A stretch of DNA of 63,169 nt, the filler included, from Licmophora abbreviata (lineage: Eukaryota), in assembly GCA_900291995.1 (NCBI GenBank). It is 21 parts of 21 records of this genome, joined end to end, with 100 filler letters (N's around TTAATTAATTAA, not from the genome) between each part and the next. Parts side by side here need not be neighbours in the genome. Positions count along the whole stretch, not along the records: positions 38,497 to 42,144 come from OLMU01006325.1; positions 42,245 to 44,545 come from OLMU01006326.1; positions 44,646 to 50,346 come from OLMU01006327.1; positions 50,447 to 56,088 come from OLMU01006328.1; positions 56,189 to 59,666 come from OLMU01006329.1; positions 59,767 to 61,900 come from OLMU01006330.1; 15 more parts are not named here. One strand, written 5' to 3'. Every line of letters starts with the position of its first letter. Position 1 is the first letter of the stretch. Below, piece after piece: positions 1-63,169 of this stretch. The notes below the pieces were generated by a model. That model did no database searches. It saw only the letters and a list, made by a program, of their open reading frames with translations, and was not told where the DNA came from. A program made the position numbers and the translations under genes.

Positions 1-877
1 CGATTTGGTTGACAGCGACAAGGAACCAACACGGTGCCAGCTGATCATACCGTGAGAGCTTGCGCCCTAAAGGGTTCACTTGGTGCGAATCGACTTTGAC
101 AATGGCGCGATGTAGATGTTCATCCCAGTATTCCTCCGGCCACGGTCGTTCGGGATCATCACTTACGAAACGTTTGGCCAGAATGGAGGCCAGGAGAACT
201 GATGCAGCGCACATAGGTGTCGCCTTTGCAGACTGCTTCTTCTTGCTCCACTTTAGAACACTGTTCTCAAGTCGGATCGCAATGCTCTTTGATATACCCG
301 GCAGCGTCTTCCGAATGGCTCTGCGATCGTGTATGCGCGTCTCTCCGTCCCGGATTCTTCTATACAGGGTTCGAGCAGCCGCTGAGTCGCCGACAATGAA
401 TGCTGTCGTTTCAATCGGTAGCATTTCTTCTGCAACGCAAAGAGCAAGGGCCTCGCCGTGATTGTTGTCAGTGCTCTCAAACCCCATCCTTTGGGGTAGT
501 ATCATGATTCTCACGTAAACGGGTGTCGCTTCTAGGTTGTCGCTATGATCCCAGACTGGTGAAGTTTTTCGAAGGATCACAGCAGCGGCGGTCGTAATCC
601 CGCCGTCTTCTTCGTCTCCAGGCTCCAGAGTCTGATGTAGTGAGGCACTCTCTTTCGGTAGGTCGAGGTTCTCGCTCATGTGACCTGAGTCAATGGTTAC
701 GATGACCTTTCCATCAGTCGCGCCCGCCATTCTTAAGATCTGTTCATCTCTAGGGTCTTCCCAAGATAAACGTCTGCTTTCGATGTTGTATTCTGACGCT
801 TGTTGTAGCCAATTGTCGTTTCTGCATGGATCTCCAATATTGTCCGGAACACTCGCTTCTTGTACCTTCCAGTTAGG
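1..877 (-). CDS. RNase H domain of LINE ORF2 (absent from the ORF track; runs off the window)
   Basis: Manual translation gives VIVTIDSGH, TDNNHGEALAL, FIVGDSAAA, IVKVDSHQ and VAVNQI, the D-E-D-H-(N..AD) order of RNase HI. No stop down to position 1. Confidence 0.8.
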
Positions 878-2102
878 GCTGGCTGGTCCAAGGATTGTGA
901 TCATTTTCGCTCCACCTCCACTCAATAAAAGTATTGGCCGCGCGTAAGTCGTCGTTGAGTTGTTCAATGTCATCTTGAGCCGCCTCAACAATTCGCTTCT
1001 CAGAGATTCGTTCGGGTCTCCTTCCAGGAGGCTTCCAGAATGCTGATCGTGTAATAGCACTTATTGTTGCTTGCTCCTGATGAATCACTGACCTGAGGTG
1101 TCGGTGTATCACGCCATGAACTTCATATCTTTGTAGATGATTAGATCCAAGGCCAATCGTTCGACCTTGGAAAAGCGCATCTTCGTGTCCGATAGGTTTG
1201 CTACCGTTGGACGCATTGATTGCCAGCCGATCTACGATTCTTCCGATCAGCATGTCGACCGAATTGTCCCTTAGGTAGATTCCCTGTCGTGAGAGTTTGC
1301 GAATTGCGCGACCAACGAAGTTCTGTGTTTCCATTTCATCGAACCCATCCCTCGTAAGCGCTGCCATTCTGCAACGAACTGCGTCACCTGTAAGTCCGTC
1401 GCTGTTGAGGTGAACCTCCAGCTCTCTTGCTAAGGCTGTGAGGTGACTCGCCGCAAGTGATTTGATTCCGATTCCATTGACTCTTGGCGATGCGTAAATA
1501 AGTTCCTGTGCATCGCTTCTCGTCAAACCCAATCCTCGTCTGATGTTATTGGCGATGCCTGCGTCATGTCGTAGAATCTCTTTCATGCTCAGACCAGATA
1601 GGAGCGGTGCATATGATGCAACAGAAACGATGAGGGCGTTGATAGCAAACCTGATAGCCTTCGTGTCCATGCGAAAGCGTAGAATCTGCTCTGTGCGTAG
1701 CATCAAGCTCTTCATCATTCCCTGTGCCGTTGCCCTGGTGTTCCCGTCAATTGTAGACGTTATACCCATGTGGCGATCTGCACCACCGTGTTGCCTTTCA
1801 GCGGCGCGCTGCATGATGTTAATGTGTTGTTCGTCGCCCAGGATCATGCCGGGCCTGAGTGACCATCGTAAGCAATGTTCGTTCGGCCTGACATGTATTC
1901 TTACCGCGATGTTCTCTGTGATAGGCCGATCATGTTCGAAGCTCCAGGCGATGCTCTTGAAATGCGTTGGTATGTAATCTATCATGGACGCTTCAATGTT
2001 GTAAAGCGAAACCGTACTTTTGGCTCCCTTTCGCCCAAGTTTGAATACGAGCGAAAAGTCTCCTGTATTATCAATGGCATCCTGTATTCTTTCAATGAGA
2101 TG
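873..2102 (-). CDS. LINE ORF2 fragment: RT domains 6-7, thumb and connection
   Basis: The frame is open up to the gap at 2102 (HLIERIQDAIDNTGDFSLVFKLGRKGAKST). It has the typical LINE thumb motif LIYASPRVNGIGIKSL and ends at TAA 873-875, where coding shifts frame. Confidence 0.8.
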   Translation of the reverse strand, partial: HLIERIQDAIDNTGDFSLVFKLGRKGAKSTVSLYNIEASMIDYIPTHFKSIAWSFEHDRPITENIAVRIHVRPNEHCLRWSLRPGMILGDEQHINIMQRAAERQHGGADRHMGITSTIDGNTRATAQGMMKSLMLRTEQILRFRMDTKAIRFAINALIVSVASYAPLLSGLSMKEILRHDAGIANNIRRGLGLTRSDAQELIYASPRVNGIGIKSLAASHLTALARELEVHLNSDGLTGDAVRCRMAALTRDGFDEMETQNFVGRAIRKLSRQGIYLRDNSVDMLIGRIVDRLAINASNGSKPIGHEDALFQGRTIGLGSNHLQRYEVHGVIHRHLRSVIHQEQATISAITRSAFWKPPGRRPERISEKRIVEAAQDDIEQLNDDLRAANTFIEWRWSENDHNPWTSQP

Positions 2103-2202
2103 NNNNNNNNNNNNNNNNNNNNNNNNNNNNNNNNNNNNNNNNNNNNTTAATTAATTAANNNNNNNNNNNNNNNNNNNNNNNNNNNNNNNNNNNNNNNNNN
2201 NN

Positions 2203-4776
2203 AATCTGTTTCCTTTCGGCCCAATCCAGCTCCTCCAAGGTTGCTCGAGGACGTACGCCAAAGAATCTCTTATTATCATCTGAATAACCCACTGCGAATA
2301 GACACGTCGACTCGGTCTTTGAGAGGGTGTCAGTGGTCGCGAATTGATAAGGCTGGAGTGTCGGGTCTCTGAGCTTCCTTGCTCGCATGATTGCTGGATC
2401 TCGGTCCACTGACCATGCATTGTACTTGAGCTTTGCAACAAGGTTCGCAACGCTTACTGAGAATAGAGATCCTTGCGGTTGCCCGCATCTGAACCTCGCA
2501 TGAGCCACTCCTTGACGAACCACGATTTGTACATGTTTCCCTTGCATGTCATCCGCTTTCAATTCGACGTAGCCTTGGGGGGGGCACCGCACGTGAATAA
2601 GACCACACAAGTGCGATTCGGTGATGATCCGATCAAAATATTTTTCTTCATCCTCTTCAATGTCGGCACTCATTTGACCTGATTCAATGGCATCTTCATT
2701 TGCAGCACGGATTCGTAGGGTCGCATCGTCTGTGCCCATCCCCTTGCGATAAGCTATCAGCTCATTCGGTAGAGCGTCAATTGCTTCGATCCCTGCCACT
2801 AGCCGCTTACAGACAACCGATGTAATCCAGCAGAATACATCATCCAGGAGAGCAATGGGTCGCGTCTCGCCCCACGAGTTCGGCTTGGGTATTGGGATTC
2901 TCGTGAGATGTTTCGTTATCGCTGGATAATGTCTTGTAATCAAGGCCGCACGGAGAACACGAAAGAGGAGCTTTGGCCACTCGATTGGTAGACGGGCAAA
3001 GAACGCCATGTGCAGTCCGTTGTGCCTTGCCTTTCCTGGAACACCTTCGATGGCTCTCCAGAACTCTTCCTCAACTCCGTCATCAATAAAGGAAGCGTTG
3101 CTTGTGTCAATTCGAAATTTCCATTGTAGTTCATCCGCCGGTTCCCCTTGCATGTTACTGATCACTCCCCGGATATGAGGGGCGTCATGTGCCTCCCGAA
3201 AGCGGATAATTTCTTCATTGGTACATCGCTCTGGCAGGAAAATGAGATCTTTCAATTCTGCATCGGTCATATCATGATCCGGAATGTGAATGTCGAGGCC
3301 GCAGTCCCCGACCTCGTCTTGCTTTACGGACATGAAAAGGCACTGAGTTTTCGCTTTTGACGTGTCCATCCACCGCTGATGTTTCTGACGCGTCCCTTCG
3401 AGTATCTCTATGTTGCTTCGACATGAGCGTTCTACACCAGTCTCCGGATCCAAAATCGTGTGTTGTCCCTCCGGTAGTTCTCGCGATTTGTGTCTCAATA
3501 TGGAGGTTACATCACCCATCTTTCCTGATCTTGAAGCTTCCATCAGCCTGGCTCTACGATGCGCAACCAGCATCCTGAATATGTAGTTCTCCAGTTTCAC
3601 CACCCGATTTCCCGCTTCCTGCAGTGACAAATGTAGTTCATCATCGGGTATCTCATCAATAATCTGAGGTAGTAGGATGGTCCATTCTTCAGGGTCGACG
3701 TTGAAAATTCCTCTCTGCCACTCTGGCGAGAATCGTAACGTGTCAGAGCAGCCATTGTCTTTCAAAATACACCGCATCTCGTCGCAGTCTTCTTCATGCA
3801 GGGCTCCCCACAGTTCCGCCCTTTCTTTTTCTCGAGCTTCTCTATTCGTGGGTCGATGCTGTTCGATACTCTTGACGTGTTGTTCAAATTCGTCCACATC
3901 AATCCTTGCTCTCTCTGCTGCTTCACTGATGGTTTCTAAGCCAACGCTTTCCCGTCGAATGTCTTCCAACGCAGCACGCAGGTCCTTGATATCCATGCCA
4001 TTCTCATTGCAATGTTTGGTGTCGTTGACCCATGCTTTCCATGATTCTAGGTCCGAGAGGGCCGCAGATATGTGTCGAGGAGTACGTAGTTGAGCCAGAT
4101 GATCAGGTCTTCCTTTCTCTTGTATCATCCGTTTACGTCGTCGAATCTGTTGACCGATTGAGATCTTGCGCGAGAGCTTGAGGTCATTCATGATAGCGTT
4201 GCATGCATCGTATAACTCTTCCATAATCACGTCGATCTCAACCGTATGCTGTTTCAATCTTGGTGGCAGTAAACGCCCTTTATGCCAATCTTGAGCAGCG
4301 TGGTTTTGAGCGTGTTGGATCATTTTCGTTTGCAGCGATGCTATGGACTTTTCCATTTGCTTCAGTTTCGCGTGATGCTCCCGTTTGACCGCAATATCCC
4401 GTAGTTTGACCAATCTCTCCTCGTCCTCTCTCACTACTCTACTTGGAAACTGCCTGTCATCGAATTCATACAATGGGGCCGTTTCACTGTCATCTTCATG
4501 TCGCTGAGTTCTTCTTATCCGAATCTGTTCTATTTTCCGATAATCACGCTTGATTTGGTACTCGTCATTCTCAGAGTCAGACGTGATGTCCAAGGCTAAG
4601 TCCACGAAGATCAAGGCATGGTCGGATGCCGCTATCTGCTTTGTGAATTTCCAGTCGAGATTTGTTCTGCGTTCCATAAGACACGTTGTATCGTCACACA
4701 GTACCCAATCTATCGTAGAGCTGCACGTTGTGTTTTTCCCTTGCGTCCTGCGCGTTCCTCTCCAAGATGAAATATG
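2203..4776 (-). CDS. LINE ORF2 fragment: C-terminus of APE endonuclease, long linker, reverse transcriptase
   Basis: APE motifs STIDWVL and SDHALIFVDL; RT motifs IPIPKPN..ETRPIALLD, EEDEEKYFDRI, GQPQGSLFS and YSDD. Open at both contig ends. Confidence 0.9.
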
Positions 4777-4876
4777 NNNNNNNNNNNNNNNNNNNNNNNN
4801 NNNNNNNNNNNNNNNNNNNNTTAATTAATTAANNNNNNNNNNNNNNNNNNNNNNNNNNNNNNNNNNNNNNNNNNNN

Positions 4877-5909
4877 GAACGTCACGCGACCAAATTGCGA
4901 AAAGAATGCCTGCCAATCGTCCGGGTCGATCGCATCCTTGGGCGGATTCTTCACAAGCACTGAATAGTCAGTCGCCGACAACTTATCTTCGTCGAATATG
5001 GTCTCGCGCTTCCGCTGATACACCGAAATGAGTCCCATGAAAACGACACAGACAGCCAAGGACGCGTAGTTGACCATGCCCTGCTTGAGAATGCCGTCGT
5101 AGTCACATGCATTTCGCAGGACAAAGACTAGACCGTCAGCCGTCGTACCGAAGCGGTCCTGGTCCTCCTGTGATGTCCACTCGTCCTCCGAGCAAGTTGG
5201 ACAGGCCACCCATTCGACCCTCGTACAAATAGCAGATCCCTTCAGGGAGAACGCGACTCCTTCCTGGCCATCACTGTACTCATCCGACGAGTAGTAGAGC
5301 AGATTGGCAATATTGACGAGCCCGACGACGAGAAGTAGCATCGCAATAATTCTCAAAGATGCAAAGTACACGGCGACACCTATTCCCCACTGATTCAGTG
5401 ACGACTCAGGCGTCGTGAAGGGGTTGTAGAGCCGCGTCTCCCTGGTCTCACCGGGCTCCGCCCTTTCGTCGCCGTGGTCCACCAGGTAGCGCGCGAGCGT
5501 GAAGTGTTCGTAGAAGGCGTACGATTTGGACAAGTCGGGCGCCGGGTGCTGGTCGTCCGTCATCACGGTACGTTTGGGGAAATACCAGCTCATCTACGTG
5601 GTCGGTGGCAAAGATAGCAAAGGTCAGAAACATTGCAAAAAGACTTTCTTCACTAGAAACCATATCTTTACTCCATTGCCGACTTACATGCTGCAAGTAT
5701 CGCTCCACGAGTATCCGAGTCCATGTCTTAGTATAGGATTCATCCTGTTCTGCTTCCCTGGAGATCATTTCGTCCACATCATCAGAAAAAGCAGGAGTCG
5801 AACCCCAATGGGCACTTGGCATACGGCGAGGAGGCCTCTTGGTCGATTGCAGACCCTGGTTCGTCCCCTGGCCTTCCGAGGACACATCCTCCTGGTTCGC
5901 TAGCGGCAT
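4877..5909 (-). CDS. OSCA/TMEM63/CSC1-like mechanosensitive channel, N-terminal part (exons 5909-5688 and 5593-4877)
   Basis: A GTAAGT...GTAG intron at 5687-5594 joins RYLQH to MSWYFPK in frame. WGIGVAVYFASLR TM segment, further TM helices and the SATDYSVLVKNPP motif typical of the family. Truncated by the gap. Confidence 0.75.
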
Positions 5910-6436
5910 GTGGTTACGAAAGCTGATCAAAGAATTAAGATCAGGGAACTTCAAAACGAGGCAGAGTCGTGAAACATACAATGCATCGTCGATGACAGCG
6001 ATCAAAGCCAAAGTTGAAGTTGACTTTGTTCTGAAATCATGAATGGAACGGAATCTTGATGTCTTCATGTCCCAACACCAGATTCGCAAATTCAAATTCC
6101 GTCGTACGAGGTCGACACTCGAGCTATTTTTGAAAGCTGATTCCCGCCAACCGTCACTCGTGTGTTCCGCCTGAGCACAACATAACACGGTCGTTTACAG
6201 CACTTATTATGTCACCCCGCTGGCTTGTAGATCGTCCAGTCGAGAAGATGCGATAGGTTTACTGTTGCTATTCTGCCACACGCTGCTTCGTATATATTGT
6301 ATAGAAAGGAGTGACAGTAGTTGTATTTTCTGTCCTNNNNNNNNNNNNNNNNNNNNNNNNNNNNNNNNNNNNNNNNNNNNTTAATTAATTAANNNNNNNN
6401 NNNNNNNNNNNNNNNNNNNNNNNNNNNNNNNNNNNN

Positions 6437-6813
6437 TAGACGACTTTGCCTTCTTCGTCCTTTTCGGCCAAGATAGTCGTCCCGTCGTCGTACGACGCCA
6501 AGAAAATTGTCAAGGACTCCACTTCTCCTGTACGCTTGTCGACAATGGAGCTAGGACTGTCGCTTATCACCGCAAAGTACTTGGTCGAATACAGAGATGC
6601 GTCGGGACGCAATGCCGTCAACGAATAGCTGGCGCCATTGGGAGCTGTCACCATACTATCCATCCCAACCAGGTTCAATATCTTCGGAATGACGCTCGAC
6701 TTGAGTTGGACCGTATCGTTGAAAGCAAGTGATGCGTTGTACGACGTGACAAGTGAAACCGTCATGCCCAGAGCCATAAACAGCAGCGTGTAGAGAACTT
6801 TAAGAGAAAGCAT
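6437..6813 (-). CDS. Hypothetical secreted protein, N-terminal fragment
   Basis: ATG followed by a signal-peptide-like hydrophobic stretch (VLYTLLFMALGMTVSLV); open to the gap. No recognisable domain. Confidence 0.45.
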
Positions 6814-7245
6814 GCTCTACTAGAGTGGTCACTAATACAGAACGAAGAAGTTGAAAATATGAGCAGGATCCGACAGAGTCAAATATGGTTGCAAGCGCAG
6901 CGCGCATATTACCTTGCAACAGAATCACTGATTTTTTGTTGCGAGAGACGGATGCACAACAGTAGATATCGCCAAACTTGCAGTATTGGTGCGGTTGCAG
7001 CGCATCGCCGATACACACAAAGCGTTCTCCCATACTCAAGAGCCAAAACACATGTTTCGTGAGTGTCCACCAAACTAACGTGTTTATTCGCATTTACTGC
7101 AAAGTATGGACCTGGGTAACGGATAGATGCAATAAAATGGGATGTGCAAACGGAAATGGGCCCTATCGATGCACTCCGCTCGCTTAGGGAGTGAAGAGCG
7201 GACTCGACGAGCACGTCCAAACGTCCGTGGAGTCTTCACGAGAGC

Positions 7246-8208
7246 CTACGACTCTTTTCGACTGTACAATCTTCCGACTTCTTCTGCCACGCTGACAGGT
7301 ACCAATTTAGACAATACGTCAATTGGCGAGGCTTCGGTGTTACACAAGTCCCGAATGAGCGTGGAAGAAATAGCATTGTATTCGGGCTTGCCCTCCAGAT
7401 AGACCGTGGGCACTGGCCACGTGGGACCCAGCAGGAGAGGGCCCCATGTATTGAGAATCTGCAAGCTGCGCTCCTCCGTGCCATCCTTTTCCCAACTGCG
7501 AATTCCTCGGAAAAAGGTTGTTGCACCAGAGCGTTTGGCATACCGCCAGATGTAACCCGATACGACTAGTAAGGGAAACAAATAGAAATCATGAGCATTC
7601 GGGTAGTGTCGAAACAATAGCATCATACAAGGCGTCATCTCTACGCATATTCCTACCTTCGACTCGAATGTTACTGTTGTCTTTGCTACTGCCCTGCAAC
7701 ATCTTTCGAAGTAGACTCGCACGCTCTTCGGGCAAGACGAGATACTTTTTGTTGGAATTCATGCCAACTACCGCAGTCACGTTCCCATATCTGTACAAGC
7801 GAGGAATACATTTCACAAAATTAGCGCTGGTCAGTCCAAGAGAGGCGATGATATCAATAGAAATGGTTCCTATTCGCTTCAAGCTTCTCGCCAGAACAAT
7901 GATATCATGCGTTGAAGAAGTTCACGGACGCACCTGGACGCGAGATACTCGAGCATGGCCAAATGCCCCTTGTGGGGTGGGTTGTAGGAGCCAGCGAGAA
8001 TGACCGCACGTTTCTTGTCACGCTTTCGCTTCCAGTGCGACTCTGGCATGCTCCAAGGATACGAAATAACCGTTGGCCGAAGAATTGGAGAAACCAACAA
8101 AATTGCCATGCATACGACGACGACAAGGCCGAAAAGTAGAATCAAATACGTCCAGGATCGAAGCGATACTATCCGATCTACGATCCCATCCATGATTGTG
8201 CTCTCCAT
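7246..8208 (-). CDS. coaD: Phosphopantetheine adenylyltransferase (bacterial CoaD-type) with N-terminal TM anchor; 3 exons (8208-7934, 7790-7657, 7565-7246)
   Basis: AVILAGSYNPPHKGH (GSFDP.HxGH), VVGMNSNKKY..EER, FFRGIR and ISSTLIRD motifs. GT-AG introns at 7933-7791 and 7656-7566 restore a single frame. Confidence 0.85.
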
Positions 8209-8458
8209 GACACGTGGTCAAGAGGTACCGGTGGGGGAAAGAAAAACGAGAAAGATGTAAACAAAAAGGCAATCGAAAACAATGCAGCACTCGCTGCGGG
8301 CGCCATTGTCAAACTGCGCCAATTTCGTGAGTAGGTCTACGAGTCGATTGAATCCGAGACCTACGATGGCGGCATAGTCTCGCGTCGACCATGACGACTG
8401 ACGACCATGATAGCAGGATGACGAGAATTTAGTCTAGTTGCCCGTTCACTCAATCGCT
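8209..8458. promoter_or_regulatory. Probable bidirectional promoter between the divergent coaD and MYND/MSS51-like genes
   Basis: Only 250 bp separate the two divergent ATGs. No specific motif identified. Confidence 0.4.
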
Positions 8459-10562
8459 ATGACATTTTCGTATGTTATTATTCCCTGGGATGAGTCAAGG
8501 CCTTTGGAAGAAGGGAAATTGGAGCCTCTTGTCAATGAAAATGTACTCACACTGGACGATTTTCGACGGACCCGTTCACGTATTGTGGTCGACGACGATG
8601 ATGTGCTCTACACGCCACTGCTCTTGCCCAGCAGTGATTTCAACGAAGGAATCGCGGGTTGCTACGTCTACTACACACCCACAGTATATCCGGAAAACAT
8701 GCGTGCCACTCGATTGGCCATGGCATGCGGACTCTTTTCCAAGAGATTTCGTGGCACGGTGCTACTTGTTCGGGCGTATGCGCAGGGGAGTACTACTCTA
8801 TGGGAGGACGTCTCCGCCAATGATGTCTATGGAGCATGTTGTATCAGTCCTGATCTACGAATACGCATACAGGCAAAGTTAGGAGGCCCTCGCTCTATTC
8901 CAAGCTCGATCGGGACTCCCGAGTGGCTAGGGAACGCGGCAAGACAGAATTATCATGATGCGGCCATCATTTCCCGGCTCATGAAGAATGCAAAAGAGGG
9001 ACAGGAAGAAGAAGGCGAAGAGATCGAGAATTCTTTCATCGATATCAAGACAACGACATTCATATCTCCGGAGGAACAGGGCGGTGCATGCGGGTTTGTC
9101 GCAATGTCGTCACTTTGCCTGCACTGTCGCGGACCCTCGGACCAGCTCTGCCCGGACTGTGAAGGAGCGTATTTCTGTGTAAAACCGCGAACATGTCGAC
9201 AAGCTGGGTGAGTACCCGTACTATTGTGACGAAAGTTAAAGAGGGAAGTGTCGCATAGTCCGTTATCTCACGCCGAGGAGCGATTGTCGGTGCAGGTGGT
9301 CTCATCGTTGTCTTTGTGCGACATGGAAAGTCTACTCAGACCGACGTGCTGAGCTTTCTGAATTTCCGTTTCATGAATGGCATGTCCCGCTGCTGAGTCG
9401 GAGCTGCCAAGTATCTGAACAGTCGTGTCGGAGATTTCTCGAGGAAGACATGGGACTTTCACTGGAGCACTCGTCCTGGTGGAGAACTGAGATTGGGGGG
9501 TGGTCGGGGGGTGAAAGCGATAGCGCCAGGACGATTGACGTCTCTCAGCGCTTGACATACCTAGAAGGATTTGCTCCCATTCTTGATGTTCCTTTTGAAG
9601 GATTCATGTCCACAAGCGTAACGGACGAGCCACTTGAAATCGAGAGGAATGGGTGCGGTCTCCTCAAACTGGATTCATGGGAGCAGTACTATCGCCTGCG
9701 CGGCATTGCACTCTCTAGTCCAGTGGCGCTTCTACTGACATTCCCCCTTACCATTTACTATGCGATTGTCTGTCACGGAGAGGTTCCTGTGACGGTTGCG
9801 CGTATGCTGAAGAGACCGCTTCGAATACATGTGGTGGGAATCGAGAAAGAGATGAACTTTCTTGATCTATTCAAAGAAGTTGGCTACCTTTTACCACATG
9901 ATCTTGANNNNNNNNNNNNNNNNNNNNNNNNNNNNNNNNNNNNNNNNNNNNTTAATTAATTAANNNNNNNNNNNNNNNNNNNNNNNNNNNNNNNNNNNNN
10001 NNNNNNNGTCAAGACTCTTTCTCGTAGCCTGCTGTGCTTTGGTTATAGCTGGAAGTACCGAGTCCCCGCTACCAGCTGACTTACGTCGTTTGACTTGTTG
10101 CACATTTAGGTCGAGCTTGTGTTTGTCGTCCGCCAGGACATGCTGCCTGTGAGCTGCCGCAAGAACCAGACAAGTCACGGATATTCGATGAAGCTAACGT
10201 TGACAACCAACGTGACGCTTTTGCTAGTGAGTGGTACGTACGGGGATACGTTGGACCCGAACTTTGACTGTGGTGGTGGCGCCCCCGATATGATTGTCGG
10301 AATGAATGCAGGTCTCTTCGCGTACGAGTCGTGGAGAAGTGTCGTTGAATACCTCTGTCACCATACGGGTGTCGTCGGAGTATTTACCGACTACAATGAG
10401 CATAGCGGTATGAATTGTGCTAGTCTCGGAGGCACGAAAGCTCGCGAGAGCTTGTCAGTAAATCCATTCCGCCAGCCGCGAGCAATGCCTGTTCACTCTA
10501 TGAATCTTCCGCAGTTCAGCAACGGATTCATCTATATCTATAATCAACAAGAATTAGAATAG
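8459..10562 (+). CDS. MYND-type zinc finger / MSS51 C-terminal-like protein (intron 9208-9295; interrupted by spacer; last exon about 10110-10562)
   Basis: Splicing GTGAGT...GCAG gives CLHC..CPDC..YFC..C..GWSHRCLC (MYND). It is followed by SWEQYYRLRG..SPVALLLTFPLTIYY, IHVVGIEKE, PDMIVGMNAGL..YESW, FTDYNE and NPFRQP, typical of MSS51-like proteins. Confidence 0.75.
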
Positions 10563-10578
10563 GTCTAATTGATTGCGT

Positions 10579-11271
10579 TTACTCGTCATTGATGTCGTAC
10601 AAGACTTTGTCTGCAAGCCACGCACCGATTGGTGCACCGACCAGCGGTGCAATCACATACAGCCACCATCCCTGAAATCCGACTTTGCCCCATCCAGCCA
10701 GCCACGCGACAATTCGAGGCCCAAAATCGCGGGCTGGGTTGAACCCTGCCTGTGTAAGAGGGGCAAGCACCGAAATCAAGCCCCCCACCGTGATACCGAT
10801 CAGCGGCGGAATGTAAACCTTGTTCTTCATGGTATCATTCGTTGAGTTTGTCAGTGCAAAAATGACAAAAGATAGAAAGGCAGTCCCGAATGCCTCCGCA
10901 AAGAAGGCAACAGGTGTCGTTACGGAACCACTGAATGACGTGTATCGCGAGTAGGCAGCAACAGCGTAAGCGCTCACAATCAGTCAAAATGGAGTCACAC
11001 CACGAAGCACATCGTTCGCTTGGAGCGTTCGACTCACACATAGTATTGACCGAACGCCTTAGCGGAGACAATGCTGTCCACGGAGCCTCGAACGATACTA
11101 TTGGCCGCCTCAAATTCCCGAATCTTGCCAGCGTACATCAGGAGATTGGTCCAGGAAAAGACCACCGCCCCAGTAGTCTGCGCAGCGATGAACGGAATAA
11201 CTTTGCCCCATCCAAAGCTGTTGGAAGGTCGCAGCCATGCAAACGCTACTGATATAGCGGGATTCAAGTGT
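10579..11271 (-). CDS. MIP-family aquaglyceroporin (GlpF-like), partial; intron 11037-10931
   Basis: Two NPA boxes, HLNPAIS and GFNPARDFGPR; the Asp after the second NPA is typical of glycerol facilitators. A GTGAGT...CAG intron joins the two ORF-track pieces. Confidence 0.9.
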
Positions 11272-11371
11272 NNNNNNNNNNNNNNNNNNNNNNNNNNNNN
11301 NNNNNNNNNNNNNNNTTAATTAATTAANNNNNNNNNNNNNNNNNNNNNNNNNNNNNNNNNNNNNNNNNNNN

Positions 11372-14300
11372 GAGGCGAGCCGAGAGAATGCGATCGAAAT
11401 TTCGACTGATGTGATGGCTGAGGCCACGAACAAGATTGAGGCCAAGTGTGTGGAGAGCCCAATGACTGGGAAGTGCGTCATGGTATGAGTGACCATAAAA
11501 GAGAGAGCGATCCGTTTGATGAGTCCAGTGCTGGTCGGCCGCTGGAAGAAGGCCCCGTACAGCAAGCGAGCCAGACGCAAGTCGATAAGCATCTGCTGCC
11601 ATTGAAGTGGTGAAGGATGCTGGTGTCCAATTGGGAGCAGGCGGACACGGAAAAGAAGAAGAGTGTTGACCGAACAAGAAGGAATGCGCAAAGTGACCGA
11701 GGTCGCCTAAATGGCCGACCGTGAAAGGAAGAAGTTGGATGCGACTGGAAGTGAGCGCCGCAATGTCCATATGGCTGTTGGGATTGTTTGCACGACCCTC
11801 GAATTTCTGCTTCGCCGCTTGCTCATGCCTAGACTTAGCGGAAACCGCTTTGGGTGTAGGGGCAGTGAGCAAGGACGGAGTAGGAGGTGGTGGGATGGTG
11901 ACATCAATAGCGACATACCGGGAGGGGGTGAGGGAAGCCGCTGGGAGATAAGTGGGAGACAAAGTAACGCCCACGTCGGCAGGGCGGGAGTTGGAGTTTG
12001 GAATCAAGTGCGTGGGTTCGGAGGTGACACAATGGTAGGAGGAAGTATAACCAGCCAATGGACACAACTTGCGACATAGAAGAGCGATGGTGTCACGAAG
12101 TGTGTGGTGAAGAGGCGACTTGCTGGAGTGACGACACTGAAAGAGGTGGTCACCCAAAGGGTCCAGGGCCTTTCCACAAGTGCAACGTTGATGGAGAAGA
12201 GCCGGAGGGAGGCAGGGGAGACGAAGCTTGCGCTGAACAGCAATACGGTAGGTGGTATTGTCGAGGCGGTTTGCTAGAATGCACCGAGACGTCTGCGTGA
12301 GTGCAAGGCTTATCCACGGTGTGGTGGTGGCTTCAGCATTAGCCGATAAGGACGGTGTGGTGTGCAGGATGGTGTGCCGTGTTTGTCGAAAATGTTTGCG
12401 ACAAACGTCACGTTGGAGACCAGGTAAATTGAGGTGAAGAGCGAGACGGGACAAATGATAAGTTGGATCACCAATAGCAGGGTCTGGCCCTCGACGTGGG
12501 GGACGGATATGGAACCGGGCGAAGGCCGTGCCATAGTGGTGGTACAGCGAGAAGATGCGCGACGAAGGCGTTTGCCAAGTCGCGAGGAGATGGCGAAGGG
12601 ATGGGGGCAAGTGCGTAGGTGCATGCCCAGGGAGAATGACGCCATTAGTGGCGATGCGAAGGGAGCGGGTAACTGAAATGACAAAGGCGGGAATCGCAGA
12701 TACTGTAGGAGCTCGAAAACCAAGGCCCCCTAAGTTGGAGGGGAGCACTGCTAGGTGTTGCGCATGTGTTGGAAGGGAATCGGAAACATCCGCAATACGA
12801 GCCAGAAAGGAGTGAAGGATGGAATCGGCTCGGTGAACAAAGGGAGAGTGCCAAGCAAAAAGCGTCGGATCGGAAGGCGACGTCGAGGCAGCAATGGGAA
12901 AAGGGGAATTATGGTATACGTCGGTAGCCAATAAATGTGAAATTGTAGTCTGGAGACACAGCCTATAGATGGTAGCCTGTGTCTGTAAGTCGGGGAGTGT
13001 GCGCAGCAGCGCATTGACATAATGCATGAGGTTGTCTGCCTTTGTCTGTAGGAAGTTGTTAGCGAAGGTGCGACTACCTACCGGATGACCCAAGAGACGA
13101 ATGCCATCCACCAATTCCGCACCAGGAGAGAGTAGTGTTGTCGTTTGCACCAGGGCAGTAGCAATGTCAGGAGGGCAGTGCATATGAGAAGTGGGGGAAG
13201 CCCCATTTAGGCTTGAAAGAAACTTCGTCTTTGTGAAGTTCAACTGAATTCCATGGGGTGCCCCAAGCTCCGTGAAACGACGAAGAAAGAATGGTAAATC
13301 AAGCGTAGGGAGTAAAGCGATAGTGTCGTCCAAATATTGGAGAGAAGCGGATGGTGCAGCAGGGTGAGAAGAGGACGCACGCGTAGAGACCAAGGGGGCC
13401 CTGAGGCGTGCTCGAGTTCGTAACTCTTCGTGCAGAGGGCGAAGAACGGCGAAAAGCACAAGAGAAGCGTAGAAAGGTGCCATAGGATCCCCTTGAGCGA
13501 AGCCTTCCGGTTGCGTAAAAGAAGCCCACTCGTTCGTAGTGTCACGGTACCAACACGTGTTATGGGTGGCATAGATGAGATCAAAAAACGGAAGTAAGAA
13601 GGAGAAGTGTGCCTGCAACATGTCACGGCAGGATTGTCGAGAACACGCATTGAACATGTTGGTAATGTCCAATGCTAAAAGAGCAAAAGCGGAGGTGCCA
13701 GACGCCGAATCGTCATCAGAGGGTGTCAAATAGGTGGAAACAAACGCATGGGCTGTATGGACAATGGCATCCATTCCACCCGGAATCCCAAAGCCAAGTT
13801 GACCTTCCGTAATAAGAAGGCTTGCAAAGTCTTGACCATGGAGGTGCATGAGTAGCGCCCCAAGTACGCGGCGATAACTTGTACCGGCGCCAATTGGACG
13901 TAATTTAGAAGGATCATCAGGGTCTTTGTGAAGAGCAAGAAAGTAATTGCTTCGCAAAAACGTAGAAGCCAGTGGTGGGAGGTCGCCAGCAAATATAACA
14001 TCGGCAATGGCGATGAACGATGCTGCATAGGGATGAGTGGGTGCGTCGCCTGGGTTGAGTGGCGGCTCAGTGTGAAGAATCATGTCCCGAAGGACGTCTG
14101 TGTAATCCGCAAAAGGACCAGCGGCCGACCCACGTTTTAGCTTACGGCATGCCGAGAAGAGAGAATGCTGCGGTATTGCAATAGGAGACACGGGCTGCGC
14201 AATCCGTGATTGGGAGCGAGTGCGGGGACCAGGAGGAGAGTCCATATCAAAGCGCCTTGGATAACGGGGTGGGTAGAGGGGACTGATGAGCTCCAAGTTG

Positions 14301-15214
14301 GCAGCCGTGAGTGCCGCCACCGGCATGGTTGAGTTAATACGGGCCGCACATGCTGAGAAATTATCCAAGTCAGCTGCAGCTTGAGCGTAACGATTGGAAC
14401 GTGGACTGTATTCGTCATCAAAAAGCAAAGCATCGTCAACGTCAGTAGTGTCGCGATGATGAAGAGACGGAGGGGCGAGCGAGTAGAGGTCGGTGTATAA
14501 GGCGCGAATGGAACCGGATTTGAAGAGTTGGAGGCGTGCAATAACCAAAGCATCCAACGACCGTGCCGGGCGTGTCTTCCCGGGGTGTAAGACCAGTGCT
14601 TGGAACAAAAACAAAAGAAGAAACGGCAAATCCGAAGAACATTGAAAAGCCGGAACAGGATGGACGGAAGAAGGCGTGTCAAGGGGCGGAACTGTTTCGG
14701 CGCATGCCTGATGAAGGCGGGAGAGTGTAGAGTAAAGGGCCCGATGCGTCGTGCGTGAAAGCGAGTAGTAGATATTTCGGCGGATGTTGGGTGGAGACGG
14801 TGGGTGGACTGTCGTGTGAGCTTGAAGCCATGCAAACCCGTCAGCCCAAGCATTAGACATTGCCTCAGGGAAGTGTTGTTGGAAAATGTCAGACGTAAGC
14901 TGAGAACGAGTAAAAACATGAATGGCACGATGATGACTTCGTAAGCCAGAAGGGTGGAGATAAATAGTACTAGGATCCTTGTTAAAGAGGTGATTACACT
15001 GCTGACAGAAGGATAGAGGGCAGGAAGAAGGAGAAGGTAGATCAGCAGGACAATGGGTAGAATGGGCATCATCACTCCGAAGGTGAGATCGGAGGAGTTT
15101 AAGGCACTCCGTGCGACGTGTCGAAGCGGGTGAATGACGTGTGTCGGGCGTGGTCCAATTGCATGATGGAAAAGGACAACATAAGGACCCGACCGCAACA
15201 GGGGAAGGACTCAT
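11372..15214 (-). CDS. ORF2: C2H2 zinc fingers, reverse transcriptase, CCHC knuckle, restriction-like endonuclease
   Basis: CPFPSC..HLRSDDAH and CQQC..HHRAIH; KLRPIGAG, LDITNMFN, GFAQGDP, YLDD, GIRLLGHPVG, LGGLGF; CTCG..D..GDHLFQC; RPADV..AIDVT. Intact for about 1280 codons. Confidence 0.92.
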
Positions 15215-17482
15215 TCAACATTCGCTGCCGTCCTCAGGACCGATGCGGTCGGAGGCGGTAGCTGGGAACTGACTCGAGCAACGTCGCTAAAGAAACTAGC
15301 AACGTCCGCAAGAGTAAAATGAGGGGCAACCAAAGGGTGCTGTGCAACACCAAGCAGCAGCTGAGACGTGTCGCCAAGATCCGGAACTGGTGCAGAAGCA
15401 GAGGTAGGATACAACGCATCAACCATGCGCTGCAGATGAGCAAACGGAAACAAGGATGCAGTATTTGGGTGAGCACCAGTATGAGCTAGCGTGCAGAACC
15501 AGACCAGGTGAACAGGTGAAGCTTCCATTCGAGACTGAAGACGGCCCAACATAGCTTGATCTTGGGGAGTAATGTGCTGCCCACGAAGGGAAATAGGAAG
15601 AGAATTTTCTGGGGCGGAGAAGTGCGTGTCCGACTCCTGTGTGAATTGACTCGCTGGAAGAGAATCACGTGCCGGGGAGGAGGGAGAATGGTAGACATAA
15701 GCCGTATCCGAGTCGGCCAAAAGATCTTGAGAGGGTTCTGTGGACGTAACGTGGTCCGAAGCGTCATCGTCACAGGGGTCTACCGTCATGGGTGACGGAG
15801 AACGCGAGGACGTTACACCGGATGCTTNNNNNNNNNNNNNNNNNNNNNNNNNNNNNNNNNNNNNNNNNNNNTTAATTAATTAANNNNNNNNNNNNNNNNN
15901 NNNNNNNNNNNNNNNNNNNNNNNNNNNCATGGGTGGTGGCCTGTGCTGGTCGCACGGGTGGATCACGGTGCTCCCAGGAATCTGGTACCGGCGAGGCACG
16001 AGACGACAAGCCCGTGTCCGCGGTAGGGGAAGTGGTAGTTGTGGCAGTGGTTGACTTGCCCGAGGCGCCAGAAGGGCGGGTGCGGTCCGGCGTAACTGCC
16101 GTCGATGCCGGACGGGGACGCTTTAGAGCGGGCGGCAATCCCGGGGAAGCGGCTGAAGTAAGCGTAGATGTTGTGGCATTGTCATCATGCAATGTGGATG
16201 CGGTATCTCCCGGGCGCTGTGAGCAGAATGCCTCAAAGCGAGCCGTCCGGATGGAGCGTTGAACACGAAGAGAGCCACTGTTGCCCGGCTGAGTAGCCAT
16301 CTCATCGTAGATAGGGGGGTCATATTCCGACACCGCCGGAGGAAGTAACAAATCATGAGGGATGAGATCGCGAAGTGCATCCGTGCGACTCAGGCGAAGA
16401 GTGTCGTGGGTGACGTAGAACCCAACTTGGTAGCCGGAAGGGTATGCATAGTCAGGAGAGTAAGCCGGAGCCAGACATCGTACAGCCGCAATGCCAAGGA
16501 GGCGACGCACATCGTGGAATGTAGCAATTTGGATAGGTAGCGATCTCCAAAGGGTGTGATCCGCGTGTAATTGCGTGGCGATAGCGGCCTGAGTCGTAGT
16601 AGCAACAGCAATGATAGAGTGAGTCGATGAAACAGATTCAACACCCACAGGGATACCATAGAATTGAAAGGGATGATTGCCAACCAATGAGGCAAACAAC
16701 TTGAAGTGTGCCGCAGACTGGGCGTGAAGACCATAGAAGGGAAGGTGTTTGGGACCATAATGGGCCAAAACACGAACCCCAAGGACACGGTGAAAGTCAT
16801 AGTAATCCGCACCCAACGAGACAGTAGTAGCGGTATTCGTTGCAAGGGTTGTTAAAGCCGATGTGGTGGCATCCGTATATTGCTCCCAAAGAGAGTAGAG
16901 AAGACCCTGAAGAGCGCGATAAGATGTACCAAATCGAGGTGGCATTGGACCCAAGAGGAGTCCATACAGACGGTGTTCGAAGGTGTTGACTGGGGGCAGG
17001 AAGATATCCAAAAATGGCGCCCAAGGGTTGCCCGACGGAGGATTAGGACAAAACCGGCCAGAGGGTGGTGACGGATCCGACGGGTGGAAATGATGCCAGC
17101 GATTTGTCACAAAAGCAACGATCTGATCCTCAAACAGTTCACTGTCATATTGATCCTCGGTTGGGGCTGGAGCCAGAATGAATCTGTAGCGTTGACAATA
17201 GGTTGGGCGGGAAGAAATCGATTCCTGCTGAATCGGTCCGACAGAGACATCATAGACGTACGCAGTTGCGCAAGCCTCCTGGGATGCCGCATGGATGGCG
17301 AACGACTTGGCAATGATGGTCGTGAGGACGGCAGGGGTGAACTCTTCCTTGGGTGGCGAAAGTCCAAAACGGTTTTGAAGGTATACCCGGGCATCCAAAC
17401 AACGGAAGTCGGCTGGTCCCTCCGGCGGAGGTGGGGGAGGGAATGAATGTTGAAAGGGAGAGTAGGAGTCGGTAGAAGACAT
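15211..17482 (-). CDS. ORF1 of the CRE-like element, unknown function (spans spacer 15828-15927)
   Basis: Likely start MSSTDSYSPF at 17482, open to the gap; the 15211-15827 piece ends in a TGA overlapping the ORF2 ATG. Joining the two pieces is an inference. Confidence 0.55.
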
Positions 17483-18369
17483 GGTGGCAAAGAGCAAGAG
17501 AAGGCAACAAAGTAGAAGAGAGGGAAACAAGCGCCATCGACGACGAGTGTGAGACAAAACGGGAAAGGAAAGGGGAGTGACATCAGTTGAATCCTGTGTA
17601 CGTTCGGATATAGGTCTACAGAAATGAGGATAGCGTAGACGTAGGCAAGAAAAGGCAAGTATACAGAACCGGGGATGCCAAGGGTTGGCTGGAGCACCAA
17701 AAAATGGAGTCCCGGAAAAGCTGAAGCGGGAATTGAAACAAACCCATAAGTGGAGAAAACGACGGAACAAGTGAAGTCGTGGAAAGGGTTGCGTGCGGGA
17801 CTGGAGCATAGATGGTACCGCAATCCAGGAACGTTCGTGAGACACCAACTTAAGCAGGGGGTGTAAGGAGGATCTCCATCCTCGAAGAAAGAAAGTGTAG
17901 AGAAAACGTGTGAAGATCATCCAGAAGGGGACTGGAAAAAGTGAAGGAAAAGGATGAAGCCCATGGGTGGACAAGACAGGAAGGATAGGGCAGGAGGAGG
18001 TAGCTAGCGAAAAGTAGAGGAAGGGAACCAAAGCAAAGACAATGGGGAAAGGGAAGGTTGGGAGGGAAAGAGCAAGGAGGAGAATGAGAGGGGAGATGGG
18101 GGGAATGATGGGATGGGGGAGGGGGGGGGTGAGCAGAGGAGGACGTTTGGGATCGGAAAAGACCGAGAAATGGGGTAAATAATCCGAAGAAAAGAGAGGG
18201 CCACAGCTGTCTGCGGACGTGAGCGGAGGGGGGCCGGGGCCCGTGGGGCACACCGGGTACGGCATGAAANNNNNNNNNNNNNNNNNNNNNNNNNNNNNNN
18301 NNNNNNNNNNNNNTTAATTAATTAANNNNNNNNNNNNNNNNNNNNNNNNNNNNNNNNNNNNNNNNNNNN

Positions 18370-19636
18370 CCATTGTCTTAGGTGAGCCAAGCGACTTTTT
18401 GACCGGTCTCTTCCCGTCAGCCAACTCGCCCCGTCCAGTTCTCCCAGACATCCAGCTCGAACTGCGTACCTTCATGGAAAAACGCAGCGCATGCGTCACC
18501 GACGTACTGGCCTACAAGACAGCCTTCCCCGTCGGAGCAGTCGGTCCCATGTTCGTGACTTCGCTACTCAGCGGCAAGTTCACGACCGTCCCCATCCACG
18601 AAGTGGACTCGGTGGGAGGCGCAGGAACAGGACTTAGTATCTTCAACTATCTCCAAGCGACCACAGCGTCCGCCCGCTACAAGGAAGCGGTGGAAAACAA
18701 CAAGACCACAGTGAGGCAGGCCATGCTCGGCGAAAGCGACATCAACAGCACCAAGATGTCACTGTCGATCTTCTCAGGGGGGGAACAGTGGTCCCACGAA
18801 GACGTCCTGGCAGCACTGGCGAACACTCACGGCATTCTTACCTTTCTAGGGAATCCCCAGGCCCCGGCCGAACCGACCGCCTTCATCACCGAAGCCATTC
18901 GAGACATCTTCGGAATCATGGCTCACCCCAAGGTCGAAGCCGTATTCAATATGGCGGCCGAGCTCAAGCACGTCGCGCACTCCGTCCTGGCAGATATCCA
19001 AGGCCTACTGGCGGAACATGCTACGTTCGCAACCAGCGCGACCAACATAGCGGCGGTCATCACCGGCGATCAGATCGACTTCAGCCACTTCGCCCGGCTA
19101 CAAACACTCAAGGCGCAGCTTCAACGCCGACTCGTGGACAACTTCCGCATGGGACAGTTCCAACAGTACAAGGACCCACCGGCCTCCTGGAAGTTATTCA
19201 TTGGCAACAAGGAAACGGACGGCGGAACACCAGCGGGAGTCAACGGAAACCGAAGGGAAAAGGCCCCAAGACCCCAGGATCCGGCGGATCCGGCGGTAAC
19301 GAGCGGCGCAGCAATCCAGACATGGGCGATCTCGTCTTCACCGGCCCGGCCACACAGCGACCTCCCGCCCTGCGTCTCTCCGGAGACCGCCCTCTCCTCT
19401 GCCTCGACTGGGCATTCATCGGAAAATCGTGCCCAAAAGGTTCCAGCTGCGCCATGGCCCACAAATCCTACCCTAACATGGGCAGCGCCGCGAACAAGCT
19501 GGCCATGGAGAACTACGTCGCCAACAATCAAACGATCGAGTGGGCTCCACGTCACCGCCAGACTCCTCCCCGCCCAGTCACTTCAGGAGGCACCCCGGGA
19601 AGCTCGGGAGGACAGAGCGGCGGCCGACGTGGTTAG
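18370..19636 (+). CDS. gag-like ORF1 with CCCH zinc finger; frameshift near 19210-19260
   Basis: The globular part is in the 18399 frame. The finger CLDWAFIGKSCPKGSSCAMAH and the C-terminus are in the 18788 frame, ending at TAG 19634-19636. Confidence 0.6.
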
Positions 19637-19970
19637 TATACAACCCCAGCAGAGACCCGTAACTTAGCATTCACGATTACTCACATCTGAATTCGTCGCC
19701 TCTCGGCACTCGCACCTTAGTCACTTTCGACCCACTGGGGTTCTGCCTTGACGAATCTGAACCCGCCTCCGACTTATCCCCACGCCGACCTTCCGGAGCC
19801 ATCACTCCGGCCATGATCAGTGCACTCAAACAGGCGCAGCCACGGCCTCCTCCAGCGCCCGCCAACAGTCAGGGGTTTCGACGCACGACCAGCATCAAGC
19901 ACCCAGGCGCTCTCCCGCCCCGATTCACCCACAGCAAGCCTCGGTCGATCCGCCCGACACCGCACGATAG

Positions 19971-21789
19971 GCCCTCTACCATCAACTCACGGCGCCCAGG
20001 AGCGACCAACGCACAAGTCAAGCCAACACTCCCAGACCCCTCACTGGGAACGACTATTCAACCCCGCTATTGGTCCCACTCCCGCATACCCCAGGCGCAC
20101 GAACTAGCAAAACACAAGCCTTTGGTAAGAACAATCTCAATCAATCCTTTCTGACAGAAAAAATTCTCTCCCATGTGCTTCTCCCGCTCTACAAAAGTGG
20201 CTTTCTCCGCAGCAGCGACCGCGCACATCTCGCCGGTACCATCCCGGGCGCCGAGCAACTCTGGCTAGCATGGATGACCCACAAGGACACCGACTTCACT
20301 GCACTGCAATTTCCCGACCCCCACTGGGCGACACAGACCGACATCAACCGGGATCGGGTCGAACTCTTCCTCGCGTGCGCCCTCCACTATGATTTCGATA
20401 TGGCGGCAGTCTACCGCTTCGCCGGGGGCAACTACGTGGCCGCTCATCGAGACCCCGATCGAATCCTGGAAGACACATTTGGACTGATTGCCGAGGAAGA
20501 CTTCGAGCACCTCGGCCGCATACTACGGCTGGGCGCCCCTGCAAAATTTCGGGAGTACTGCACGCATGAGGAGTTCCAACTGTACCGCGACTATGGCAAC
20601 CATCCATCCCTGGAAGCCAACATCGACAAGGTTAGAAAGGCACTGGCAAAAGACGACGCGCGATGCAACGCCATATATTTACCTGGATGGGCGACAGCAT
20701 TCGTACCGGACATCATGCTCACACCCCTGGGATACGCCAATGATCGGTTGATTGTCGATTCGTCGTTCCAAGTGACTCCCGACAGCCGATCGTACAACAT
20801 GCGCACTGACAGCACAGCCGAGCCACGGATTCACTTCGGTGCAGCCTTACGGCGCTATTGGTACCAGATCTACAACCTGCGCGTCTCCTACCCCGGGGAA
20901 GAGATTCTCTTGTTCGACGACGACGTATCTGGCTGCTTCCGCCACGTGAAGTATAACCCTAACGTTATCTCCGCCAAGGCCTTCCAGGTAGACGGCTGGC
21001 TGGTAATCGCAACAGGACAGACTTTCGGCGACAGCACCAGTCCTCCCAACTGGGAACCACTGGCCCAGGCACGCATGGCAATCGCGCACGATCTGTCCCG
21101 CTCCGGCGCCCCCGTGCCGGCCTATGCTGAGTACCTGGACGCAGTCGAGTTCCCCAAGTCCGATGCCATCCCCGCAGGCACCTTCATCGCACCTGCAGCA
21201 CCCGACAGCCGCAATCCGGGAGTCATCGCCCCCGACGGGACCAGGCTTCCTACAGACTTCAACATGCATGTTGACGACAATCTCTACGCCAGCGTGGGCA
21301 CGCCCGAGCTCAAAAGGAACATGCGCGTTAGCATCGAAGCCCTGAACCGCGTCCTGGGACATCCGGAACCGCTCGCGCGCCCGAACTCAGTTGACCTGCA
21401 GAAGTTTCGCCGCGGCAATATAGGACCGACCCGCACCCAGCTGGGGTATCTCCACGACTCCCGTCGCCTCCGCGTCGGCATCCCCGAGGACAAGCGCCTC
21501 CGCGCCATTAAAAAACTCAAGCGAGATTGGGGACCACACCGGCGCTCATTCAGTCTCCTCGACGCTGCCCGGCTACTGGGGGACCTCCTTGCCCTCTGTC
21601 GTGTCTGCCCGTGGGCGATCTTCCTCTTCTGCACCCTGCACAGCGAAATCTGCAAGCTCTTAAAAACCAACAGTCGACGCATGATGCAATCTCCCGTCTT
21701 TCGGGACCTGGTCGCGGCAAGAGAAGCGGCCAGCCACGGTGGTACCCGCCATACCGCAACACTCCGCTGGTTCCACTCCAAAGTCGCCA
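19971..21789 (+). CDS. DIRS-type reverse transcriptase, partial
   Basis: DRLIVDSS, DDDVSGCFRH, GQTFGDSTSP, HVDD and LGYLHDS motifs. The frame is open from 19971 to the gap; the true start is unclear. Confidence 0.85.
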
Positions 21790-21889
21790 NNNNNNNNNNN
21801 NNNNNNNNNNNNNNNNNNNNNNNNNNNNNNNNNTTAATTAATTAANNNNNNNNNNNNNNNNNNNNNNNNNNNNNNNNNNNNNNNNNNNN

Positions 21890-22885
21890 ACGATCACGCA
21901 TCGAGTCATCAAATCGGACACCGTCAAGAAGTACCTCCGCGAGGCGGAGAAGCACGTCAGCTCGGGTCGGGAACGCCACATGCAGCTGGCACCCCCGTCC
22001 GCTCCCCGGCTTCTGTGGTCTCACCCGACCCTCGCCCTCGGCGAAAAACAACGGCACTCCAGCGTGGAAAGCGTCTTAACCGAACTTCGCCGTTTCGAGA
22101 AGCTTCCCAACAGGCGAGATCCGATGACCACCGATCTCGTCCTCCACCAACAGCAACAAGCCTCCGCGAACCACCCCCACTCTCTGGCGACGGCCTTGAG
22201 CGAATGGTTTGTCATCGGTCTGCACCTCGGACTCCGACTCCACGAGTGGGCACAGAGTCACGGTGTCCACGAGCTGTCACAAGTTTGGCACAACCCCGAC
22301 GGCACCCCGAAGGCATTCATACTCGATGATATCCGGTTCTTCGGCCCTCGGCGAAGCCGCATGACGCGTTCCGCGGCAATCGACGACCCCGCCGGCGTCC
22401 ATTCCGTCGACTTCCGCTTCCGCTACCAGAAGAACGGCGACAATGGTCAGCTCGTGATGATCGTCAAGAACCAAGCCCAACCCCATCTCTGCGGTGTCAC
22501 GGCGGCCATCCGAATCGTCACACGGGCCGTCGACCTGGTGCTCGCCCCCGACCACCCGGTCGCGATCTACACAACGGACGGCTCCCCCGACAGCGCCATA
22601 CAGTTCCTCTCCGAGGTTCATATCAAGGAGGCGCTGCAGGCAGCGGCCAAGCAGTGCTATAACATCACCGACCCGGAGGAACTCGCCCGGTATTCCTCCC
22701 ACTCGATCAGGGTTGGGGCATGCGTCGCTCTCCACGCCGCCGACCGGACACAGATGGACATCAAGCACGCTCTCCGCTGGCGATCCGACACCTTCTGGAA
22801 CTACCTGCGCCACTTGCCACGGACCGCCCAACGCGTCGCCGATGCAATCGCAAATTTCAATCCTATGAGCCTCTCGTGGGAATAG
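21890..22885 (+). CDS. Tyrosine recombinase
   Basis: IKSDTVKKYL core-binding helix; catalytic LGLRLHE (R), QKNG (K), HSIR (HxxR) and LRWRSDTFWNY (W, Y). Confidence 0.9.
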   Translation, partial: TITHRVIKSDTVKKYLREAEKHVSSGRERHMQLAPPSAPRLLWSHPTLALGEKQRHSSVESVLTELRRFEKLPNRRDPMTTDLVLHQQQQASANHPHSLATALSEWFVIGLHLGLRLHEWAQSHGVHELSQVWHNPDGTPKAFILDDIRFFGPRRSRMTRSAAIDDPAGVHSVDFRFRYQKNGDNGQLVMIVKNQAQPHLCGVTAAIRIVTRAVDLVLAPDHPVAIYTTDGSPDSAIQFLSEVHIKEALQAAAKQCYNITDPEELARYSSHSIRVGACVALHAADRTQMDIKHALRWRSDTFWNYLRHLPRTAQRVADAIANFNPMSLSWE

Positions 22886-23001
22886 TGTTTTATTACTAGG
22901 CATGATGAATTTCCAACTATCCTTAGTCGCACGCATTCTCGGACCGAGACATCAGCTTGACGGTTACCTTGGCACGTCGCACCGACCTGTGAGGGAGACC
23001 T

Positions 23002-23202
23002 TGATCGCGTCTCTATCATCACTGACGAAAATACTGATGGGCGCCCATTACAATACTCCCTGGAGTACATTTACATCCGCGATGCAGAAACGTCCAGTGC
23101 TCACTCTCGTGTGCGCCGAGAATGATCGTCTCTACCATCACTGTCGTAAAAAGTAATGGGCGCCCATTACAATACTCCCTGGAGTACATTTACATCCGCG
23201 AT
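23002..23202 (+). repeat. Direct repeat pair (identical 47-bp cores at 23037-23083 and 23156-23202, with diverged 5' extensions)
   Basis: ATGGGCGCCCATTACAATACTCCCTGGAGTACATTTACATCCGCGAT occurs twice, 119 bp apart, downstream of the YR. This is compatible with the split direct repeats of Ngaro/PAT elements. Confidence 0.85.
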
Positions 23203-24388
23203 NNNNNNNNNNNNNNNNNNNNNNNNNNNNNNNNNNNNNNNNNNNNTTAATTAATTAANNNNNNNNNNNNNNNNNNNNNNNNNNNNNNNNNNNNNNNNNN
23301 NNGGAGGATACGTAAAGCTTCAGCGCGAGAGCCAACGCAGGAGTCCATAGCGCTTTGCGGGATGGTGGAGGCAGCAGCAGGTAGCATTCCGGTCGTTCGT
23401 CCAAGACCTCTATGATCACAGTGAAAGGCTTCCTACGACGAAAACCAGGCCAGGGTCCTCTGGTGTTTGCGAGCAAGAAGTAGATAGTTTTCGTTTGCCG
23501 CCCCAAATTAGCCTTGGCGCGGACCTTCATGAGTCCCAGAGAGTGGTCCATGCTATCCAGCCGTGCACAAAAGTGGATTGTCGCACAAGACTGCGACTGA
23601 AGTGCTGTGGCACTTCAGACCATGGTTTCAACTTGTGATCGCCTTCGGGTAGGACAAGACTTAATCCTCTTATTTTGGAGGAAAAGAAAGACAAAGAACA
23701 ACATCAACATCATCAACAACAACAGCACGGGTTTAACTTTTTGTATTGAAACCGCGACAAAGAGTCATAACAATATCATCAGCAACAACAGTACGTGTTT
23801 CCCTGGCGAAAGGTATCTTACCAGTTCTTTACCACATACGTAAAGTTTTCGAAAGTGTCACTGGAGTGAAAGGAAGGGCCAGTGCCTACCACAAGATAAC
23901 AATCCCCGGCAGCGGATGTTTGTCATTTTACTCGTGGGTCAACAACGAGAGAAAACGCTGCCATTATTGCAGTTATTTTACACAACCTACCAAACTTGTT
24001 CCCACCAGAGGGTTTCGGGAGTCTCGTGGTACAGTTAACGGTGAGTTTGCCCTTGACAATCCTTTTCTATTCCTCATCTCAGGAATTCCTTGTAACTGCT
24101 ACTGCGCAATTTTCAATTTTGCATGAACATGTGTATCGCTCCCGCAGTTCTGGCAGTTCAATGGAGAAGTGCTGTCAACAGCCACAGTAAAGAAGAATCA
24201 CTGGGAATTGTGCACAAGATCAAAGCTCATCATACTAATCTATTCACACCCTAAAGCCTGAACCCAGGACCAGTTCGCCAGCTACGCCACAGGCCCATGC
24301 ATTTGAGCCTCCCCAAGATGATGAGGATGACTATGATGAGAAGTCACTGGAATCAGTTCATCAGGACAGAAGCAAGGGCTATGAAGAT

Positions 24389-25060
24389 GTGAGCACCTCC
24401 TTGAAAGATGATGTCATGGTCAAGCTTCTGGAGATGCTGAATGCCATTGAAGCGCCCCTCTATCTTTTCAGCAAAGGTATGCAATGGGCCCAGTATACTT
24501 TCACCCTTCATGGGTACAAGTTTGAAGAACAACATCCCTCCAGGCCAGCATTTGTCCAACAGTTGAAAGAATCATTGGGTATGCTGTCCAAAAAGGCAGA
24601 GTGGGTTCCTGTTTGTCTATAACTATGATGGTGGCTTCCTTTTTTCCCGTATATGACTTTGAAACCATGCTGCTTGATCTATTCCATGATCCTCGGATTG
24701 CACCCCATTTAATCATCAAGTTTGATGACCCTCGGAAATCCATGTCATACAACCCACATTTCTATGGTGACATTCACACTGGTGACTGGCAAGGGAGCAA
24801 TGCATCACTGGGGATTTATTGGCTGGTATCATTCTGTTCATTGATCCAACTCACATCCATTGACACTGGCCATTGCACTCTGAAGCCCATTACGTTCAAT
24901 CTGGATATCATCCCTGTTAAACTTTAAGATCATGCCTTTGCATGACGGCTTGGCCTACATAAAGGATGTTAGCAATCTGCCAAGTGTAGGGAACAAGACT
25001 AATGTAAGAGGTTTGAATGTCAACAGTTTTCACAGGTTACTATACGAATCCATAAGAGGC
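24389..25060 (+). pseudogene. Decayed Plavaka/CACTA-like DNA transposase
   Basis: Pieces in different frames read KLLEMLNAIEAPLYLF..W, YDFETMLLDLFHDP, YGDIHTGDW, GIILFIDPTHI, TLKPITFNLDII and LAYI, with stops and frameshifts between them. Family call by motif recognition only. Confidence 0.55.
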
Positions 25061-25624
25061 CTTCCCTCACCACCAAGCCCACAGACACAAGGAGAGAGCA
25101 AGTATTCTGGCTGCCCTTTCCTCGTCGACAGCAGGAACTCTTGGCTACCATGATCTCTCTAAAGAAATACTCTTGACCACAATCCAGCAAGAAGAGTCTC
25201 AGTCCAATGGTGGCACAAGGCGATTGTTGTTTGATTGAGGATCAGCTCCCACCTTTTTGCTTTCAATGCATGTCCCTTTTGTTTATAAGTGNNNNNNNNN
25301 NNNNNNNNNNNNNNNNNNNNNNNNNNNNNNNNNNNTTAATTAATTAANNNNNNNNNNNNNNNNNNNNNNNNNNNNNNNNNNNNNNNNNNNNTTCGGGCAT
25401 TGTTAGGTTATTCGCGCCAGTCACGCGTGTTTGATAGCCTCGATTCTCTCGAATCGAACAGCGTAGACTTCATTTGGGTAGATTTGGATTGAGCCAGCCT
25501 GCTCTCCTCTCTTCCCGTGAGGTCGTATTTTCTGGGAACTCTTGCTTTGTGCGGTCAGAATTCACTTTCGCGCAATTTGCATACGTCTTTCCTTGACTTT
25601 CCAAGTGCCCATAAGTAATCAACT

Positions 25625-28600
25625 ATGGCCAATCGATCTCGCCGTAAGCAGACTGCTTCTTCGAAGTCCGCTGACGTTGCCGACTCATCTGAGTCCGAGT
25701 CTGAGGCCGCGCCAGTGTCTGTGCCCGGCGTCCCTGGAGGTCCGCCTGGACGTGCACCTCCCGATAAATCTCCTTCGGACAAGGAGACCATCACCGATTT
25801 GCCAACATCCGAGCCTGTCAATTCGTCGCCGGCCGATCATGTTCCGCCAACAACAGATCTGTCTCTTCTCTTTTCGCGCGATACGATCATTTTGCAACCG
25901 CATGTATCATATCCCAACGCGACCGCTGAAATTGTTCCGCTTAATCGAGTCTTCGATCGCGCCGCAGGCATTTTGCTTCCCGACGCTTTCGACACTCTGC
26001 GACTTTATGTCAGTGACGGCATCCTTTCGAATGTTGATCTTCTACCAGAACAACGTGATTTTTATCTTCAGCAGTGCATCCCGACTTCTACCAGATGCAT
26101 TTCTTTTGGTATTATTATCCCGGACCCAGCCACGAAAGATGCACGACAGATTTCTCGCTTCCGACGTTCTACTTTGGAAGCGTATCTTTGTCGGACTTGT
26201 CCTCTCGACCGATCTCGTGTCGCCAACATCGATCTCAATGTTCTTTGCGATTTTCCGTTCGAGTTGCAGTCTTTCCAGTCGAAAACTGCTGCGATGGCCT
26301 CCAAACCAGCAGTCGACTCCAAGCCCGACGGTCCTGTATCCACGGATTTTCAACCATCCGCCGACATCAAGAAGTCTCAATCATATGATGATTCTCTTCC
26401 GACCGGTCGTTGGTCGAATGTTGATACATCTGGCCTGTTCAAGAATGAGAAGACGTCGCCGACCCCTCCAGTTGTTCAACGGTCAACTCGATCTTCTACC
26501 GATCGTCGACAGGCTTCCATGAGTACTCTTGATATCAGCTCCTCTTTGTTGAAGCCCAAAGATTATTTTATTGGCTTGCTCCCTCGTGATGGCTATTCTG
26601 ACTCACGTCTGAAACACCTCACCAGTGATCTCCCGAAAATGTCTTCTGATACTCTACTCACGTCTTGGTATCGCCGTCTTGTTCCCTTACTTCTGGGAAA
26701 AGGAGTTTGGATTCCTCCATATGAATTCATTTGCAAGGAAAGCTATTATGGTTCTTCGACTATTGTCGATTATATTCCTCGAGAGTTCGTCTCGGCTTTT
26801 CCTCGCATGAGTATCAACATCGCCACCGTTCTCAACGTCTCCGACATGTTCCCATCCGGTTCACGCGAACGTTCCGTCGTCGAGCACAGCTCCGACCAGA
26901 ATGGATATGCGATGCTCTATCGAATTCTCTCTCTCCATCATCCACGTCTACGAGAGCATTATACTCGGTGCGTCATCCCCACGATGACTCTTCCTCCGAA
27001 TTATCATGCCTATGTGGGTCTGGTGACAGAATTTCTACTCGAAGAAGAACTCGACGGTCGTGTACGTTCAGACTTTCAACGTCTGGACCTTGTCTTGAGC
27101 AATTTACATCCGACTCTTCGTGGCGATATTGTTCGCAAAGTGGACACGCTTCGTCCGCCTTCGAACGATTCCTCTACGGATGCACTCCCTCTTGTCCTCC
27201 AAGTTGATATGCTCGGTTCGACACTCGAGAGTATTCATCACACTCTCCATTTGAGTCCCTCGATCTCTCGTCATCAACCTTCGACGACATCTGGTCAGCG
27301 CAATCCATACCGCTCTCGTCCATTTCAGAGCGGCGGTCGTGCTCCTGCTGCTTCCGTCCATGCTATCGATGATGACATCTCGAGCGACTTCGCCACCAGC
27401 GGTACTACTGATGATGTATCTCTTCCTGATGTTCTTCAGCTCGGACGTAAACCTTCTGGACGTTCACCGTGTAAACTTTGCCAACAATCATCTTGCGATT
27501 GTCAATCTCGCATCGGTCGCACGTGTGCTCAAGCGTTGATGACAAGTCATCCGCAACTTGCTCGCACCATTCGCGACAGTCAACCGACTACGTCTTCTCG
27601 GAAACCTGTTCCATTGCGTTCTGCTCTTCGGAATAAGCGTCCTTCAGTCGCTCAGGTAGAAGATGTTCCTCTCGATGAAGCTTCAGCCGATCTAGATGCC
27701 ACCGACATTGCTCCCGAGAATGGCGAAGTGTGTGCCATTGCTTCTGTCTCTCATGGTGGTCCTGATAATGATGCCTTTCATATCCTGGACCCCGATGGCC
27801 CTGGTCTTGTTCGATCTGTCCAAGTCCCCGCCGTCACGACAGATGGTGGCGTCGTCTTTACTGCCGATGCCCTTGCGACTGGTCTCGATATGGATTCCAA
27901 TCGCTCACCTTCTCCGTCATCAACGTCTTCGACAGCGTCCGTCCTCGGTCTCGATCTTGAAGCCGAAGTCGATACGTTGATTGTCCGTGCTCAGCTCGAT
28001 TCCAACTCCCAAGTCAATGTCACGAACGACAAAGAGCTTCTGTTCGCGTATCGCGATCTCCCGACTGGTCATCGTGCCGTTCAAGATGCAGGTCAAAACC
28101 CGCACTTTGCCGTCGGTTGGGGCTACTTGGCAATTCCTCATCATCCTACTCGAGATGGTCCGGCTGAACCGTTTTACAAGTTTCATAAAACGTTGTTCAT
28201 CCCCACCATCCCGTATACTATTCTTTCTCCGGATCGAATGGCGGATGCTGGAAATTTTACAGGCTACACTTTGCAGTCGAACAATGTTGGTCATTCCTAT
28301 TTAGCTTTACATCATCGCCTTCGTCACAGTCAGGACGAATTCTATGAATGTTGGAAGGCCGGAGACAAGATCTACACAGACCCTCTCTATCGTCCGACCG
28401 AAGATCAACGTATCTCTCCCATCCCTCGGTATTTTCTTCGCTCTATTCAAGCTTCCGATACCTCTCCTTCCCGAGGTGTCAACGCATCCATGATTGATTC
28501 TCATGCTGCTACTGTTGACACTCCCATGGTCGCACGTATCGATGCCCCTGTTCTTGGCGATTTTCCTGCCGACGAAGCGCTTGCTGATGCCGCCGACGCT

Positions 28601-28950
28601 GCTGAGCTACCTGATGATGCTGTTGTCCCTGCTCCGATCGATCCTGCTCCCGATCCTGCTGTCGACACCGATTCCGTCTCTTCTGGTCACGTTCGCCCGC
28701 CTGAACCTGAACCTCCTCCGGCTATCGACGATCCGTCTCTACAAGGACTCCCTCAAGTCTGCCATCTCAATCGAGATGCACTTCGTCTTCAATGGCACAT
28801 TCGACTTGGCCACATGTCTTGGCGTCGCCTCTCGGAAATGCATAAACTGGTTCGTGGTGTCCCCAAGATCCCGTTGGCTTCCGACATTGATCAATGTCCG
28901 ACTTGTTTAGCTGCGAAGATTCGTAAAGCTAAGAAAGGCCGCGATTCTAC
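25625..28950 (+). CDS. gag - protease - integrase zinc finger of Copia E
   Basis: Uninterrupted ORF; protease AQLDSNSQVNVT..ILSP; WHIRLGH..CPTC HHCC motif. Confidence 0.88.
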
Positions 28951-29050
28951 NNNNNNNNNNNNNNNNNNNNNNNNNNNNNNNNNNNNNNNNNNNNTTAATT
29001 AATTAANNNNNNNNNNNNNNNNNNNNNNNNNNNNNNNNNNNNNNNNNNNN

Positions 29051-31812
29051 TGACCGGTTCCGATGCTTCTCACCAAAATGGTCCCGTCGAACGTCGTCAC
29101 CAAGATGTTGGCAATGCTCTTCGTACTATGCTTGCAGGTGCGAATCTCGAGCATAAGTTCTGGCCCTATGCATTTCAACATTATGTTTTTCTTCATAATG
29201 TCTCCATCCATACAGGTCATGACGAGGTCCCCATGAAGAAATGTCGTGGCACTGATGTGAACTTGGCAAATCTTCGTGCGTTCGGTTGTCGAGCCTATGT
29301 TCTTCCTACGACTCGTCGCCCAGCTAAGCCTGTCATTCATGCAAAGCGCGGCGTCTTTCTAGGCTACACAAGTACTTTCAAGAATGTCTACTTTTACGAT
29401 CTGTCGTCTGGTCGAGTCACTACTCCCACACATGTTCGTTTTGATGAAGGCATGAATGATCTACCTGTTCTGACACCGGATGCACAATTGGTTCAGCTGG
29501 CCCAGAAACATACGCTCGCTCCGGACGTCGAACCCATTGTTGGTCTTGCCGATCTCGACGTCACTGACAGTCCCTTCACCAATCTTGTTGAAGTTGTCAC
29601 TGACATCAAATGTGATTCACCGTCTCTTGGCTTCGAAATTGGCTCTTGCGATTATATGAAACGCGGCTACGTTTCTGGCATTCTCCCTTCTTCGACTGCT
29701 TCCAGTATCCCACGTTGTCGGCCACGTTTCATCGGCGCCTACATTGCTACCATCAATGGTCAACCCGTCTTTGATCGCAGCGACATTCTCTCCGAATTGC
29801 AATCCATCCAAGCCGACCCCAATACAACAAGCCTTCGAATTGTTTTTGCCGTCGAGCCTCTTCCAACTCCTTCCGAATTAGGTCCTGAACCCCTCACCCT
29901 TGACGTCTCCCAGCTTCGTCACATCGCCGCGCTGGTCTTCTTCGACGAATCTTCTGATCTTGATTCATCTTCCGATCCTACGTCTGAGCTCACCGATGAA
30001 GAGTTTCATTTGCTTCTCCGTGCCCTCGGTCGTCAGTTTGAACCGACCACCGAAGAACAAGGTGTTGGTCGTCTCACCCGTTCGAAGCTTCGTCGTCTTA
30101 CTACATGGCCACTTTGGGAAGCCGCCGAACACAAACAACTTGACGCCCATCACAAGAGTGGCACCTTCGGTCCTCCTTGCAAGTTGCCCCGTGGTCAGTC
30201 CGTCTCCCCCACCGATCGTTCCATCCTCCTTCGTCAGCATTGGGTCTACGGTTTCAAGCAAGACGGTACCCGCTATGCTCGAGACTGCTGTGACGGTTCT
30301 AAGCGTGCTGCACCTGAACTAAGGTCTATGGCCCAGACCTATGCCTCGTGTATCGAACAACCCTGTCAGCGTTTGTTCTTTGCTCTCGCTTCTTACTTAG
30401 GCATGACCGTCCGTTTCATCGACGCTACCAACGCCTACGCCAACAGCCCGCCTCCCTCCGTCCCCTCCTACGTCAGGATCGACGATGCCTACGCCGAGTG
30501 GTATAAGTCGCGGTTTGGTGTCGACCTTGATCGATCCCTTGTCCTGCCTGTCCTCCAAGCTCTTCAAGGTCATCCAGAAGCTGGTGCTCTTTGGGAACGT
30601 CGCATCACCGGCCTTCTCACTGATTTGCACTTCACGTCAACGACGCACGAAAAGAACATCTATCGTGCCGACATTGACGGCCAACCGGTCCTCCTCTGTC
30701 GCCAAGTTGACGACATGGCTATTGCTTGCGTTGAGCCTACTGTCTCCGCATCCATTGTCTCTAGCCTCTCTGCCCATGTGGATCTTAGTCGTTCCGAGTT
30801 CTCGCCTCGTGCTGTCTTCAATGGCGTCGACATTGAGCAGACTCGAGAGTACATCAAACTCTCTAGTGAGTCTTACCTCCGTCGTATGCTCGAAAGCCAC
30901 GGCTGGCTTGCAGAACCTGTCCGTTCTAAGCCATTAGAGCCTCTCCCTTCCAGCATCATCACCCAGCTGGACCAAGACTACATCCCTATCTCTCCTGATG
31001 TCGATACGAAACGTCATGCCGCTGCCCAAGCCAAACTCGTCACCCAGTTCGGTTTCTCCTACCGCAGTCTATTAGGCGAACTCATCTATGCCTACGTGAC
31101 TACCCGTCTAGATATTGGTTATGCTGTGGTCAAACTCTCCCGCTACTCTGAGAACCCCTCCAAGGTTCACTACGAGAGCCTCAAGCGTGTCGCCAAGTAT
31201 CTCCGTCAGACCCTTTCTTCTGGTCTCATTTACTGGCGTCCTTCTCCCTGTGCTCACCTCTCTCCTGGTTCCGAGCCACCCTCGATCGTCGAGCCTTCCT
31301 CCGATCTCCCTCCATTCCCTTCATTGTCCGATCGGTTCCGTCTCACCGGTTTCGTCGATGCTGCTCACGCCAACGATCTCACTACTCGCCGCTCCGTCAC
31401 CGGTCTTGTCTTCACCTTAGGCGGTACTGCCATTGCGTACCGTTCCAAACTTCAGACTACCGTCGCCACGTCGAGCACCGAGGCTGAGTTCATTGCTGCC
31501 GTAGCTGCTGCCAAAACAGCCAAGTACCTTCGCTCTGTCCTCCAAGACCTCGGGTTTCCTCAATCTGGTCCCACCGTCTTGTTTGAAGACAATCAAGCTG
31601 CGATCCTCATGGCCAACGCCGGCAAGCCGACTGCCCGTAGTCGTCATATTGATATTCAACATTTCGCTCTTCAAGAATGGGTCCGTGCTGGTGCTATCGT
31701 GCTGCAGCACATCCCGGGTGTCATCAACCCGTCCGATGCTCTCACGAAAGCCCTCGGCTGGATCTTACATCATCGTCACGTTTCCCGCGTGATGGGCCAC
31801 TTTGGTGCCTGA
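29051..31812 (+). CDS. Integrase C-terminus - PDZ-like insert - RT - RNase H of Copia E
   Basis: HQNGPVER, FWPYA, LRAFGC, GVFLGY; RT ALQGHPEAGALW and RQVDD; RNase H FVDAAHA, SSTEAEF, EDNQAA and NPSDALTK. Confidence 0.92.
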
Positions 31813-31886
31813 ACTTCTTCTGTCTCCTACTTTGTGATCCCACTGTTTCTTTGTCACTGCTCATCTCATCCTTCGATTCTCGCAGC

Positions 31887-31895
31887 GGGGGAGGG
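31887..31895 (+). promoter_or_regulatory. Polypurine tract of Copia E
   Basis: GGGGGAGGG immediately followed by TG (LTR start) at the contig end, 75 bp after the pol stop. Confidence 0.75.
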
Positions 31896-32187
31896 TGNNN
31901 NNNNNNNNNNNNNNNNNNNNNNNNNNNNNNNNNNNNNNNNNTTAATTAATTAANNNNNNNNNNNNNNNNNNNNNNNNNNNNNNNNNNNNNNNNNNNNCGA
32001 CTCTGGGCCTCACACCGAGGAATTCGGAATTTTGAGAACCCCGCCAACTGTCATCACGAACGTGGTCGTTTTCGAGCTTCGACGCTCGCCGTCATGTCGA
32101 CATGAATGATGGTACTTTCATGCTCCATCTGCAAAGAATGGATGTGATGGTTATGCATGGGAAGGTCGTCGTCGACGGTGGTCTAGT

Positions 32188-33282
32188 TTGGAACGCATTC
32201 TACGTCTGGTCGGCGTCACGGACAAGACAGCAGAATTGATCTGGACAAACAACCAAGGCGAAGACTTTTCCACGACAGTCGAACAGGTGCTCAAAGAACT
32301 TCTAGCGAAACATGCACCCAACACTCCCACGACAATCTTGGACGGCAAGAGCGGCAATTCCATTCACATCGTGTATGATTCTCCTGACAACGACGAAGCG
32401 GCACAGACTAAACACACGATAATCGAAGCAGTTAAGGAACTCACTGTTTATCTTCGAGAACATCCGGCCGAGAGTGAGAAAATCAAAAGCGAGGAGACAA
32501 AGTTCATTTTCGTCCCTGGAGCCAAAAGCGCACATGTTTACCGGGAGAGAGACTTTCCAATGATGACCGGCCTGAAGAACATCTTTGGCAACCCCCAGTC
32601 GAGCGACTCGCATTCCACTCCACAGCAGCAAGAATATCAGCCCACAGACAAGTACACGAAAGTCACACCTACGCTCCCCAGGAACAACCGAAACCAAACC
32701 CTTCCCACCTCCTACGCTCAGGCAGCAGGCAGCACCACGGCAACTCCGTCGACCCTCACGACACCCGACGATCAGACGATGAAAGCCCAACTGCTGACAA
32801 GCATGAAGCAGATGCAAGATGAATCAAACGCCAAGTTAGCCCTTCTGGAAGCTAAGTTTACCAAGCTAGTGCACGAACAAACGGCAGCCAACGAAGCCAC
32901 CAATGCAACGATCCAGGAAAAACACAGCGAATGGCAGCAGGGCATTGAACACTCGTTGGCGACACAGCATATGTCCATCCAGAAGTGTTTGGACATGATG
33001 ACGACCCTCCTCGATCAACACGTATCACAGACGAAGGACTTCTCTCCAGTTCGCCCGCCCCACGGTAAGAAGGCTCGCAAAACTGCAACACCCGAGAGGA
33101 GCCACAACCGTTTCGCGCCTCTGTCCGATACCGAGGACCAAGCACACGATATGATGATGGATACCGGAGAAGATACCATGCTCGACGACGTCAGCACATA
33201 CGGAACACAACAGGATGAGGACTCTTCTTACCAAGCCGAGGGGCAGCCACCGCTAGCCGAGAGCAGCGGCGGCCACCTCTAA
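32188..33282 (+). CDS. LINE ORF1, C-terminal part (coiled-coil, low-complexity tail)
   Basis: 364-codon open frame with a heptad-rich segment (MKQMQDESNAKLALLEAKFTKLV), ending at the TAA that overlaps the ORF2 ATG. Confidence 0.65.
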   Translation: MERILRLVGVTDKTAELIWTNNQGEDFSTTVEQVLKELLAKHAPNTPTTILDGKSGNSIHIVYDSPDNDEAAQTKHTIIEAVKELTVYLREHPAESEKIKSEETKFIFVPGAKSAHVYRERDFPMMTGLKNIFGNPQSSDSHSTPQQQEYQPTDKYTKVTPTLPRNNRNQTLPTSYAQAAGSTTATPSTLTTPDDQTMKAQLLTSMKQMQDESNAKLALLEAKFTKLVHEQTAANEATNATIQEKHSEWQQGIEHSLATQHMSIQKCLDMMTTLLDQHVSQTKDFSPVRPPHGKKARKTATPERSHNRFAPLSDTEDQAHDMMMDTGEDTMLDDVSTYGTQQDEDSSYQAEGQPPLAESSGGHL

Positions 33283-35204
33283 TGCACCCGCCGAGCAGCA
33301 GAACCGACACCTTACGCAGATCCAACTTCACTCTTCCCTCAGATTTCTACCTACCTCAGTCACTTCAAGCCCGATACCACCACCCACCGATCAACACCAC
33401 AACAGATCTGCACATGCATCCAACACTATCTCCACACATTCCACAGATTCCACCAACCGAGAAGACCGTCCCACCCATCCCACAACAACACGACCCAGTC
33501 TCCGACGCATCCAAACCATCTACACGGCTCCCCTTCATCACCCCCCCACACCGACGCTCCATCCACTCACTTCATACGCCTACGACGATCCCCACCACCA
33601 CACCTACACAAGACACATACTACGGCGACCGCTTGACCCTCCAGAAGAACCCCAACCTGATACGCTTCATGGTCCAAAACGTGAACGGCCTCCGCATCCA
33701 GCAAGGCGACCGAAACGACATCAACTACGCATTTACCAGACTCCAAGAATGCGGTGCCGATATATTTGGTCTGACAGAAACTAACCTCGACTGGAAACAG
33801 CCTCTAATTCGAACCGATTATAGGAAGATTGCCAACAAAGCCTGGTCTCGTTCTCGTTCAGCACTCTCCACCAGCAAAACCACAGCTAAAGGCTCTTACT
33901 TACCAGGAGGCACTGCAGTCACGTCGACCGGCAAATGGAGTACCCGGACCATCAACTCAGGCTATGACAAGATGGGACGCTGGAGCTACCTCACCATGTT
34001 AGGGCGACGCGACCGGAAACTCACATGCATCACCGCCTATCGCCCCTGTGACCAATCCCCAGCAGGACCATCATCGCGAACAAAGTCACACCGAAAGAAA
34101 ACCAGAGGAATGACCACCGCGTACACACAACAGTATATACAACTGGCAGAGGAACGAGGCTTTGACAAACCAGACCCTAGAGAAAGCTTTGTTACGGACA
34201 TCATTGACTTCATCCAGCAGAAAGAGAAGCAACAACACGCTATCATTCTCATGGGCGATTTCAACGAAGCACTCACCCCAGGCTCTATTCAAGGAGCAAG
34301 TCGCATCATACAAGATTGTTCACTGATCAACCTATTGGAATTACGACATGAGACCACCACACCCAACACGTACATACGAGGCACACAGACAATCGATCAC
34401 ATCCTTGGCAGCCCAGAGGTAGCCGACGCGGTCGTCAATTCGGGCATGCTGGCCTTTCACGAATGTATCTTTTCGGACCATCGAGCCTTGTATATCGATC
34501 TGAATCACGAAACACTTTTTGAAGGGGCGACGAACGACCCCGTGACAGCAGGCAATCGAAAGTTAGTTTCCAGCAATCCTCGCGACGTCAAGGCTTTCCT
34601 CCAAATCGTCAGCAAGTACTGGAAAGAACATCGAATAGCCGAACGACAAGCCCAACTACGAAAAGACAGTGGACACAGTGCCAAGGAAGCCATCAAGAGC
34701 CGATACGAACAGATTGACCGCGATATTGGCCGATCAATCAAAGCAGGGGAGAATCGCATCGGTCGAAGAAGACAAGGACGATGGTGGTCACCGACACTCA
34801 TGCACGCTGCCAAACGAGTCCAATATTGGAAAATCAGAGTGAGCGAATTAAAAACCAATCAACCATGTACCCAAGCAAAACAAGCGATACGACAGGAAGT
34901 TCACATTGAAGACACAAACTCGCTCGACTGGCCCTATATAACAGCCCAACTCAAAGCAGCATGGCAAGCATGGAAAACAACGAAGTTGAACGCCGCTCAA
35001 CTAAGAGACGATCACTTGACTGAACGCGCAACGGCATTAATGGCCAAAGGCAACCTCACCTCCGCCGAGGCCGTCCAACATATACGTCGAGCAGAGCAAC
35101 GAAAAGAGGCCTTCAGACGCATAAAAAGTAGCCTCAAACCGTCCAAATCGGGGAACTTCGCGTGGTTAGAGACATATAACGAAACAACGGAACAATGGGA
35201 AACA
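33282..35204 (+). CDS. LINE ORF2 N-terminus with APE endonuclease
   Basis: QNVNGL, GLTETN, GGT, TAYRP, MGDFNE, TIDHI and SDHRAL motifs; open to the gap. Confidence 0.92.
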
Positions 35205-35304
35205 NNNNNNNNNNNNNNNNNNNNNNNNNNNNNNNNNNNNNNNNNNNNTTAATTAATTAANNNNNNNNNNNNNNNNNNNNNNNNNNNNNNNNNNNNNNNN
35301 NNNN

Positions 35305-38300
35305 GCCCAGGCCACCTCACCACCGATCCAACTCTCATCCGTATTCTTTGCTGCGACCTGAGTCGGATTACTTTATCAGAACTTGCTTTAGCAGACAAGG
35401 ATGCGATGGCATGCTACGACCGCATGGTAAACTTCATCATGCTCCTCGCCAGTCGAAGATTAGGCGTCCCACCCATGGTCATTGAGACCTTTCACCAGAT
35501 TCTTTCAGGTATGAAGTACCATGTAAAAACTGCTCATGGTAAATCTGACAGTTGGTACCGAGGCACGCCACAACACCCCACACAAGGACCCGGACAAGGC
35601 TCAAGTAGTGGACCGGCACTTTGGACAGCGACATCTTCCCCACTCCTCGAAGCATTAGCACACAAAACAAAGGGCATGCGCTGGCAGGATCCGAGCAACC
35701 ATATCGACACAACAATACATGCCATGATGTTCATCGACGATCAAAACTCAGGCGTAAACGACAATCATCTCCCCATACACACTGCAGAGGACCCCACCGA
35801 GTCTCTAATAACAGAAATGGAACACACTGTTGACACCTGGAGCGAGTTATTATGGCACACAGGCGGTGCATTAAATCCGACAAAGTGTTATTGGTTCCTC
35901 ATGACATACCACCTTGATTCAAAAGGACTTCCCACTCTGGCCCATACGGATGGATACCCCAAGCAACTGATCATACCCGATCGCGCAACGATGAATTTGT
36001 TTCAATTCATCGAGTGGACACAGGCGAAGCACGCCGCACACTGGGCGTCAGAGTTGCAGGCACCGGAGAGTATGGCGTCCAATACCAATACCTCAAAGAT
36101 AAAGCTGACACCATGGCATCTCGACTGCTTAGATCAGGTCTCTCAAGGGCAGCATCATGGACCGCATACCTCGCCGTCTACATACCAGCAATGACCTTCT
36201 CCCTGTCCCTAATACCACTCTCACAGACACAGGCCGATACCATTCAAATGAGGGCTACAGCAGCATTTCTAGCTAAGACAGGTGTCAATCGGCACATGCC
36301 AAGAACAGTCGTATACGGACCAACATCGATGACAGGTCACGATTTCCGCAATCTCTACGTCATATCCGGCATCGCGCGCACCTTGTATTACATTGGACAT
36401 ATGAGGAAGCGTACAGAAATTACACAACTATTGGAGATCCAAAGAAGATTCCTCCAACTTCAGGCAGGTGTCTCCTTCGACATTCTCCTGGACACCACTA
36501 CAGAGTTACCCTTTCTCGATCCCACGGTATGGCTGATGCAGCTACGGCACTTCCTCGGACAACATGATCTCACCCTCCAACATACAAACTTGGAACATTG
36601 ACAAACAACGAGAAGGGGACTTCTTTCTTATGGACCATTTTCGCCAGGCACGATTCCGGCCACAGGAACTATGACACATCAACTATGTTAGGATCTATCT
36701 CCAGGTTTGTCTAATCTCCGACATCACTACAGGTGATGGCCGTCAAATTCTCGCGTGCTACAACAACGGAACTCACTCCAACCAAAGCACCACGCGACTG
36801 AATTGGCCGAACTACCGTTGGCCCCCAGCTCCCCATCAACTGAGGCTCTGGAAACAGGCGCTGAAGACACTACTACAGCATAATTCGGACACTCTCCATA
36901 CTCCTTTGGGCCACTGGCGGCGGGTCCCCAGACACCTCCACTGGCACACCCGATACAATCACGACACAGGAGCTCTACAAACATCTCGCCCGAACAGAGA
37001 GACGGTCAACAATATCCCACGTTTAGTCACACGACGCAGCAGAGGCCTTAAGAATCTCCTTTTCCGAACGGCCGAGGCTGTCCCAACAACCCTACGTTCA
37101 CTTTGATCCCAACACAAGCCCACTAACTCCGGCTACCATCACTACAACAACACACGACCATACATACCATGCCCATACCTCCCCACAACTCCGACACCAG
37201 AACTCAACACCCGCTGACACCTTCCTTCGCTACCGTCGACAACTCCCAGGCCCGACTGCCAGGTGGCTACAAAGCATTGAGTTTGTGGATGAAGCATCGC
37301 TTCGCAACCACCTCCAAAAAGCCCAATGTCTCAATCTTGCCACTGACGGCTCTCACCTCTTCCCGAATGCCTCCTTTGCGTTTAACATCGCCGATACCCA
37401 AGGACAAGTTCTAGTTCAAGCATTTGGACCCGTGGACGGCAACCCCAACTATATGTCGTCACTTCGACCCGAATTATACGGAATTGGGAGCGGCCTCGCA
37501 TTCCTGGAGCATTATTGCTTATTCCATCACCTCCCAACACAGTCCATTCACATCAGAAATCTATCAGACAGCAAAGCAGCCATCCGGCGCTCATCCACCG
37601 CCAATGAACAACTCCAGAGTATCTTCGAACACATGAACACCTTCACACGATCTCGAACAGTCAGCGTCTCCAAACTGCTCCTTCCAGAGGAAGATGTAGT
37701 ATGCGAAATCCGAGAATCCCTTCTAAGGACGAAAGCACGAGTCACCTTTGAATGGGTAAAGAGCCACCAAGATGACGCACCAAGTTCACGATCGAACCTC
37801 ACCATTGAAGCAATGTTGAATATCCTCGCCGACAGTGACGCAGGCCAATACCGAAAACACAACACGACAGGCCATCGACGCACCCAACAAGCACTACATT
37901 TCCCGGGCGCAGTCGTGAATCTTCGTATATCACACCAAATAGCAACAACAAGAATCCCTGACCAAATACGCACACACATCAACGGAAGCAGGCTCCGAGA
38001 ATATATGATGAGCAAATACGACTGGGACAAACCAATATGGGACTCCATTGACATCAAGACGATAGGGCAATGTTTCAAGACCCTTCCATTAAACGAACGA
38101 GTGAACACCGTGAAAATGCTACACGGTTGGCGAAACACGGGACGCCAGCGAAAACGTATTGATCCTTCGGCAAGCGACCGCTGCCCATCATGCAATTCCC
38201 CAAACGAAGACTCGGCACATATCTTTTGCTGCCCCCAGAAGCAACGACGTCAACAACGTGCTACCTCGTTCACCAAACATATAAGAGGCACACTACTACG

Positions 38301-38396
38301 TCATTACACAGCACCACCACTATTCAAGACACTTGTGGACGCACTCCAGAATTGGACCAAGAATCCTACTGAACACCCGATCGCCATCCCAGAACT
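35305..38396 (+). pseudogene. LINE ORF2 RT - RNase H - CCHC, with several frameshifts and stops
   Basis: DAMACYDRM, GPGQGSSSGP, FIDD, LNPTKC, RTLGV; RNase H ATDGS, RPELYG, SDSKAAI, WVKSHQD, NILAD; CPSC..EDSAHIFCC. Breaks near 36000, 36590, 36671 and 37100-37280. Confidence 0.88.
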
Positions 38397-38496
38397 NNNN
38401 NNNNNNNNNNNNNNNNNNNNNNNNNNNNNNNNNNNNNNNNTTAATTAATTAANNNNNNNNNNNNNNNNNNNNNNNNNNNNNNNNNNNNNNNNNNNN

Positions 38497-39753
38497 TTGA
38501 ATCGCTTGGAAAAGGATTTTACTGAGTTGGTGGACGCGTGCGAAGGGCCGTGGAAGCGTTCGTTTGAGCTTACCTCCGAATTGACTGGAGACGGAATTCT
38601 GGCAGGACCGGCTCAGCAGCTCTATGCTCGCTTGGATGAAGCGTTTCAGAACCACCAAGGCAAGTTTGGTCATCCAGTCGGCGAGGGTGTCGCCAGTGGC
38701 CAGGCAAGGATCCCGGGCAAGGTTGAGGCCATGGTGGAGAACTCGTTGGGAATGGCAGATATCAAAGCCGAGATGGAGGAGCTTGCCAAACGAGTTGAGG
38801 AGTCCGAGACAACGATCCGGGATCTACAGGCCACGAACTCCCTTTTGTTGGAGCGGGTCAATTCCCAAGGGATTGCGTTCGGCGATTCATTCTTCTTGGG
38901 TTCTCTTGCGGAGGCTCAGTCGTGGGTAACTCTGCATGTCCCGAATTTGGAACGTCGGTTCTTTTACGATATCGTCTCCTTCATGACTCCAGTACAGAAC
39001 CTCAATCGGAACGAGTCGGACGTACTCGACGAAGAATTCAAGTCCAAGCGGGCGGATCTGGACAAGCTCACCGCCTCTTTCAGCATCGTCTTCCCTGCAT
39101 GCTTCGGGATCAAGGGTACTCCGGGGGAGCCCAACTTGCCTGCTCTGCCGAATCACGAAGCCTGGGATTCACCCGGTCGTCAGGAAGGTCTGCTACACCG
39201 GCTCCGGTCGCACTCGAGCCGCTTCAGGTCCTCCACGTTGCAGTCGATCCGGGCAACCTTCCAGGGTAAAGGGGGCGTCAAAGCGCGGGATCTTGCCGAG
39301 GAAATGGTTCGACAGACGATCGAATTTTTCGACGATATGGCGCAGTTTATCGATCAGTTCTATCGCGAATTGATCGATGTTGACTCGGTCTCGAGCAAGG
39401 ACGCTTGGGATCTGGTGGCGCACATCATCAGGGAAATCTTCAAGAAGCTGGGCACGCTTCGCTCGGTGGGAGTGGATGCCAAGGACGCAGGGTTGAGCAA
39501 GGCGGCTCGGTGCTCCATGGTCTTGTGGGGAGCCCTGTCTGCGCACCAATACATGAAAAGTTTGCGATCGTGTGAGTTCAGAGGTCACCCAGATCTTGCA
39601 CCGGCCATTCTTCTTCATGTGGTCCAGAAGAAGGCATCGTGTCAGAGGGTGGAAGCTGTGGCTCACCAGATGACCAGCTTGAAGAAAGAATTGACCAGCT
39701 GTCGGGGCGTTGCTGACCAGGCCTTGTCGGCCGCCACGAAGACCAAGAAGTGA
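38497..39753 (+). CDS. gag-like ORF1 (coiled-coil plus helical domain), 5'-truncated
   Basis: 418 open codons from the contig start to TGA 39751-39753, directly upstream of and in frame with pol. Confidence 0.7.
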   Translation: MNRLEKDFTELVDACEGPWKRSFELTSELTGDGILAGPAQQLYARLDEAFQNHQGKFGHPVGEGVASGQARIPGKVEAMVENSLGMADIKAEMEELAKRVEESETTIRDLQATNSLLLERVNSQGIAFGDSFFLGSLAEAQSWVTLHVPNLERRFFYDIVSFMTPVQNLNRNESDVLDEEFKSKRADLDKLTASFSIVFPACFGIKGTPGEPNLPALPNHEAWDSPGRQEGLLHRLRSHSSRFRSSTLQSIRATFQGKGGVKARDLAEEMVRQTIEFFDDMAQFIDQFYRELIDVDSVSSKDAWDLVAHIIREIFKKLGTLRSVGVDAKDAGLSKAARCSMVLWGALSAHQYMKSLRSCEFRGHPDLAPAILLHVVQKKASCQRVEAVAHQMTSLKKELTSCRGVADQALSAATKTKK

Positions 39754-42700
39754 CGGGGACGTCAGGTCGTCCCTCTCACATCGGACCTGGAACCTGACAT
39801 TTCCGGTGACGTGAGTCCGGTGTCGGGTTCGGAGACGAGGAAGAATCCAGACTACGCGCGCGATGGTGTTGAATCCGGAATGATTGTTGATGTGGAGCCG
39901 ATTGGGAAGATGGGGGTTTACGCCCGACGCTTCCCGTGGTCGGCCTTGCTTAACTTGAGACTGCGTGCGAGTCTGGCGTGGGTTCTTCTTGAAGAACCGT
40001 GTCTTCGGGAGGAAGTGACGAGGGCGGTGGAAGATCACGTGGAGGTGATAGTTGGAAGGGCAGGGGAGTTGGACCGCTTGCTGAGCCAGGACCCAGTGAG
40101 CATTCTAATTGTGGAAGATCACGATGCTTCACACGTGATCGAATCGACGGTGACCAACAGTCGATCCCTGCATTGCGTACTGTCGTTTCGAGGGTCAAGA
40201 AGAGCGAAGAAGTGGCTGCCAGGATGGGACTCGTTTGGAATGCGGGTGCGACACGCCGACGTTGGAGGGGTTACTGACGGGTCCTGGGAGACTCGGGTAT
40301 GGATAATGCGTTCGGCTAAGACGAGGAAGGCAGAGTCGAGTGTGACCGCACCACCGATTCCAGCTCGAAGGCCCTCTCAAGACTTGCGTTCGATCTTGAA
40401 GTTTGGCCTCGAGGGTCGCAGGTGCAAACCTCCTTGTGGAGCCACGCCGTTGGGGTCGAGTCAAGTCGAGTGGGGACCAGGTGGGAGACGGACAGTGTGG
40501 AGCTGGGGACTGTGGCCCGTGTGGTCCAGAGCGTCGTTGATCCGAGTCCAACACTTTGGTAGCTCATGGATAGAAAGACCGTTTTCTTTGTCAGAGCGTT
40601 TGCTTTCTATGGACGTCCCGGAGTCTCTTTTCTTAGGGGCCTCAGAAGAGTCCCGAAGTTTACTGCTGAGTTCGATCAAGGTTCCACAGAAGATACGGCA
40701 GAGTGTGTTCGAATCCATCTCAGAGTGGGTGTGGGGTTCGAGACGTACTGCTCTCGGGAAGCGAAAAACGTACTCGGAGTCTCAGGAGTCATTACCCTTG
40801 CTCCAACGGCGGCAGAAGACTCCCAGGCTGTCCCCCCCGGCGGTGGACCGTCCGATGAAAGGGGTGGCGAGTACAAAGGAGGTCCCAGACAGAGGGGAGG
40901 GCACGATCCAAGAGCGGACCGCGGTGTGCGATGGCGCGGGAAACCGGGATCAATGTCCACCCAGTGATTGTGACCTTAAGTCACTCCCTGAACACGATCG
41001 AAACGCTAAGGCCGTCAAGCACGACAAAGCTCCCGTCCCGGTTTGGCTGTGGGACGACAAGTTGGCAGAAGGACTGTCCACCAAGGTCCGGGAGCGGAAT
41101 CATGTGGGAGCGCGAGATGCGCTTCGGGGGTGGCTCTTGTCCGCGTGGAGGCGACGGATCCTCAAGTCGTACTTTGCCTGGAGGAAGAGTGTTTCTCCGG
41201 TGGAGGATTCGGAGAGGAAGAAGAACGACGAGGCCGCTCGGGATGTCATTCGGAGGGCTGCTGGCGCTTCTTGGTGGGGATGGGATGCAGGCTCTCGTCC
41301 CATATTTTGGAGGTGGCCTTCAGCGTACATGACTACTATACGCGATGGTCTTTCATTGTGGCTTCAGAGCTCTCTCAAGCCGTGGACCAAGCGGCAGCGA
41401 CTCCCGGCGAGTCGAGACACCCTGACCAAGGTGGTCGAGAAGCTGAAGACCGTCCGCGAAAGAGGATATGTCGAATCGGGCGAAGTGGTTTCTCTCATCT
41501 CCTTTTTTGACGTGCCGAAAGGAGAGCAGGACATCCGCATGGTGTACGACGGGACGAAGAGCGGGTTAAATGCGGCACTGTGGGCACCTTGGTTTCCTCT
41601 CCCCACTGTTCAGTCGATGCTCCGGGCCCTGGAGCCTGGGACGTTTCAGGCGGACAACGATGTGGGAGAGATGTTCTTGAATTTCATGCTGGATGAGAAA
41701 ATCCGAAGGCTGTGCGGGATTGACATTACGAAGTTCTTCCCAGGGGAAACGTTTTCCACCGCTGAAGTCTTGTGGGAACGCTGGTGTCGATGCGCCATGG
41801 GACTTCGACCGTCACCATATCAGGCAGTGCAAGGAATGCTATGGGCAGAGGTTTCTATTCTGGGCAACCGTTGGGACCTCGATATTGTTTTCCGTTGGAG
41901 TCGAGTTCGCCTTAACTTGCCAGGCAGTGAGACCTACGATCCTCGGAAGCCGTGGGTCTCTAAGGTTAGGGAAGACGACACTTTGGCCGCCGATTATTTT
42001 ACTTTTGTGGACGATCAGCGGACCACAGCTCCCTCCGACTGGGACGCGTGGCTAGCCTCTCAGCGGGTATCTTCTGTACTGGGTTGGTTAGGGATTCAGG
42101 ACGCCCCCAGAAAGCGGAGAGGTGGGTCCCTTGAACCTGGTGCCNNNNNNNNNNNNNNNNNNNNNNNNNNNNNNNNNNNNNNNNNNNNTTAATTAATTAA
42201 NNNNNNNNNNNNNNNNNNNNNNNNNNNNNNNNNNNNNNNNNNNNGTTCGTCTTCGACGCTTGGAGATGCGTGGGGACTTCGTCCTTCGTTTGGTACACGT
42301 CTCCGGAACTCGGATGATCGCTCAAGGAACAGATGGGTTGTCCCGAGGTGACCATGGGGCGGGGGTGATGGCGGGAAAGCCCTTTTCTACGTACATTCCA
42401 CTTCACCTGTCGGCCTTGGATCGATCTCCCGAATTGGATACCTGGGTCAGGTCCTGGTCGGGTGAGGACCTGATGGTGCTGAGTAGTGAGCAGTGGTTTG
42501 AGCCTCTCCCGGCGCGGGGAAAGCATTTGTGGTTGCCCGCCCCAGGAGCGGCTTCTGTGGCTGTGGAGCGCATGGCTCGCTCTATTCATAGAGACGCCTC
42601 GTCGCTACATATTTTCGTGGTGCCCAGACTCATGACGGCGTGGTGGCGGAAGACTCTTCAAAAGGCGGCGGACCTCGTCTTTTCAATTCCTTGTACCGGC

Positions 42701-42955
42701 TCCTCGCTGTGGAGCCTCGAACAGCATGAACCTCTCATTGTTGGAATTTGTTTCCCTCTCATCTCCCACAGACCCTGGAGACTTCGAGCCACCCGCCTCA
42801 TGGACGACGCTGAAGGGAAACTGCGAGAAATGTCGAAGAACCATCTCGTGGTCCCAAGGAATTTTCTGCGGAAATTACTCGGCCAAGCGAGAAGGCTGGA
42901 TGCCATGCCGGAAGGCGTGGTGTGGGAACTGTTACGACGTAGAGATGTGTCCTGA
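39754..42955 (+). CDS. pol: degenerate C5-methyltransferase-like domain, RT, RNase H, Dam-like domain (spans spacer 42145-42244)
   Basis: RT FDVPKG..DIRMVYDGT, DVGEMFLNF, MGLRPSPY, FVDD; RNase H tail VHVSGTRMIAQGTDGLSRG; Dam-like HLWLPAP..IFVVPRLMTAWW. Confidence 0.88.
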
Positions 42956-44276
42956 CTTCCCTATTCGGCGCCCTACGGATGAGGAGGGAAACGATCTTGA
43001 TCTTGTGGAGGACAGCGAGCGATTCGTTGTCGCACGTGCCGGGGACAATTTGTGCTGTCAGTTTCAGTGTGATTTGTGTCACTTTCGGAACATCCAACGT
43101 CGTAATCCGATTCCGACGAGTAGCAGGGATTCCCTTCTTCTCTCGTGCGTTCGGCGAGCTAATCTTGACGCGTTCTGGTCGCGGGAGCCGGGAACTGTCT
43201 CGAGTACCCGGAGTCAGACCCGGCTTTTGTTGAAAAAGAGTAGTGTTCTGGGCATTGAGGAACCGCTCCCTTCTCTTGGTCCCCACCCGGTAAAGGATGT
43301 TGTTGGGATGCGAGTCGCCTGCGCCACTCTGGTGCGGACTTTGGATCCCGGAAAGAATGAGGCCACCATTCAATTTGAGACGGCTCGGAAATTGCGGAGC
43401 GGATTTTCGAATGTTTGGCATGCCTCTGTTGAAGGGACGGGGGTTGCGGTGATGGCTCGAGAGACAACAAAGCTTTTTCACACGTCGTGTCCCACATTTA
43501 CTGATTGGTATGAGCGCTTCAACTTAGGCATGCACAAAAGAATGGGTGACAAGAGTATTCCAGATTTGGCCATCTCCATTGAGGTAATGCGAGAATTGAT
43601 GGACAGATTCGAACAAAAGTGGGAAGATGCGGATGGTGACAGGATGGCCCAATCACGTGTGTTATTCCCGGCGTTGTTTTCTGTTGTCTCGTTCTGCGGA
43701 GGACTGCGTGGGGAAGAGACGCCACTTGCTGACCTCGCAGGAATCCGGAGGCACTTGGACGAAAGCGGGCGCAACGCCGAGCAGCCTCATGTGGTAGTGG
43801 CTCTCTTGGGTCGCTTCAAGGGAGAAACAGGGGAGATGTATCATCTCTTGCCTCTGGCGGCTGAGTCAGCCTCGGGTTTAAAGCCCAGAGTGTGGGTTGA
43901 AAGGATGGTGGCATGGTACCAGAAGGACGGAGTGGTTGATGGCCCTGTGTTTCGACGAGGTCCGAAGCGGAGAGGCAGAGCTAGTGACTACGAAGTGGAG
44001 GTGTTGGATGTTTTGTGCAGTATTCAAGAAGGAGGCGATGCTATCAGTGAGCAAGTAGACGTCCGAGATGAATACGGTATGAGTCGGTCGTTTCGGCGAG
44101 GATCCACGACTCAAGCAGTGAATCAAGGTTTGGAAGAATCGGACATCGAAAGGAACAATCGATGGTCCAAGGTGGAACGGGCAAAGGGAAGAAAGCCCAC
44201 GTTTCGCATGATACAGCATTACACGGAAGTCAAACAAAATTTGAGAGCTTTACTCAAGTACTCAAGAGCTCTCTAG
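42726..44276 (+). CDS. Tyrosine recombinase with Cys-rich N-terminus
   Basis: GLRGEE (R), GRFKGE (K), SRSFRRG (variant HxxR), NRW and QHY. Overlaps the end of pol by up to 230 nt in another frame. Confidence 0.85.
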   Translation: MNLSLLEFVSLSSPTDPGDFEPPASWTTLKGNCEKCRRTISWSQGIFCGNYSAKREGWMPCRKAWCGNCYDVEMCPDFPIRRPTDEEGNDLDLVEDSERFVVARAGDNLCCQFQCDLCHFRNIQRRNPIPTSSRDSLLLSCVRRANLDAFWSREPGTVSSTRSQTRLLLKKSSVLGIEEPLPSLGPHPVKDVVGMRVACATLVRTLDPGKNEATIQFETARKLRSGFSNVWHASVEGTGVAVMARETTKLFHTSCPTFTDWYERFNLGMHKRMGDKSIPDLAISIEVMRELMDRFEQKWEDADGDRMAQSRVLFPALFSVVSFCGGLRGEETPLADLAGIRRHLDESGRNAEQPHVVVALLGRFKGETGEMYHLLPLAAESASGLKPRVWVERMVAWYQKDGVVDGPVFRRGPKRRGRASDYEVEVLDVLCSIQEGGDAISEQVDVRDEYGMSRSFRRGSTTQAVNQGLEESDIERNNRWSKVERAKGRKPTFRMIQHYTEVKQNLRALLKYSRAL

Positions 44277-44677
44277 CTTCAAGGGAACGACCCCGACATC
44301 GTATCCCTTGGAGACATTCCAGAGATCAAGAGCTCAACTCGGTTGGGGATCAGGGGGGGGTTATTACGCACCGACAGCCAGCCCAAACCTTCCAGGTATC
44401 GGCTACTGCGCCGATAGATTCAGGGACCAGGCAGCGGAGCAGAGTAGTCGTCGACACTGCGTGGCTGCAGTGTTGATACTTGGATTAGGAGAGCGGCAAA
44501 GGTGTGGAGGCACGCCGCTTCTCCTGGGCCCTCTTTTACAGAGGGNNNNNNNNNNNNNNNNNNNNNNNNNNNNNNNNNNNNNNNNNNNNTTAATTAATTA
44601 ANNNNNNNNNNNNNNNNNNNNNNNNNNNNNNNNNNNNNNNNNNNNACTCCCTCTGACAGTGGCGATTGTAACGTATG

Positions 44678-47600
44678 TTACCACTTCAGAAGTGCCTGTC
44701 GATGTTTAAGAAACAAGTTCTGCGGTAGTGGCTTGGTGAACATGTCTGCAATTTGTTCTGCAGTATCGATAGGGTAAATGCTAATCAATCCTTTCCTCAC
44801 GTAGTCCTTGAAGTGATGATAGATAAGGTTGATGTGTTTGGTGCGTGGTCGCATCTTGGGTAGTCTTGCTAGTTCTAGCGCTCCAGAGTTGTCTTCAAAT
44901 GCCTTGCAATGGACCGTCGTAGTTGTTGAAAGGATGTCGTGTCCGTATTTGCGAAGTTCTTTGACGAGTTCCATTAGAGGAATCGCGTTGCGTAGACTCT
45001 CTGATAGACTAATATATTCAGCTTCGGTAGTGCTGAGAGCAATCTGCGTTTGTAGTCTTGATGCCCAGAGTATAGGACAACCAGCGTAGGTAATGGTAAA
45101 TCCTGATCGTGATTTGGCTGTGCTGGAATCATTCGGTGCGGTAGTTCTATTCCAGTTTCCTGCGAAGTCAGCGTCCGCATAAACTTCTAGGCTTTTGTGC
45201 TTGCTAGGGTCGATGATCAGTCCTTGGTCGCGCGTGTCGCGCAGATACTTGCAAAGCCAAGTGATTGCTTCACCATGTGATTTCTTGGGGTCTTCACAAA
45301 ATCTGGCGATCTGGTGTGTCGCGTAGGAGATGTCTGGTCTGACGCTCTTCTCTAGGAAGTTGAGCTTGCCTACGACTCCGCGGTAGTGGAATCTGTTGTC
45401 GAAGCTGGGTTCACTGTTTGAGCGGTGCAGAATTTTGACTGCTGATGGCGTTTGTTTTCCTGTTGATCGCTTCGGCAAGTTGACCATGTCGATGATCTGA
45501 TCGATGAGATGCGGTTGCGTTAGCTTGAGTCGTCCGTCTTGGAGTGTCTCTACATTGACGCCGAGGTAGTCTTCGATCGTCCCTTGATCGTCTACATCAC
45601 AGCCTTGTCGTTTGATGTCGTTGATGGCTTTGTCGATGTCATTGCTGTCAGGTCCGGCGAAAATTCCATCATCAACGTATACGACGAAGATAACGTTGTC
45701 TCGGTAGTAGAGGCATTCGTCAATCTCGCTTTGAATGAAACCAATCTTCGTGAGGATGGTGTGTAGATGCTGGTTCCAGACTCTTCCTGCAGATCGATTG
45801 CCGTAAAGGTTCTTGAGGAGCTTGAGAACGTGAGTTTTACCGTTCCCATACTTTGTTTCGATGCCGTGGGGCAACTCCATGTAATGTTCGAACTCAATGT
45901 CGGCCTGTGGGTATGCTAAGACGAAGTCAATCTGTCTCGTGTGCCACTTGTGGAGGATCGAGAGGATCAGGATGCATCGAATGGTCATCCATGTAACGAC
46001 AGGTGCGTACGTCTCGAAGTAGTTGACTGCGAACTCTTGTTTGCCTCCGTGAAGGTTCAGGCGTGCTTTGTGCTTGTAAACCTGTCTCGTTTTGATGTCT
46101 CGTTTGCGTTTCATAGACCAGACGGCTGGGAGCACCTTTACGTCTGCAGGTACGTCCTCTCGTTTGACTAGTATCCAATGCTTTCTTTCGATGTGGTCGT
46201 TCACCTCTTTGACTGCTGCTTCGATGAATTGTTCTCGGTCAGGTTCACGCATGGCTTGATGAAAGTACATGGTGTCTTGATTGTTGGCAGTCATGAAAGA
46301 TACTGGTTCGAGCATTTGGTCTTGAATACGATAGTCTTCTTCATGCATGGCTTCGTAGTACTCGTCGTGAGCTTGATAAGAAACGAGGCCTGCTTGTCTT
46401 TGCGCTTGACTTTCACTCATCCTGTTCGTTTGTCGTACGGTTCTTCCTGATCGCGTTGTCACTGGCTGGTCGATGGGAGTAAGCTCTGTGGGCGGCTCTT
46501 CCATAGCTACGTCTGTAGTTCCTTGAGGATTGTCAGGTATTGTTTCCGTCACGGGGATGTGTGGTTTGTCGCTTTGAGGATCTCTGTCTTGAGACTCCCT
46601 CTGATCGTGTGATCTTCTCTCTTCGTGTCCGTCGAATATGTTGATACGGTCGGATTTCAGGTTTGGTTTGATGCCTGAGAGCGTCTGCCACTGTGAGAAT
46701 GTCTTCGGATTGCCTGCTGTAGGTCGGACTGTTTCAAAGAAGTCGTCGTATTGTAAGTGAAACTGTGGTGATACGAGTCCTGTTTCGAGATTCAAGACTA
46801 ACGAAACTGTGCCTGCGTGTCTTGTCGATGGACCGAGGTTGATACCAAGGCGTGAGCGTGAGTCCCACTTGGGAATTGCCTTGTTTCCTTGCAGCGAATT
46901 GTTGAGTGCAAATACTGGGCAACCGAAGGTGTGATGTGCCTTTAGATTTGGGGCGACTTCGACGGATGAGAATCTTTCGAGCGCGGAGCTTCCGTCGGAT
47001 TTGTCTGGCAGTTGGTTGCGTATCTCGTTCGAGTATCGCAATGCGCTTGGCCAGAGCTGTAGTTCAATGGCGGATGGCCATCGGGCTTTCGAGTGTAGCA
47101 AGTTCTTTCTCGCTTGTTCTTGGAGATCTCGTATTCGCTTTTCGGCTATCCCGTTTTGGAAATGTGCGTTGACTCCGCAGAAGGATATCGTCTGTCCTTG
47201 TAATTCGATGTCTCGCAGGTAAGCGTTGTCTGCGAAGCGCCCGTTGTCCGCGTGATAATGTCGAACTCTGACATGATGTCGCCTTGCGTATGCTTCGAAA
47301 GCATGCTTGGCTTGCAGAGTTTCTTCGGATGATAGAGACTTTTGCATGTGTACGTAACTCAGGCCGCTGAAGTGATCCACGAAAACGGTTGCCGCGGAGT
47401 ATCGAGCCTTGGTGAGTCTTCCTTTGAGTTGTGGTACAAATCCCGGTGTCGTGCTGATGAGCTGATCAACTGAGACACATTCGCCGGGGCGTTCGACTTT
47501 GATGATTTGTCGTTTATTTTCTTTTCCTTTCGTCCTCCATGGGCGTTTGGTCATGGCTCCATACATGCAGGATGCACACTTTGGCGTCTGTACTCGTGAT

Positions 47601-48838
47601 AACCGTCGAGGTAGAATGTTGAGTGCTGCCAGGAGTTGTATGTGTTTGAAGGATCGATGGCCGAGTCGGTAGTGCCATCTGAGAAGTTCGGCTTGGTCGT
47701 TAGTTGCCGATACTTGTTCGTCGGTTGGAATCAAGTGTGTTGGTTCTGGGACCTGAGTGCGGACTGAAGAGTGCGTGAGATCTTTCAAGTTTTCCTCGTA
47801 TTCGTCGATCGGTTGGAAGATAAGAGGGTCCGTTTCTCTGCCAGGTAATTCGGTAGTTTCCTGGTGGTGAGCTGTTTCGTCGCTATCCGGTGGAATAATG
47901 TGGGTCTCGTATGCTATGTGTTCGTGGGTCTCCACGTCGTTTGCTGAGTCGATGACGGCGGCATAGACTCGATAGTCGATAGCATCGGTGGCTGAGTAAA
48001 AGCGAGCTGTGTTTGTTGCTGGGTCCCAAGGTATCGTTCGTTTGTATTTTCTTTGATCCCATATGAGCTCACACTTGTCGGCGTAGTTTATGCTCAGCGT
48101 ACCGTCCACGGTAGGGTAATTGTCGTTTGCTTGCTTGCTCCATTGTTGAGGACATAGTAAGCAGATTGGTGATTCTGGTACGTATAATACGTTGTGTATT
48201 TGTATCGTGTGTACACGTCCATTGTCGTCTTCTAACCTCCATTTTACCGTTCCTGTTCCTTGGACGTTGACGACGTTTCCTCCAAATCCGCGGACTTGCA
48301 TGTCGCAGGATCGTATTGGCCCTTGGAAGTGTCGCTTGTTGTTGGAGATTGTCCTTGATGAGTGATTGTCAACTCCAATCAGAAAGGAATCGGTGTCGAA
48401 TCGGCAGATCGTTGGTCGGTTGAAGATGTTGTTCGACTTGTTGGTTGCGCCTTCGGTAGAGTTATACGCAACGTAGTTTGCTCGGTGAGTGACGGTGTAT
48501 CGCATTCGTTTGAAAGCAATGCGTCTTGGAGTTCGTTTGCTCCTGTTGGTTATGTATCGTTTGCAATAACCGGATCGTTTGTTTTGTTTGTATGGTTTTG
48601 GTTTCTTTTTCAACAGTTGTTCAATCGGAATATTGGAGGTGATCCAGTCTCCCAATGTCATTATTGCTGAAAACATGCGCAATGGTAGTTCGAAACCGGC
48701 GAGTGCGGCTATTCCCATGGTGATCACGATGGGAGCGGTAGCCTTAGCCACGATCGCTATTAGAAATGCTGCCATGAAGAGCGTCACCGCAAGGCTTGTC
48801 GCTTGCATCGTCTGGGCGAACACTCTCGTCAGCAGTAG
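44678..48838 (-). CDS. Copia C pol (intact), in frame with gag behind a single UGA
   Basis: Protease IGVDNHSS; WHYRLGH..CASC; integrase VSVDQ, HADNG, QNGIAE; RT YVDD; RNase H YADADFAG, STTEAEY, EDNSGA, ADMFTK. Confidence 0.95.
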   Translation of the reverse strand, partial: LLLTRVFAQTMQATSLAVTLFMAAFLIAIVAKATAPIVITMGIAALAGFELPLRMFSAIMTLGDWITSNIPIEQLLKKKPKPYKQNKRSGYCKRYITNRSKRTPRRIAFKRMRYTVTHRANYVAYNSTEGATNKSNNIFNRPTICRFDTDSFLIGVDNHSSRTISNNKRHFQGPIRSCDMQVRGFGGNVVNVQGTGTVKWRLEDDNGRVHTIQIHNVLYVPESPICLLCPQQWSKQANDNYPTVDGTLSINYADKCELIWDQRKYKRTIPWDPATNTARFYSATDAIDYRVYAAVIDSANDVETHEHIAYETHIIPPDSDETAHHQETTELPGRETDPLIFQPIDEYEENLKDLTHSSVRTQVPEPTHLIPTDEQVSATNDQAELLRWHYRLGHRSFKHIQLLAALNILPRRLSRVQTPKCASCMYGAMTKRPWRTKGKENKRQIIKVERPGECVSVDQLISTTPGFVPQLKGRLTKARYSAATVFVDHFSGLSYVHMQKSLSSEETLQAKHAFEAYARRHHVRVRHYHADNGRFADNAYLRDIELQGQTISFCGVNAHFQNGIAEKRIRDLQEQARKNLLHSKARWPSAIELQLWPSALRYSNEIRNQLPDKSDGSSALERFSSVEVAPNLKAHHTFGCPVFALNNSLQGNKAIPKWDSRSRLGINLGPSTRHAGTVSLVLNLETGLVSPQFHLQYDDFFETVRPTAGNPKTFSQWQTLSGIKPNLKSDRINIFDGHEERRSHDQRESQDRDPQSDKPHIPVTETIPDNPQGTTDVAMEEPPTELTPIDQPVTTRSGRTVRQTNRMSESQAQRQAGLVSYQAHDEYYEAMHEEDYRIQDQMLEPVSFMTANNQDTMYFHQAMREPDREQFIEAAVKEVNDHIERKHWILVKREDVPADVKVLPAVWSMKRKRDIKTRQVYKHKARLNLHGGKQEFAVNYFETYAPVVTWMTIRCILILSILHKWHTRQIDFVLAYPQADIEFEHYMELPHGIETKYGNGKTHVLKLLKNLYGNRSAGRVWNQHLHTILTKIGFIQSEIDECLYYRDNVIFVVYVDDGIFAGPDSNDIDKAINDIKRQGCDVDDQGTIEDYLGVNVETLQDGRLKLTQPHLIDQIIDMVNLPKRSTGKQTPSAVKILHRSNSEPSFDNRFHYRGVVGKLNFLEKSVRPDISYATHQIARFCEDPKKSHGEAITWLCKYLRDTRDQGLIIDPSKHKSLEVYADADFAGNWNRTTAPNDSSTAKSRSGFTITYAGCPILWASRLQTQIALSTTEAEYISLSESLRNAIPLMELVKELRKYGHDILSTTTTVHCKAFEDNSGALELARLPKMRPRTKHINLIYHHFKDYVRKGLISIYPIDTAEQIADMFTKPLPQNLFLKHRQALLKW

Positions 48839-50327
48839 TCATTCCTGTTGAATCTCTTCGAGAATGGTGGTGAGTGCGTTTGAAAAGCTTGTTTTCTTGC
48901 TTCCCATTGTCTCACTTTTGTCACCTTCGTCTGTTTTCTGTCTCTGGCGGTTACGACATCCGTTGGGGCCGTCGCCTTCTGGTTCATGAAGAACCCAAAC
49001 TGGAGTGGAGTGATAGGTGCACCAGTAGTAGTCTTTTCCGTCGACATGTTTCACGAAATAACTGTGTCCGTTCACGGTGGTCTTGGTGTCTCCGTCTTTG
49101 GGTGCTTTGAGTTTCCAGGCATATTTTGCGTCTTTGTTCTTCTTGCCGCTGGTCTTCTTCCCTTTCTTCTTATCTAATCCTGAGCTGGCGTTGGAGCTGT
49201 TGGAACTTTTGTAGTTGGAAGACTTGGTTCCGACTTGAGAGATAGCCTTGGAAAGTTTCAGGTTACTGTCCTTGATGGTCCTTAGTTCGGCTGACATGGC
49301 GACGATTTTCTCTTGATCGGCGGTGAGTGCTCCCCATTCTTTGTCGCGAGTGAGATTCGTGTACTTGTTAAGAGCGAGTTCCATGAGCCTCTCAATCGTC
49401 ATGTTGTCTCCGTCGTCGTACTTAGTTTTGTGATCTTTGATGTACTTGACGAATTCGGAGTCTCCGGCAGCGAGGTATCCGCGGAAGAGGTTGATCATGA
49501 GGTCGTCGCAGTTTTCTCCTCGAGCGGTAAGTCCGTCGCGATTTAGTTTGACGTACTTGTTGAACTCTTCGACGTTGCTGTTGATGCTTGACATGTAGGT
49601 GTCTAGACTCGATAGGTTCTCTCGGAGGTAGTTGGTGGTCGATCGTGTGTCGACGATGGCTTTCTGTGTCAACATCTTGAAAAGGATCGGTCCTGCCTCG
49701 GCTCCATTACGTGTGTAGAGCTCGGCTTCAGCGAGGATCTTGATGCGTGCGTCGTCGGTAAGTGATTGTGCAATGCACTTAAACATCTGAACCGCGTTCT
49801 GGGCTTGTCTGTTCTGTCCTTGGATGTATTCGTCCACGTGGGATTGCACGTTTTCAAGAGTCAATCTTCCATATTCTTCGAGAAGGTTCCTTGGGTTTCC
49901 AAGAGAGTCCTGGATCGTGAGAATGTTGCCTGTTCCAGCTGCCCATCCTGATTCGGTCGCGCGTTGCGTGAGTGATTCGCAGAACTGCTTGACGCCTTGA
50001 GAATCCGCGTTGAATGTAGTCGGCAGCTTTTTCGGTAGCGGCATTCCACAACTTGAGTCCTTGTGCTGTTCCATAGTCGATGAAACGGTCAGGACGGTGT
50101 TGACCTGGGGTCAGTGCGAAGACTGGAGCGGTTGGTGGTGCGTTAGCGCCAACGTTGGGGGGTCCAGGTGGTCCAGGTGGAGGTCCTTGTCCTGGTTCCC
50201 TTCCGTCGCTACTACCGGTACTTCCAGGTGAGGAAGGTGGTGAGCGAGCTGCGGCGGCGTAGGTTGCCGTGGTACGAGTCCTGGCGGTAGAGGCTCGAGT
50301 GGTAGCTGGAGTCGTTCCAGTGTTCAT
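48839..50327 (-). CDS. Copia C gag, with a 1-nt frameshift in an A5 run (50028-50032)
   Basis: Removing one A joins FALTPG..LKLWNAATEK to LPTTFNADSQ. C-terminal WCTYH..WVLH..C (CHHC) knuckle; ends GAA TGA. Confidence 0.8.
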
Positions 50328-51235
50328 CTTTGCGCAGAGGAAGCGTNNNNNNNNNNNNNNNNNNNNNNNNNNNNNNNNNNNNNNNNNNNNTTAATTAATT
50401 AANNNNNNNNNNNNNNNNNNNNNNNNNNNNNNNNNNNNNNNNNNNNAGTTTATCAGACCCAAACGTTAGGGATTAGTGAATGACCCTCGTTTTGGAAAAG
50501 AGAAGACCAGGGACGCGTTGCGCCTGGCAGGTGATTTCCTTCTTGTTGTTAGACGCGGTGATCGAAGCGCGTTCTACACGGTGGGGTTGCACGACGGTTA
50601 TGATAGCGGTGTAACGGAGCGACGCCTAACGTCCTGTTTCGATCCAGGAAAGTGGTTACTCGATAGGAAGATCCCTGGTGATCTCATCGGGTGTCTGCGG
50701 GATGCATAGGGTTCAAGTTTACGGGGACTTTCCCGCCAAACATGTGATGGTTCGCCAAGATTTGATGGCGCGGTTCGCATGGGAAATGACTGTGCATCCT
50801 GATGGCTCGGCCGCCGTCATGGTCATGGACCATGGCGACCGGCAGGGCAGGGCAAAGCAGCGCCGATCGCATGTCTGTTCGTCACACTACGTTGCAGCAG
50901 GAACACGTCGGTAGCGCGTGGCAATTGCGATTGTTGAAGCTGTCAGCAGCGCGATTTGCTGAGTTGTCGATGTATGAGCATCGGTCATTACCATTGAGTT
51001 TCCATTCCCTACGTCATACTGCTTTCATTGTCCCAGAGTGACCGGGAGGTCTATCTGTTTTCTTAGGAAGTCATTGAGATGCTTCATGATCCTGTGCTTA
51101 CGTTTTCATGCTTGCGTTGTATGCCACATCATTTGTGTTTGTGCGTGGCCATTTCCGAACTTGTTTGTTGTCTCACTTTTCTGGACTTTGTGATCGAGAA
51201 TCGTTGATTTGTTTTCAAGTTATCCACAAGCAACC

Positions 51236-52708
51236 ATGGCTGAAGCTATTACCTTTCGTAACGCGTTGACTCGTTGTGGCATCTTGCAGGGTGCCGCGTT
51301 GGATGTATTCCCTGAGCAGGGATTCACCAACATGGCGGAGTTCTCGCAGCTGACTGAGACCGAGATTGAGAGCTTCGTTCGTGCGGTGAACAAGATGCCG
51401 GTCGCGAGGATCCCTTTCGGATCGATCAAGAAGTTGAAGGCGATGCGTAACTGGGCGATCGAGAAGAATCGATTCGGGTTGCCGATCGACCATAACGAGT
51501 TCACCGGCGACGAGCTCAGTCGCATGGTCGTCAGGTTGGACTTTGAAGTTCATCTCGCGGTCAACAAACCGAAGACGCCCGACTTGCCGGAAAAGTTCGT
51601 TTCTTTCGGAACCAAGTGGCGGGCTTTCAGCGAAGGGTTCTCCGGCCATTGTAACGTGGCTCGCGGTTGTATGAACATCCCGCTTTCGTATGTGTTGCGT
51701 GATCATGTCGTTGTCACCGATGAGATTCGTGCGGTGGTGTATGGCACTTCGGATGCGCGTTTGATGGATTGTGTTCGTCTTGAAGGTGACGAGTTTGATC
51801 AAGACAACAATCGTGTGTGGGATTTGTTGCGCCCTTTGGTTTATGACACCGCGGCGTGGAACTACGTGAAGCAGTATGACAAGACAAAAGACGGACGCAA
51901 GGCTTTCCGTGCCTTGGTTCTTCGTGGGGATGGAGAGGCCGCGAAGGAAGCGCGTCGCGCTCGTGCGGAAGACATCATTGCGAAGGCATCGTTCACGGGT
52001 TCCAGTAAGCGTTTCACTTTGCAGTCGTACATCAACATTCTTCAGGGCGCGTTTACCGAGTTGGCTGAGTGTGGAGAGGAGGAAGAGTATTCGGAGAGGA
52101 AGAAGGTGTCCGTGTTCTTGAAAGGTCTTGTCGCCGATCGTTTCAAGGTGACGCGCCAGTTGATCTTGCAGAACCCGACCCTTCGTGATGACTTTCAGAA
52201 GGCTTATGCATTCTGCGAAACGGCGAATCAACTCAACCAACCTTTAGGCTCAGGCTCGGATGCGGTGGGTGGCCGGAACGTGTCGGAGATGGAGCGCTCC
52301 TCGGGCAAGGGAAAGGGCAAGGCTAGTCGTTACCTGCCTAAAGAGGAGTGGTTTGCTTTGTCGAAGAAAGAACGTGGGGCTATCATCGCAGCGCGTAAGA
52401 CCGGAAAGACTGGAGGTGGATCGGGTGCTTCGAGCGGGGATGGTAGTAAGCCGAAGGTCCATTCGTCCAAGCGCAAGCTTGCCGAGTTAGCTTCGACTGT
52501 CGCCAAGATGCTCGATGGATCGGAAACTGGCGGAACTGAGGCTTCCACTGATGGCTCAAAGGATGATGGTGGAAACAGCAGTAAGAAAACGGCAGGGACA
52601 GGTACGCAGGATGGCAATCCCGCAAATCAGTTCGGCCGCAACGTGCACGCGGTGATGCGCAAGTTTGCGAACGCCGTGCAGGAAGAGTTGGGCGGGAATA
52701 ACGAATGA
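51236..52708 (+). CDS. Copia A gag
   Basis: ATG in ACCATGG context; IPLSYVLR, DNNRVWDLL, KDGRKAF, KKVSVFLKGL and ANQFGR are all paralleled in Copia B gag. Confidence 0.85.
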   Translation: MAEAITFRNALTRCGILQGAALDVFPEQGFTNMAEFSQLTETEIESFVRAVNKMPVARIPFGSIKKLKAMRNWAIEKNRFGLPIDHNEFTGDELSRMVVRLDFEVHLAVNKPKTPDLPEKFVSFGTKWRAFSEGFSGHCNVARGCMNIPLSYVLRDHVVVTDEIRAVVYGTSDARLMDCVRLEGDEFDQDNNRVWDLLRPLVYDTAAWNYVKQYDKTKDGRKAFRALVLRGDGEAAKEARRARAEDIIAKASFTGSSKRFTLQSYINILQGAFTELAECGEEEEYSERKKVSVFLKGLVADRFKVTRQLILQNPTLRDDFQKAYAFCETANQLNQPLGSGSDAVGGRNVSEMERSSGKGKGKASRYLPKEEWFALSKKERGAIIAARKTGKTGGGSGASSGDGSKPKVHSSKRKLAELASTVAKMLDGSETGGTEASTDGSKDDGGNSSKKTAGTGTQDGNPANQFGRNVHAVMRKFANAVQEELGGNNE

Positions 52709-55700
52709 CCCGCGGCAGCTTTGTCTCGTACGCCACAGAAACGTGTGTCGTTCTCTGTTGCGCGTGGGGACACGGTATTTTACATACAAGAGTTGAACGG
52801 ATCGAGTCCGGCCCAGCGGTTCGAACTGGACTCGCATGCCGATACAACTGTTGGCGGAAGTAATTGTGTGTGTCTTGCCACTACAGGCGAAACAGTAACA
52901 GTCCATTCGTTCTCGAGCGAAAGGAAGCCTTTCTCGGAGATCCCTGTCGCGTCGGTTGCGACATCTTGGGTGGATCCCCGAACAGGAGAGACGATCGTGT
53001 TGGTATTTCATGAGGCTCTTTATTTTGGTGATCGGCTCGATCACTCACTTATTTGTCCCAATCAACTGCGTTCGTTCGGCGTCACTGTTGCTGACACTCC
53101 CCGTCAGTTTGATTCTTCGTCCTCTCACTCCATTCACAGACGTGATGCAGAGGTTGACGTAGAGATTCCTTTAGAATTGGATGGTGTGATCTCTGGTTTT
53201 GTCTGCCACCGCCCTACCACAGAGGAGTTGGAAACTTGTCGGCGCGTTGCTTTGACAAGCGATGCCTCTTGGGACCCCAAGGACGTTAATTTTGCGGCCC
53301 AGGAAGATGCTGTTCATCATCGATCAATCTCTGGAGTTCTCCAGAACGGGGACAGATCTCATATTATGGAGCCTCCTGAGTTGCTAGATGAAAACACGTT
53401 TGGAGCGAGGCTGGTTTCCGCCGTTAATGTTGCATCAGATGATTTGAGTGGGGATGGGATGTCGGGCTACAGTGATAGAGACTTGTTCTTACGATCCGAG
53501 GAACGGCGACAGTTGTCGGCTTTGTCTTCAAACGACAAACGGTCGGTGGTAACGAAGGAGGTCTTGGCTAGGAGATGGGGGATTGGTATGGGCACGGCTC
53601 ACCGAACCCTGCGCGTGACGACTCAGCGGGGGGTGAGGACTTTCTTGCACCCGACGGATCGGCGCGTTAGAACCATCCAGCCGCACCTCGTATTTCCCAC
53701 GATGCGGGGAAAGAAGATGTACACCGATACGATGTTTGCGAAGGCGAGGTCGGTACGGTCTTATACGTGTGCCCAGGATTGGTCGGATGGAAACGGGTTC
53801 ACCCTGCTTTATCCGATGAAGAGCAAGGCCGAGGCACCGACTACCATTTCCAGGATGATTCATGATTTGCAAGGGATACCGGAGGTGATCGTGAGTGACG
53901 GCGCAAGGGAGGAGACCAGTGACCAAGTGGAAGTCGGAGGTTCGGCTCTTTAGGGCCAAGTCTCATGTGACAGAGCCTTACTCACAGTGGCAGAACAGGG
54001 CGGAGGCAGACATCAACCAGGTAAAGCGTGGGATCAAACGTGCAACTAAACAGAGTGGCTCACCCAAGCGTTTATGGTGTTTCTGCGGCGAATGGGTTGC
54101 GGCGATTCGGCGGAAGACGGCCCATGACTTCGCAGCTCTCGATGGATTGACTCCGGAGGAGGCGATCTTTGCTCGGCAGGTTGATATTTCGGCGTATGTA
54201 CAGTTTGACTGGTACGAGCCGGTGTGGTACATCGACCCGGCGGAAGGGGCTGCGGAGTCACGTCGGAAGCTTGGTCGTTGGATCGGAGTCGCAGAACACC
54301 AGGGTGCGCCGATGACGTACATGATCCTACCGAAGTCGTGTATTCCGATTGCTCGGAGTTCGGTGTTCCCGGTGAACGGGGACGAACAGATGTCTGATGA
54401 GTATCGAAGAGAGTTGGAGTCGCTTGACAATGCCATCCGGCAGCGGATTGGAGATGACGTCGGCGACGAGGATGTCGATTTCGAGATCGACGGAATCCCT
54501 GAGATACCAGACGACTTGTTCGAAGAATCGGTCGGCGCTAATTGGGAGCCGGCTGACGGTGAAGAGCGGATGCCCGAGGCGGATGAACAATATTCTCCTG
54601 AGTCGTTTGATCAGTACCTGACCGCGTCGGTAATGATGGACAGGGGAGGGGAGCTCATGCGGGGCACTGTGAAGGGCAGGAAGCGGGACGTAGAGGGGAA
54701 TCCGGTCGGGAGATCAAACAGCAACCCTCTTCTCGATAGTCGAGAGTACGAGGTAGAGTTCCCGGACGGCTCGCTCGACGTATTCACCGCTAACACTATT
54801 GCCGAAGCTCTGTATTCACAGGTGGACGAAGAGGGGCGGCATTATGCCGTCCTCTCCGAGATCATCGACCATAGGAAGGACGGGAATGCGCTTGCCGCCG
54901 ACGACGCGTTCATCGAAGGCACGCATCACCGTCGAAGGACCACCAAGGGTTGGCAGCTTCTTGTCAATTGGAAGGATGGGACCTCCGATTGGCTGCCTCT
55001 GGCAGAGATCAAGGAGTCCTACCCGGTCCAAGTCGCGGAGTACGCCGTGAACAACAAGGTTGCGTCTGAGCCCGCCTTTGCATGGTGGGTCCCGCACGTC
55101 TTAAGGAAGCGCGACCGTATCATCAAGAAGGTGAAGTCGCGTTACTGGAAACGTACCCACAAGTTCGGAATCGAGGTCCCCAAGACAATACAGGAAGCAT
55201 TCAATATAGACCGCTCTACCGGTACGGACTTCTGGAGGAAGGCCTACGAGAAGGAGATGCGGAATATCAAGATTGCTTTTGACGTTCGGGAGGATGGCAA
55301 GGTTCCGGTGGGCTACAAGGAGATTAGGTGTCACTTGATATTCGATATCAAGTCGGATACTTTTGATCGCAAGGTCAGGTTCGTGGCCGGTGGTCACTTA
55401 ACCGACCCACCTAAGGAATCGACTTACTCGAGCGTTGTCTCAAGGGACAGCGTTCGGCTGTTCTTTCTCATTGCCGCACTGAACGACCTGGATGTGCTCT
55501 CGTGTGATGTGCAGAATGCTTACATTAACGCAGAGACGAAGGAGAGGGTTTGGTTCAGGGGCGGGGACGAGATGGGACCGAATAAGGGCAAGGTGATCGT
55601 GATCGTGCGAGCGCTCTACGGTTTAAAATCGTCAGGAGCTTGCTTCCGGCGGCTGATGGCATCGACGCTTCAGAGTCTCGGGTTTTCTAGTTGCAAGGCT

Positions 55701-56088
55701 GACCCCGATTTGTGGATGCGGAAGGCGATGAAGCCGGATGGGACCAAAGTGTATGAATATGTACTCTGCTATGTAGATGACCTGATCTTTCAGGGTTTGA
55801 AGCCCGACGATTTCATGGGTCTGCTGCGGAAGAAAGGATTCACTCTCAAGGATGGTTCTGTCAAGGTGCCGGACCGTTATCTTGGGGCCGACATTGCGAT
55901 GAAAGAGCTGGCCGATGGAAGTAAGGCGTGGTCTTTGTCGTCGGATACGTATGTGAAGCGAGCCGTTGCGGAAGTCGAGCGTGAGCTCGAGAAGGTAGGG
56001 CAGCAGCTCAAGAAGAAGGTTCGATCTCCGTTGGCGTCTGGGTATCGACCTGAGTTGGACAGTACGCCGGAGCTCGATGAGAAACGCG
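52709..56088 (+). CDS. Copia A pol (protease, integrase, RT), one frameshift near 53920
   Basis: ELDSHADT; YTDTMF, VSDGA, QNRAE; RT DVQNAY, ALYGLKSSG, YVDD. The frame changes between EETSD and KWKSEV, inside the integrase core. Confidence 0.9.
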
Positions 56089-56410
56089 NNNNNNNNNNNN
56101 NNNNNNNNNNNNNNNNNNNNNNNNNNNNNNNNTTAATTAATTAANNNNNNNNNNNNNNNNNNNNNNNNNNNNNNNNNNNNNNNNNNNNGTCCCCGCGAGC
56201 CAGTAACATAACATGATGCTGGTTCGTCCAGCTAACCTTTGTCTCTCAGAGGCCGGATCTCCTATTCTTCGTGGTTCCAGTCACTTGCTGTCACTCCACG
56301 CGTTCTTTTCTTGGGGTTTAGGTTCAACATCGGCAACGACGCCTAATCCTCAGGTCCGATTCCATTTTGGAAACGGTTGTGTGCTGATAGCTAGTCCCCA
56401 TTTTGGGTAA

Positions 56411-59400
56411 TCACCATAACACCTGCCCGATTAACTCTCGTAACCGTGGACCGGGCAATAACTTGGTCAACAAGTCCGCAATATTGTACTTGCCTTCCTC
56501 CCATGCGATACGTACGATACCTGCAGCTTGTGCTTCGCGCGTTCGATGGTAGGCAATTGCATTGTGTTTCTTCTTCAATGTTGATTCTGGGTGAGTCGAA
56601 TTCTTGAACACCGATTCGTTGTCACAAAAGACATTCGTTGCTCCATCAACAGGTATCCCCATCATCCGAAGCTTGTACCTCAATGCTTCAATCTGTTCAA
56701 TGGCAGTCTTCATAGCCACAAATTCGCTACCAAACGTACTCGATTCCACGGTGTTCTGCCGCTTCGAGTACCAGATGATTGGCGCGCGCATCAGGAAAAG
56801 AATGATGCCTGTGTGTGAACGTCTCGTCACACGACAACCTGCATGGTCTGCATCGACGAAGCAAGTCGTCGTGACTGATGCTCCACGTAACTCGGGTGCC
56901 TTTGGTGGGGTCGGCTCATGCGCCCCTGGATAGTACTCTCCCCAGTCGCTCTTAGTAAAACGGGACTCGTCGAAAGTTGGCTCTGTCTCATCGAATACCA
57001 ATTTCGATCTTCCGTAGGCCTTAAGATAAGCGAAGATATGAAGTACCTCTTCCAAATGACCAACGCGTGGTTCAGCCAAGTGTCTAGATAGCAGCGCCAC
57101 GGCAACGTGGATGTCAATCCGGCCGAGCTCCACAATCCATCGTAGGACACCGATCAGTCCCTGGAAATAGTTAGCGCGTCGTGCGTCGAGAGTCCTGGAC
57201 ATGTCAATCTCAGGACGGTAACCAGCACTGAGGGGCGTTTTGACTTTCGTCTTGAGGAATTTCCCCGCCTGACTAAGCTCCCGCTCGACATCGGCGATTG
57301 CTCTCTTCACATATAGGTCAGACGACATCGCCCATCGTTTCTTGGTTGGATTCTCTGCGCCTGGGATCTCGACCTTCGAGATCTCCGAACCGAGATAAGC
57401 ATCCGGTTCCTTTACACTTCCCTTCTTCAGGGTGTAGTGTGCCGACAAGTGATCGAGGATGGCTCTTGGGTCGTGTGATACGGCAAGGATATCATCGACG
57501 TACACAAGCACATACTCCCAATATTTCGTACCGTCGGTCTTGGTATTGGGCCGCATCCAAACGTCCGGGTCTGCAAGGCAGCTCTCAAAGCCAGCCTCTC
57601 GTAACGTTGCTGCCATGTGGTCCCTCCAACGAGCTCCGCTGGACTTCAGCCCGTAAAGGGCACGTACTATGAATGCTGGTCTCCCCTGTCTCGCTTTCCC
57701 GAACTCTGGTCCAGCGACAGTGTAACAACGCTCCTTCGTCGGCGCGTTGAGATACGCATTCTGTACGTCAGCAGAGAGAATGTCAAGATCGTTGAGTGCG
57801 GCGATTGTAAAAGCGATCCGCACACTGTCACGTGACACAACACTCGAATACGTCGACTCCTTCGGCGGATCCGTCTCGTGTCCTCCTGCTACAAAACGGG
57901 CTTTTCGGGTTAGGTCCATTTTCACATCAAAAATGAGGTGGCACGAGATCCGCTTGTATCCGATCGGCACGTCGTCGCCTTCACGGAACTCGAATGCGGG
58001 ATCAACGTTCATCATCTCCTTCTCTATGGCCTGTTTCCAGAAGTCAGTCCCCGTTTTCGCATCAACCTCCAATGCTGTTCTACCGTCTTCGGTAGCTCAA
58101 TCCCAAATTTGTGAGAACGAGCCCAGTACCGCGATTTGACTTTCTTCACGATCCGATCACGTCGCCGCAAAACCGTACGAGTCCACCAAGCAAAGGCCGG
58201 CTCTTCCGATATCTTGTTGGCAACCGCGTACTCTGCGACTTCGACCGGGTTCGACTCCTTGAGGTCTTTCAGCGGTATCCAGGATGACGAGCCGTCTTTC
58301 CATTCGACGAGTAGGTCCCAACCAACTGTGGTAATGCGCCGACGGCGCGTGCCATTGGCTGAGGTAATCCATCCGTCGTCGATCGGTACTGCTGTCGGCC
58401 CTTTCCTGTGATCCACGATGTCAGAAATAATCTCATAAACACGGCCCTCATCGTCGACCTGCGCCCACATGTTCGCTGCGATCTGATTTGCCGTGAACGC
58501 TTCAGTAGAACCGTCTGGGAACTCCACGTCGTACATTCGGCTATCTAACATTGGGTTGTTGTGACGGGTGCCAATCGGCATGCCGTCAATGTCTCGTTTT
58601 CGGCCGATAACTTTCGCCGACAAGCTTTCGCCACCGTGTGGTAGCATGACGTTCATCGTCAAGTATTCATCCAGTGCCTCTGGGGTGGTTTCGTCAGCTT
58701 CTGGCTTTGCTGACTCCGGGTCGAATGGTTCGAGGGTCGCTTCATCGCCCTCAAATAGATCGTCTGGTGGTGGTGGCATTTGTTCGGCTAGTTCTGCCGG
58801 CACATCGTCATCCGCCACTTCATCGCCCAAACGCGATCTAATCCCATCGTCGAGTACCGTCAAGTCTGCCATGATAGCTGGGTCCTTCATCTCATCCTGA
58901 GAAAGGGACCATACGGACTTCCGCACCTTAACCCTGCCAGTCTCTGTCAGGATCACGTTGGCGGCTTCATCCGTGTAGTTCTCCGCGATCCCCAGCCATC
59001 TTCCAATCTTCTTGCGTTGGAAAGGGAAGGAATCGACAGGATCATAGTAATAACAATACTGGTAAAAGTCGAACATCGCATATACAGAGATGTCTGGTGT
59101 TGATCCCAGAACATGCTCCGTCGGCGATCGGCCCTCGAGTGCCGCGATGTCCAATGCTGTGAGGCGACGAATCGCCGTCACCCACTGTGCTGCATAGCAC
59201 CAAGTCCTGCGCGGTCCTCCTGACCGCCGCATCGTTCGTCGTACTCCTTTCTTCAACTCCCGAATCGACGATTCAGCTAGGTTCTGCCATGGGCTGTACG
59301 GGAGAGAGATATTGTGCTCAATCCGGTACTCCTGCATGGTCGACCGAGCTCTACCCGCGATTTCCTCCATCGCGCCGTCCGTCACAAGGGTCTTGGGCAC

Positions 59401-60011
59401 ACCGACGTCGTGGATCAACGACATGAGGGTGTCCGGCGCTTCCGACTTTCGTTTCCAAGGATAGAAATAATCGAATCCGGCCCCATTCGTGTATACCGAC
59501 CCACCGGTGTATCCCCTAATCGATTTCACTTTCGAGAACATCTCATCGGCATACATCCGACCGCTCATTGAAGGGAATTTCATCCAGGGTCCCCGGCTCC
59601 GAACACGACGTTCGGCTGGGACGAGAACATTCCTAATCCCTTGCTGGGTCGTTACTCTGAGCGTCTNNNNNNNNNNNNNNNNNNNNNNNNNNNNNNNNNN
59701 NNNNNNNNNNTTAATTAATTAANNNNNNNNNNNNNNNNNNNNNNNNNNNNNNNNNNNNNNNNNNNNCCGGCAACAAAGGTGTCGGCATGGCTGTCAAGTT
59801 CGCAATAGTGAATCGTCTCCTCCTGCGGACCATGGGCAGTGGAGAGGTTAGACAAGATACGAATGGTGCAGAGGTGACGTCCTCTTGGGGAACGACAGAA
59901 GTGAGTTGGCCCGGGCTTTGGGTGGTGTTGTGCTAACGTAAGACTAGTAACGTTAGCGCTATCGTTCATCGATAGCTCGTTACAACACGTAGTCAAACCC
60001 GGCGCGGCTTG
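56411..60011 (-). CDS. Copia B pol, one frameshift near 58077, gap 59667-59766
   Basis: YADEMF, VTDGA, QNLAE; YVDD; FVDADHAG, SSTFGSEF, CDNESV, NIADLLTK. A 1-nt loss separates PKTVEQ from ALEVD. Confidence 0.92.
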
Positions 60012-61523
60012 TCATTCCTGCTGGCGTTCTTGGCCTCCCTGTCCGTACTTCGGAACGGACCTCTTGTGAGCGAGTCGTCCGAACTGACTAGCAGCCGACG
60101 CTCCTCCCGACTCTTTTGATGAGTCTATGTCGGTACTGAAAGTAACCGACCCAACCGTTCGCGACTTCTTCGACGACGGTTCCTCCTCCGATCCTACCGA
60201 ACTGTTGTCGGTAACGACACGAGCAATCTCCTTAATGAAAGACTTGACCGATTCATCGTCGACGGTCTCTTTCGTTTTGAGCTTCTTCGCCGCCGCACGC
60301 TTCCGTTTGAGCTCCACTTTCTGTTCGGGAGTGAGCTTATGGTAGTCTTTAGAAGAGAGATAGGTAGCCGACGAAAGCGCTTTGTCGTACGAGCCCCCCT
60401 TTCCACCGGCTTTCCCACGTTGTCCTTTGCCCGTTCGAGCGGCACCGACGTTACGGCTGCCTGCCGAATCTGCGGACGCCTGGCTCCTCAAGTTCTCAAG
60501 GACCGTCTTAAGATACTGCTGGCAAGTCTCGAAGCTTGTAAGCTTCGCCTCGTCACCGCTAATGATCTCTTTGGCCGTCTGCAAGCGTGGGTCCTGGATG
60601 CCCTGTAGAAAGTCGGCGACTTTCTTTGTCTCTGCCACCTCTTCCTCAAGGTCAAACAATTCGTTGTGAGCACGCTGATGCTTGGTAACATAGGCATCAT
60701 ACGAGTGTTTGCCCCTTCCCGTGAAACGGGCCACCTTAATCTCCGCGTAGGCCTTGGCTTTCCTGACTGTCTTCGCCGCCGGACCCTCAGCCTGCATCTT
60801 CAATGACAGATAAGCCGCGCGACCGTCCTTAGCACGATTGTGTTGTTTGATGAAGGTCCAGCCTTGTCCCGCAACAACCTTGCTCTTAAGGATCGCATAC
60901 AGCTTCTGGTTGTCGCGCGCGTACTGAGATCCGGTGAGAGTCGTCGTCGCCACCAAGTCTTCGTCGACAGTGGCGTAGTCGGCGGCCCTCATGGCGTCGG
61001 TCACCTCGGTTGAATCGCGGATGAGGTAGGTTAAGGGAACGCTCGTTGCACTTGTGCTGCGAACAGTCGACAGGTAAGTCGACAAACGTTCATCGAACGT
61101 GATCCAATTCTTCATAAAGTCAAGATCAATTGGCGACACTTCGTCGTCGGAATCATCCTTCGACGTCACCAACGTCAGCTGTTCCAACCAACGATCAATT
61201 GCTACAGCATTGAACCCCCCTGGAGCCGCGTTCTGTCCACGGGACACACGATACTCGATCCACATTCGGAAAGCTTTAAGCTTCCTGATTGCCAAGTAGG
61301 GGAAAGTTGGGACCTGCTGTGGGGCGTCACCGGGTGCGACAGCTTGTTGCATCGCCGGTCGATCGCGGCCCATCTGACGGATCAGTTGATCGATCTCCCC
61401 CAGAGGGAGGGAACGGAGGTTTTCGGTACTATCGATACCCTGTTGTTCAAGATACGTTACCGTGGTGGGGTTGAAACCACACCTGTCAAGTGCCGCCCTG
61501 AAGGCGGCCATGTGTGCTGCCAT
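60012..61523 (-). CDS. Copia B gag
   Basis: 503-aa ORF homologous to Copia A gag (VPLTYLIR, DNQKLYAIL, KDGRAAY, KKVADFLQGI, ASQFGR); ends GAA TGA. Confidence 0.88.
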   Translation of the reverse strand: MAAHMAAFRAALDRCGFNPTTVTYLEQQGIDSTENLRSLPLGEIDQLIRQMGRDRPAMQQAVAPGDAPQQVPTFPYLAIRKLKAFRMWIEYRVSRGQNAAPGGFNAVAIDRWLEQLTLVTSKDDSDDEVSPIDLDFMKNWITFDERLSTYLSTVRSTSATSVPLTYLIRDSTEVTDAMRAADYATVDEDLVATTTLTGSQYARDNQKLYAILKSKVVAGQGWTFIKQHNRAKDGRAAYLSLKMQAEGPAAKTVRKAKAYAEIKVARFTGRGKHSYDAYVTKHQRAHNELFDLEEEVAETKKVADFLQGIQDPRLQTAKEIISGDEAKLTSFETCQQYLKTVLENLRSQASADSAGSRNVGAARTGKGQRGKAGGKGGSYDKALSSATYLSSKDYHKLTPEQKVELKRKRAAAKKLKTKETVDDESVKSFIKEIARVVTDNSSVGSEEEPSSKKSRTVGSVTFSTDIDSSKESGGASAASQFGRLAHKRSVPKYGQGGQERQQE

Positions 61524-62000
61524 GATATTGCGTATTTGCGTCTTCGCGCAAAATTATGTGGCATAAAACTCCGGCTGTCATCGCCTAAATAAGAATGAGC
61601 GAGCGTCCGAGTCGGACAGCTCTAACGATTTTTCAATGGTCATAATCGTAAACCCATATAAATTGTACCTGCGTCACTTCTGCAGGTGCCCCATAACCAA
61701 TGGTCTTTATTGGTTGCTGTTTAGTGCATTCGTGCCGGCTCGCTCTCTTTTAGCGAGTATTGGCATCGCCCGACAAACTTCTTCCCGGGTGCGAGAAAGT
61801 GTTTAGCGTCAAGACGACGATGGGCTGGTACCGGTGCCCCGCGATCCCCATGTGCACCATGGGGCGATCGCCATCACGCGAATGGGTCTGATAAACTCAG
61901 NNNNNNNNNNNNNNNNNNNNNNNNNNNNNNNNNNNNNNNNNNNNTTAATTAATTAANNNNNNNNNNNNNNNNNNNNNNNNNNNNNNNNNNNNNNNNNNNN

Positions 62001-63169
62001 ATCTGTGCCTAGTTTCTTTCCTGGTCCCGGGTCCTTGGCCGGTACCACTCCCATAATCTGATCGCGAAACTTGCAAAACAATGCTCCTTGAAGCGGTTTC
62101 GTCATGAAGTCGCCGATCATGTTCCCTGTGGGACACCACTCGATTTTCAATTCGCCATTCGATACTCGATCAGTAATAAAGAAGTATCGAATGCTGATAT
62201 GCTTCGTCCGTTTGCTGCTTGACGCTTTGCCGTTTTTCTCTAGAAGCATCGAACTCTTGTTATCCTGGAACAAGATGTTATCCACGACGTCGTATCCTTG
62301 TGCCGCCATGAAGTAACGCGTCCAGCAAATTGATGGCATGAAATCGTCTGCTCCAACAATCTCTGTTTCCGTGGAGCTTCGAGTGTTCAATTTCTGCTTT
62401 GTTGAACTCACAATGGGAAAACCTCTTCCCAGCGACAGTCCTCCTCCAGAGTGACCGCGCATATTCGGATGGACTGCAAACGATGCGTCCACCCACCATT
62501 TTAGAATGCCGCTTCCGTTGGCACTCAGTACTAGAGGCAGTGTACGTGTACCTCTCAAGTACTTGATAAGACGAGACAACTTCTTCCAGTCGTCTTTGTC
62601 GGGCGCTCTCACCCTCGTGGTCAGGAACGCGATCGCAGTGCATGTGTCCGGTCTGGCTCTTTTTGTAGCATAGAGTATCTTCGCAACTATGTTGTGAAAC
62701 TCGACTGCCTTGTTCGTCTGGAGTTTCTCACAATCTTCGTTGACTGAAAATAGGTTGTCAGGTGCTGCACTCGTCTTTGTTCCTCTTCCTTTAGGATCTG
62801 CTTTGTCGAAAGCAGTAATAATCTCTTCGATGTAGTCGAGCATCAAGTGTCATGCCGAGGTACTTGTGGATCTTACCTCGGCTCACTGACATTGCTCCAG
62901 ACCCATCTTCGAATATACTTTCGTATTCCTCTCGTAGCCATTCGATCGTATCATCGTTGACTCTGCTCTTTTTGTGGCTCAGCTTGCAATCATCGACATG
63001 AAAGCAAATTGTAGATTGCTGGCCTTCGATGACTTTGTTCGCTATGCATGGATCGTATGGGTTGATCTCATATCCGCGGCTTTTCAAGCTCGTGGTGAAT
63101 TTGCGGTAGTAGAGCAAACTCGTGACCATTGTTCCATACAGTGCATTCTGGCACTTCACCAGAAGTTGG
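62001..63169 (-). pseudogene. Ty1/Copia fragment D: RT - RNase H with an internal deletion and frameshift near 62845
   Basis: ALYG, FHVDD and YLGMTLD, then a jump to MLDYIEEII in another frame (about 10 codons apparently missing); WVDASF, SSTETE, QDNKSS, GDFMTKPLQG. Confidence 0.88.

Follow-up and report, generated by a model that had tools for sequence, protein, structure and literature searches.

Results

Gag/pol junctions in the window

The window analysed here is the whole stretch of 63,169 nucleotides, which consists of 21 contigs joined with N44-TTAATTAATTAA-N44 spacers. Four retrotransposons in it have a stop between gag and pol, and each sits on a contig of its own: an RT-bearing 'DIRS-like' element (38497-42144), Copia C (44646-50346), Copia A (50447-56088) and Copia B (59767-61900). 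These contigs end within or just beyond coding regions. An earlier note on this DNA had treated the four as the set of a single host; with a separate contig for each, neither physical linkage of the four nor a host in common is established, and that part of the note is unsupported. The genes and stops are as follows.

38497..39750, plus strand: gag-like ORF1 of the 'DIRS-like' element, 418 codons open, truncated on the 5' side where the contig begins; Pfam gives no match above cut-off
39751..39753, plus strand: in-frame TGA of the 'DIRS-like' element, context AAG AAG TGA CGG
39754..42144, plus strand: ORF2 of the 'DIRS-like' element, still open after 797 codons where the contig stops; RT-like (..FVDD..) towards the C-terminal end
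44681..48838, minus strand: Copia C pol, 1386 codons, terminal stop TAA
48839..48841, minus strand: in-frame TGA of Copia C, context GAA TGA CTA
48842..50110, minus strand: main frame of Copia C gag, 423 codons stop-to-stop
49854..50346, minus strand: N-terminus of Copia C gag, read in a different frame, with the motif FALTPGQ..IDY..LKLWNAATE in common with homologues
51236..52705, plus strand: Copia A gag, 490 codons from the first ATG
52706..52708, plus strand: in-frame TGA of Copia A, context GAA TGA CCC
52709..53950, plus strand: first part of Copia A pol, with the protease-like motif ELDSHADT 40 codons past the stop
53895..56088, plus strand: second part of Copia A pol, in another frame (private frameshift); RVT_2, E 2.4e-16 (Pfam)
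56189..59666, minus strand: B-like pol on a separate contig (contig 19), 49-58% identical to Copia A pol; RVT_2, E 7e-18
59767..60011, minus strand: beginning of Copia B pol, open over all 81 codons that the contig contains, ELDSHADT at codon 72
60012..60014, minus strand: in-frame TGA of Copia B, context GAA TGA CAA
60015..61523, minus strand: Copia B gag, 503 codons from the first ATG

Read codon by codon, all four elements have, as had been claimed, gag and pol in the same frame and split by a single in-frame TGA, with C at +4 in all four junctions and GAA before the TGA in three, namely those of the three Copia elements. The open codons on the gag and pol sides, counted stop-to-stop, are 418 and 797 in the 'DIRS-like' element, 423 and 1386 in Copia C, 504 and 414 in Copia A, and 513 and 81 in Copia B. 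When the entire window is searched for neighbouring open segments in one frame (at least 400 codons upstream and at least 100 downstream), only the 'DIRS-like', C and A junctions are recovered; that of Copia B falls outside since the contig end cuts its pol, whose 81 codons are open up to that end. A further GAA TGA on contig 6 (15213) was considered as a fifth case and rejected, the 1281-codon frame downstream being a different one; this frame opens with an ATG that overlaps the stop.

Copia A carries RVT_2 downstream of a retropepsin-like region, which places it in Ty1/copia. The ten best structural matches of its modelled protease region (pLDDT 76) are all retropepsins, at Z scores of only 3.0-5.0, and Foldseek found nothing for the same model in the PDB at E<=0.001. 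Copia B is assigned to Ty1/copia by homology, of its gag to that of Copia A (26% identity, E 4e-38) and of contig 19 to Copia A pol. Copia C is Ty1/copia as well, with an RT of the copia type and the PR-IN-RT order: the Pfam families of its pol are, in order, Pol_BBD, gag_pre-integrs, SH3_retrovirus and RVT_2. The earlier note had also stated that no ATG precedes the protease site in A and B, which is true of Copia A, where none occurs in the 40 codons, and fails for Copia B, with an in-frame ATG at codon 15; Copia C pol has an ATG at codon 11.

Some of the copies are damaged. Copia A pol switches frame near 53900-53950, where the homologous stretch of contig 19 keeps one frame; the B-like pol of contig 19 has its own frameshift near 58050-58080, and Copia C gag has one near its N-terminus relative to its homologues. 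Given these private frameshifts, the window copies are not demonstrably active. Such lesions also speak for an alternative in which the copies are dead and each stop is an ordinary nonsense mutation, fallen by chance near the gag/pol boundary, and so does the narrowness of the comparison for two of the elements (one degraded relative at the DNA level for the RT-bearing element, the protein level only for Copia C). We nevertheless consider this very unlikely. A TGA, and always a TGA, stands in the same place in all 41 informative Copia A/B loci outside one clade, by which the alternative is already refuted for Copia A/B; most gag-only homologues of Copia C, some with as little as 31% identity, stop at one and the same alignment position, and the RT-bearing element and its one relative have AAG AAG TGA C in common.

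Relatives of Copia A and Copia B

A protein query made of gag-W-pol of Copia A/B found 5,744 representatives, the best 150 of which were classified: 46 are gag-only, 92 rows are pol-only (BLASTP) and 11, with 25-34% identity to the query, span the junction. Many gag-only homologues of Copia A stop at query positions 490-497, the stop being at 493; among the best 150, the ends of 14 of the 46 gag-only proteins project there. Copia A gag as a single protein had no match in viral contigs.

At the DNA level, a metagenome scan with a 12-row protease alignment of the Copia A/B family yielded 493 confirmed relatives, of which the best 80, being those nearest to Copia A and not a random sample, were taken as the DNA set. 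Gag is present in 63 of these 80 loci, with a TGA in frame at 41 junctions, gag and pol fused at 10, TAA or TAG at five, and gag in another frame at seven. In a tree of the protease region, all 20 scored non-TGA rows fall within a single clade of 27 rows, which comprises these 20 and seven unscored rows nested among them; outside this 'fused' clade, Copia A and all 41 gag-bearing loci have the TGA, and in 41/41 of the latter it splits a gag and a protease that share one frame. A single change of state is enough to account for this distribution, gain and loss of the TGA being indistinguishable on an unrooted tree, and the place and identity of the stop persist over branches of 0.4-1.1 changes per site. 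Stop place, TGA identity, shared frame and UGA-C(U) context are conserved across deep branches of the Copia A/B lineage, in which a programmed stop is well supported by DNA.

The stop is flanked by at least 300 open codons on each side, with no other in-frame TGA, in 28 of 48 loci, and the open codons around the junction stops of the 48 loci come to 47,661 in total with one in-frame TGA per element; TGA is hence no general sense codon here. This bears on the possibility that UGA is not a stop at all, being a sense codon of a variant genetic code or a selenocysteine codon. UGA has been reassigned in some protists, and the stop at every junction is TGA, as such recoding would have it. Yet, apart from the single TGA per element, TGA also delimits further long frames, both in the window and among the loci, Copia C pol ends in TAA, and no Rfam family, SECIS included, reaches its gathering score in the window, whose contigs lack 3' UTRs; recoding of UGA therefore seems to us scarcely credible.

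Context statistics for this family come from 50 distinct junctions, and their p-values ignore relatedness. C is found at +4 in 41 of the 50 contexts, against a codon-position-1 background of 0.20, and T at +5 in 30; the next codon is CTN in 28 (background 0.045), and CTAG follows UGA in eight. On the upstream side, GAA stands just before the TGA in 14 contexts, against a background of 0.035, and NAA in 19. Copia A itself has CCC after UGA and not CUR.

RNA structure downstream of the stops

Two structured stretches lie next to stops in the window.

39750..39779, plus strand: hairpin of the 'DIRS-like' element whose base takes in the UGA, GUGA.GGGGACG...CGUCCCU.UCAC
59915..60011, minus strand: structured RNA stretch after the Copia B stop, -33.9 kcal/mol, z -4.14 to -4.3, 0/200 shuffles as good

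The earlier note had seen pairing potential behind all four stops. Compared with shuffles over the 100 nt from the stop, however, folding is not above chance in the 'DIRS-like' element (z = -0.95), Copia C (-0.85) or Copia A (-0.82), and Copia B alone (-4.14) exceeds it. The hairpin that embeds the UGA of the 'DIRS-like' element (-18.2 kcal/mol) has z -1.82, with 11 of 200 shuffles as good; a hairpin of different sequence occupies the same place in L081, the relative of this element, with z -3.46 and one of 200 shuffles as good. Among the Copia A/B relatives, the 100 nt downstream of the stop have a mean z of -1.48, with 16 of 50 below -2, as against -0.52 (7/50) for upstream stretches and -0.45 (0/49) for stretches 300 nt further on. 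As for conservation and covariation of the stems, these were found in one subfamily of 12 members, where a 10-bp hairpin that begins 8 nt past the UGA is conserved and one of its pairs is compensatory; in the Copia A clade, downstream structure is not conserved. Downstream stems are not general.

That subfamily also has a conserved ATG five codons past the stop, inside the stem. This, with the in-frame ATG found between stop and protease motif in 35 of 48 relatives and with those at codon 15 of Copia B and codon 11 of Copia C, could suggest that the conserved stop only ends Gag, and that Pol is made separately, from a downstream AUG (by internal initiation or termination-reinitiation), from an internal promoter, or from an RNA that is spliced or subgenomic. 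There is a precedent of a kind in Tca2, the Copia case that has been studied best, whose junction, according to the available part of the report, gives no readthrough in S. cerevisiae by itself and holds a minor, internal promoter (PMC2194720). A separate Pol, however, needs no shared frame, which all 41 gag-bearing loci outside the fused clade keep; an in-frame ATG ahead of the protease motif is missing from Copia A and from 13 of the 48 relatives, and the ATG of the hairpin subfamily may be kept for pairing, given its position in the stem. Besides, the stop is always TGA and mostly followed by C (41/50), a bias that makes sense only for leakiness. We regard a separately made Pol as improbable, though less so than the other alternatives, and prefer readthrough of the conserved stop.

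Copia C and the RT-bearing element

For Copia C, the evidence of a programmed stop comes from proteins: 53 gag-only homologues, 31-65% identical, were found, most of which terminate at one common position of the alignment, as a rule with E, and these conserved gag C-termini suggest, at the protein level, that its stop may be programmed too. Its gag had no DNA relatives in viral contigs, searched with the single protein and the alignment, or in genome contigs, searched with the alignment; nor did the pol alignment match anything in viral contigs. A query spanning the junction, in a search of low power, returned only three matches, all pol-only. Logan contigs of four runs gave short pieces, many of them identical to Copia C and carrying no variation data; one of 204 nt (run X3) is identical over the TGA, with just 21 nt on one side. 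The genome G001 contains a Copia-C-like relic of gag and pol with several frameshifts, in which the junction region is lost; a search of this genome for RVT_2 found no match, its controls also going unmatched.

The 'DIRS-like' element is less readily classified. Its ORF2 has no match in Pfam even at E<=10, the clusters of its Atlas feature neighbours are of RVT_1 or DNA_methylase with scores of only 0.84-0.85, and RVT_1 in L081 (E 0.032) is below cut-off. The 3.6-kb contig showed no tyrosine recombinase, an absence that proves nothing, since the contig stops inside the RT; on the neighbouring contig 16, none of the long frames matched a family above cut-off. The RT of a Symbiodinium DIRS element is described, in the available part of the report, as aligning poorly with Pfam (PMC5890265). 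L081 is the sole relative found, and a degraded one: its ORF1 is homologous to ORF1 of the element (E 3e-23) and ends AAG AAG TGA CAT, and it is 58% identical to the RT part of ORF2. The frame of L081 stays open for 125 codons past its TGA, where homology to the element is marginal (E 0.058). Searches with the RT part gave nothing in viral contigs and one locus in genome contigs, an ORF1 search of G001, the genome of L081, gave one further match that is the same locus, and a protein query spanning the junction found nothing. Support for a programmed stop in this element comes from this single relative.

Discussion

Particle assembly needs Gag in excess over Pol, and elements achieve this excess in few known ways. 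On the evidence above we believe, with fair confidence, that the gag/pol TGA serves as a 'leaky' stop, conserved and functional, and these elements are likely to be further members of an already known kind of junction, that of programmed readthrough. The proposal that the stops are programmed and not random nonsense, made from the window alone, has stood the comparison with relatives at the DNA level for Copia A/B, at the protein level for Copia C, and through one relative for the RT-bearing element. Most ribosomes would end at the UGA and release Gag, whilst in a minority a near-cognate tRNA would decode it, the same frame going on into a Gag-Pol fusion that the element's own protease would then cut. 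Leakiness would stem chiefly from the immediate context, that is UGA followed by C, usually as CUR, and often preceded by GAA or NAA, to which some sublineages may add a hairpin about 8 nt downstream. The conserved stop would thus actually be read through and set the ratio of Gag to Gag-Pol, and the leaky stop may extend to Copia C and the RT-bearing 'DIRS-like' element.

The local signal resembles one known from elsewhere. Short readthrough contexts of the type UGA-C, UGA-CU or UGA-CUAG belong mostly to alphavirus, plant-virus, fungal peroxisomal and mammalian genes, which share with our junctions the preferences for C at +4 and T at +5 and the occasional CTAG, and differ in not being retrotransposon gag-pol junctions. 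In the gammaretrovirus murine leukaemia virus (MuLV), where the spacer to the pseudoknot is about 8 nt, the position of the downstream structure recalls the hairpin of the 12-member Copia A/B subfamily. As far as the available descriptions of this virus go, its Gag and Pol are likewise in frame with each other, and the leakiness of its stop sets a low share of Gag-Pol; it differs in being an animal retrovirus, with UAG instead of UGA and a pseudoknot instead of a simple hairpin. Its RT is reported, in the part of the paper available, to bind eRF1 (PMC4917968).

Closer parallels make the design less unusual than it first seemed, UGA gag-pol junctions having been published for fission-yeast Ty3/gypsy elements, for Tca2 and for VdLTRE5. 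Here too the comparison draws on parts of the respective reports. At the gag-pol junction of Tj1, Tcry1 and Tosmo1-3, the 8 nt GAA TGA CT(A/G) are strictly conserved, and the stop of Tj1 is reported to be essential for transposition (bioRxiv 10.1101/2022.12.06.519325). This junction is letter for letter the GAA TGA CTA of Copia C, is also carried by several relatives of Copia A/B such as L001 and L006, and occurs in a family tree that, there and here, includes single-ORF relatives. The fission-yeast elements are, however, Ty3/gypsy and not Ty1/copia, live in fungal hosts, and include Tj1, whose stop has reportedly been tested by experiment, whereas our case is built on sequence; and the context here is looser, with CTN, CAA, CGG or CCC after the stop and a hairpin added in one sublineage. 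Among Copia elements, UGA junctions are described in Tca2 of Candida albicans (PMC2194720) and VdLTRE5 of Verticillium dahliae (PMC3441728), and the latter report calls the gag-UGA-pol organisation rare for Copia. These two share with our elements the superfamily, the UGA and the single frame of gag and pol; they are single fungal elements which, in the available text, come without data on family-wide conservation, whereas here a large environmental lineage keeps the stop and its C(U) context. For the CoDi Ty1/copia elements of diatoms, the main text, in the part available, gives no codon, frame or context of the junction (PMC2806351).

That the junction cassette is the same as in the fission-yeast gypsy elements speaks for convergence, with some general feature of termination in eukaryotes behind it. 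One could go further and suppose that this cassette (an acidic or AA-ending codon, UGA and C(U)R) has arisen independently between gag and pol in three or more groups of retrotransposons, whose eukaryotic hosts are only distantly related, and hence is a portable, near-universal readthrough module, an idea that we put forward tentatively, since to us it is slightly more doubtful than probable. The groups in question would be the fission-yeast Ty3/gypsy elements, two unrelated Ty1/copia lineages of aquatic protists, and the RT-bearing, possibly tyrosine-recombinase, element; and sublineages would tune the module with hairpins, either 8 nt downstream, as in one Copia subfamily, or embedding the stop, as in the RT-bearing element.

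No new mechanism is revealed by these results. What they point to is a large uncultured Copia lineage that would have settled on a leaky UGA, and of which a single scan confirmed 493 stretches and a protein search found 5,744 representatives. An annotation pipeline that takes these elements to be 'broken by a stop' will count too few of the copies that are intact and potentially active. If the cassette is indeed portable, the several hundred environmental junctions would amount to a natural library for quantitative rules of UGA leakiness; in any case, their many natural variants are ready-made test sequences for the rules of readthrough.

Gag-pol junctions of the window

Four retrotransposon fragments carry gag and pol in one shared frame, open on both sides of a single in-frame TGA, and each of the four stops lies at the position and in the context first described for it:

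38497-42144, contig of the RT-bearing, so-called 'DIRS-like 2' element; AAG TGA CGG at 39751; 418 open codons before the stop, 797 after it
44646-50346, contig of Copia C; GAA TGA CTA at 48841..48839 (-); 423 before, 1386 after
50447-56088, contig of Copia A; GAA TGA CCC at 52706; 504 before, 414 after
59767-61900, contig of Copia B; GAA TGA CAA at 60014..60012 (-); 513 before, 81 after, the latter reaching the contig end

Two further claims of the earlier note fared less well. The protease site of Copia B, said to have no ATG before it, is preceded by an in-frame ATG 15 codons past the stop, and the downstream pairing attributed to all four junctions stands for Copia B only (z -4.14 against dinucleotide shuffles), the other three giving z of -0.8 to -0.95. 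As the elements lie on four separate contigs, their common host is an assumption. In addition, the copies carry private lesions, namely frameshifts near the N-terminus of Copia C gag (compared with 11 homologues), near 53900 in Copia A pol and near 58050-58080 in the pol of contig 19, so that one copy proves nothing and relatives are needed.

Relatives of Copia A and B

Copia A has RVT_2 (Pfam), Copia B gag is 26% identical to that of Copia A, and contig 19 holds a B-like pol with 49-58% identity to Copia A pol. Searching 1.84 billion protein representatives with a Copia A gag-W-pol query (907 residues, the stop being residue 493) gave 5,744 matches at E<=0.001, the best 150 of which were sorted by BLASTP. 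Gag-only proteins make up 46 of these 150, and 14 of the 46 have their projected end at query 490-497; 92 are pol-only, several beginning within a few residues of 494, and a few of the 92 are spanning according to HMMER; 11 span the junction, with identities of just 25-34%. Close relatives therefore stop at the stop of Copia A, and fused forms are distant.

At the DNA level, a 12-row alignment of the protease region (motif ELDSHADT), used in one scan of metagenomes, yielded 493 confirmed stretches, the best 80 of which were kept, with gag and pol placed on them by tblastn. Gag was found on 63 of these 80 loci. The junction has an in-frame TGA in 41 of the 63, followed by C in 34, A in 2, G in 1 and T in 1, with a second stop nearby in the other 3. 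Gag and pol are fused in 10/63 (6 stop-free, 4 with stops elsewhere in gag), separated by TAA or TAG in 5/63, and in different frames in 7/63. The 17 loci with no gag match have a TGA upstream of the protease (11/17) or are open to the contig start (6/17).

On a protease-region tree of 79 rows (L043 and L071 left out, their protease frames being shorter than 80 residues), all 20 fused, TAA/TAG or other-frame rows fall in one 27-row clade (SH-aLRT 89), and TGA is found in 41/41 gag-bearing loci outside it and in Copia A. One change of state accounts for this distribution. The TGA-bearing part covers branches that are 0.4-1.1 changes per site long; being unrooted, the tree does not distinguish gain of the stop from its loss. 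Recurrence of the gag motif DQFGR.AH, 11-42 residues upstream of the stop in 24/48 loci with distinct junctions, deep clades included, anchors these stops as being in the same place. At least 300 codons are open on each side of the sole TGA in 28/48 of these loci. We also considered TGA as a general sense codon, which is excluded by the 47,661 open codons that flank the junction stops in sum.

The 48 loci, together with Copia A and B, provide 50 distinct junction contexts. The +4 base is C in 41/50 and the +5 base T in 30/50, the codon after the stop being CTG in 13, CTA in 8, CTC in 5, CTT in 2, CAA in 5 and CGG in 3; the codon before it is GAA in 14/50 and ends in AA in 19/50. In the flanking frames, C opens a codon at a background rate of 0.20, CTN codons occur at 0.045 and GAA codons at 0.035. 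Because related loci enter the binomial test as though they were independent, its p-values are too small; the bias nonetheless has a clear direction. The main rival explanation, in which the stop merely ends Gag and Pol arises in some other way, has to contend with this TGA-C(U) bias, with the strict conservation of the gag/pol frame and with loci lacking any ATG before the protease motif (none in frame between the stop and this motif in 13/48). By far the best reading of the junctions in the Copia A/B lineage, judged from sequence comparison, is that they hold a programmed, conserved leaky UGA.

Downstream RNA structure is a clade-specific signal. The 100 nt after the stop fold with a mean z of -1.48 (below -2 in 16/50), compared with -0.52 (7/50) for the 100 nt before it and -0.45 (0/49) for a stretch 300 nt further downstream. 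In a 12-member subfamily, which reads UGA CUG GCA C followed by GGGUCAUGGA...UCCAUGACCC, a 10-bp hairpin beginning 8 nt past the stop is conserved; a single pair in it is compensatory (U-A for C-G in 3 sequences), alongside G-U/G-C changes. No consensus structure at all emerged after the stop in the Copia A clade. The stems are therefore an add-on, outside the shared design.

Positions of the protease-like motif in the Copia A/B family:

52829 (+), Copia A
59795 (-), Copia B
L001-L080, the best 80 metagenome loci

This motif, ELD(S/T)HADT, has H in place of the G of retropepsin D-S/T-G-A and is invariant in 12/12 aligned members. A model of residues 1-230 past the Copia A stop (mean pLDDT 76) had no Foldseek match at E<=0.001, in a list dominated by retroviral proteases, and the ten top matches of a wide structural search were without exception retropepsins (XMRV, Ddi1, foamy virus, HTLV, FIV, EIAV, HIV, RSV and others), at Z of only 3.0-5.0. 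This is consistent, if weakly so, with a predicted protease.

Relatives of Copia C

Copia C is firmly Ty1/copia, its Pfam domains being, in order, Pol_BBD, gag_pre-integrs, SH3_retrovirus and RVT_2. Most of its 53 gag-only homologues (identity 31-65%) share one aligned end point (projected at 421-431, where the window copy has 423), usually an E that follows the motif A-L-x-x-I-x-x-(D/E)-L; at the protein level, the place of the stop is thus conserved. One of the gag homologues derives from an MMETSP transcript. Three pol-only proteins (1278-1429 residues) begin at the RFDTDSF motif or upstream of it. Relatives' DNA was obtained neither from viral_contigs (gag, pol) nor from genome_contigs (gag alignment); genome G001 holds a Copia-C-like relic with its junction lost, and the reads of four runs cover Copia C in short pieces only, mostly identical. 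A programmed leaky UGA is likely here too.

The first ~70 residues past the stop (48400-48838, minus strand) are strikingly hydrophobic (LLLTRVFAQTMQATSLAVTLFMAAFLIAIVAKATAPIVITMGIAALAGF...), and P0003, a pol-only homologue, opens with a similar hydrophobic stretch. The segment is membrane-like and lies ahead of the protease of a retrotransposon.

The RT-bearing element

ORF2 of this element has an RT-like C-terminal end (..FVDD..) and no Pfam match, even at E<=10; its Atlas feature-neighbour clusters carry RVT_1 or DNA_methylase, with sub-threshold scores, and there is no recombinase on its contig (38497-42144). It is hence not classed as DIRS here. The sole relative found, L081 in genome G001, is degraded by frameshifts and 58% identical across the RT part. 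Its ORF1 is homologous to that of the window (E 3e-23) and ends in AAG AAG TGA CAT (window copy: AAG AAG TGA CGG); in L081 the frame is open for 125 codons beyond the TGA, with marginal homology just past the stop (E 0.058). Both copies can form a local hairpin with the UGA in its base and differing stem sequences, at 39750-39779 (+) in the window (z -1.82, 11/200 shuffles as good) and 3634-3668 in L081 (z -3.46, 1/200). A UGA in the A site would melt the hairpin containing it, which could hence not act like a classical downstream stimulator. That this stop, too, is a programmed leaky UGA is plausible.

Two sets of relics lie in G001:

contig 8 (375 kb), L081, the RT-bearing element
contig 1 (more than 2.3 Mb), near 2.36 Mb, L083-L086, Copia-C-like gag and pol

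They point to this 5.6-Mb assembly, labelled a bacterial MAG, being a mis-binned or mislabelled eukaryotic one, or something odder.

Comparison with known systems

A study of fission-yeast Ty3/gypsy elements (Tj1, Tcry1 and Tosmo1-3) reports an 8-bp GAA TGA CT(A/G) strictly conserved at the gag-pol junction, lists UGA, upstream AA, +4 C, CT and CTAG as promoters of readthrough, and describes the Tj1 stop as essential for transposition (10.1101/2022.12.06.519325). The leaky UGA proposed here uses this very cassette, matched letter for letter at the Copia C junction and probably arrived at by convergence. The fungal Copia elements Tca2 (PMC2194720) and VdLTRE5 (PMC3441728) have gag-UGA-pol, an organisation termed 'rarely observed' for the latter. 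For Tca2, expression past the junction is reported to have persisted despite additional stops placed upstream. On their sequences, the window junctions would work like the class of Tj1, Tca2 and the gammaretrovirus MuLV. The literature searched, in full text, described neither a conserved UGA-C(U) junction for protist Copia nor readthrough in tyrosine-recombinase elements.

Other elements of the window

The window consists of 21 short contigs (1.2-5.7 kb) with 100-base spacers, N44-TTAATTAATTAA-N44, between them (for instance 2103-2202 and 38397-38496), and is not one chromosome stretch. The contigs range in GC from 0.46 to 0.60, and almost every one is part of a retroelement. Further features of the window:

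25619-28948 (+), contig 11, Copia-type element; 1110-codon frame with no stop before the gag_pre-integrase domain
29053-31809 (+), its continuation on the next contig; SH3_retrovirus and RVT_2
32110-35204 (+), contig 13, LINE-like element; 390-codon ORF1 ending in TAA, 662-codon ORF2 with Exo_endo_phos endonuclease
37027-38394 (+), 456-codon frame; RNase H-like stretch (LATDGS...), C-terminal Cys/His cluster, no Pfam match
11372-15827 (-), 1281-codon frame without Pfam match; its start ATG shares bases with the TGA that closes the upstream frame (GAATGAG, 15214)

The contig-11 element has a single-ORF design beside the leaky-stop ones, and in the LINE-like element ORF1 and ORF2 share 64 nt, with ORF2 in the -1 frame; the contigs of the window thus do not all follow the leaky-stop design. 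The frame at 37027-38394 is on a contig separate from the next one, with which it is merely in frame across the spacer. At 11372-15827 (-), the same DNA is also open in a second frame, of 357 codons.

Follow-up and report, generated by a model that had tools for sequence, protein, structure and literature searches.

We analyzed a stretch of 63,169 nt, filler included, from the Licmophora abbreviata assembly GCA_900291995.1 (the window). Two of its parts, from records OLMU01006325.1 and OLMU01006326.1, carry an ORF1, a pol gene and a tyrosine recombinase (YR) ORF (Table 1). The element has a reverse transcriptase (RT) in pol and a tyrosine recombinase in place of a DDE integrase, the combination of YR retrotransposons (DIRS order), and it appears to belong to a large family of these elements associated with diatoms.

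Table 1. Features of the element, in positions of the window
Feature	Position	Strand	Remarks
ORF1, Gag-like by position only	38497..39753	+	3' 418 codons; 5' end cut off by assembly spacer
Candidate readthrough site, in-frame TGA then CGG GGA	39751..39753	+	Equivalent stop in 28/37 elements
pol, same frame as ORF1	39754-42144	+	797 codons without stop, up to next assembly spacer
Linker of 42 codons, stop to first ATG	39754..39879	+	Coding constraint in pol frame; predicted disordered
Hairpin GGGACG/CGUCCC, stem 1 of proposed pseudoknot	39756..39773	+	Arms 39756-39761 and 39768-39773; MFE; begins nt +3 after stop
Pairing GUCAGGU/ACCUGAC, 7 bp	39761..39798	+	Arms 39761-39767 and 39792-39798; not conserved
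Stem CAGGUC/GACCUG	39763..39789	+	Arms 39763-39768 and 39784-39789; begins nt +10; MFE for folding from nt +8 onward
pol N-terminal domain, predicted cytosine-5 DNA methyltransferase fold	39883..40740	+	AlphaFold pLDDT 80.9; Foldseek
Divergent RT domain	41200..42144	+	ESM Atlas 0.95; runs into assembly spacer
pol C-terminal part, next contig	42245..42955	+	RNase H end and conserved 200-aa domain; join to first contig inferred from homologs
YR ORF, N-terminal Cys-rich region	42636..44276	+	Overlaps pol end, +1 frame
Candidate splice acceptor for YR ORF	42732..42771	+	Branch-point-like motif, pyrimidine tract, CAG

Pfam gave nothing meaningful on the four ORFs of the window. The C-terminal 296 amino acids of ORF1 had no Pfam or fold match; the position of the ORF would suit a Gag-like ORF1. 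The ORF1 family comprises 3532 clusters at 50% identity, and its core yielded a confident all-helical predicted model, with no match in Foldseek and elsewhere only generic coiled-coil matches (Z of 6 or less), which does not imply a new fold. The best Foldseek match of the pol N-terminal domain was M.HhaI (E 1.1e-9, TM 0.63); the family alignment has no conserved column for the Pro-Cys catalytic motif. The RT domain matched an ESM Atlas cluster with RVT_1 on 40% of its members; RVT_1 was weak in two homologs by Pfam (E 0.015 and 0.18), a PDB profile search for the RT gave no match, and we take a YxDD-type motif in the pol alignment to be the RT motif. DAS, REL and TDN motifs seen by eye in the homologs, mostly falling within the assembly gap of the window, are presumably those of RNase H. 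Behind them lies a conserved domain of 200 aa that contains a WxPPP motif and found no Pfam, PHROG or PDB match; by eye we presume that it resembles the MT domain of DIRS elements (N6-adenine MT-like), a domain that PAT-like elements have and Ngaro elements lack. The YR was linked at 0.96 to an ESM Atlas cluster with Phage_integrase (PF00589) on 44% of its members, with no match in Pfam and PDB HMM searches; conserved R, K and R and residues of the Tyr region in its alignment are taken here as the tyrosine recombinase motif. The phase between pol and YR is fixed in 56 of 57 elements.

The element resembles YR retrotransposons of the PAT-like and Ngaro groups (PMC4157794, PMC3783388 and PMC7192593) in the order of ORF1, RT/RNase H pol and overlapping YR ORF, and perhaps in its repeats, since those seen in relatives were direct rather than inverted. 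It differs from them in that ORF1 and pol share a frame with one candidate leaky stop, that pol opens with a C5-methyltransferase fold, and that divergence puts RT and YR beyond the reach of Pfam; the accessible parts of those papers describe no readthrough. Dirs1-like elements are marked by inverted terminal repeats and an internal complementary region, PAT-like and Ngaro elements by split direct repeats (A1-B1-A2-B2). No inverted repeats of at least 25 nt were found in nine of ten long loci (L050 has two pairs), in assemblies that, like the window, do not resolve the element ends. In L100 a 300-nt repeat directly follows the YR and recurs 836 nt on; direct overlaps were seen at the ends of L025, L023, L035 and L055, some with the length of an assembler word, and L048, L092, L043 and L085 showed no direct repeats. 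A C5-methyltransferase fold inside Pol is shared with SymbioDIRS-Dnmt3 of Symbiodinium, a YR retrotransposon for which the available text describes no readthrough (PMC5890265). In contrast to the latter, the domain here sits at the N-terminus, finds its best matches among bacterial and Dnmt2-type folds, and has no Pro-Cys motif; we thus did not find a catalytically intact Dnmt3-type domain in the family of the window.

The TGA that ends ORF1 and the open, in-frame pol behind it lie exactly where the initial annotation had placed them. Since the stop is conserved across the family, a nonsense mutation in a dead copy is ruled out. Host reassignment of UGA is likewise rejected, because pol ORFs run for more than 1200 codons without UGA and often end in TGA, and phase 0 between ORF1 and pol rules out frameshifting at the junction.

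Conservation was assessed in 37 related YR retrotransposons that have both sides of the ORF1/pol junction. A single in-frame stop directly abuts pol in 28 of them, where about 3 are expected by chance (2.8/27), and the two genes are in phase in 34 (binomial p 1e-13, with rows that are not independent). In-frame abutment at the level of the family is thus far beyond chance. When the elements are clustered at 40% ORF1 identity, 21 of 26 clusters have an abutting member, with a median identity of 20%, and the layout occurs in all five own-genome subfamilies with a junction. The length of the linker varies widely between elements, yet it stays open and in frame. The abutting in-frame stop is therefore a family trait, and the random ORF1/pol phase that would have spoken against readthrough was not seen. 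The nine non-abutting elements comprise three out of phase and six with extra in-frame stops; one of them, L079, has TAA and two extra stops with an intact pol, and together with L102 it is apparently a real exception or unexplained. Fused ORF1-Pol proteins were absent from the best 150 ORF1 matches and from 130 pol matches, which thus lend no support to a tolerated fusion and count against readthrough; a search for long pol proteins returned 10, none with ORF1. A search for long ORF1 proteins with a four-sequence alignment, a weak query, had no scoring match, and no relatives of the element were found in collections of viral and genome contigs.

One frame split by a single stop and kept in most of the distant relatives is most likely to reflect occasional readthrough. 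On the sequence evidence, programmed stop-codon readthrough at the ORF1 stop is our best reading of the locus, with a probability of roughly 0.78. In this scheme most ribosomes on the unspliced RNA would terminate at the ORF1 UGA and release ORF1, while a minority would insert an amino acid there and go on, making at a low fixed ratio an ORF1-Pol fusion with the methyltransferase-fold domain, RT, RNase H and the MT-like domain. Most of this signal would probably be local, consisting of a leaky stop (UAG-G or UGA, the latter often as UGA-C) with A-rich codons upstream and, downstream, a G-rich and modestly structured region that would depend on the lineage, with no single conserved pseudoknot.

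The identity of the stop agrees with such a signal. The 28 abutting junctions have TGA in 24 cases, TAG-G in four and TAA in none. TAA was found at 0 of 27 junctions compared to 24 of 45 YR ends (p 8e-7) and 16 of 57 pol ends (p 0.002). Its absence is not predicted if Pol is translated separately. Context is biased as well, both for TGA-C (12/23 vs 10/45, p 0.016) and for TAG-G (4/4 vs 2/17, p 0.0025). Close relatives alternate between TGA and TAG-G (L034 with L047, L097 with L100), according to a quick tree with long branches that was used for close pairs only. The initial annotation raised the question whether relatives are always in frame with TGA-C; the phase mostly held, and the context is UGA-C in only 12 of 27, the commonest in the family, with TAG-G in four. 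Its UGA-CGG signal is exactly that of the window and is not a signal of the family (CGG in 2/27, CUA in 1/27), which is instead UGA-C and UAG-G. These correspond to Type II and Type III readthrough contexts (PMC3159437).

Recoding of the stop, either by A-to-I editing that turns UGA or UAG into a Trp codon, or by decoding as selenocysteine, would also need the shared frame, and a single edit would convert TGA or TAG and not TAA, in agreement with 28 of 28 junctions. However, the TAG versions exclude selenocysteine for the family, and the bias at position +4 (C after TGA, G after TAG) fits a termination context. ADAR, to our knowledge, is not known in diatoms. We consider recoding of either kind extremely improbable.

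Pol could also be translated separately, through an internal promoter, re-initiation or a non-AUG start, with the shared frame as a relic of a once-fused gene. There are in-frame ATGs of pol at 39880 and 39910. The first is retained in both own-genome paralogs aligned and lies just upstream of the folded pol domain of the predicted structure, so that an internal start is feasible for the subfamily of the window; to this extent the conserved downstream ATG that the initial annotation named as a possible pol start was found. It does not extend to the family: among 27 elements, the first Met comes only after the conserved pol domain has begun in 14, a Met stands ahead of the pol domain match in 13, and five have no Met until at least 45 codons into the domain. 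In the window, the family-wide GVxxG motif is itself upstream of Met 39880. The codons between the stop and this ATG also evolve as protein, since the first 15 show four synonymous changes and one non-synonymous relative to L002, and nine and five relative to L015. Separate translation predicts neither this synonymous-biased change nor a linker that stays open and in frame, at differing lengths, between lineages of 20% identity. A non-AUG start is compatible with the sequence, and the gag-UGA-pol junction of the Tca2 element of Candida albicans is reported to contain a minor promoter (PMC2194720). Overall, we regard separate translation as unlikely, although it is the least unlikely of the alternatives to readthrough.

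Splice signals are visible in the family, and they concern the YR. In 52 of 53 elements, the first AG that follows the H-E-P motif of pol falls in phase 1 of the YR. Of 19 complete ORF1s, 16 have a phase-1 donor in their initial 300 nt, against 14 of 111 control windows. These matching signals are candidates to join early ORF1 to the YR, which would probably be a separate product, with a short first piece of ORF1 spliced to an acceptor in the pol/YR overlap. Inside pol, no donor for the YR was evident: phase-1 GT formed no conserved column there, and the linker that follows the methyltransferase-fold domain showed no enrichment. These signals serve as an internal control for the readthrough reading, as nothing comparable was seen for pol, which in principle could be made from spliced RNA, through the early ORF1 donor that apparently serves the YR or an intron across the stop. 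There is no conserved GT near the stop (at most 7/27 at any offset), and only 3 of 27 junctions have a phase-1 acceptor for pol in the linker that reaches the weakest tenth of YR acceptors; the best one in the window scores -8.7, compared to a YR median of 7.3. Splicing would moreover have no need of an in-frame leaky stop, and we judge a spliced Pol very unlikely.

The three pairings after the stop listed in Table 1 were correctly described in the initial annotation, in complementarity and coordinates. Nevertheless, the RNA pairings of the window do not go far beyond chance. A perfect 7-bp helix arises in 168 of 1000 dinucleotide shuffles and an H-type geometry of 6+5 bp in 44 of 1000. Fold z scores in the window were -2.0 (60 nt), -1.1 (141 nt) and 0.0 (147 nt). 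In the family the structure signal is weak, with a mean z of -0.92 for nt +1 to +70 and of -0.74 for nt +8 to +77, close to the -0.74 of the sequence just upstream. Long-range pairing at the junctions was not significant (p 0.2). Among the three paralogs, no compensatory change was found in any proposed pair. The 7-bp stem has at least two pairs broken in each of both paralogs, and the GGGACG/CGUCCC hairpin is retained in L002 and has 2 of 6 pairs broken in L015. The CAGGU/ACCUG core is paired in 14 of 15 cells of the three paralogs, with changes only of G-U type, which leaves the CAGGUC/GACCUG stem as the best remaining candidate for a local, putative stimulator. Across the family junctions we found no conserved stem of 10-12 bp after a spacer of 7-12 nt; stems were lineage-specific and without covariation.

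A narrower version of the readthrough reading, in which an H-type pseudoknot of GGGACG/CGUCCC and CAGGU/ACCUG is specifically needed, is geometrically plausible. Its cells are paired in 30 of 33 cases in the three paralogs, and similar geometry occurs at 3 of 26 other junctions compared to 6 of 268 control windows (p 0.04). However, the conservation of the pairing in the paralogs is accounted for by that of the peptide, and the geometry is absent from 23 of 27 junctions. In addition, stem 1, at nt +3, would be inside the ribosome during stop decoding, while known stimulators begin after 7-12 nt (PMC3159437). We consider this version quite improbable, and the MuLV-like pseudoknot proposed at first is unsupported: there is no 8-nt spacer ahead of stem 1, both paralogs have a broken 7-bp stem, and covariation is lacking.

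Compared with known systems, the site combines features of several. It is like Type II sites (alphavirus, tobravirus, furovirus and coltivirus; UGA-CGG or UGA-CUA) in its context, and unlike them in that CGG or CUA occurs in only 3 of 27 family members and the stem described for them was not found (PMC3159437). MuLV gag-UAG-pol, of Type III (UAG-G and a pseudoknot after an 8-nt spacer; excerpts of PMC3159437 and PMC8310308), similarly has a structural gene and an RT gene in frame, and UAG-G occurs in four relatives, one with pseudoknot geometry. The window differs in having UGA-C and in that the pseudoknot proposed for it is unconserved and lacks that spacer, and thus falls outside Type III; it is a YR element and no retrovirus. 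Tca2 is likewise a retrotransposon with an in-frame UGA and a pseudoknot predicted after it, but is an LTR/DDE element of Copia; its junction alone gave no readthrough in yeast (PMC2194720), by analogy a warning for the reading proposed here.

The mechanism itself is already known. Gammaretroviruses use readthrough, and Copia elements are known with gag-stop-pol layouts; we also found the gag-TGA-C-pol layout in Copia elements of this same genome. Our search of the open-access literature found no example in YR retrotransposons, in which control of protein ratios has been little studied. A family-wide leaky stop, if true, would bring stop-codon readthrough into this order. It would also offer many natural readthrough contexts of independent origin with which to test the rules of termination in diatoms, a genetically tractable group. 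We give even odds to a wider reading, in which thousands of diatom-associated YR retrotransposons, together forming an unnamed clade, would make three proteins from one transcript, a retrovirus-like plan undescribed for the order. Termination would give ORF1. Readthrough, free to change between UGA-C and UAG-G and in one subfamily used at two successive stops on either side of a 323-codon insert, would give an ORF1-Pol that begins with a disabled cytosine-methyltransferase domain. An intron of ~6 kb would join early ORF1 to the recombinase. Convergence of diatom Copia elements on UGA-C would then point to a host ribosome permissive at UGA-C. A leaky stop would also account for the mis-annotation of these elements, in which gene callers set arbitrary pol starts and Pfam misses the RT and the YR. 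One gene model in our protein searches, P0128, consists of pol plus YR.

Transposable elements are abundant among the contigs of the window, which are joined by 100-base spacers. The initial annotation had described a TGA-CGG stop between ORF1 (Gag-like by position) and the RT-bearing pol ORF as a readthrough candidate; we confirmed the junction, and all the motifs described lie where they had been placed. The two contigs concerned probably represent one element, judging from full-length homologues, and named homologues came from the diatoms Cylindrotheca fusiformis and Conticribra weissflogii, in line with a likely diatom host. Leads in the ESM Atlas supported both the RT and the tyrosine recombinase (YR), which a Pfam search missed, and a fold search with ORF1 gave no match. 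The repeats tentatively look direct, not inverted. The element belongs to the YR retrotransposons and is provisionally placed closest to the PAT-like or Ngaro groups. The model of the N-terminal domain of Pol (window 39883-40740; pLDDT 80.9) matched C5 DNA methyltransferases (M.HhaI, E 1.1e-9, TM 0.63); this fold is without the catalytic motif, as no Pro-Cys was found, and HxxxGG and RxLxxxE are invariant in it. A methyltransferase-like C-terminus of Pol was noticed by eye only. Pieces of a second, different YR retrotransposon, with RT-like and recombinase-like ORFs seen by eye and no Pfam match, lie at 18318-22885 (+).

Features of the YR element and of Copia-type elements (window coordinates; G000, the L. 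abbreviata genome)
Feature	Position	Description
Contig with junction	38497-42144	G000:C6325
ORF1	38497-39753	terminates in TGA
pol ORF		797 codons; opens at the codon right after the ORF1 TGA, same frame; reaches contig end
Next contig	42245-44545	pol C-terminus and overlapping YR ORF
Candidate YR splice acceptor	42732-42771	phase-matched to donor in first 300 nt of relatives' ORF1; span ~6 kb
Copia element	44678-50110 (-), junction 48839-48841	gag-like ORF ending TGA-CTA, in frame with 1386-codon pol
Copia-type element	51194-56088 (+), junction 52706-52708	gag-TGA-C in frame with pol
Copia-type element	60012-61553 (-)	gag-TGA-C in frame with pol
Copia-type loci L109, L111, L113 of G000		gag-TGA-C in frame with pol

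A search with the RT region returned 387 proteins; hits to the ORF1 profile fell into 3532 clusters at 50% identity. A metagenome scan gave 175 confirmed loci, of which the 80 best were used. Each of the three forward frames was scanned with profile HMMs to place ORF1 ends and pol starts, ignoring phase. Both sides of the junction were present in 37 elements (32 of the 80 loci and five from the L. abbreviata genome); the remaining 48 loci missed one side or one HMM match. The initial annotation had proposed the ORF1/pol phase across relatives as a test of readthrough, and it proved not to be random: the two were in phase in 34 of 37 elements, and in 28 the ORF1 stop directly adjoined pol in frame. 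Since L046 and L047 were duplicate rows, later statistics were computed on 27 junctions; without selection on the linker, about 2.8 of these would be expected to keep phase and lack stops. ORF1 identity among the elements compared had a median of 20%, and 21 of the 26 clusters at 40% ORF1 identity contained an abutting member. From these sequence comparisons, stop-codon readthrough at the junction is the probable reading (probability about 0.78).

Nine elements lacked the abutting arrangement. Pol was also broken in L036, L078, L075 and L090. L048 was one base off phase and has eight consecutive G immediately 3' of the stop, and its close relatives abut; L102 was in phase with two additional TGA. 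Runs of at least six G just past the methyltransferase-fold domain recur in a subset (L029, L040, L063 and others), and several copies shift frame near them, through either assembly error or slippage. In L087 and L092 a single frame runs through ORF1, a TGA, a 323-codon ORF, a second TGA and pol. This charged ORF (L087:1748-2722, L092:3679-4653, and L084), flanked by in-frame TGA codons, defines a subfamily in which double readthrough is possible. In the AT-rich element L079 (3719-3949), the ORF1 stop is TAA with two extra stops and pol is intact; its pol may be expressed by another strategy.

The junction stops (n=28) comprised 24 TGA, four TAG and no TAA, with switching from TGA to TAG-G or the reverse between close relatives. 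At the same loci TAA ended 24 of 45 YR ORFs and 16 of 57 pol ORFs (p 8e-7 and 0.002 against junction stops; controls not de-duplicated). C followed TGA at 12/23 junctions versus 10/45 controls (p 0.016), and G followed TAG at 4/4 versus 2/17 (p 0.0025), preferences that fit the Type II and Type III readthrough contexts as given in PMC3159437. Exact CGG or CUA followed only 3 of 27 stops. Positions +4 to +16 were G-rich (46% vs 30%).

Substitutions indicate that the linker between the stop and the first ATG is translated. In its first 15 codons the window element differs from its paralogue L002 by four synonymous changes and one non-synonymous, and from the paralogue L015 by nine and five; 13 of 22 differences fall in third positions. 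Alternatively, pol could start at a conserved downstream ATG, as the initial annotation considered. Within the subfamily such a start has partial backing: the ATG at 39880, at the start of the folded domain, is retained in all three copies. Family-wide, the first Met falls inside the pol domain match in 14/27 elements, and at least 45 codons into it in 5/27. In the window, a conserved GVxxG motif lies upstream of this Met.

Splice signals provided an internal control. The pol/YR overlap contains a branch-like motif, and in 52 of 53 elements the AG that comes first after it is in YR phase 1, partly favoured by the local pol peptide. A phase-1 donor, scored with a donor matrix, occurred within the first 300 nt of 16/19 complete ORF1s versus 14/111 control windows; the window's own donor is gone at the contig edge. 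Moreover, a Met ahead of the first conserved Cys is present in only 26 of the 53 YR ORFs. A spliced RNA joining early ORF1 to YR and skipping the stop is thus predicted. For pol, a phase-1 acceptor signal at the level of the weakest tenth of YR acceptors was found in 3/27 linkers, the window's not among them, and no conserved GT was found near the stop across junctions.

On their own, the RNA pairings after the window's ORF1 stop were modest, with fold z scores of -2.0 (60 nt) and of -1.1 and 0.0 in longer stretches; shuffled sequences contained a perfect 7-bp helix in 168/1000 cases and the pseudoknot geometry in 44/1000. Mean z over the 27 junctions was -0.92 (nt +1 to +70) and -0.74 (+8 to +77), compared with -0.74 in the stretch directly upstream; at other sites it ranged from +0.3 to -0.5, and a long-range pairing test was not significant. 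The proposed 7-bp stem (GUCAGGU/ACCUGAC) is broken in both paralogues. The MuLV-like pseudoknot is not supported: 30/33 cells were paired with no compensatory change, the peptide of the same stretch is conserved, and stem 1 begins at nt +3, unlike known stimulators, which are separated from the stop by 7-12 nt (PMC3159437). That this specific pseudoknot drives readthrough is unlikely; CAGGUC/GACCUG, from +10, is the best local candidate stimulator.

The open full-text literature surveyed gave no description of readthrough in a YR element; Repbase reports or subscription reviews could contain one. In the same genome, TGA-C also lies in frame ahead of pol in three Copia-type elements of the window and three further loci. 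The TGA-CTA at 48839-48841 is what we take to be a textbook Type II readthrough context, and the pol that follows begins with a hydrophobic stretch. Between gag and pol, LTR elements of diatoms are noted in PMC2806351 to carry at most a single stop or frameshift. In three other loci the reading frame was open through to the contig end.

Follow-up and report, generated by a model that had tools for sequence, protein, structure and literature searches.

A probable UGA readthrough signal with a conserved basal helix at the gag-pol junction of a diatom Ty1/copia retrotransposon

The stretch of DNA analyzed here (the window) comprises 63,169 nucleotides, filler included, from Licmophora abbreviata (NCBI GenBank assembly GCA_900291995.1). 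It consists of 21 short contigs, between which stand spacers of 100 N's with a fixed linker. The element of interest lies on its minus strand, on the contig OLMU01006330.1 (59,767 to 61,900) and probably also on OLMU01006329.1 (positions 56,189 to 59,666), and has the following parts.

61689..61699, minus strand: primer-binding-site-like motif upstream of gag, by sequence
60015..61523, minus strand: gag ORF of 503 aa, without a Pfam family over the cut-off
60012..60014, minus strand: gag stop UGA, context GAA-UGA-CAA, in frame with pol by frame check
59768..60011, minus strand: start of pol, predicted to be read through the stop, with an ELDSHADT protease motif near 59798; ends at the assembly gap
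58024..59664, minus strand: mid-pol ORF, assigned to the integrase region by position, on the adjoining contig and probably of the same element; no Pfam match
56411..58096, minus strand: RT/RNase H part of pol (RVT_2, E 7e-18)

On the content of these ORFs, the element appears to be a Ty1/copia retrotransposon of the CoDi type in a diatom host: the reverse transcriptase is copia-type by RVT_2, the protease is assigned by a weak fold match and the integrase by position, in an element that crosses an assembly gap. The motif at 61689..61699 may resemble the copia-type tRNA-Met primer site. Gag has 16 homologues at 30–47% identity, with the nearest Atlas clusters mostly from Bacillariophyta, and the pol relatives cluster with Fragilaria crotonensis proteins; no named CoDi sequence was among the gag or pol relatives found. 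The diatom host is also seen in 11 matches over cut-off to the silicon transporter family PF03842 in the L. abbreviata genome. A model of the ELDSHADT domain, built from relatives, matched only retroviral aspartic proteases, and weakly (4 of 48,161 chains, Z 2.1–2.9); aligning the protease against PDB sequences gave 0 matches, and Foldseek gave none at E 0.001. Beyond the gap, the start of the mid-pol ORF corresponds to residue 327 of the pol of a sister locus, L021 (16 of 22 residues identical), and the RT/RNase H ORF is out of frame with the preceding pol ORF near 58024–58096, a break due either to decay or to an assembly error. At the DNA level, the only relative in the L. abbreviata genome was the locus itself, and four scans of viral contigs found none.

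Several observations concern the surroundings of the element. Most of the short contigs in positions 1–44600 of the window carry mobile-element-like ORFs, presumably non-LTR RT-like and tyrosine-recombinase-like, as judged by eye. Many high-GC pattern matches in the L. abbreviata assembly look bacterial by eye, and the assembly may include contaminant contigs. Conversely, diatom-type copia elements turn up in prokaryotic MAG contigs (L101, L104–L117 and protein P0165), most likely as eukaryotic contamination.

Past the UGA, the gag frame of the window element stays open for 71 codons, as far as the protease motif, and both other frames are closed by several stops within the folded region, which is therefore coding in one frame only. 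The first-pass annotation placed four nested helices here, within 92 nt and starting 9 nt after the UGA (60014–60012), and folding bore out the span, the spacer and the coordinates of all four (pair probabilities 0.93–1.0).

60003..60011, minus strand: 9-nt spacer from stop to helix, same length in the sister loci L021 and L022
59994..60002, minus strand: 5' arm of basal helix P1 (conserved part), by folding and alignment
59982..59988, minus strand: 5' arm of P2, paired with 59931–59925 (mean probability 0.98), not kept in relatives
59958..59976, minus strand: hairpin P3, 7 bp (mean pair probability 1.0)
59932..59957, minus strand: hairpin P4 of 8 bp, a near twin of P3 (mean pair probability 0.99)
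59925..59931, minus strand: 3' arm of P2, by folding
59911..59920, minus strand: 3' arm of P1, with G 59916 at a conserved bulge column, by folding and alignment

This three-way junction is both the minimum free energy and the centroid structure, at −43.2 kcal/mol, and P1 pairs 60002–59998 with 59915–59911 at a mean probability of 0.99. Its z score is −4.41 in a 121-nt and −6.00 in a 110-nt sequence, and none of 200 dinucleotide shuffles matched it in either. Codon-preserving shuffles, the check proposed with the annotation, upheld the fold at z −3.18 (1 of 1000 as good), on a scale where the minimum over 33 windows slid along this element was −2.81. The annotated register of upper P1, UUUG/CAAA with G 59916 bulged out, stands as the homologous one, which covaries with relatives, but has a probability of only 0.06 when the window sequence is folded alone; that sequence favors a U-G wobble register instead (0.93; −40.6 vs. 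−38.3 kcal/mol). At the fifth pair, both sides are exchanged between P3 and P4 (U-A against A-U); the twins are probably one duplicated hairpin, and the swap suggests later selection for pairing. The P3 loop holds the sole in-frame AUG (59969) ahead of the protease motif. The P4 loop contains a palindrome of 6 nt as well as 5 nt with complementarity to the P1/P2 internal loop, a match expected by chance in ~3% of cases; these 5 bp are the only pseudoknot-like feature noted. The same stop and structure occur in contigs of two sequencing runs from different studies, although one run, X1, may be the source sample; its contig carries a change that breaks the first P4 pair (depth 3.5, possibly an error) and keeps the fold, at −39.5 kcal/mol. 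No joints were seen in the contigs of these runs, a result without bearing on splicing or expression. Rfam returned no family at gathering score, and the best match, snoRNA sR28, was rejected as chance (17.6 bits vs. a cut-off of 39). The classic readthrough context UGACUA occurs at the top of P1 (59990–59995, minus strand), where it is out of frame, probably also by chance.

To place the stop in its family, we compared junctions from both of its sides. A search with a gag alignment yielded the best 80 of 102 confirmed metagenome loci, plus one from genome contigs. On the protease side, 86 loci were examined (including the best 80 of 102), of which 59 had the motif, 52 were non-redundant and 44 were kept; the eight dropped were degenerate, with a short upstream frame or a stop far from the motif (4 UGA, 2 UAG, 2 UAA), and L015 (UGA-CGG) stayed outside the counts, having only 25 codons upstream that are not gag-like. 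All 44 intact junctions in this set carry UGA, and the next nucleotide is C in 39; the following triplet is CUG in 14, CUA in 8 and CGG in 7 of the 44, and CAA in the window element alone (1/44). From the gag side (83 loci, 70 with a stop), UGA ends 50 of 50 full-length gags, duplicates included, whereas the 20 premature gag stops are mixed (8 UAA, 6 UAG, 6 UGA) and are followed by C in only two cases. Where a gag-side locus has the protease motif, the motif is in frame with no stop between in 41 of 45. A separate protease-based scan of 14 loci found an upstream in-frame stop in 12, all UGA, though one of the 12 repeats L101 and one is doubtful. The gag motif was absent from 120 of the 120 best pol relatives, the longest of which had 1435 aa, in a search that admitted lengths up to 2645 aa. 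Because UGA stands at every intact junction while premature stops are mixed, comparison of these loci indicates that the gag-pol junction is programmed and not a product of decay.

Other copia-like sequences in the window and genome deserve mention in their own right. A second copia family has its gag at 51194–52708 (plus strand) and its stop at 52706–52708, GAA-UGA-CCC, in frame with pol and, 9 nt further on, a hairpin that is long and irregular (z about −1). In a third, more distant family, a gag-like ORF at 50110–48839 (minus strand) ends at 48839–48841 in GAA-UGA-CUA, in frame with a 1386-codon pol, with a modest stem after it (z −1.8 for 80 nt); GAA-UGA-C is thus found at all three copia junctions of the window. 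Elsewhere in L. abbreviata, L009, L018 and L019 read UGA-CUG, UGA-CUG and UGA-CUC and have strong hairpins (best z −3.3, −4.9 and −6.1, respectively). In L016, also from L. abbreviata, and at window positions 25619–29002, a copia-like gag runs into a protease-like region without a stop, so single-ORF families coexist in this genome. In L031 (~2240–3057), the gag frame stops early and a different frame runs open over 286 codons as far as the true UGA junction, the result of an indel or of a frameshift upstream of the readthrough site.

Structure downstream of the UGA is shared more widely than the three-way junction. Nucleotides 11–17 past the stop have mean pairing probabilities of 0.85–0.96 across the 44 junctions, compared to 0.51–0.59 in 78 control windows, and mean z is −1.79 vs. 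−0.80 (p 3e-4, without kinship correction). Folding strength is uneven, with z below −2 in a 105-nt window at 14 of 44 junctions and in 14 of 78 controls. The helix starts 7–10 nt past the stop in 34 of 43 folds, computed with the first 6 nt held unpaired. In a gag tree of 42 rows (L009 and L019 left out), the window element groups at 98/98 with L029, L031, L030, L021 and L022. L021 and L022 share its 9-nt spacer; their helix aligns with P1, including the bulged G, and carries a single long, irregular hairpin on top, and L030 is similar; L031 and L029 form weak branched folds of unrelated sequence (z −1.49 and +0.35 for the pair). The helix is weak or missing at L029, L088 and several distant loci. 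The three-way junction had been proposed as a dedicated motif, a view that the five nearest relatives do not bear out, being three long single hairpins and two weak branched folds.

Covariation points to the base of the structure. A 16-row alignment made from sequence only, joining the window clade, a neighboring 9-row group and L032, is quoted here over a hand-picked 10-row version; L029 does not align in it. Its sole consensus structure is the bulged basal helix, with 95.2% of cells paired (20–58% in slid controls), both-side changes at 5 of 7 pairs, and covariation as high in 0 of 500 shuffles, which ignore relatedness. G occupies the bulge column in 14 of the 15 rows aligned. Since the window copy itself supplies two aligned compensatory changes (C-G to G-C and C-G to U-A), we take the bulged register to be the homologous one. 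A third group of 22 rows has a different, 13-bp hairpin after 7 nt, with 93% paired and 5 of 13 pairs covarying. Synonymous variation is suppressed over its spacer and stem (0.28–0.55 bits at codons 1–3 vs. 1.7–2.0 at the protease motif's four-fold sites), and a synonymous change accompanies an Asp/Asn change in 6 of 21 rows. A covariance model, also proposed with the annotation and built on the neighboring 9-row group, recovered its nine training rows and the held-out L032, but failed to find the window junction at E up to 5; it likewise missed the clade-mates L021, L022, L029, L030 and L031 at that level. A loose motif search of the L. abbreviata genome stayed at background (81+76 vs. 69+67). 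From these alignments, the conserved feature is a basal helix ~7–10 nt past the UGA and not the three-way junction, which, to judge from its occurrence in the window element only, is a local elaboration.

Because gag and pol share one frame, the UGA-C is conserved and a covarying helix lies 9 nt downstream, we consider it likely that the junction acts as a programmed signal for UGA readthrough and so sets the ratio of Gag to Gag-Pol in a diatom Ty1/copia retrotransposon. The earlier claim of a recoding element survives to this extent: the readthrough distance, the conserved UGA-C with in-frame pol and the covariation of P1 all support it, and the part that fell is the three-way junction as the shared motif. 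By analogy with Type II viral systems, C after UGA would weaken release-factor recognition, and with the UGA in the A site the basal helix would sit at the mRNA entry channel and delay termination. A near-cognate tRNA could then decode the UGA in a few percent of passes. Near-cognate tRNAs for UGA are those for Trp, Cys or Arg. The ribosome would next unwind the structure and make Gag-Pol, keeping the ratio of Gag to Gag-Pol high. In Venezuelan equine encephalitis virus (VEEV), a stem after an 8–9-nt spacer raised readthrough 10–14 fold and compensatory changes restored it, and removing the enclosed region did not lower readthrough but raised it further (PMC3159437, in the sections consulted). 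Since the VEEV stem drives readthrough and its enclosed region is dispensable, P1, the basal bulged helix, would be the working part here, and P2-P3-P4 would form a lineage-specific apical domain that holds the P1 arms together and may tune the level.

One alternative, which we regard as unlikely, is that readthrough needs UGA-C alone and that the helix is kept for packaging, dimerization or shielding from nonsense-mediated decay. Weak or absent helices at some intact-looking junctions (L029, L088) would fit this, as would fission-yeast elements that conserve only GAA-TGA-CT (PMC10085805, in the parts consulted). It does not account for the fixed distance from stop to helix (7–10 nt, 34 of 43) across groups with differing helix sequences, and the palindrome in the P4 loop, which could speak for another job, is present in the window element only. 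We give a similarly low probability to the idea, in line with the first-pass annotation, that readthrough in this lineage depends on the entire three-way junction together with a tertiary fold. The junction is among the most stable of those folded (z −6.0), its near-twin hairpins with their both-side swap suggest selection after duplication, and the 5-bp loop-loop match is rare by chance; yet all five nearest relatives lack it, no relative close enough was found to check covariation of P2–P4, and the equivalent VEEV region is dispensable (PMC3159437, as noted above). Slightly more doubtful still is a further elaboration, in which the readthrough stem of this lineage has grown into a regulatory domain: the twin hairpins, together with back-pairing of the P4 loop to the P1/P2 internal loop or its palindrome kissing a second genome, might let dimerization or Gag binding switch the Gag to Gag-Pol ratio, with the conserved bulged G as a specific ribosome or protein contact.

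We think it very unlikely that pol is made without readthrough, whether by re-initiation, by starting internally at an AUG, from an internal promoter or by splicing that removes the stop. An in-frame AUG does lie in the P3 loop, the stop falls inside two in-frame intron-like spans (60048 to 59959 or 59944), and the Tca2 junction has a cryptic promoter (PMC2194720, in the sections consulted). However, an in-frame AUG ahead of the protease motif is lacking at 11 of 44 junctions, intron-like spans are no more frequent at junctions (9/44) than at control positions (21/87), and none of these routes accounts for the strict in-frame UGA-C. That the UGA encodes selenocysteine, with the helix as a Sec redefinition element, seems highly improbable to us. 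Diatoms have selenoproteins, and the stop is always UGA. Stems near Sec codons are known (PMC3159437, in the text consulted). Against this, no SECIS family matched in window positions 44000–63169 at E up to 1, in an element whose 3' end is incomplete, and none reached gathering score in 10 related loci, most of them without a 3' end; moreover, the bias toward C at +4 is a signature of near-cognate leakiness, and the codon falls at a linker and not at a catalytic site. That this copy is dead, its stop a nonsense mutation and its fold due to chance, is hardly credible: the pol frame break near 58024–58096 would suit such a reading, but it is contradicted by the shared position of the stop in every intact relative and in contigs from two runs of separate studies (one of which, X1, could be the source sample), by a fold found 1 in 1000 and by the covarying basal helix. 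As for −1 frameshifting, positions 59768–60200 hold no slippery heptamer and the −1 frame is closed at 39 of 44 junctions, and we rejected it.

In the literature searched, we found no description of readthrough or of a basal helix in diatom retrotransposons, and the sections consulted of PMC2774666, PMC5445492, PMC3587641 and PMC13578239 have nothing on this junction. What we describe is apparently a conserved readthrough signal of a known class, as its sequence features suggest, that had gone undescribed in diatom elements. Structure-stimulated UGA readthrough is established for RNA viruses, and Tca2 is the one LTR-retrotransposon case that we found tested. The natural variants of the diatom family (short and long hairpins and a three-way junction) form a test set for how a downstream stem promotes readthrough. 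If our reading is true, it would mean programmed recoding in stramenopiles, for which the literature searched gave no report. There is also a practical consequence, as gene callers annotate gag and pol separately and give pol a wrong start codon, and elements that are intact may be recorded as broken.

Among known systems, CoDi elements are described as having gag separated from pol by a single stop or a frameshift (Maumus et al. 2009, PMC2806351), and the text consulted names no stop identity, context, readthrough or RNA structure. Type I signals such as that of TMV read UAG-CAR-YYA, of which the window sequence UGA-CAA-GCC fits only CAR, and the Type III signal of MuLV, UAG-G with a purine-rich spacer, differs from UGA-C. 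MuLV does resemble the diatom junction in that a gag stop is read into protease and the structure, ~8 nt downstream, also encodes the start of pol; unlike the UGA-C and nested helix of the window element, it has UAG-G, a purine-rich spacer and a pseudoknot of the H type (PMC13517186, in the parts consulted). The fission-yeast elements Tj1, Tcry1 and Tosmo1–3 have an in-frame gag stop in the same GAA-TGA-C context, but are Ty3/gypsy elements, for which the sections consulted report an 8-nt context and no downstream stem (PMC10085805). Closer in kind is Tca2 of Candida albicans, a Ty1/copia element with gag-UGA-pol in frame and a predicted structure after an 8-nt spacer (PMC2194720). In the sections consulted, this structure is a predicted pseudoknot without covariation support, whereas the diatom helix covaries across dozens of elements; the Tca2 junction gave no readthrough in S. 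cerevisiae reporters, a caution for similar-looking junctions (PMC2194720).

The strongest resemblance is to the Type II signals of alphavirus nsP3/4, furo-, pomo- and tobraviruses and coltivirus (Firth et al. 2011, PMC3159437, in the sections consulted here). The annotation had not recognized a described motif, but UGA-C, a spacer of 8–12 nt, a bulged stem and a variable enclosed region are known together from alphaviruses (PMC3159437). As in the diatom family, Type II signals have C after the UGA, a spacer of 7–12 nt, compensatory changes and the polymerase downstream, and their stem of 10–12 bp has a 1-nt asymmetric bulge (on the 3' side in Sindbis) and a variable, possibly structured region between its arms (PMC3159437). 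The differences are that the signal belongs to an LTR retrotransposon in a diatom host, where readthrough is predicted; that the window triplet is CAA (mostly CUG, CUA and CGG in the family), where the Type II consensus is CUA or CGG, with exceptions (PMC3159437); and that the enclosed region of the window element is a compact, very stable three-way junction, with a conserved G as the bulged base. Taken together, the best reading of the junction would be a UGA-C readthrough signal of the Type II class with a lineage-specific apical domain.
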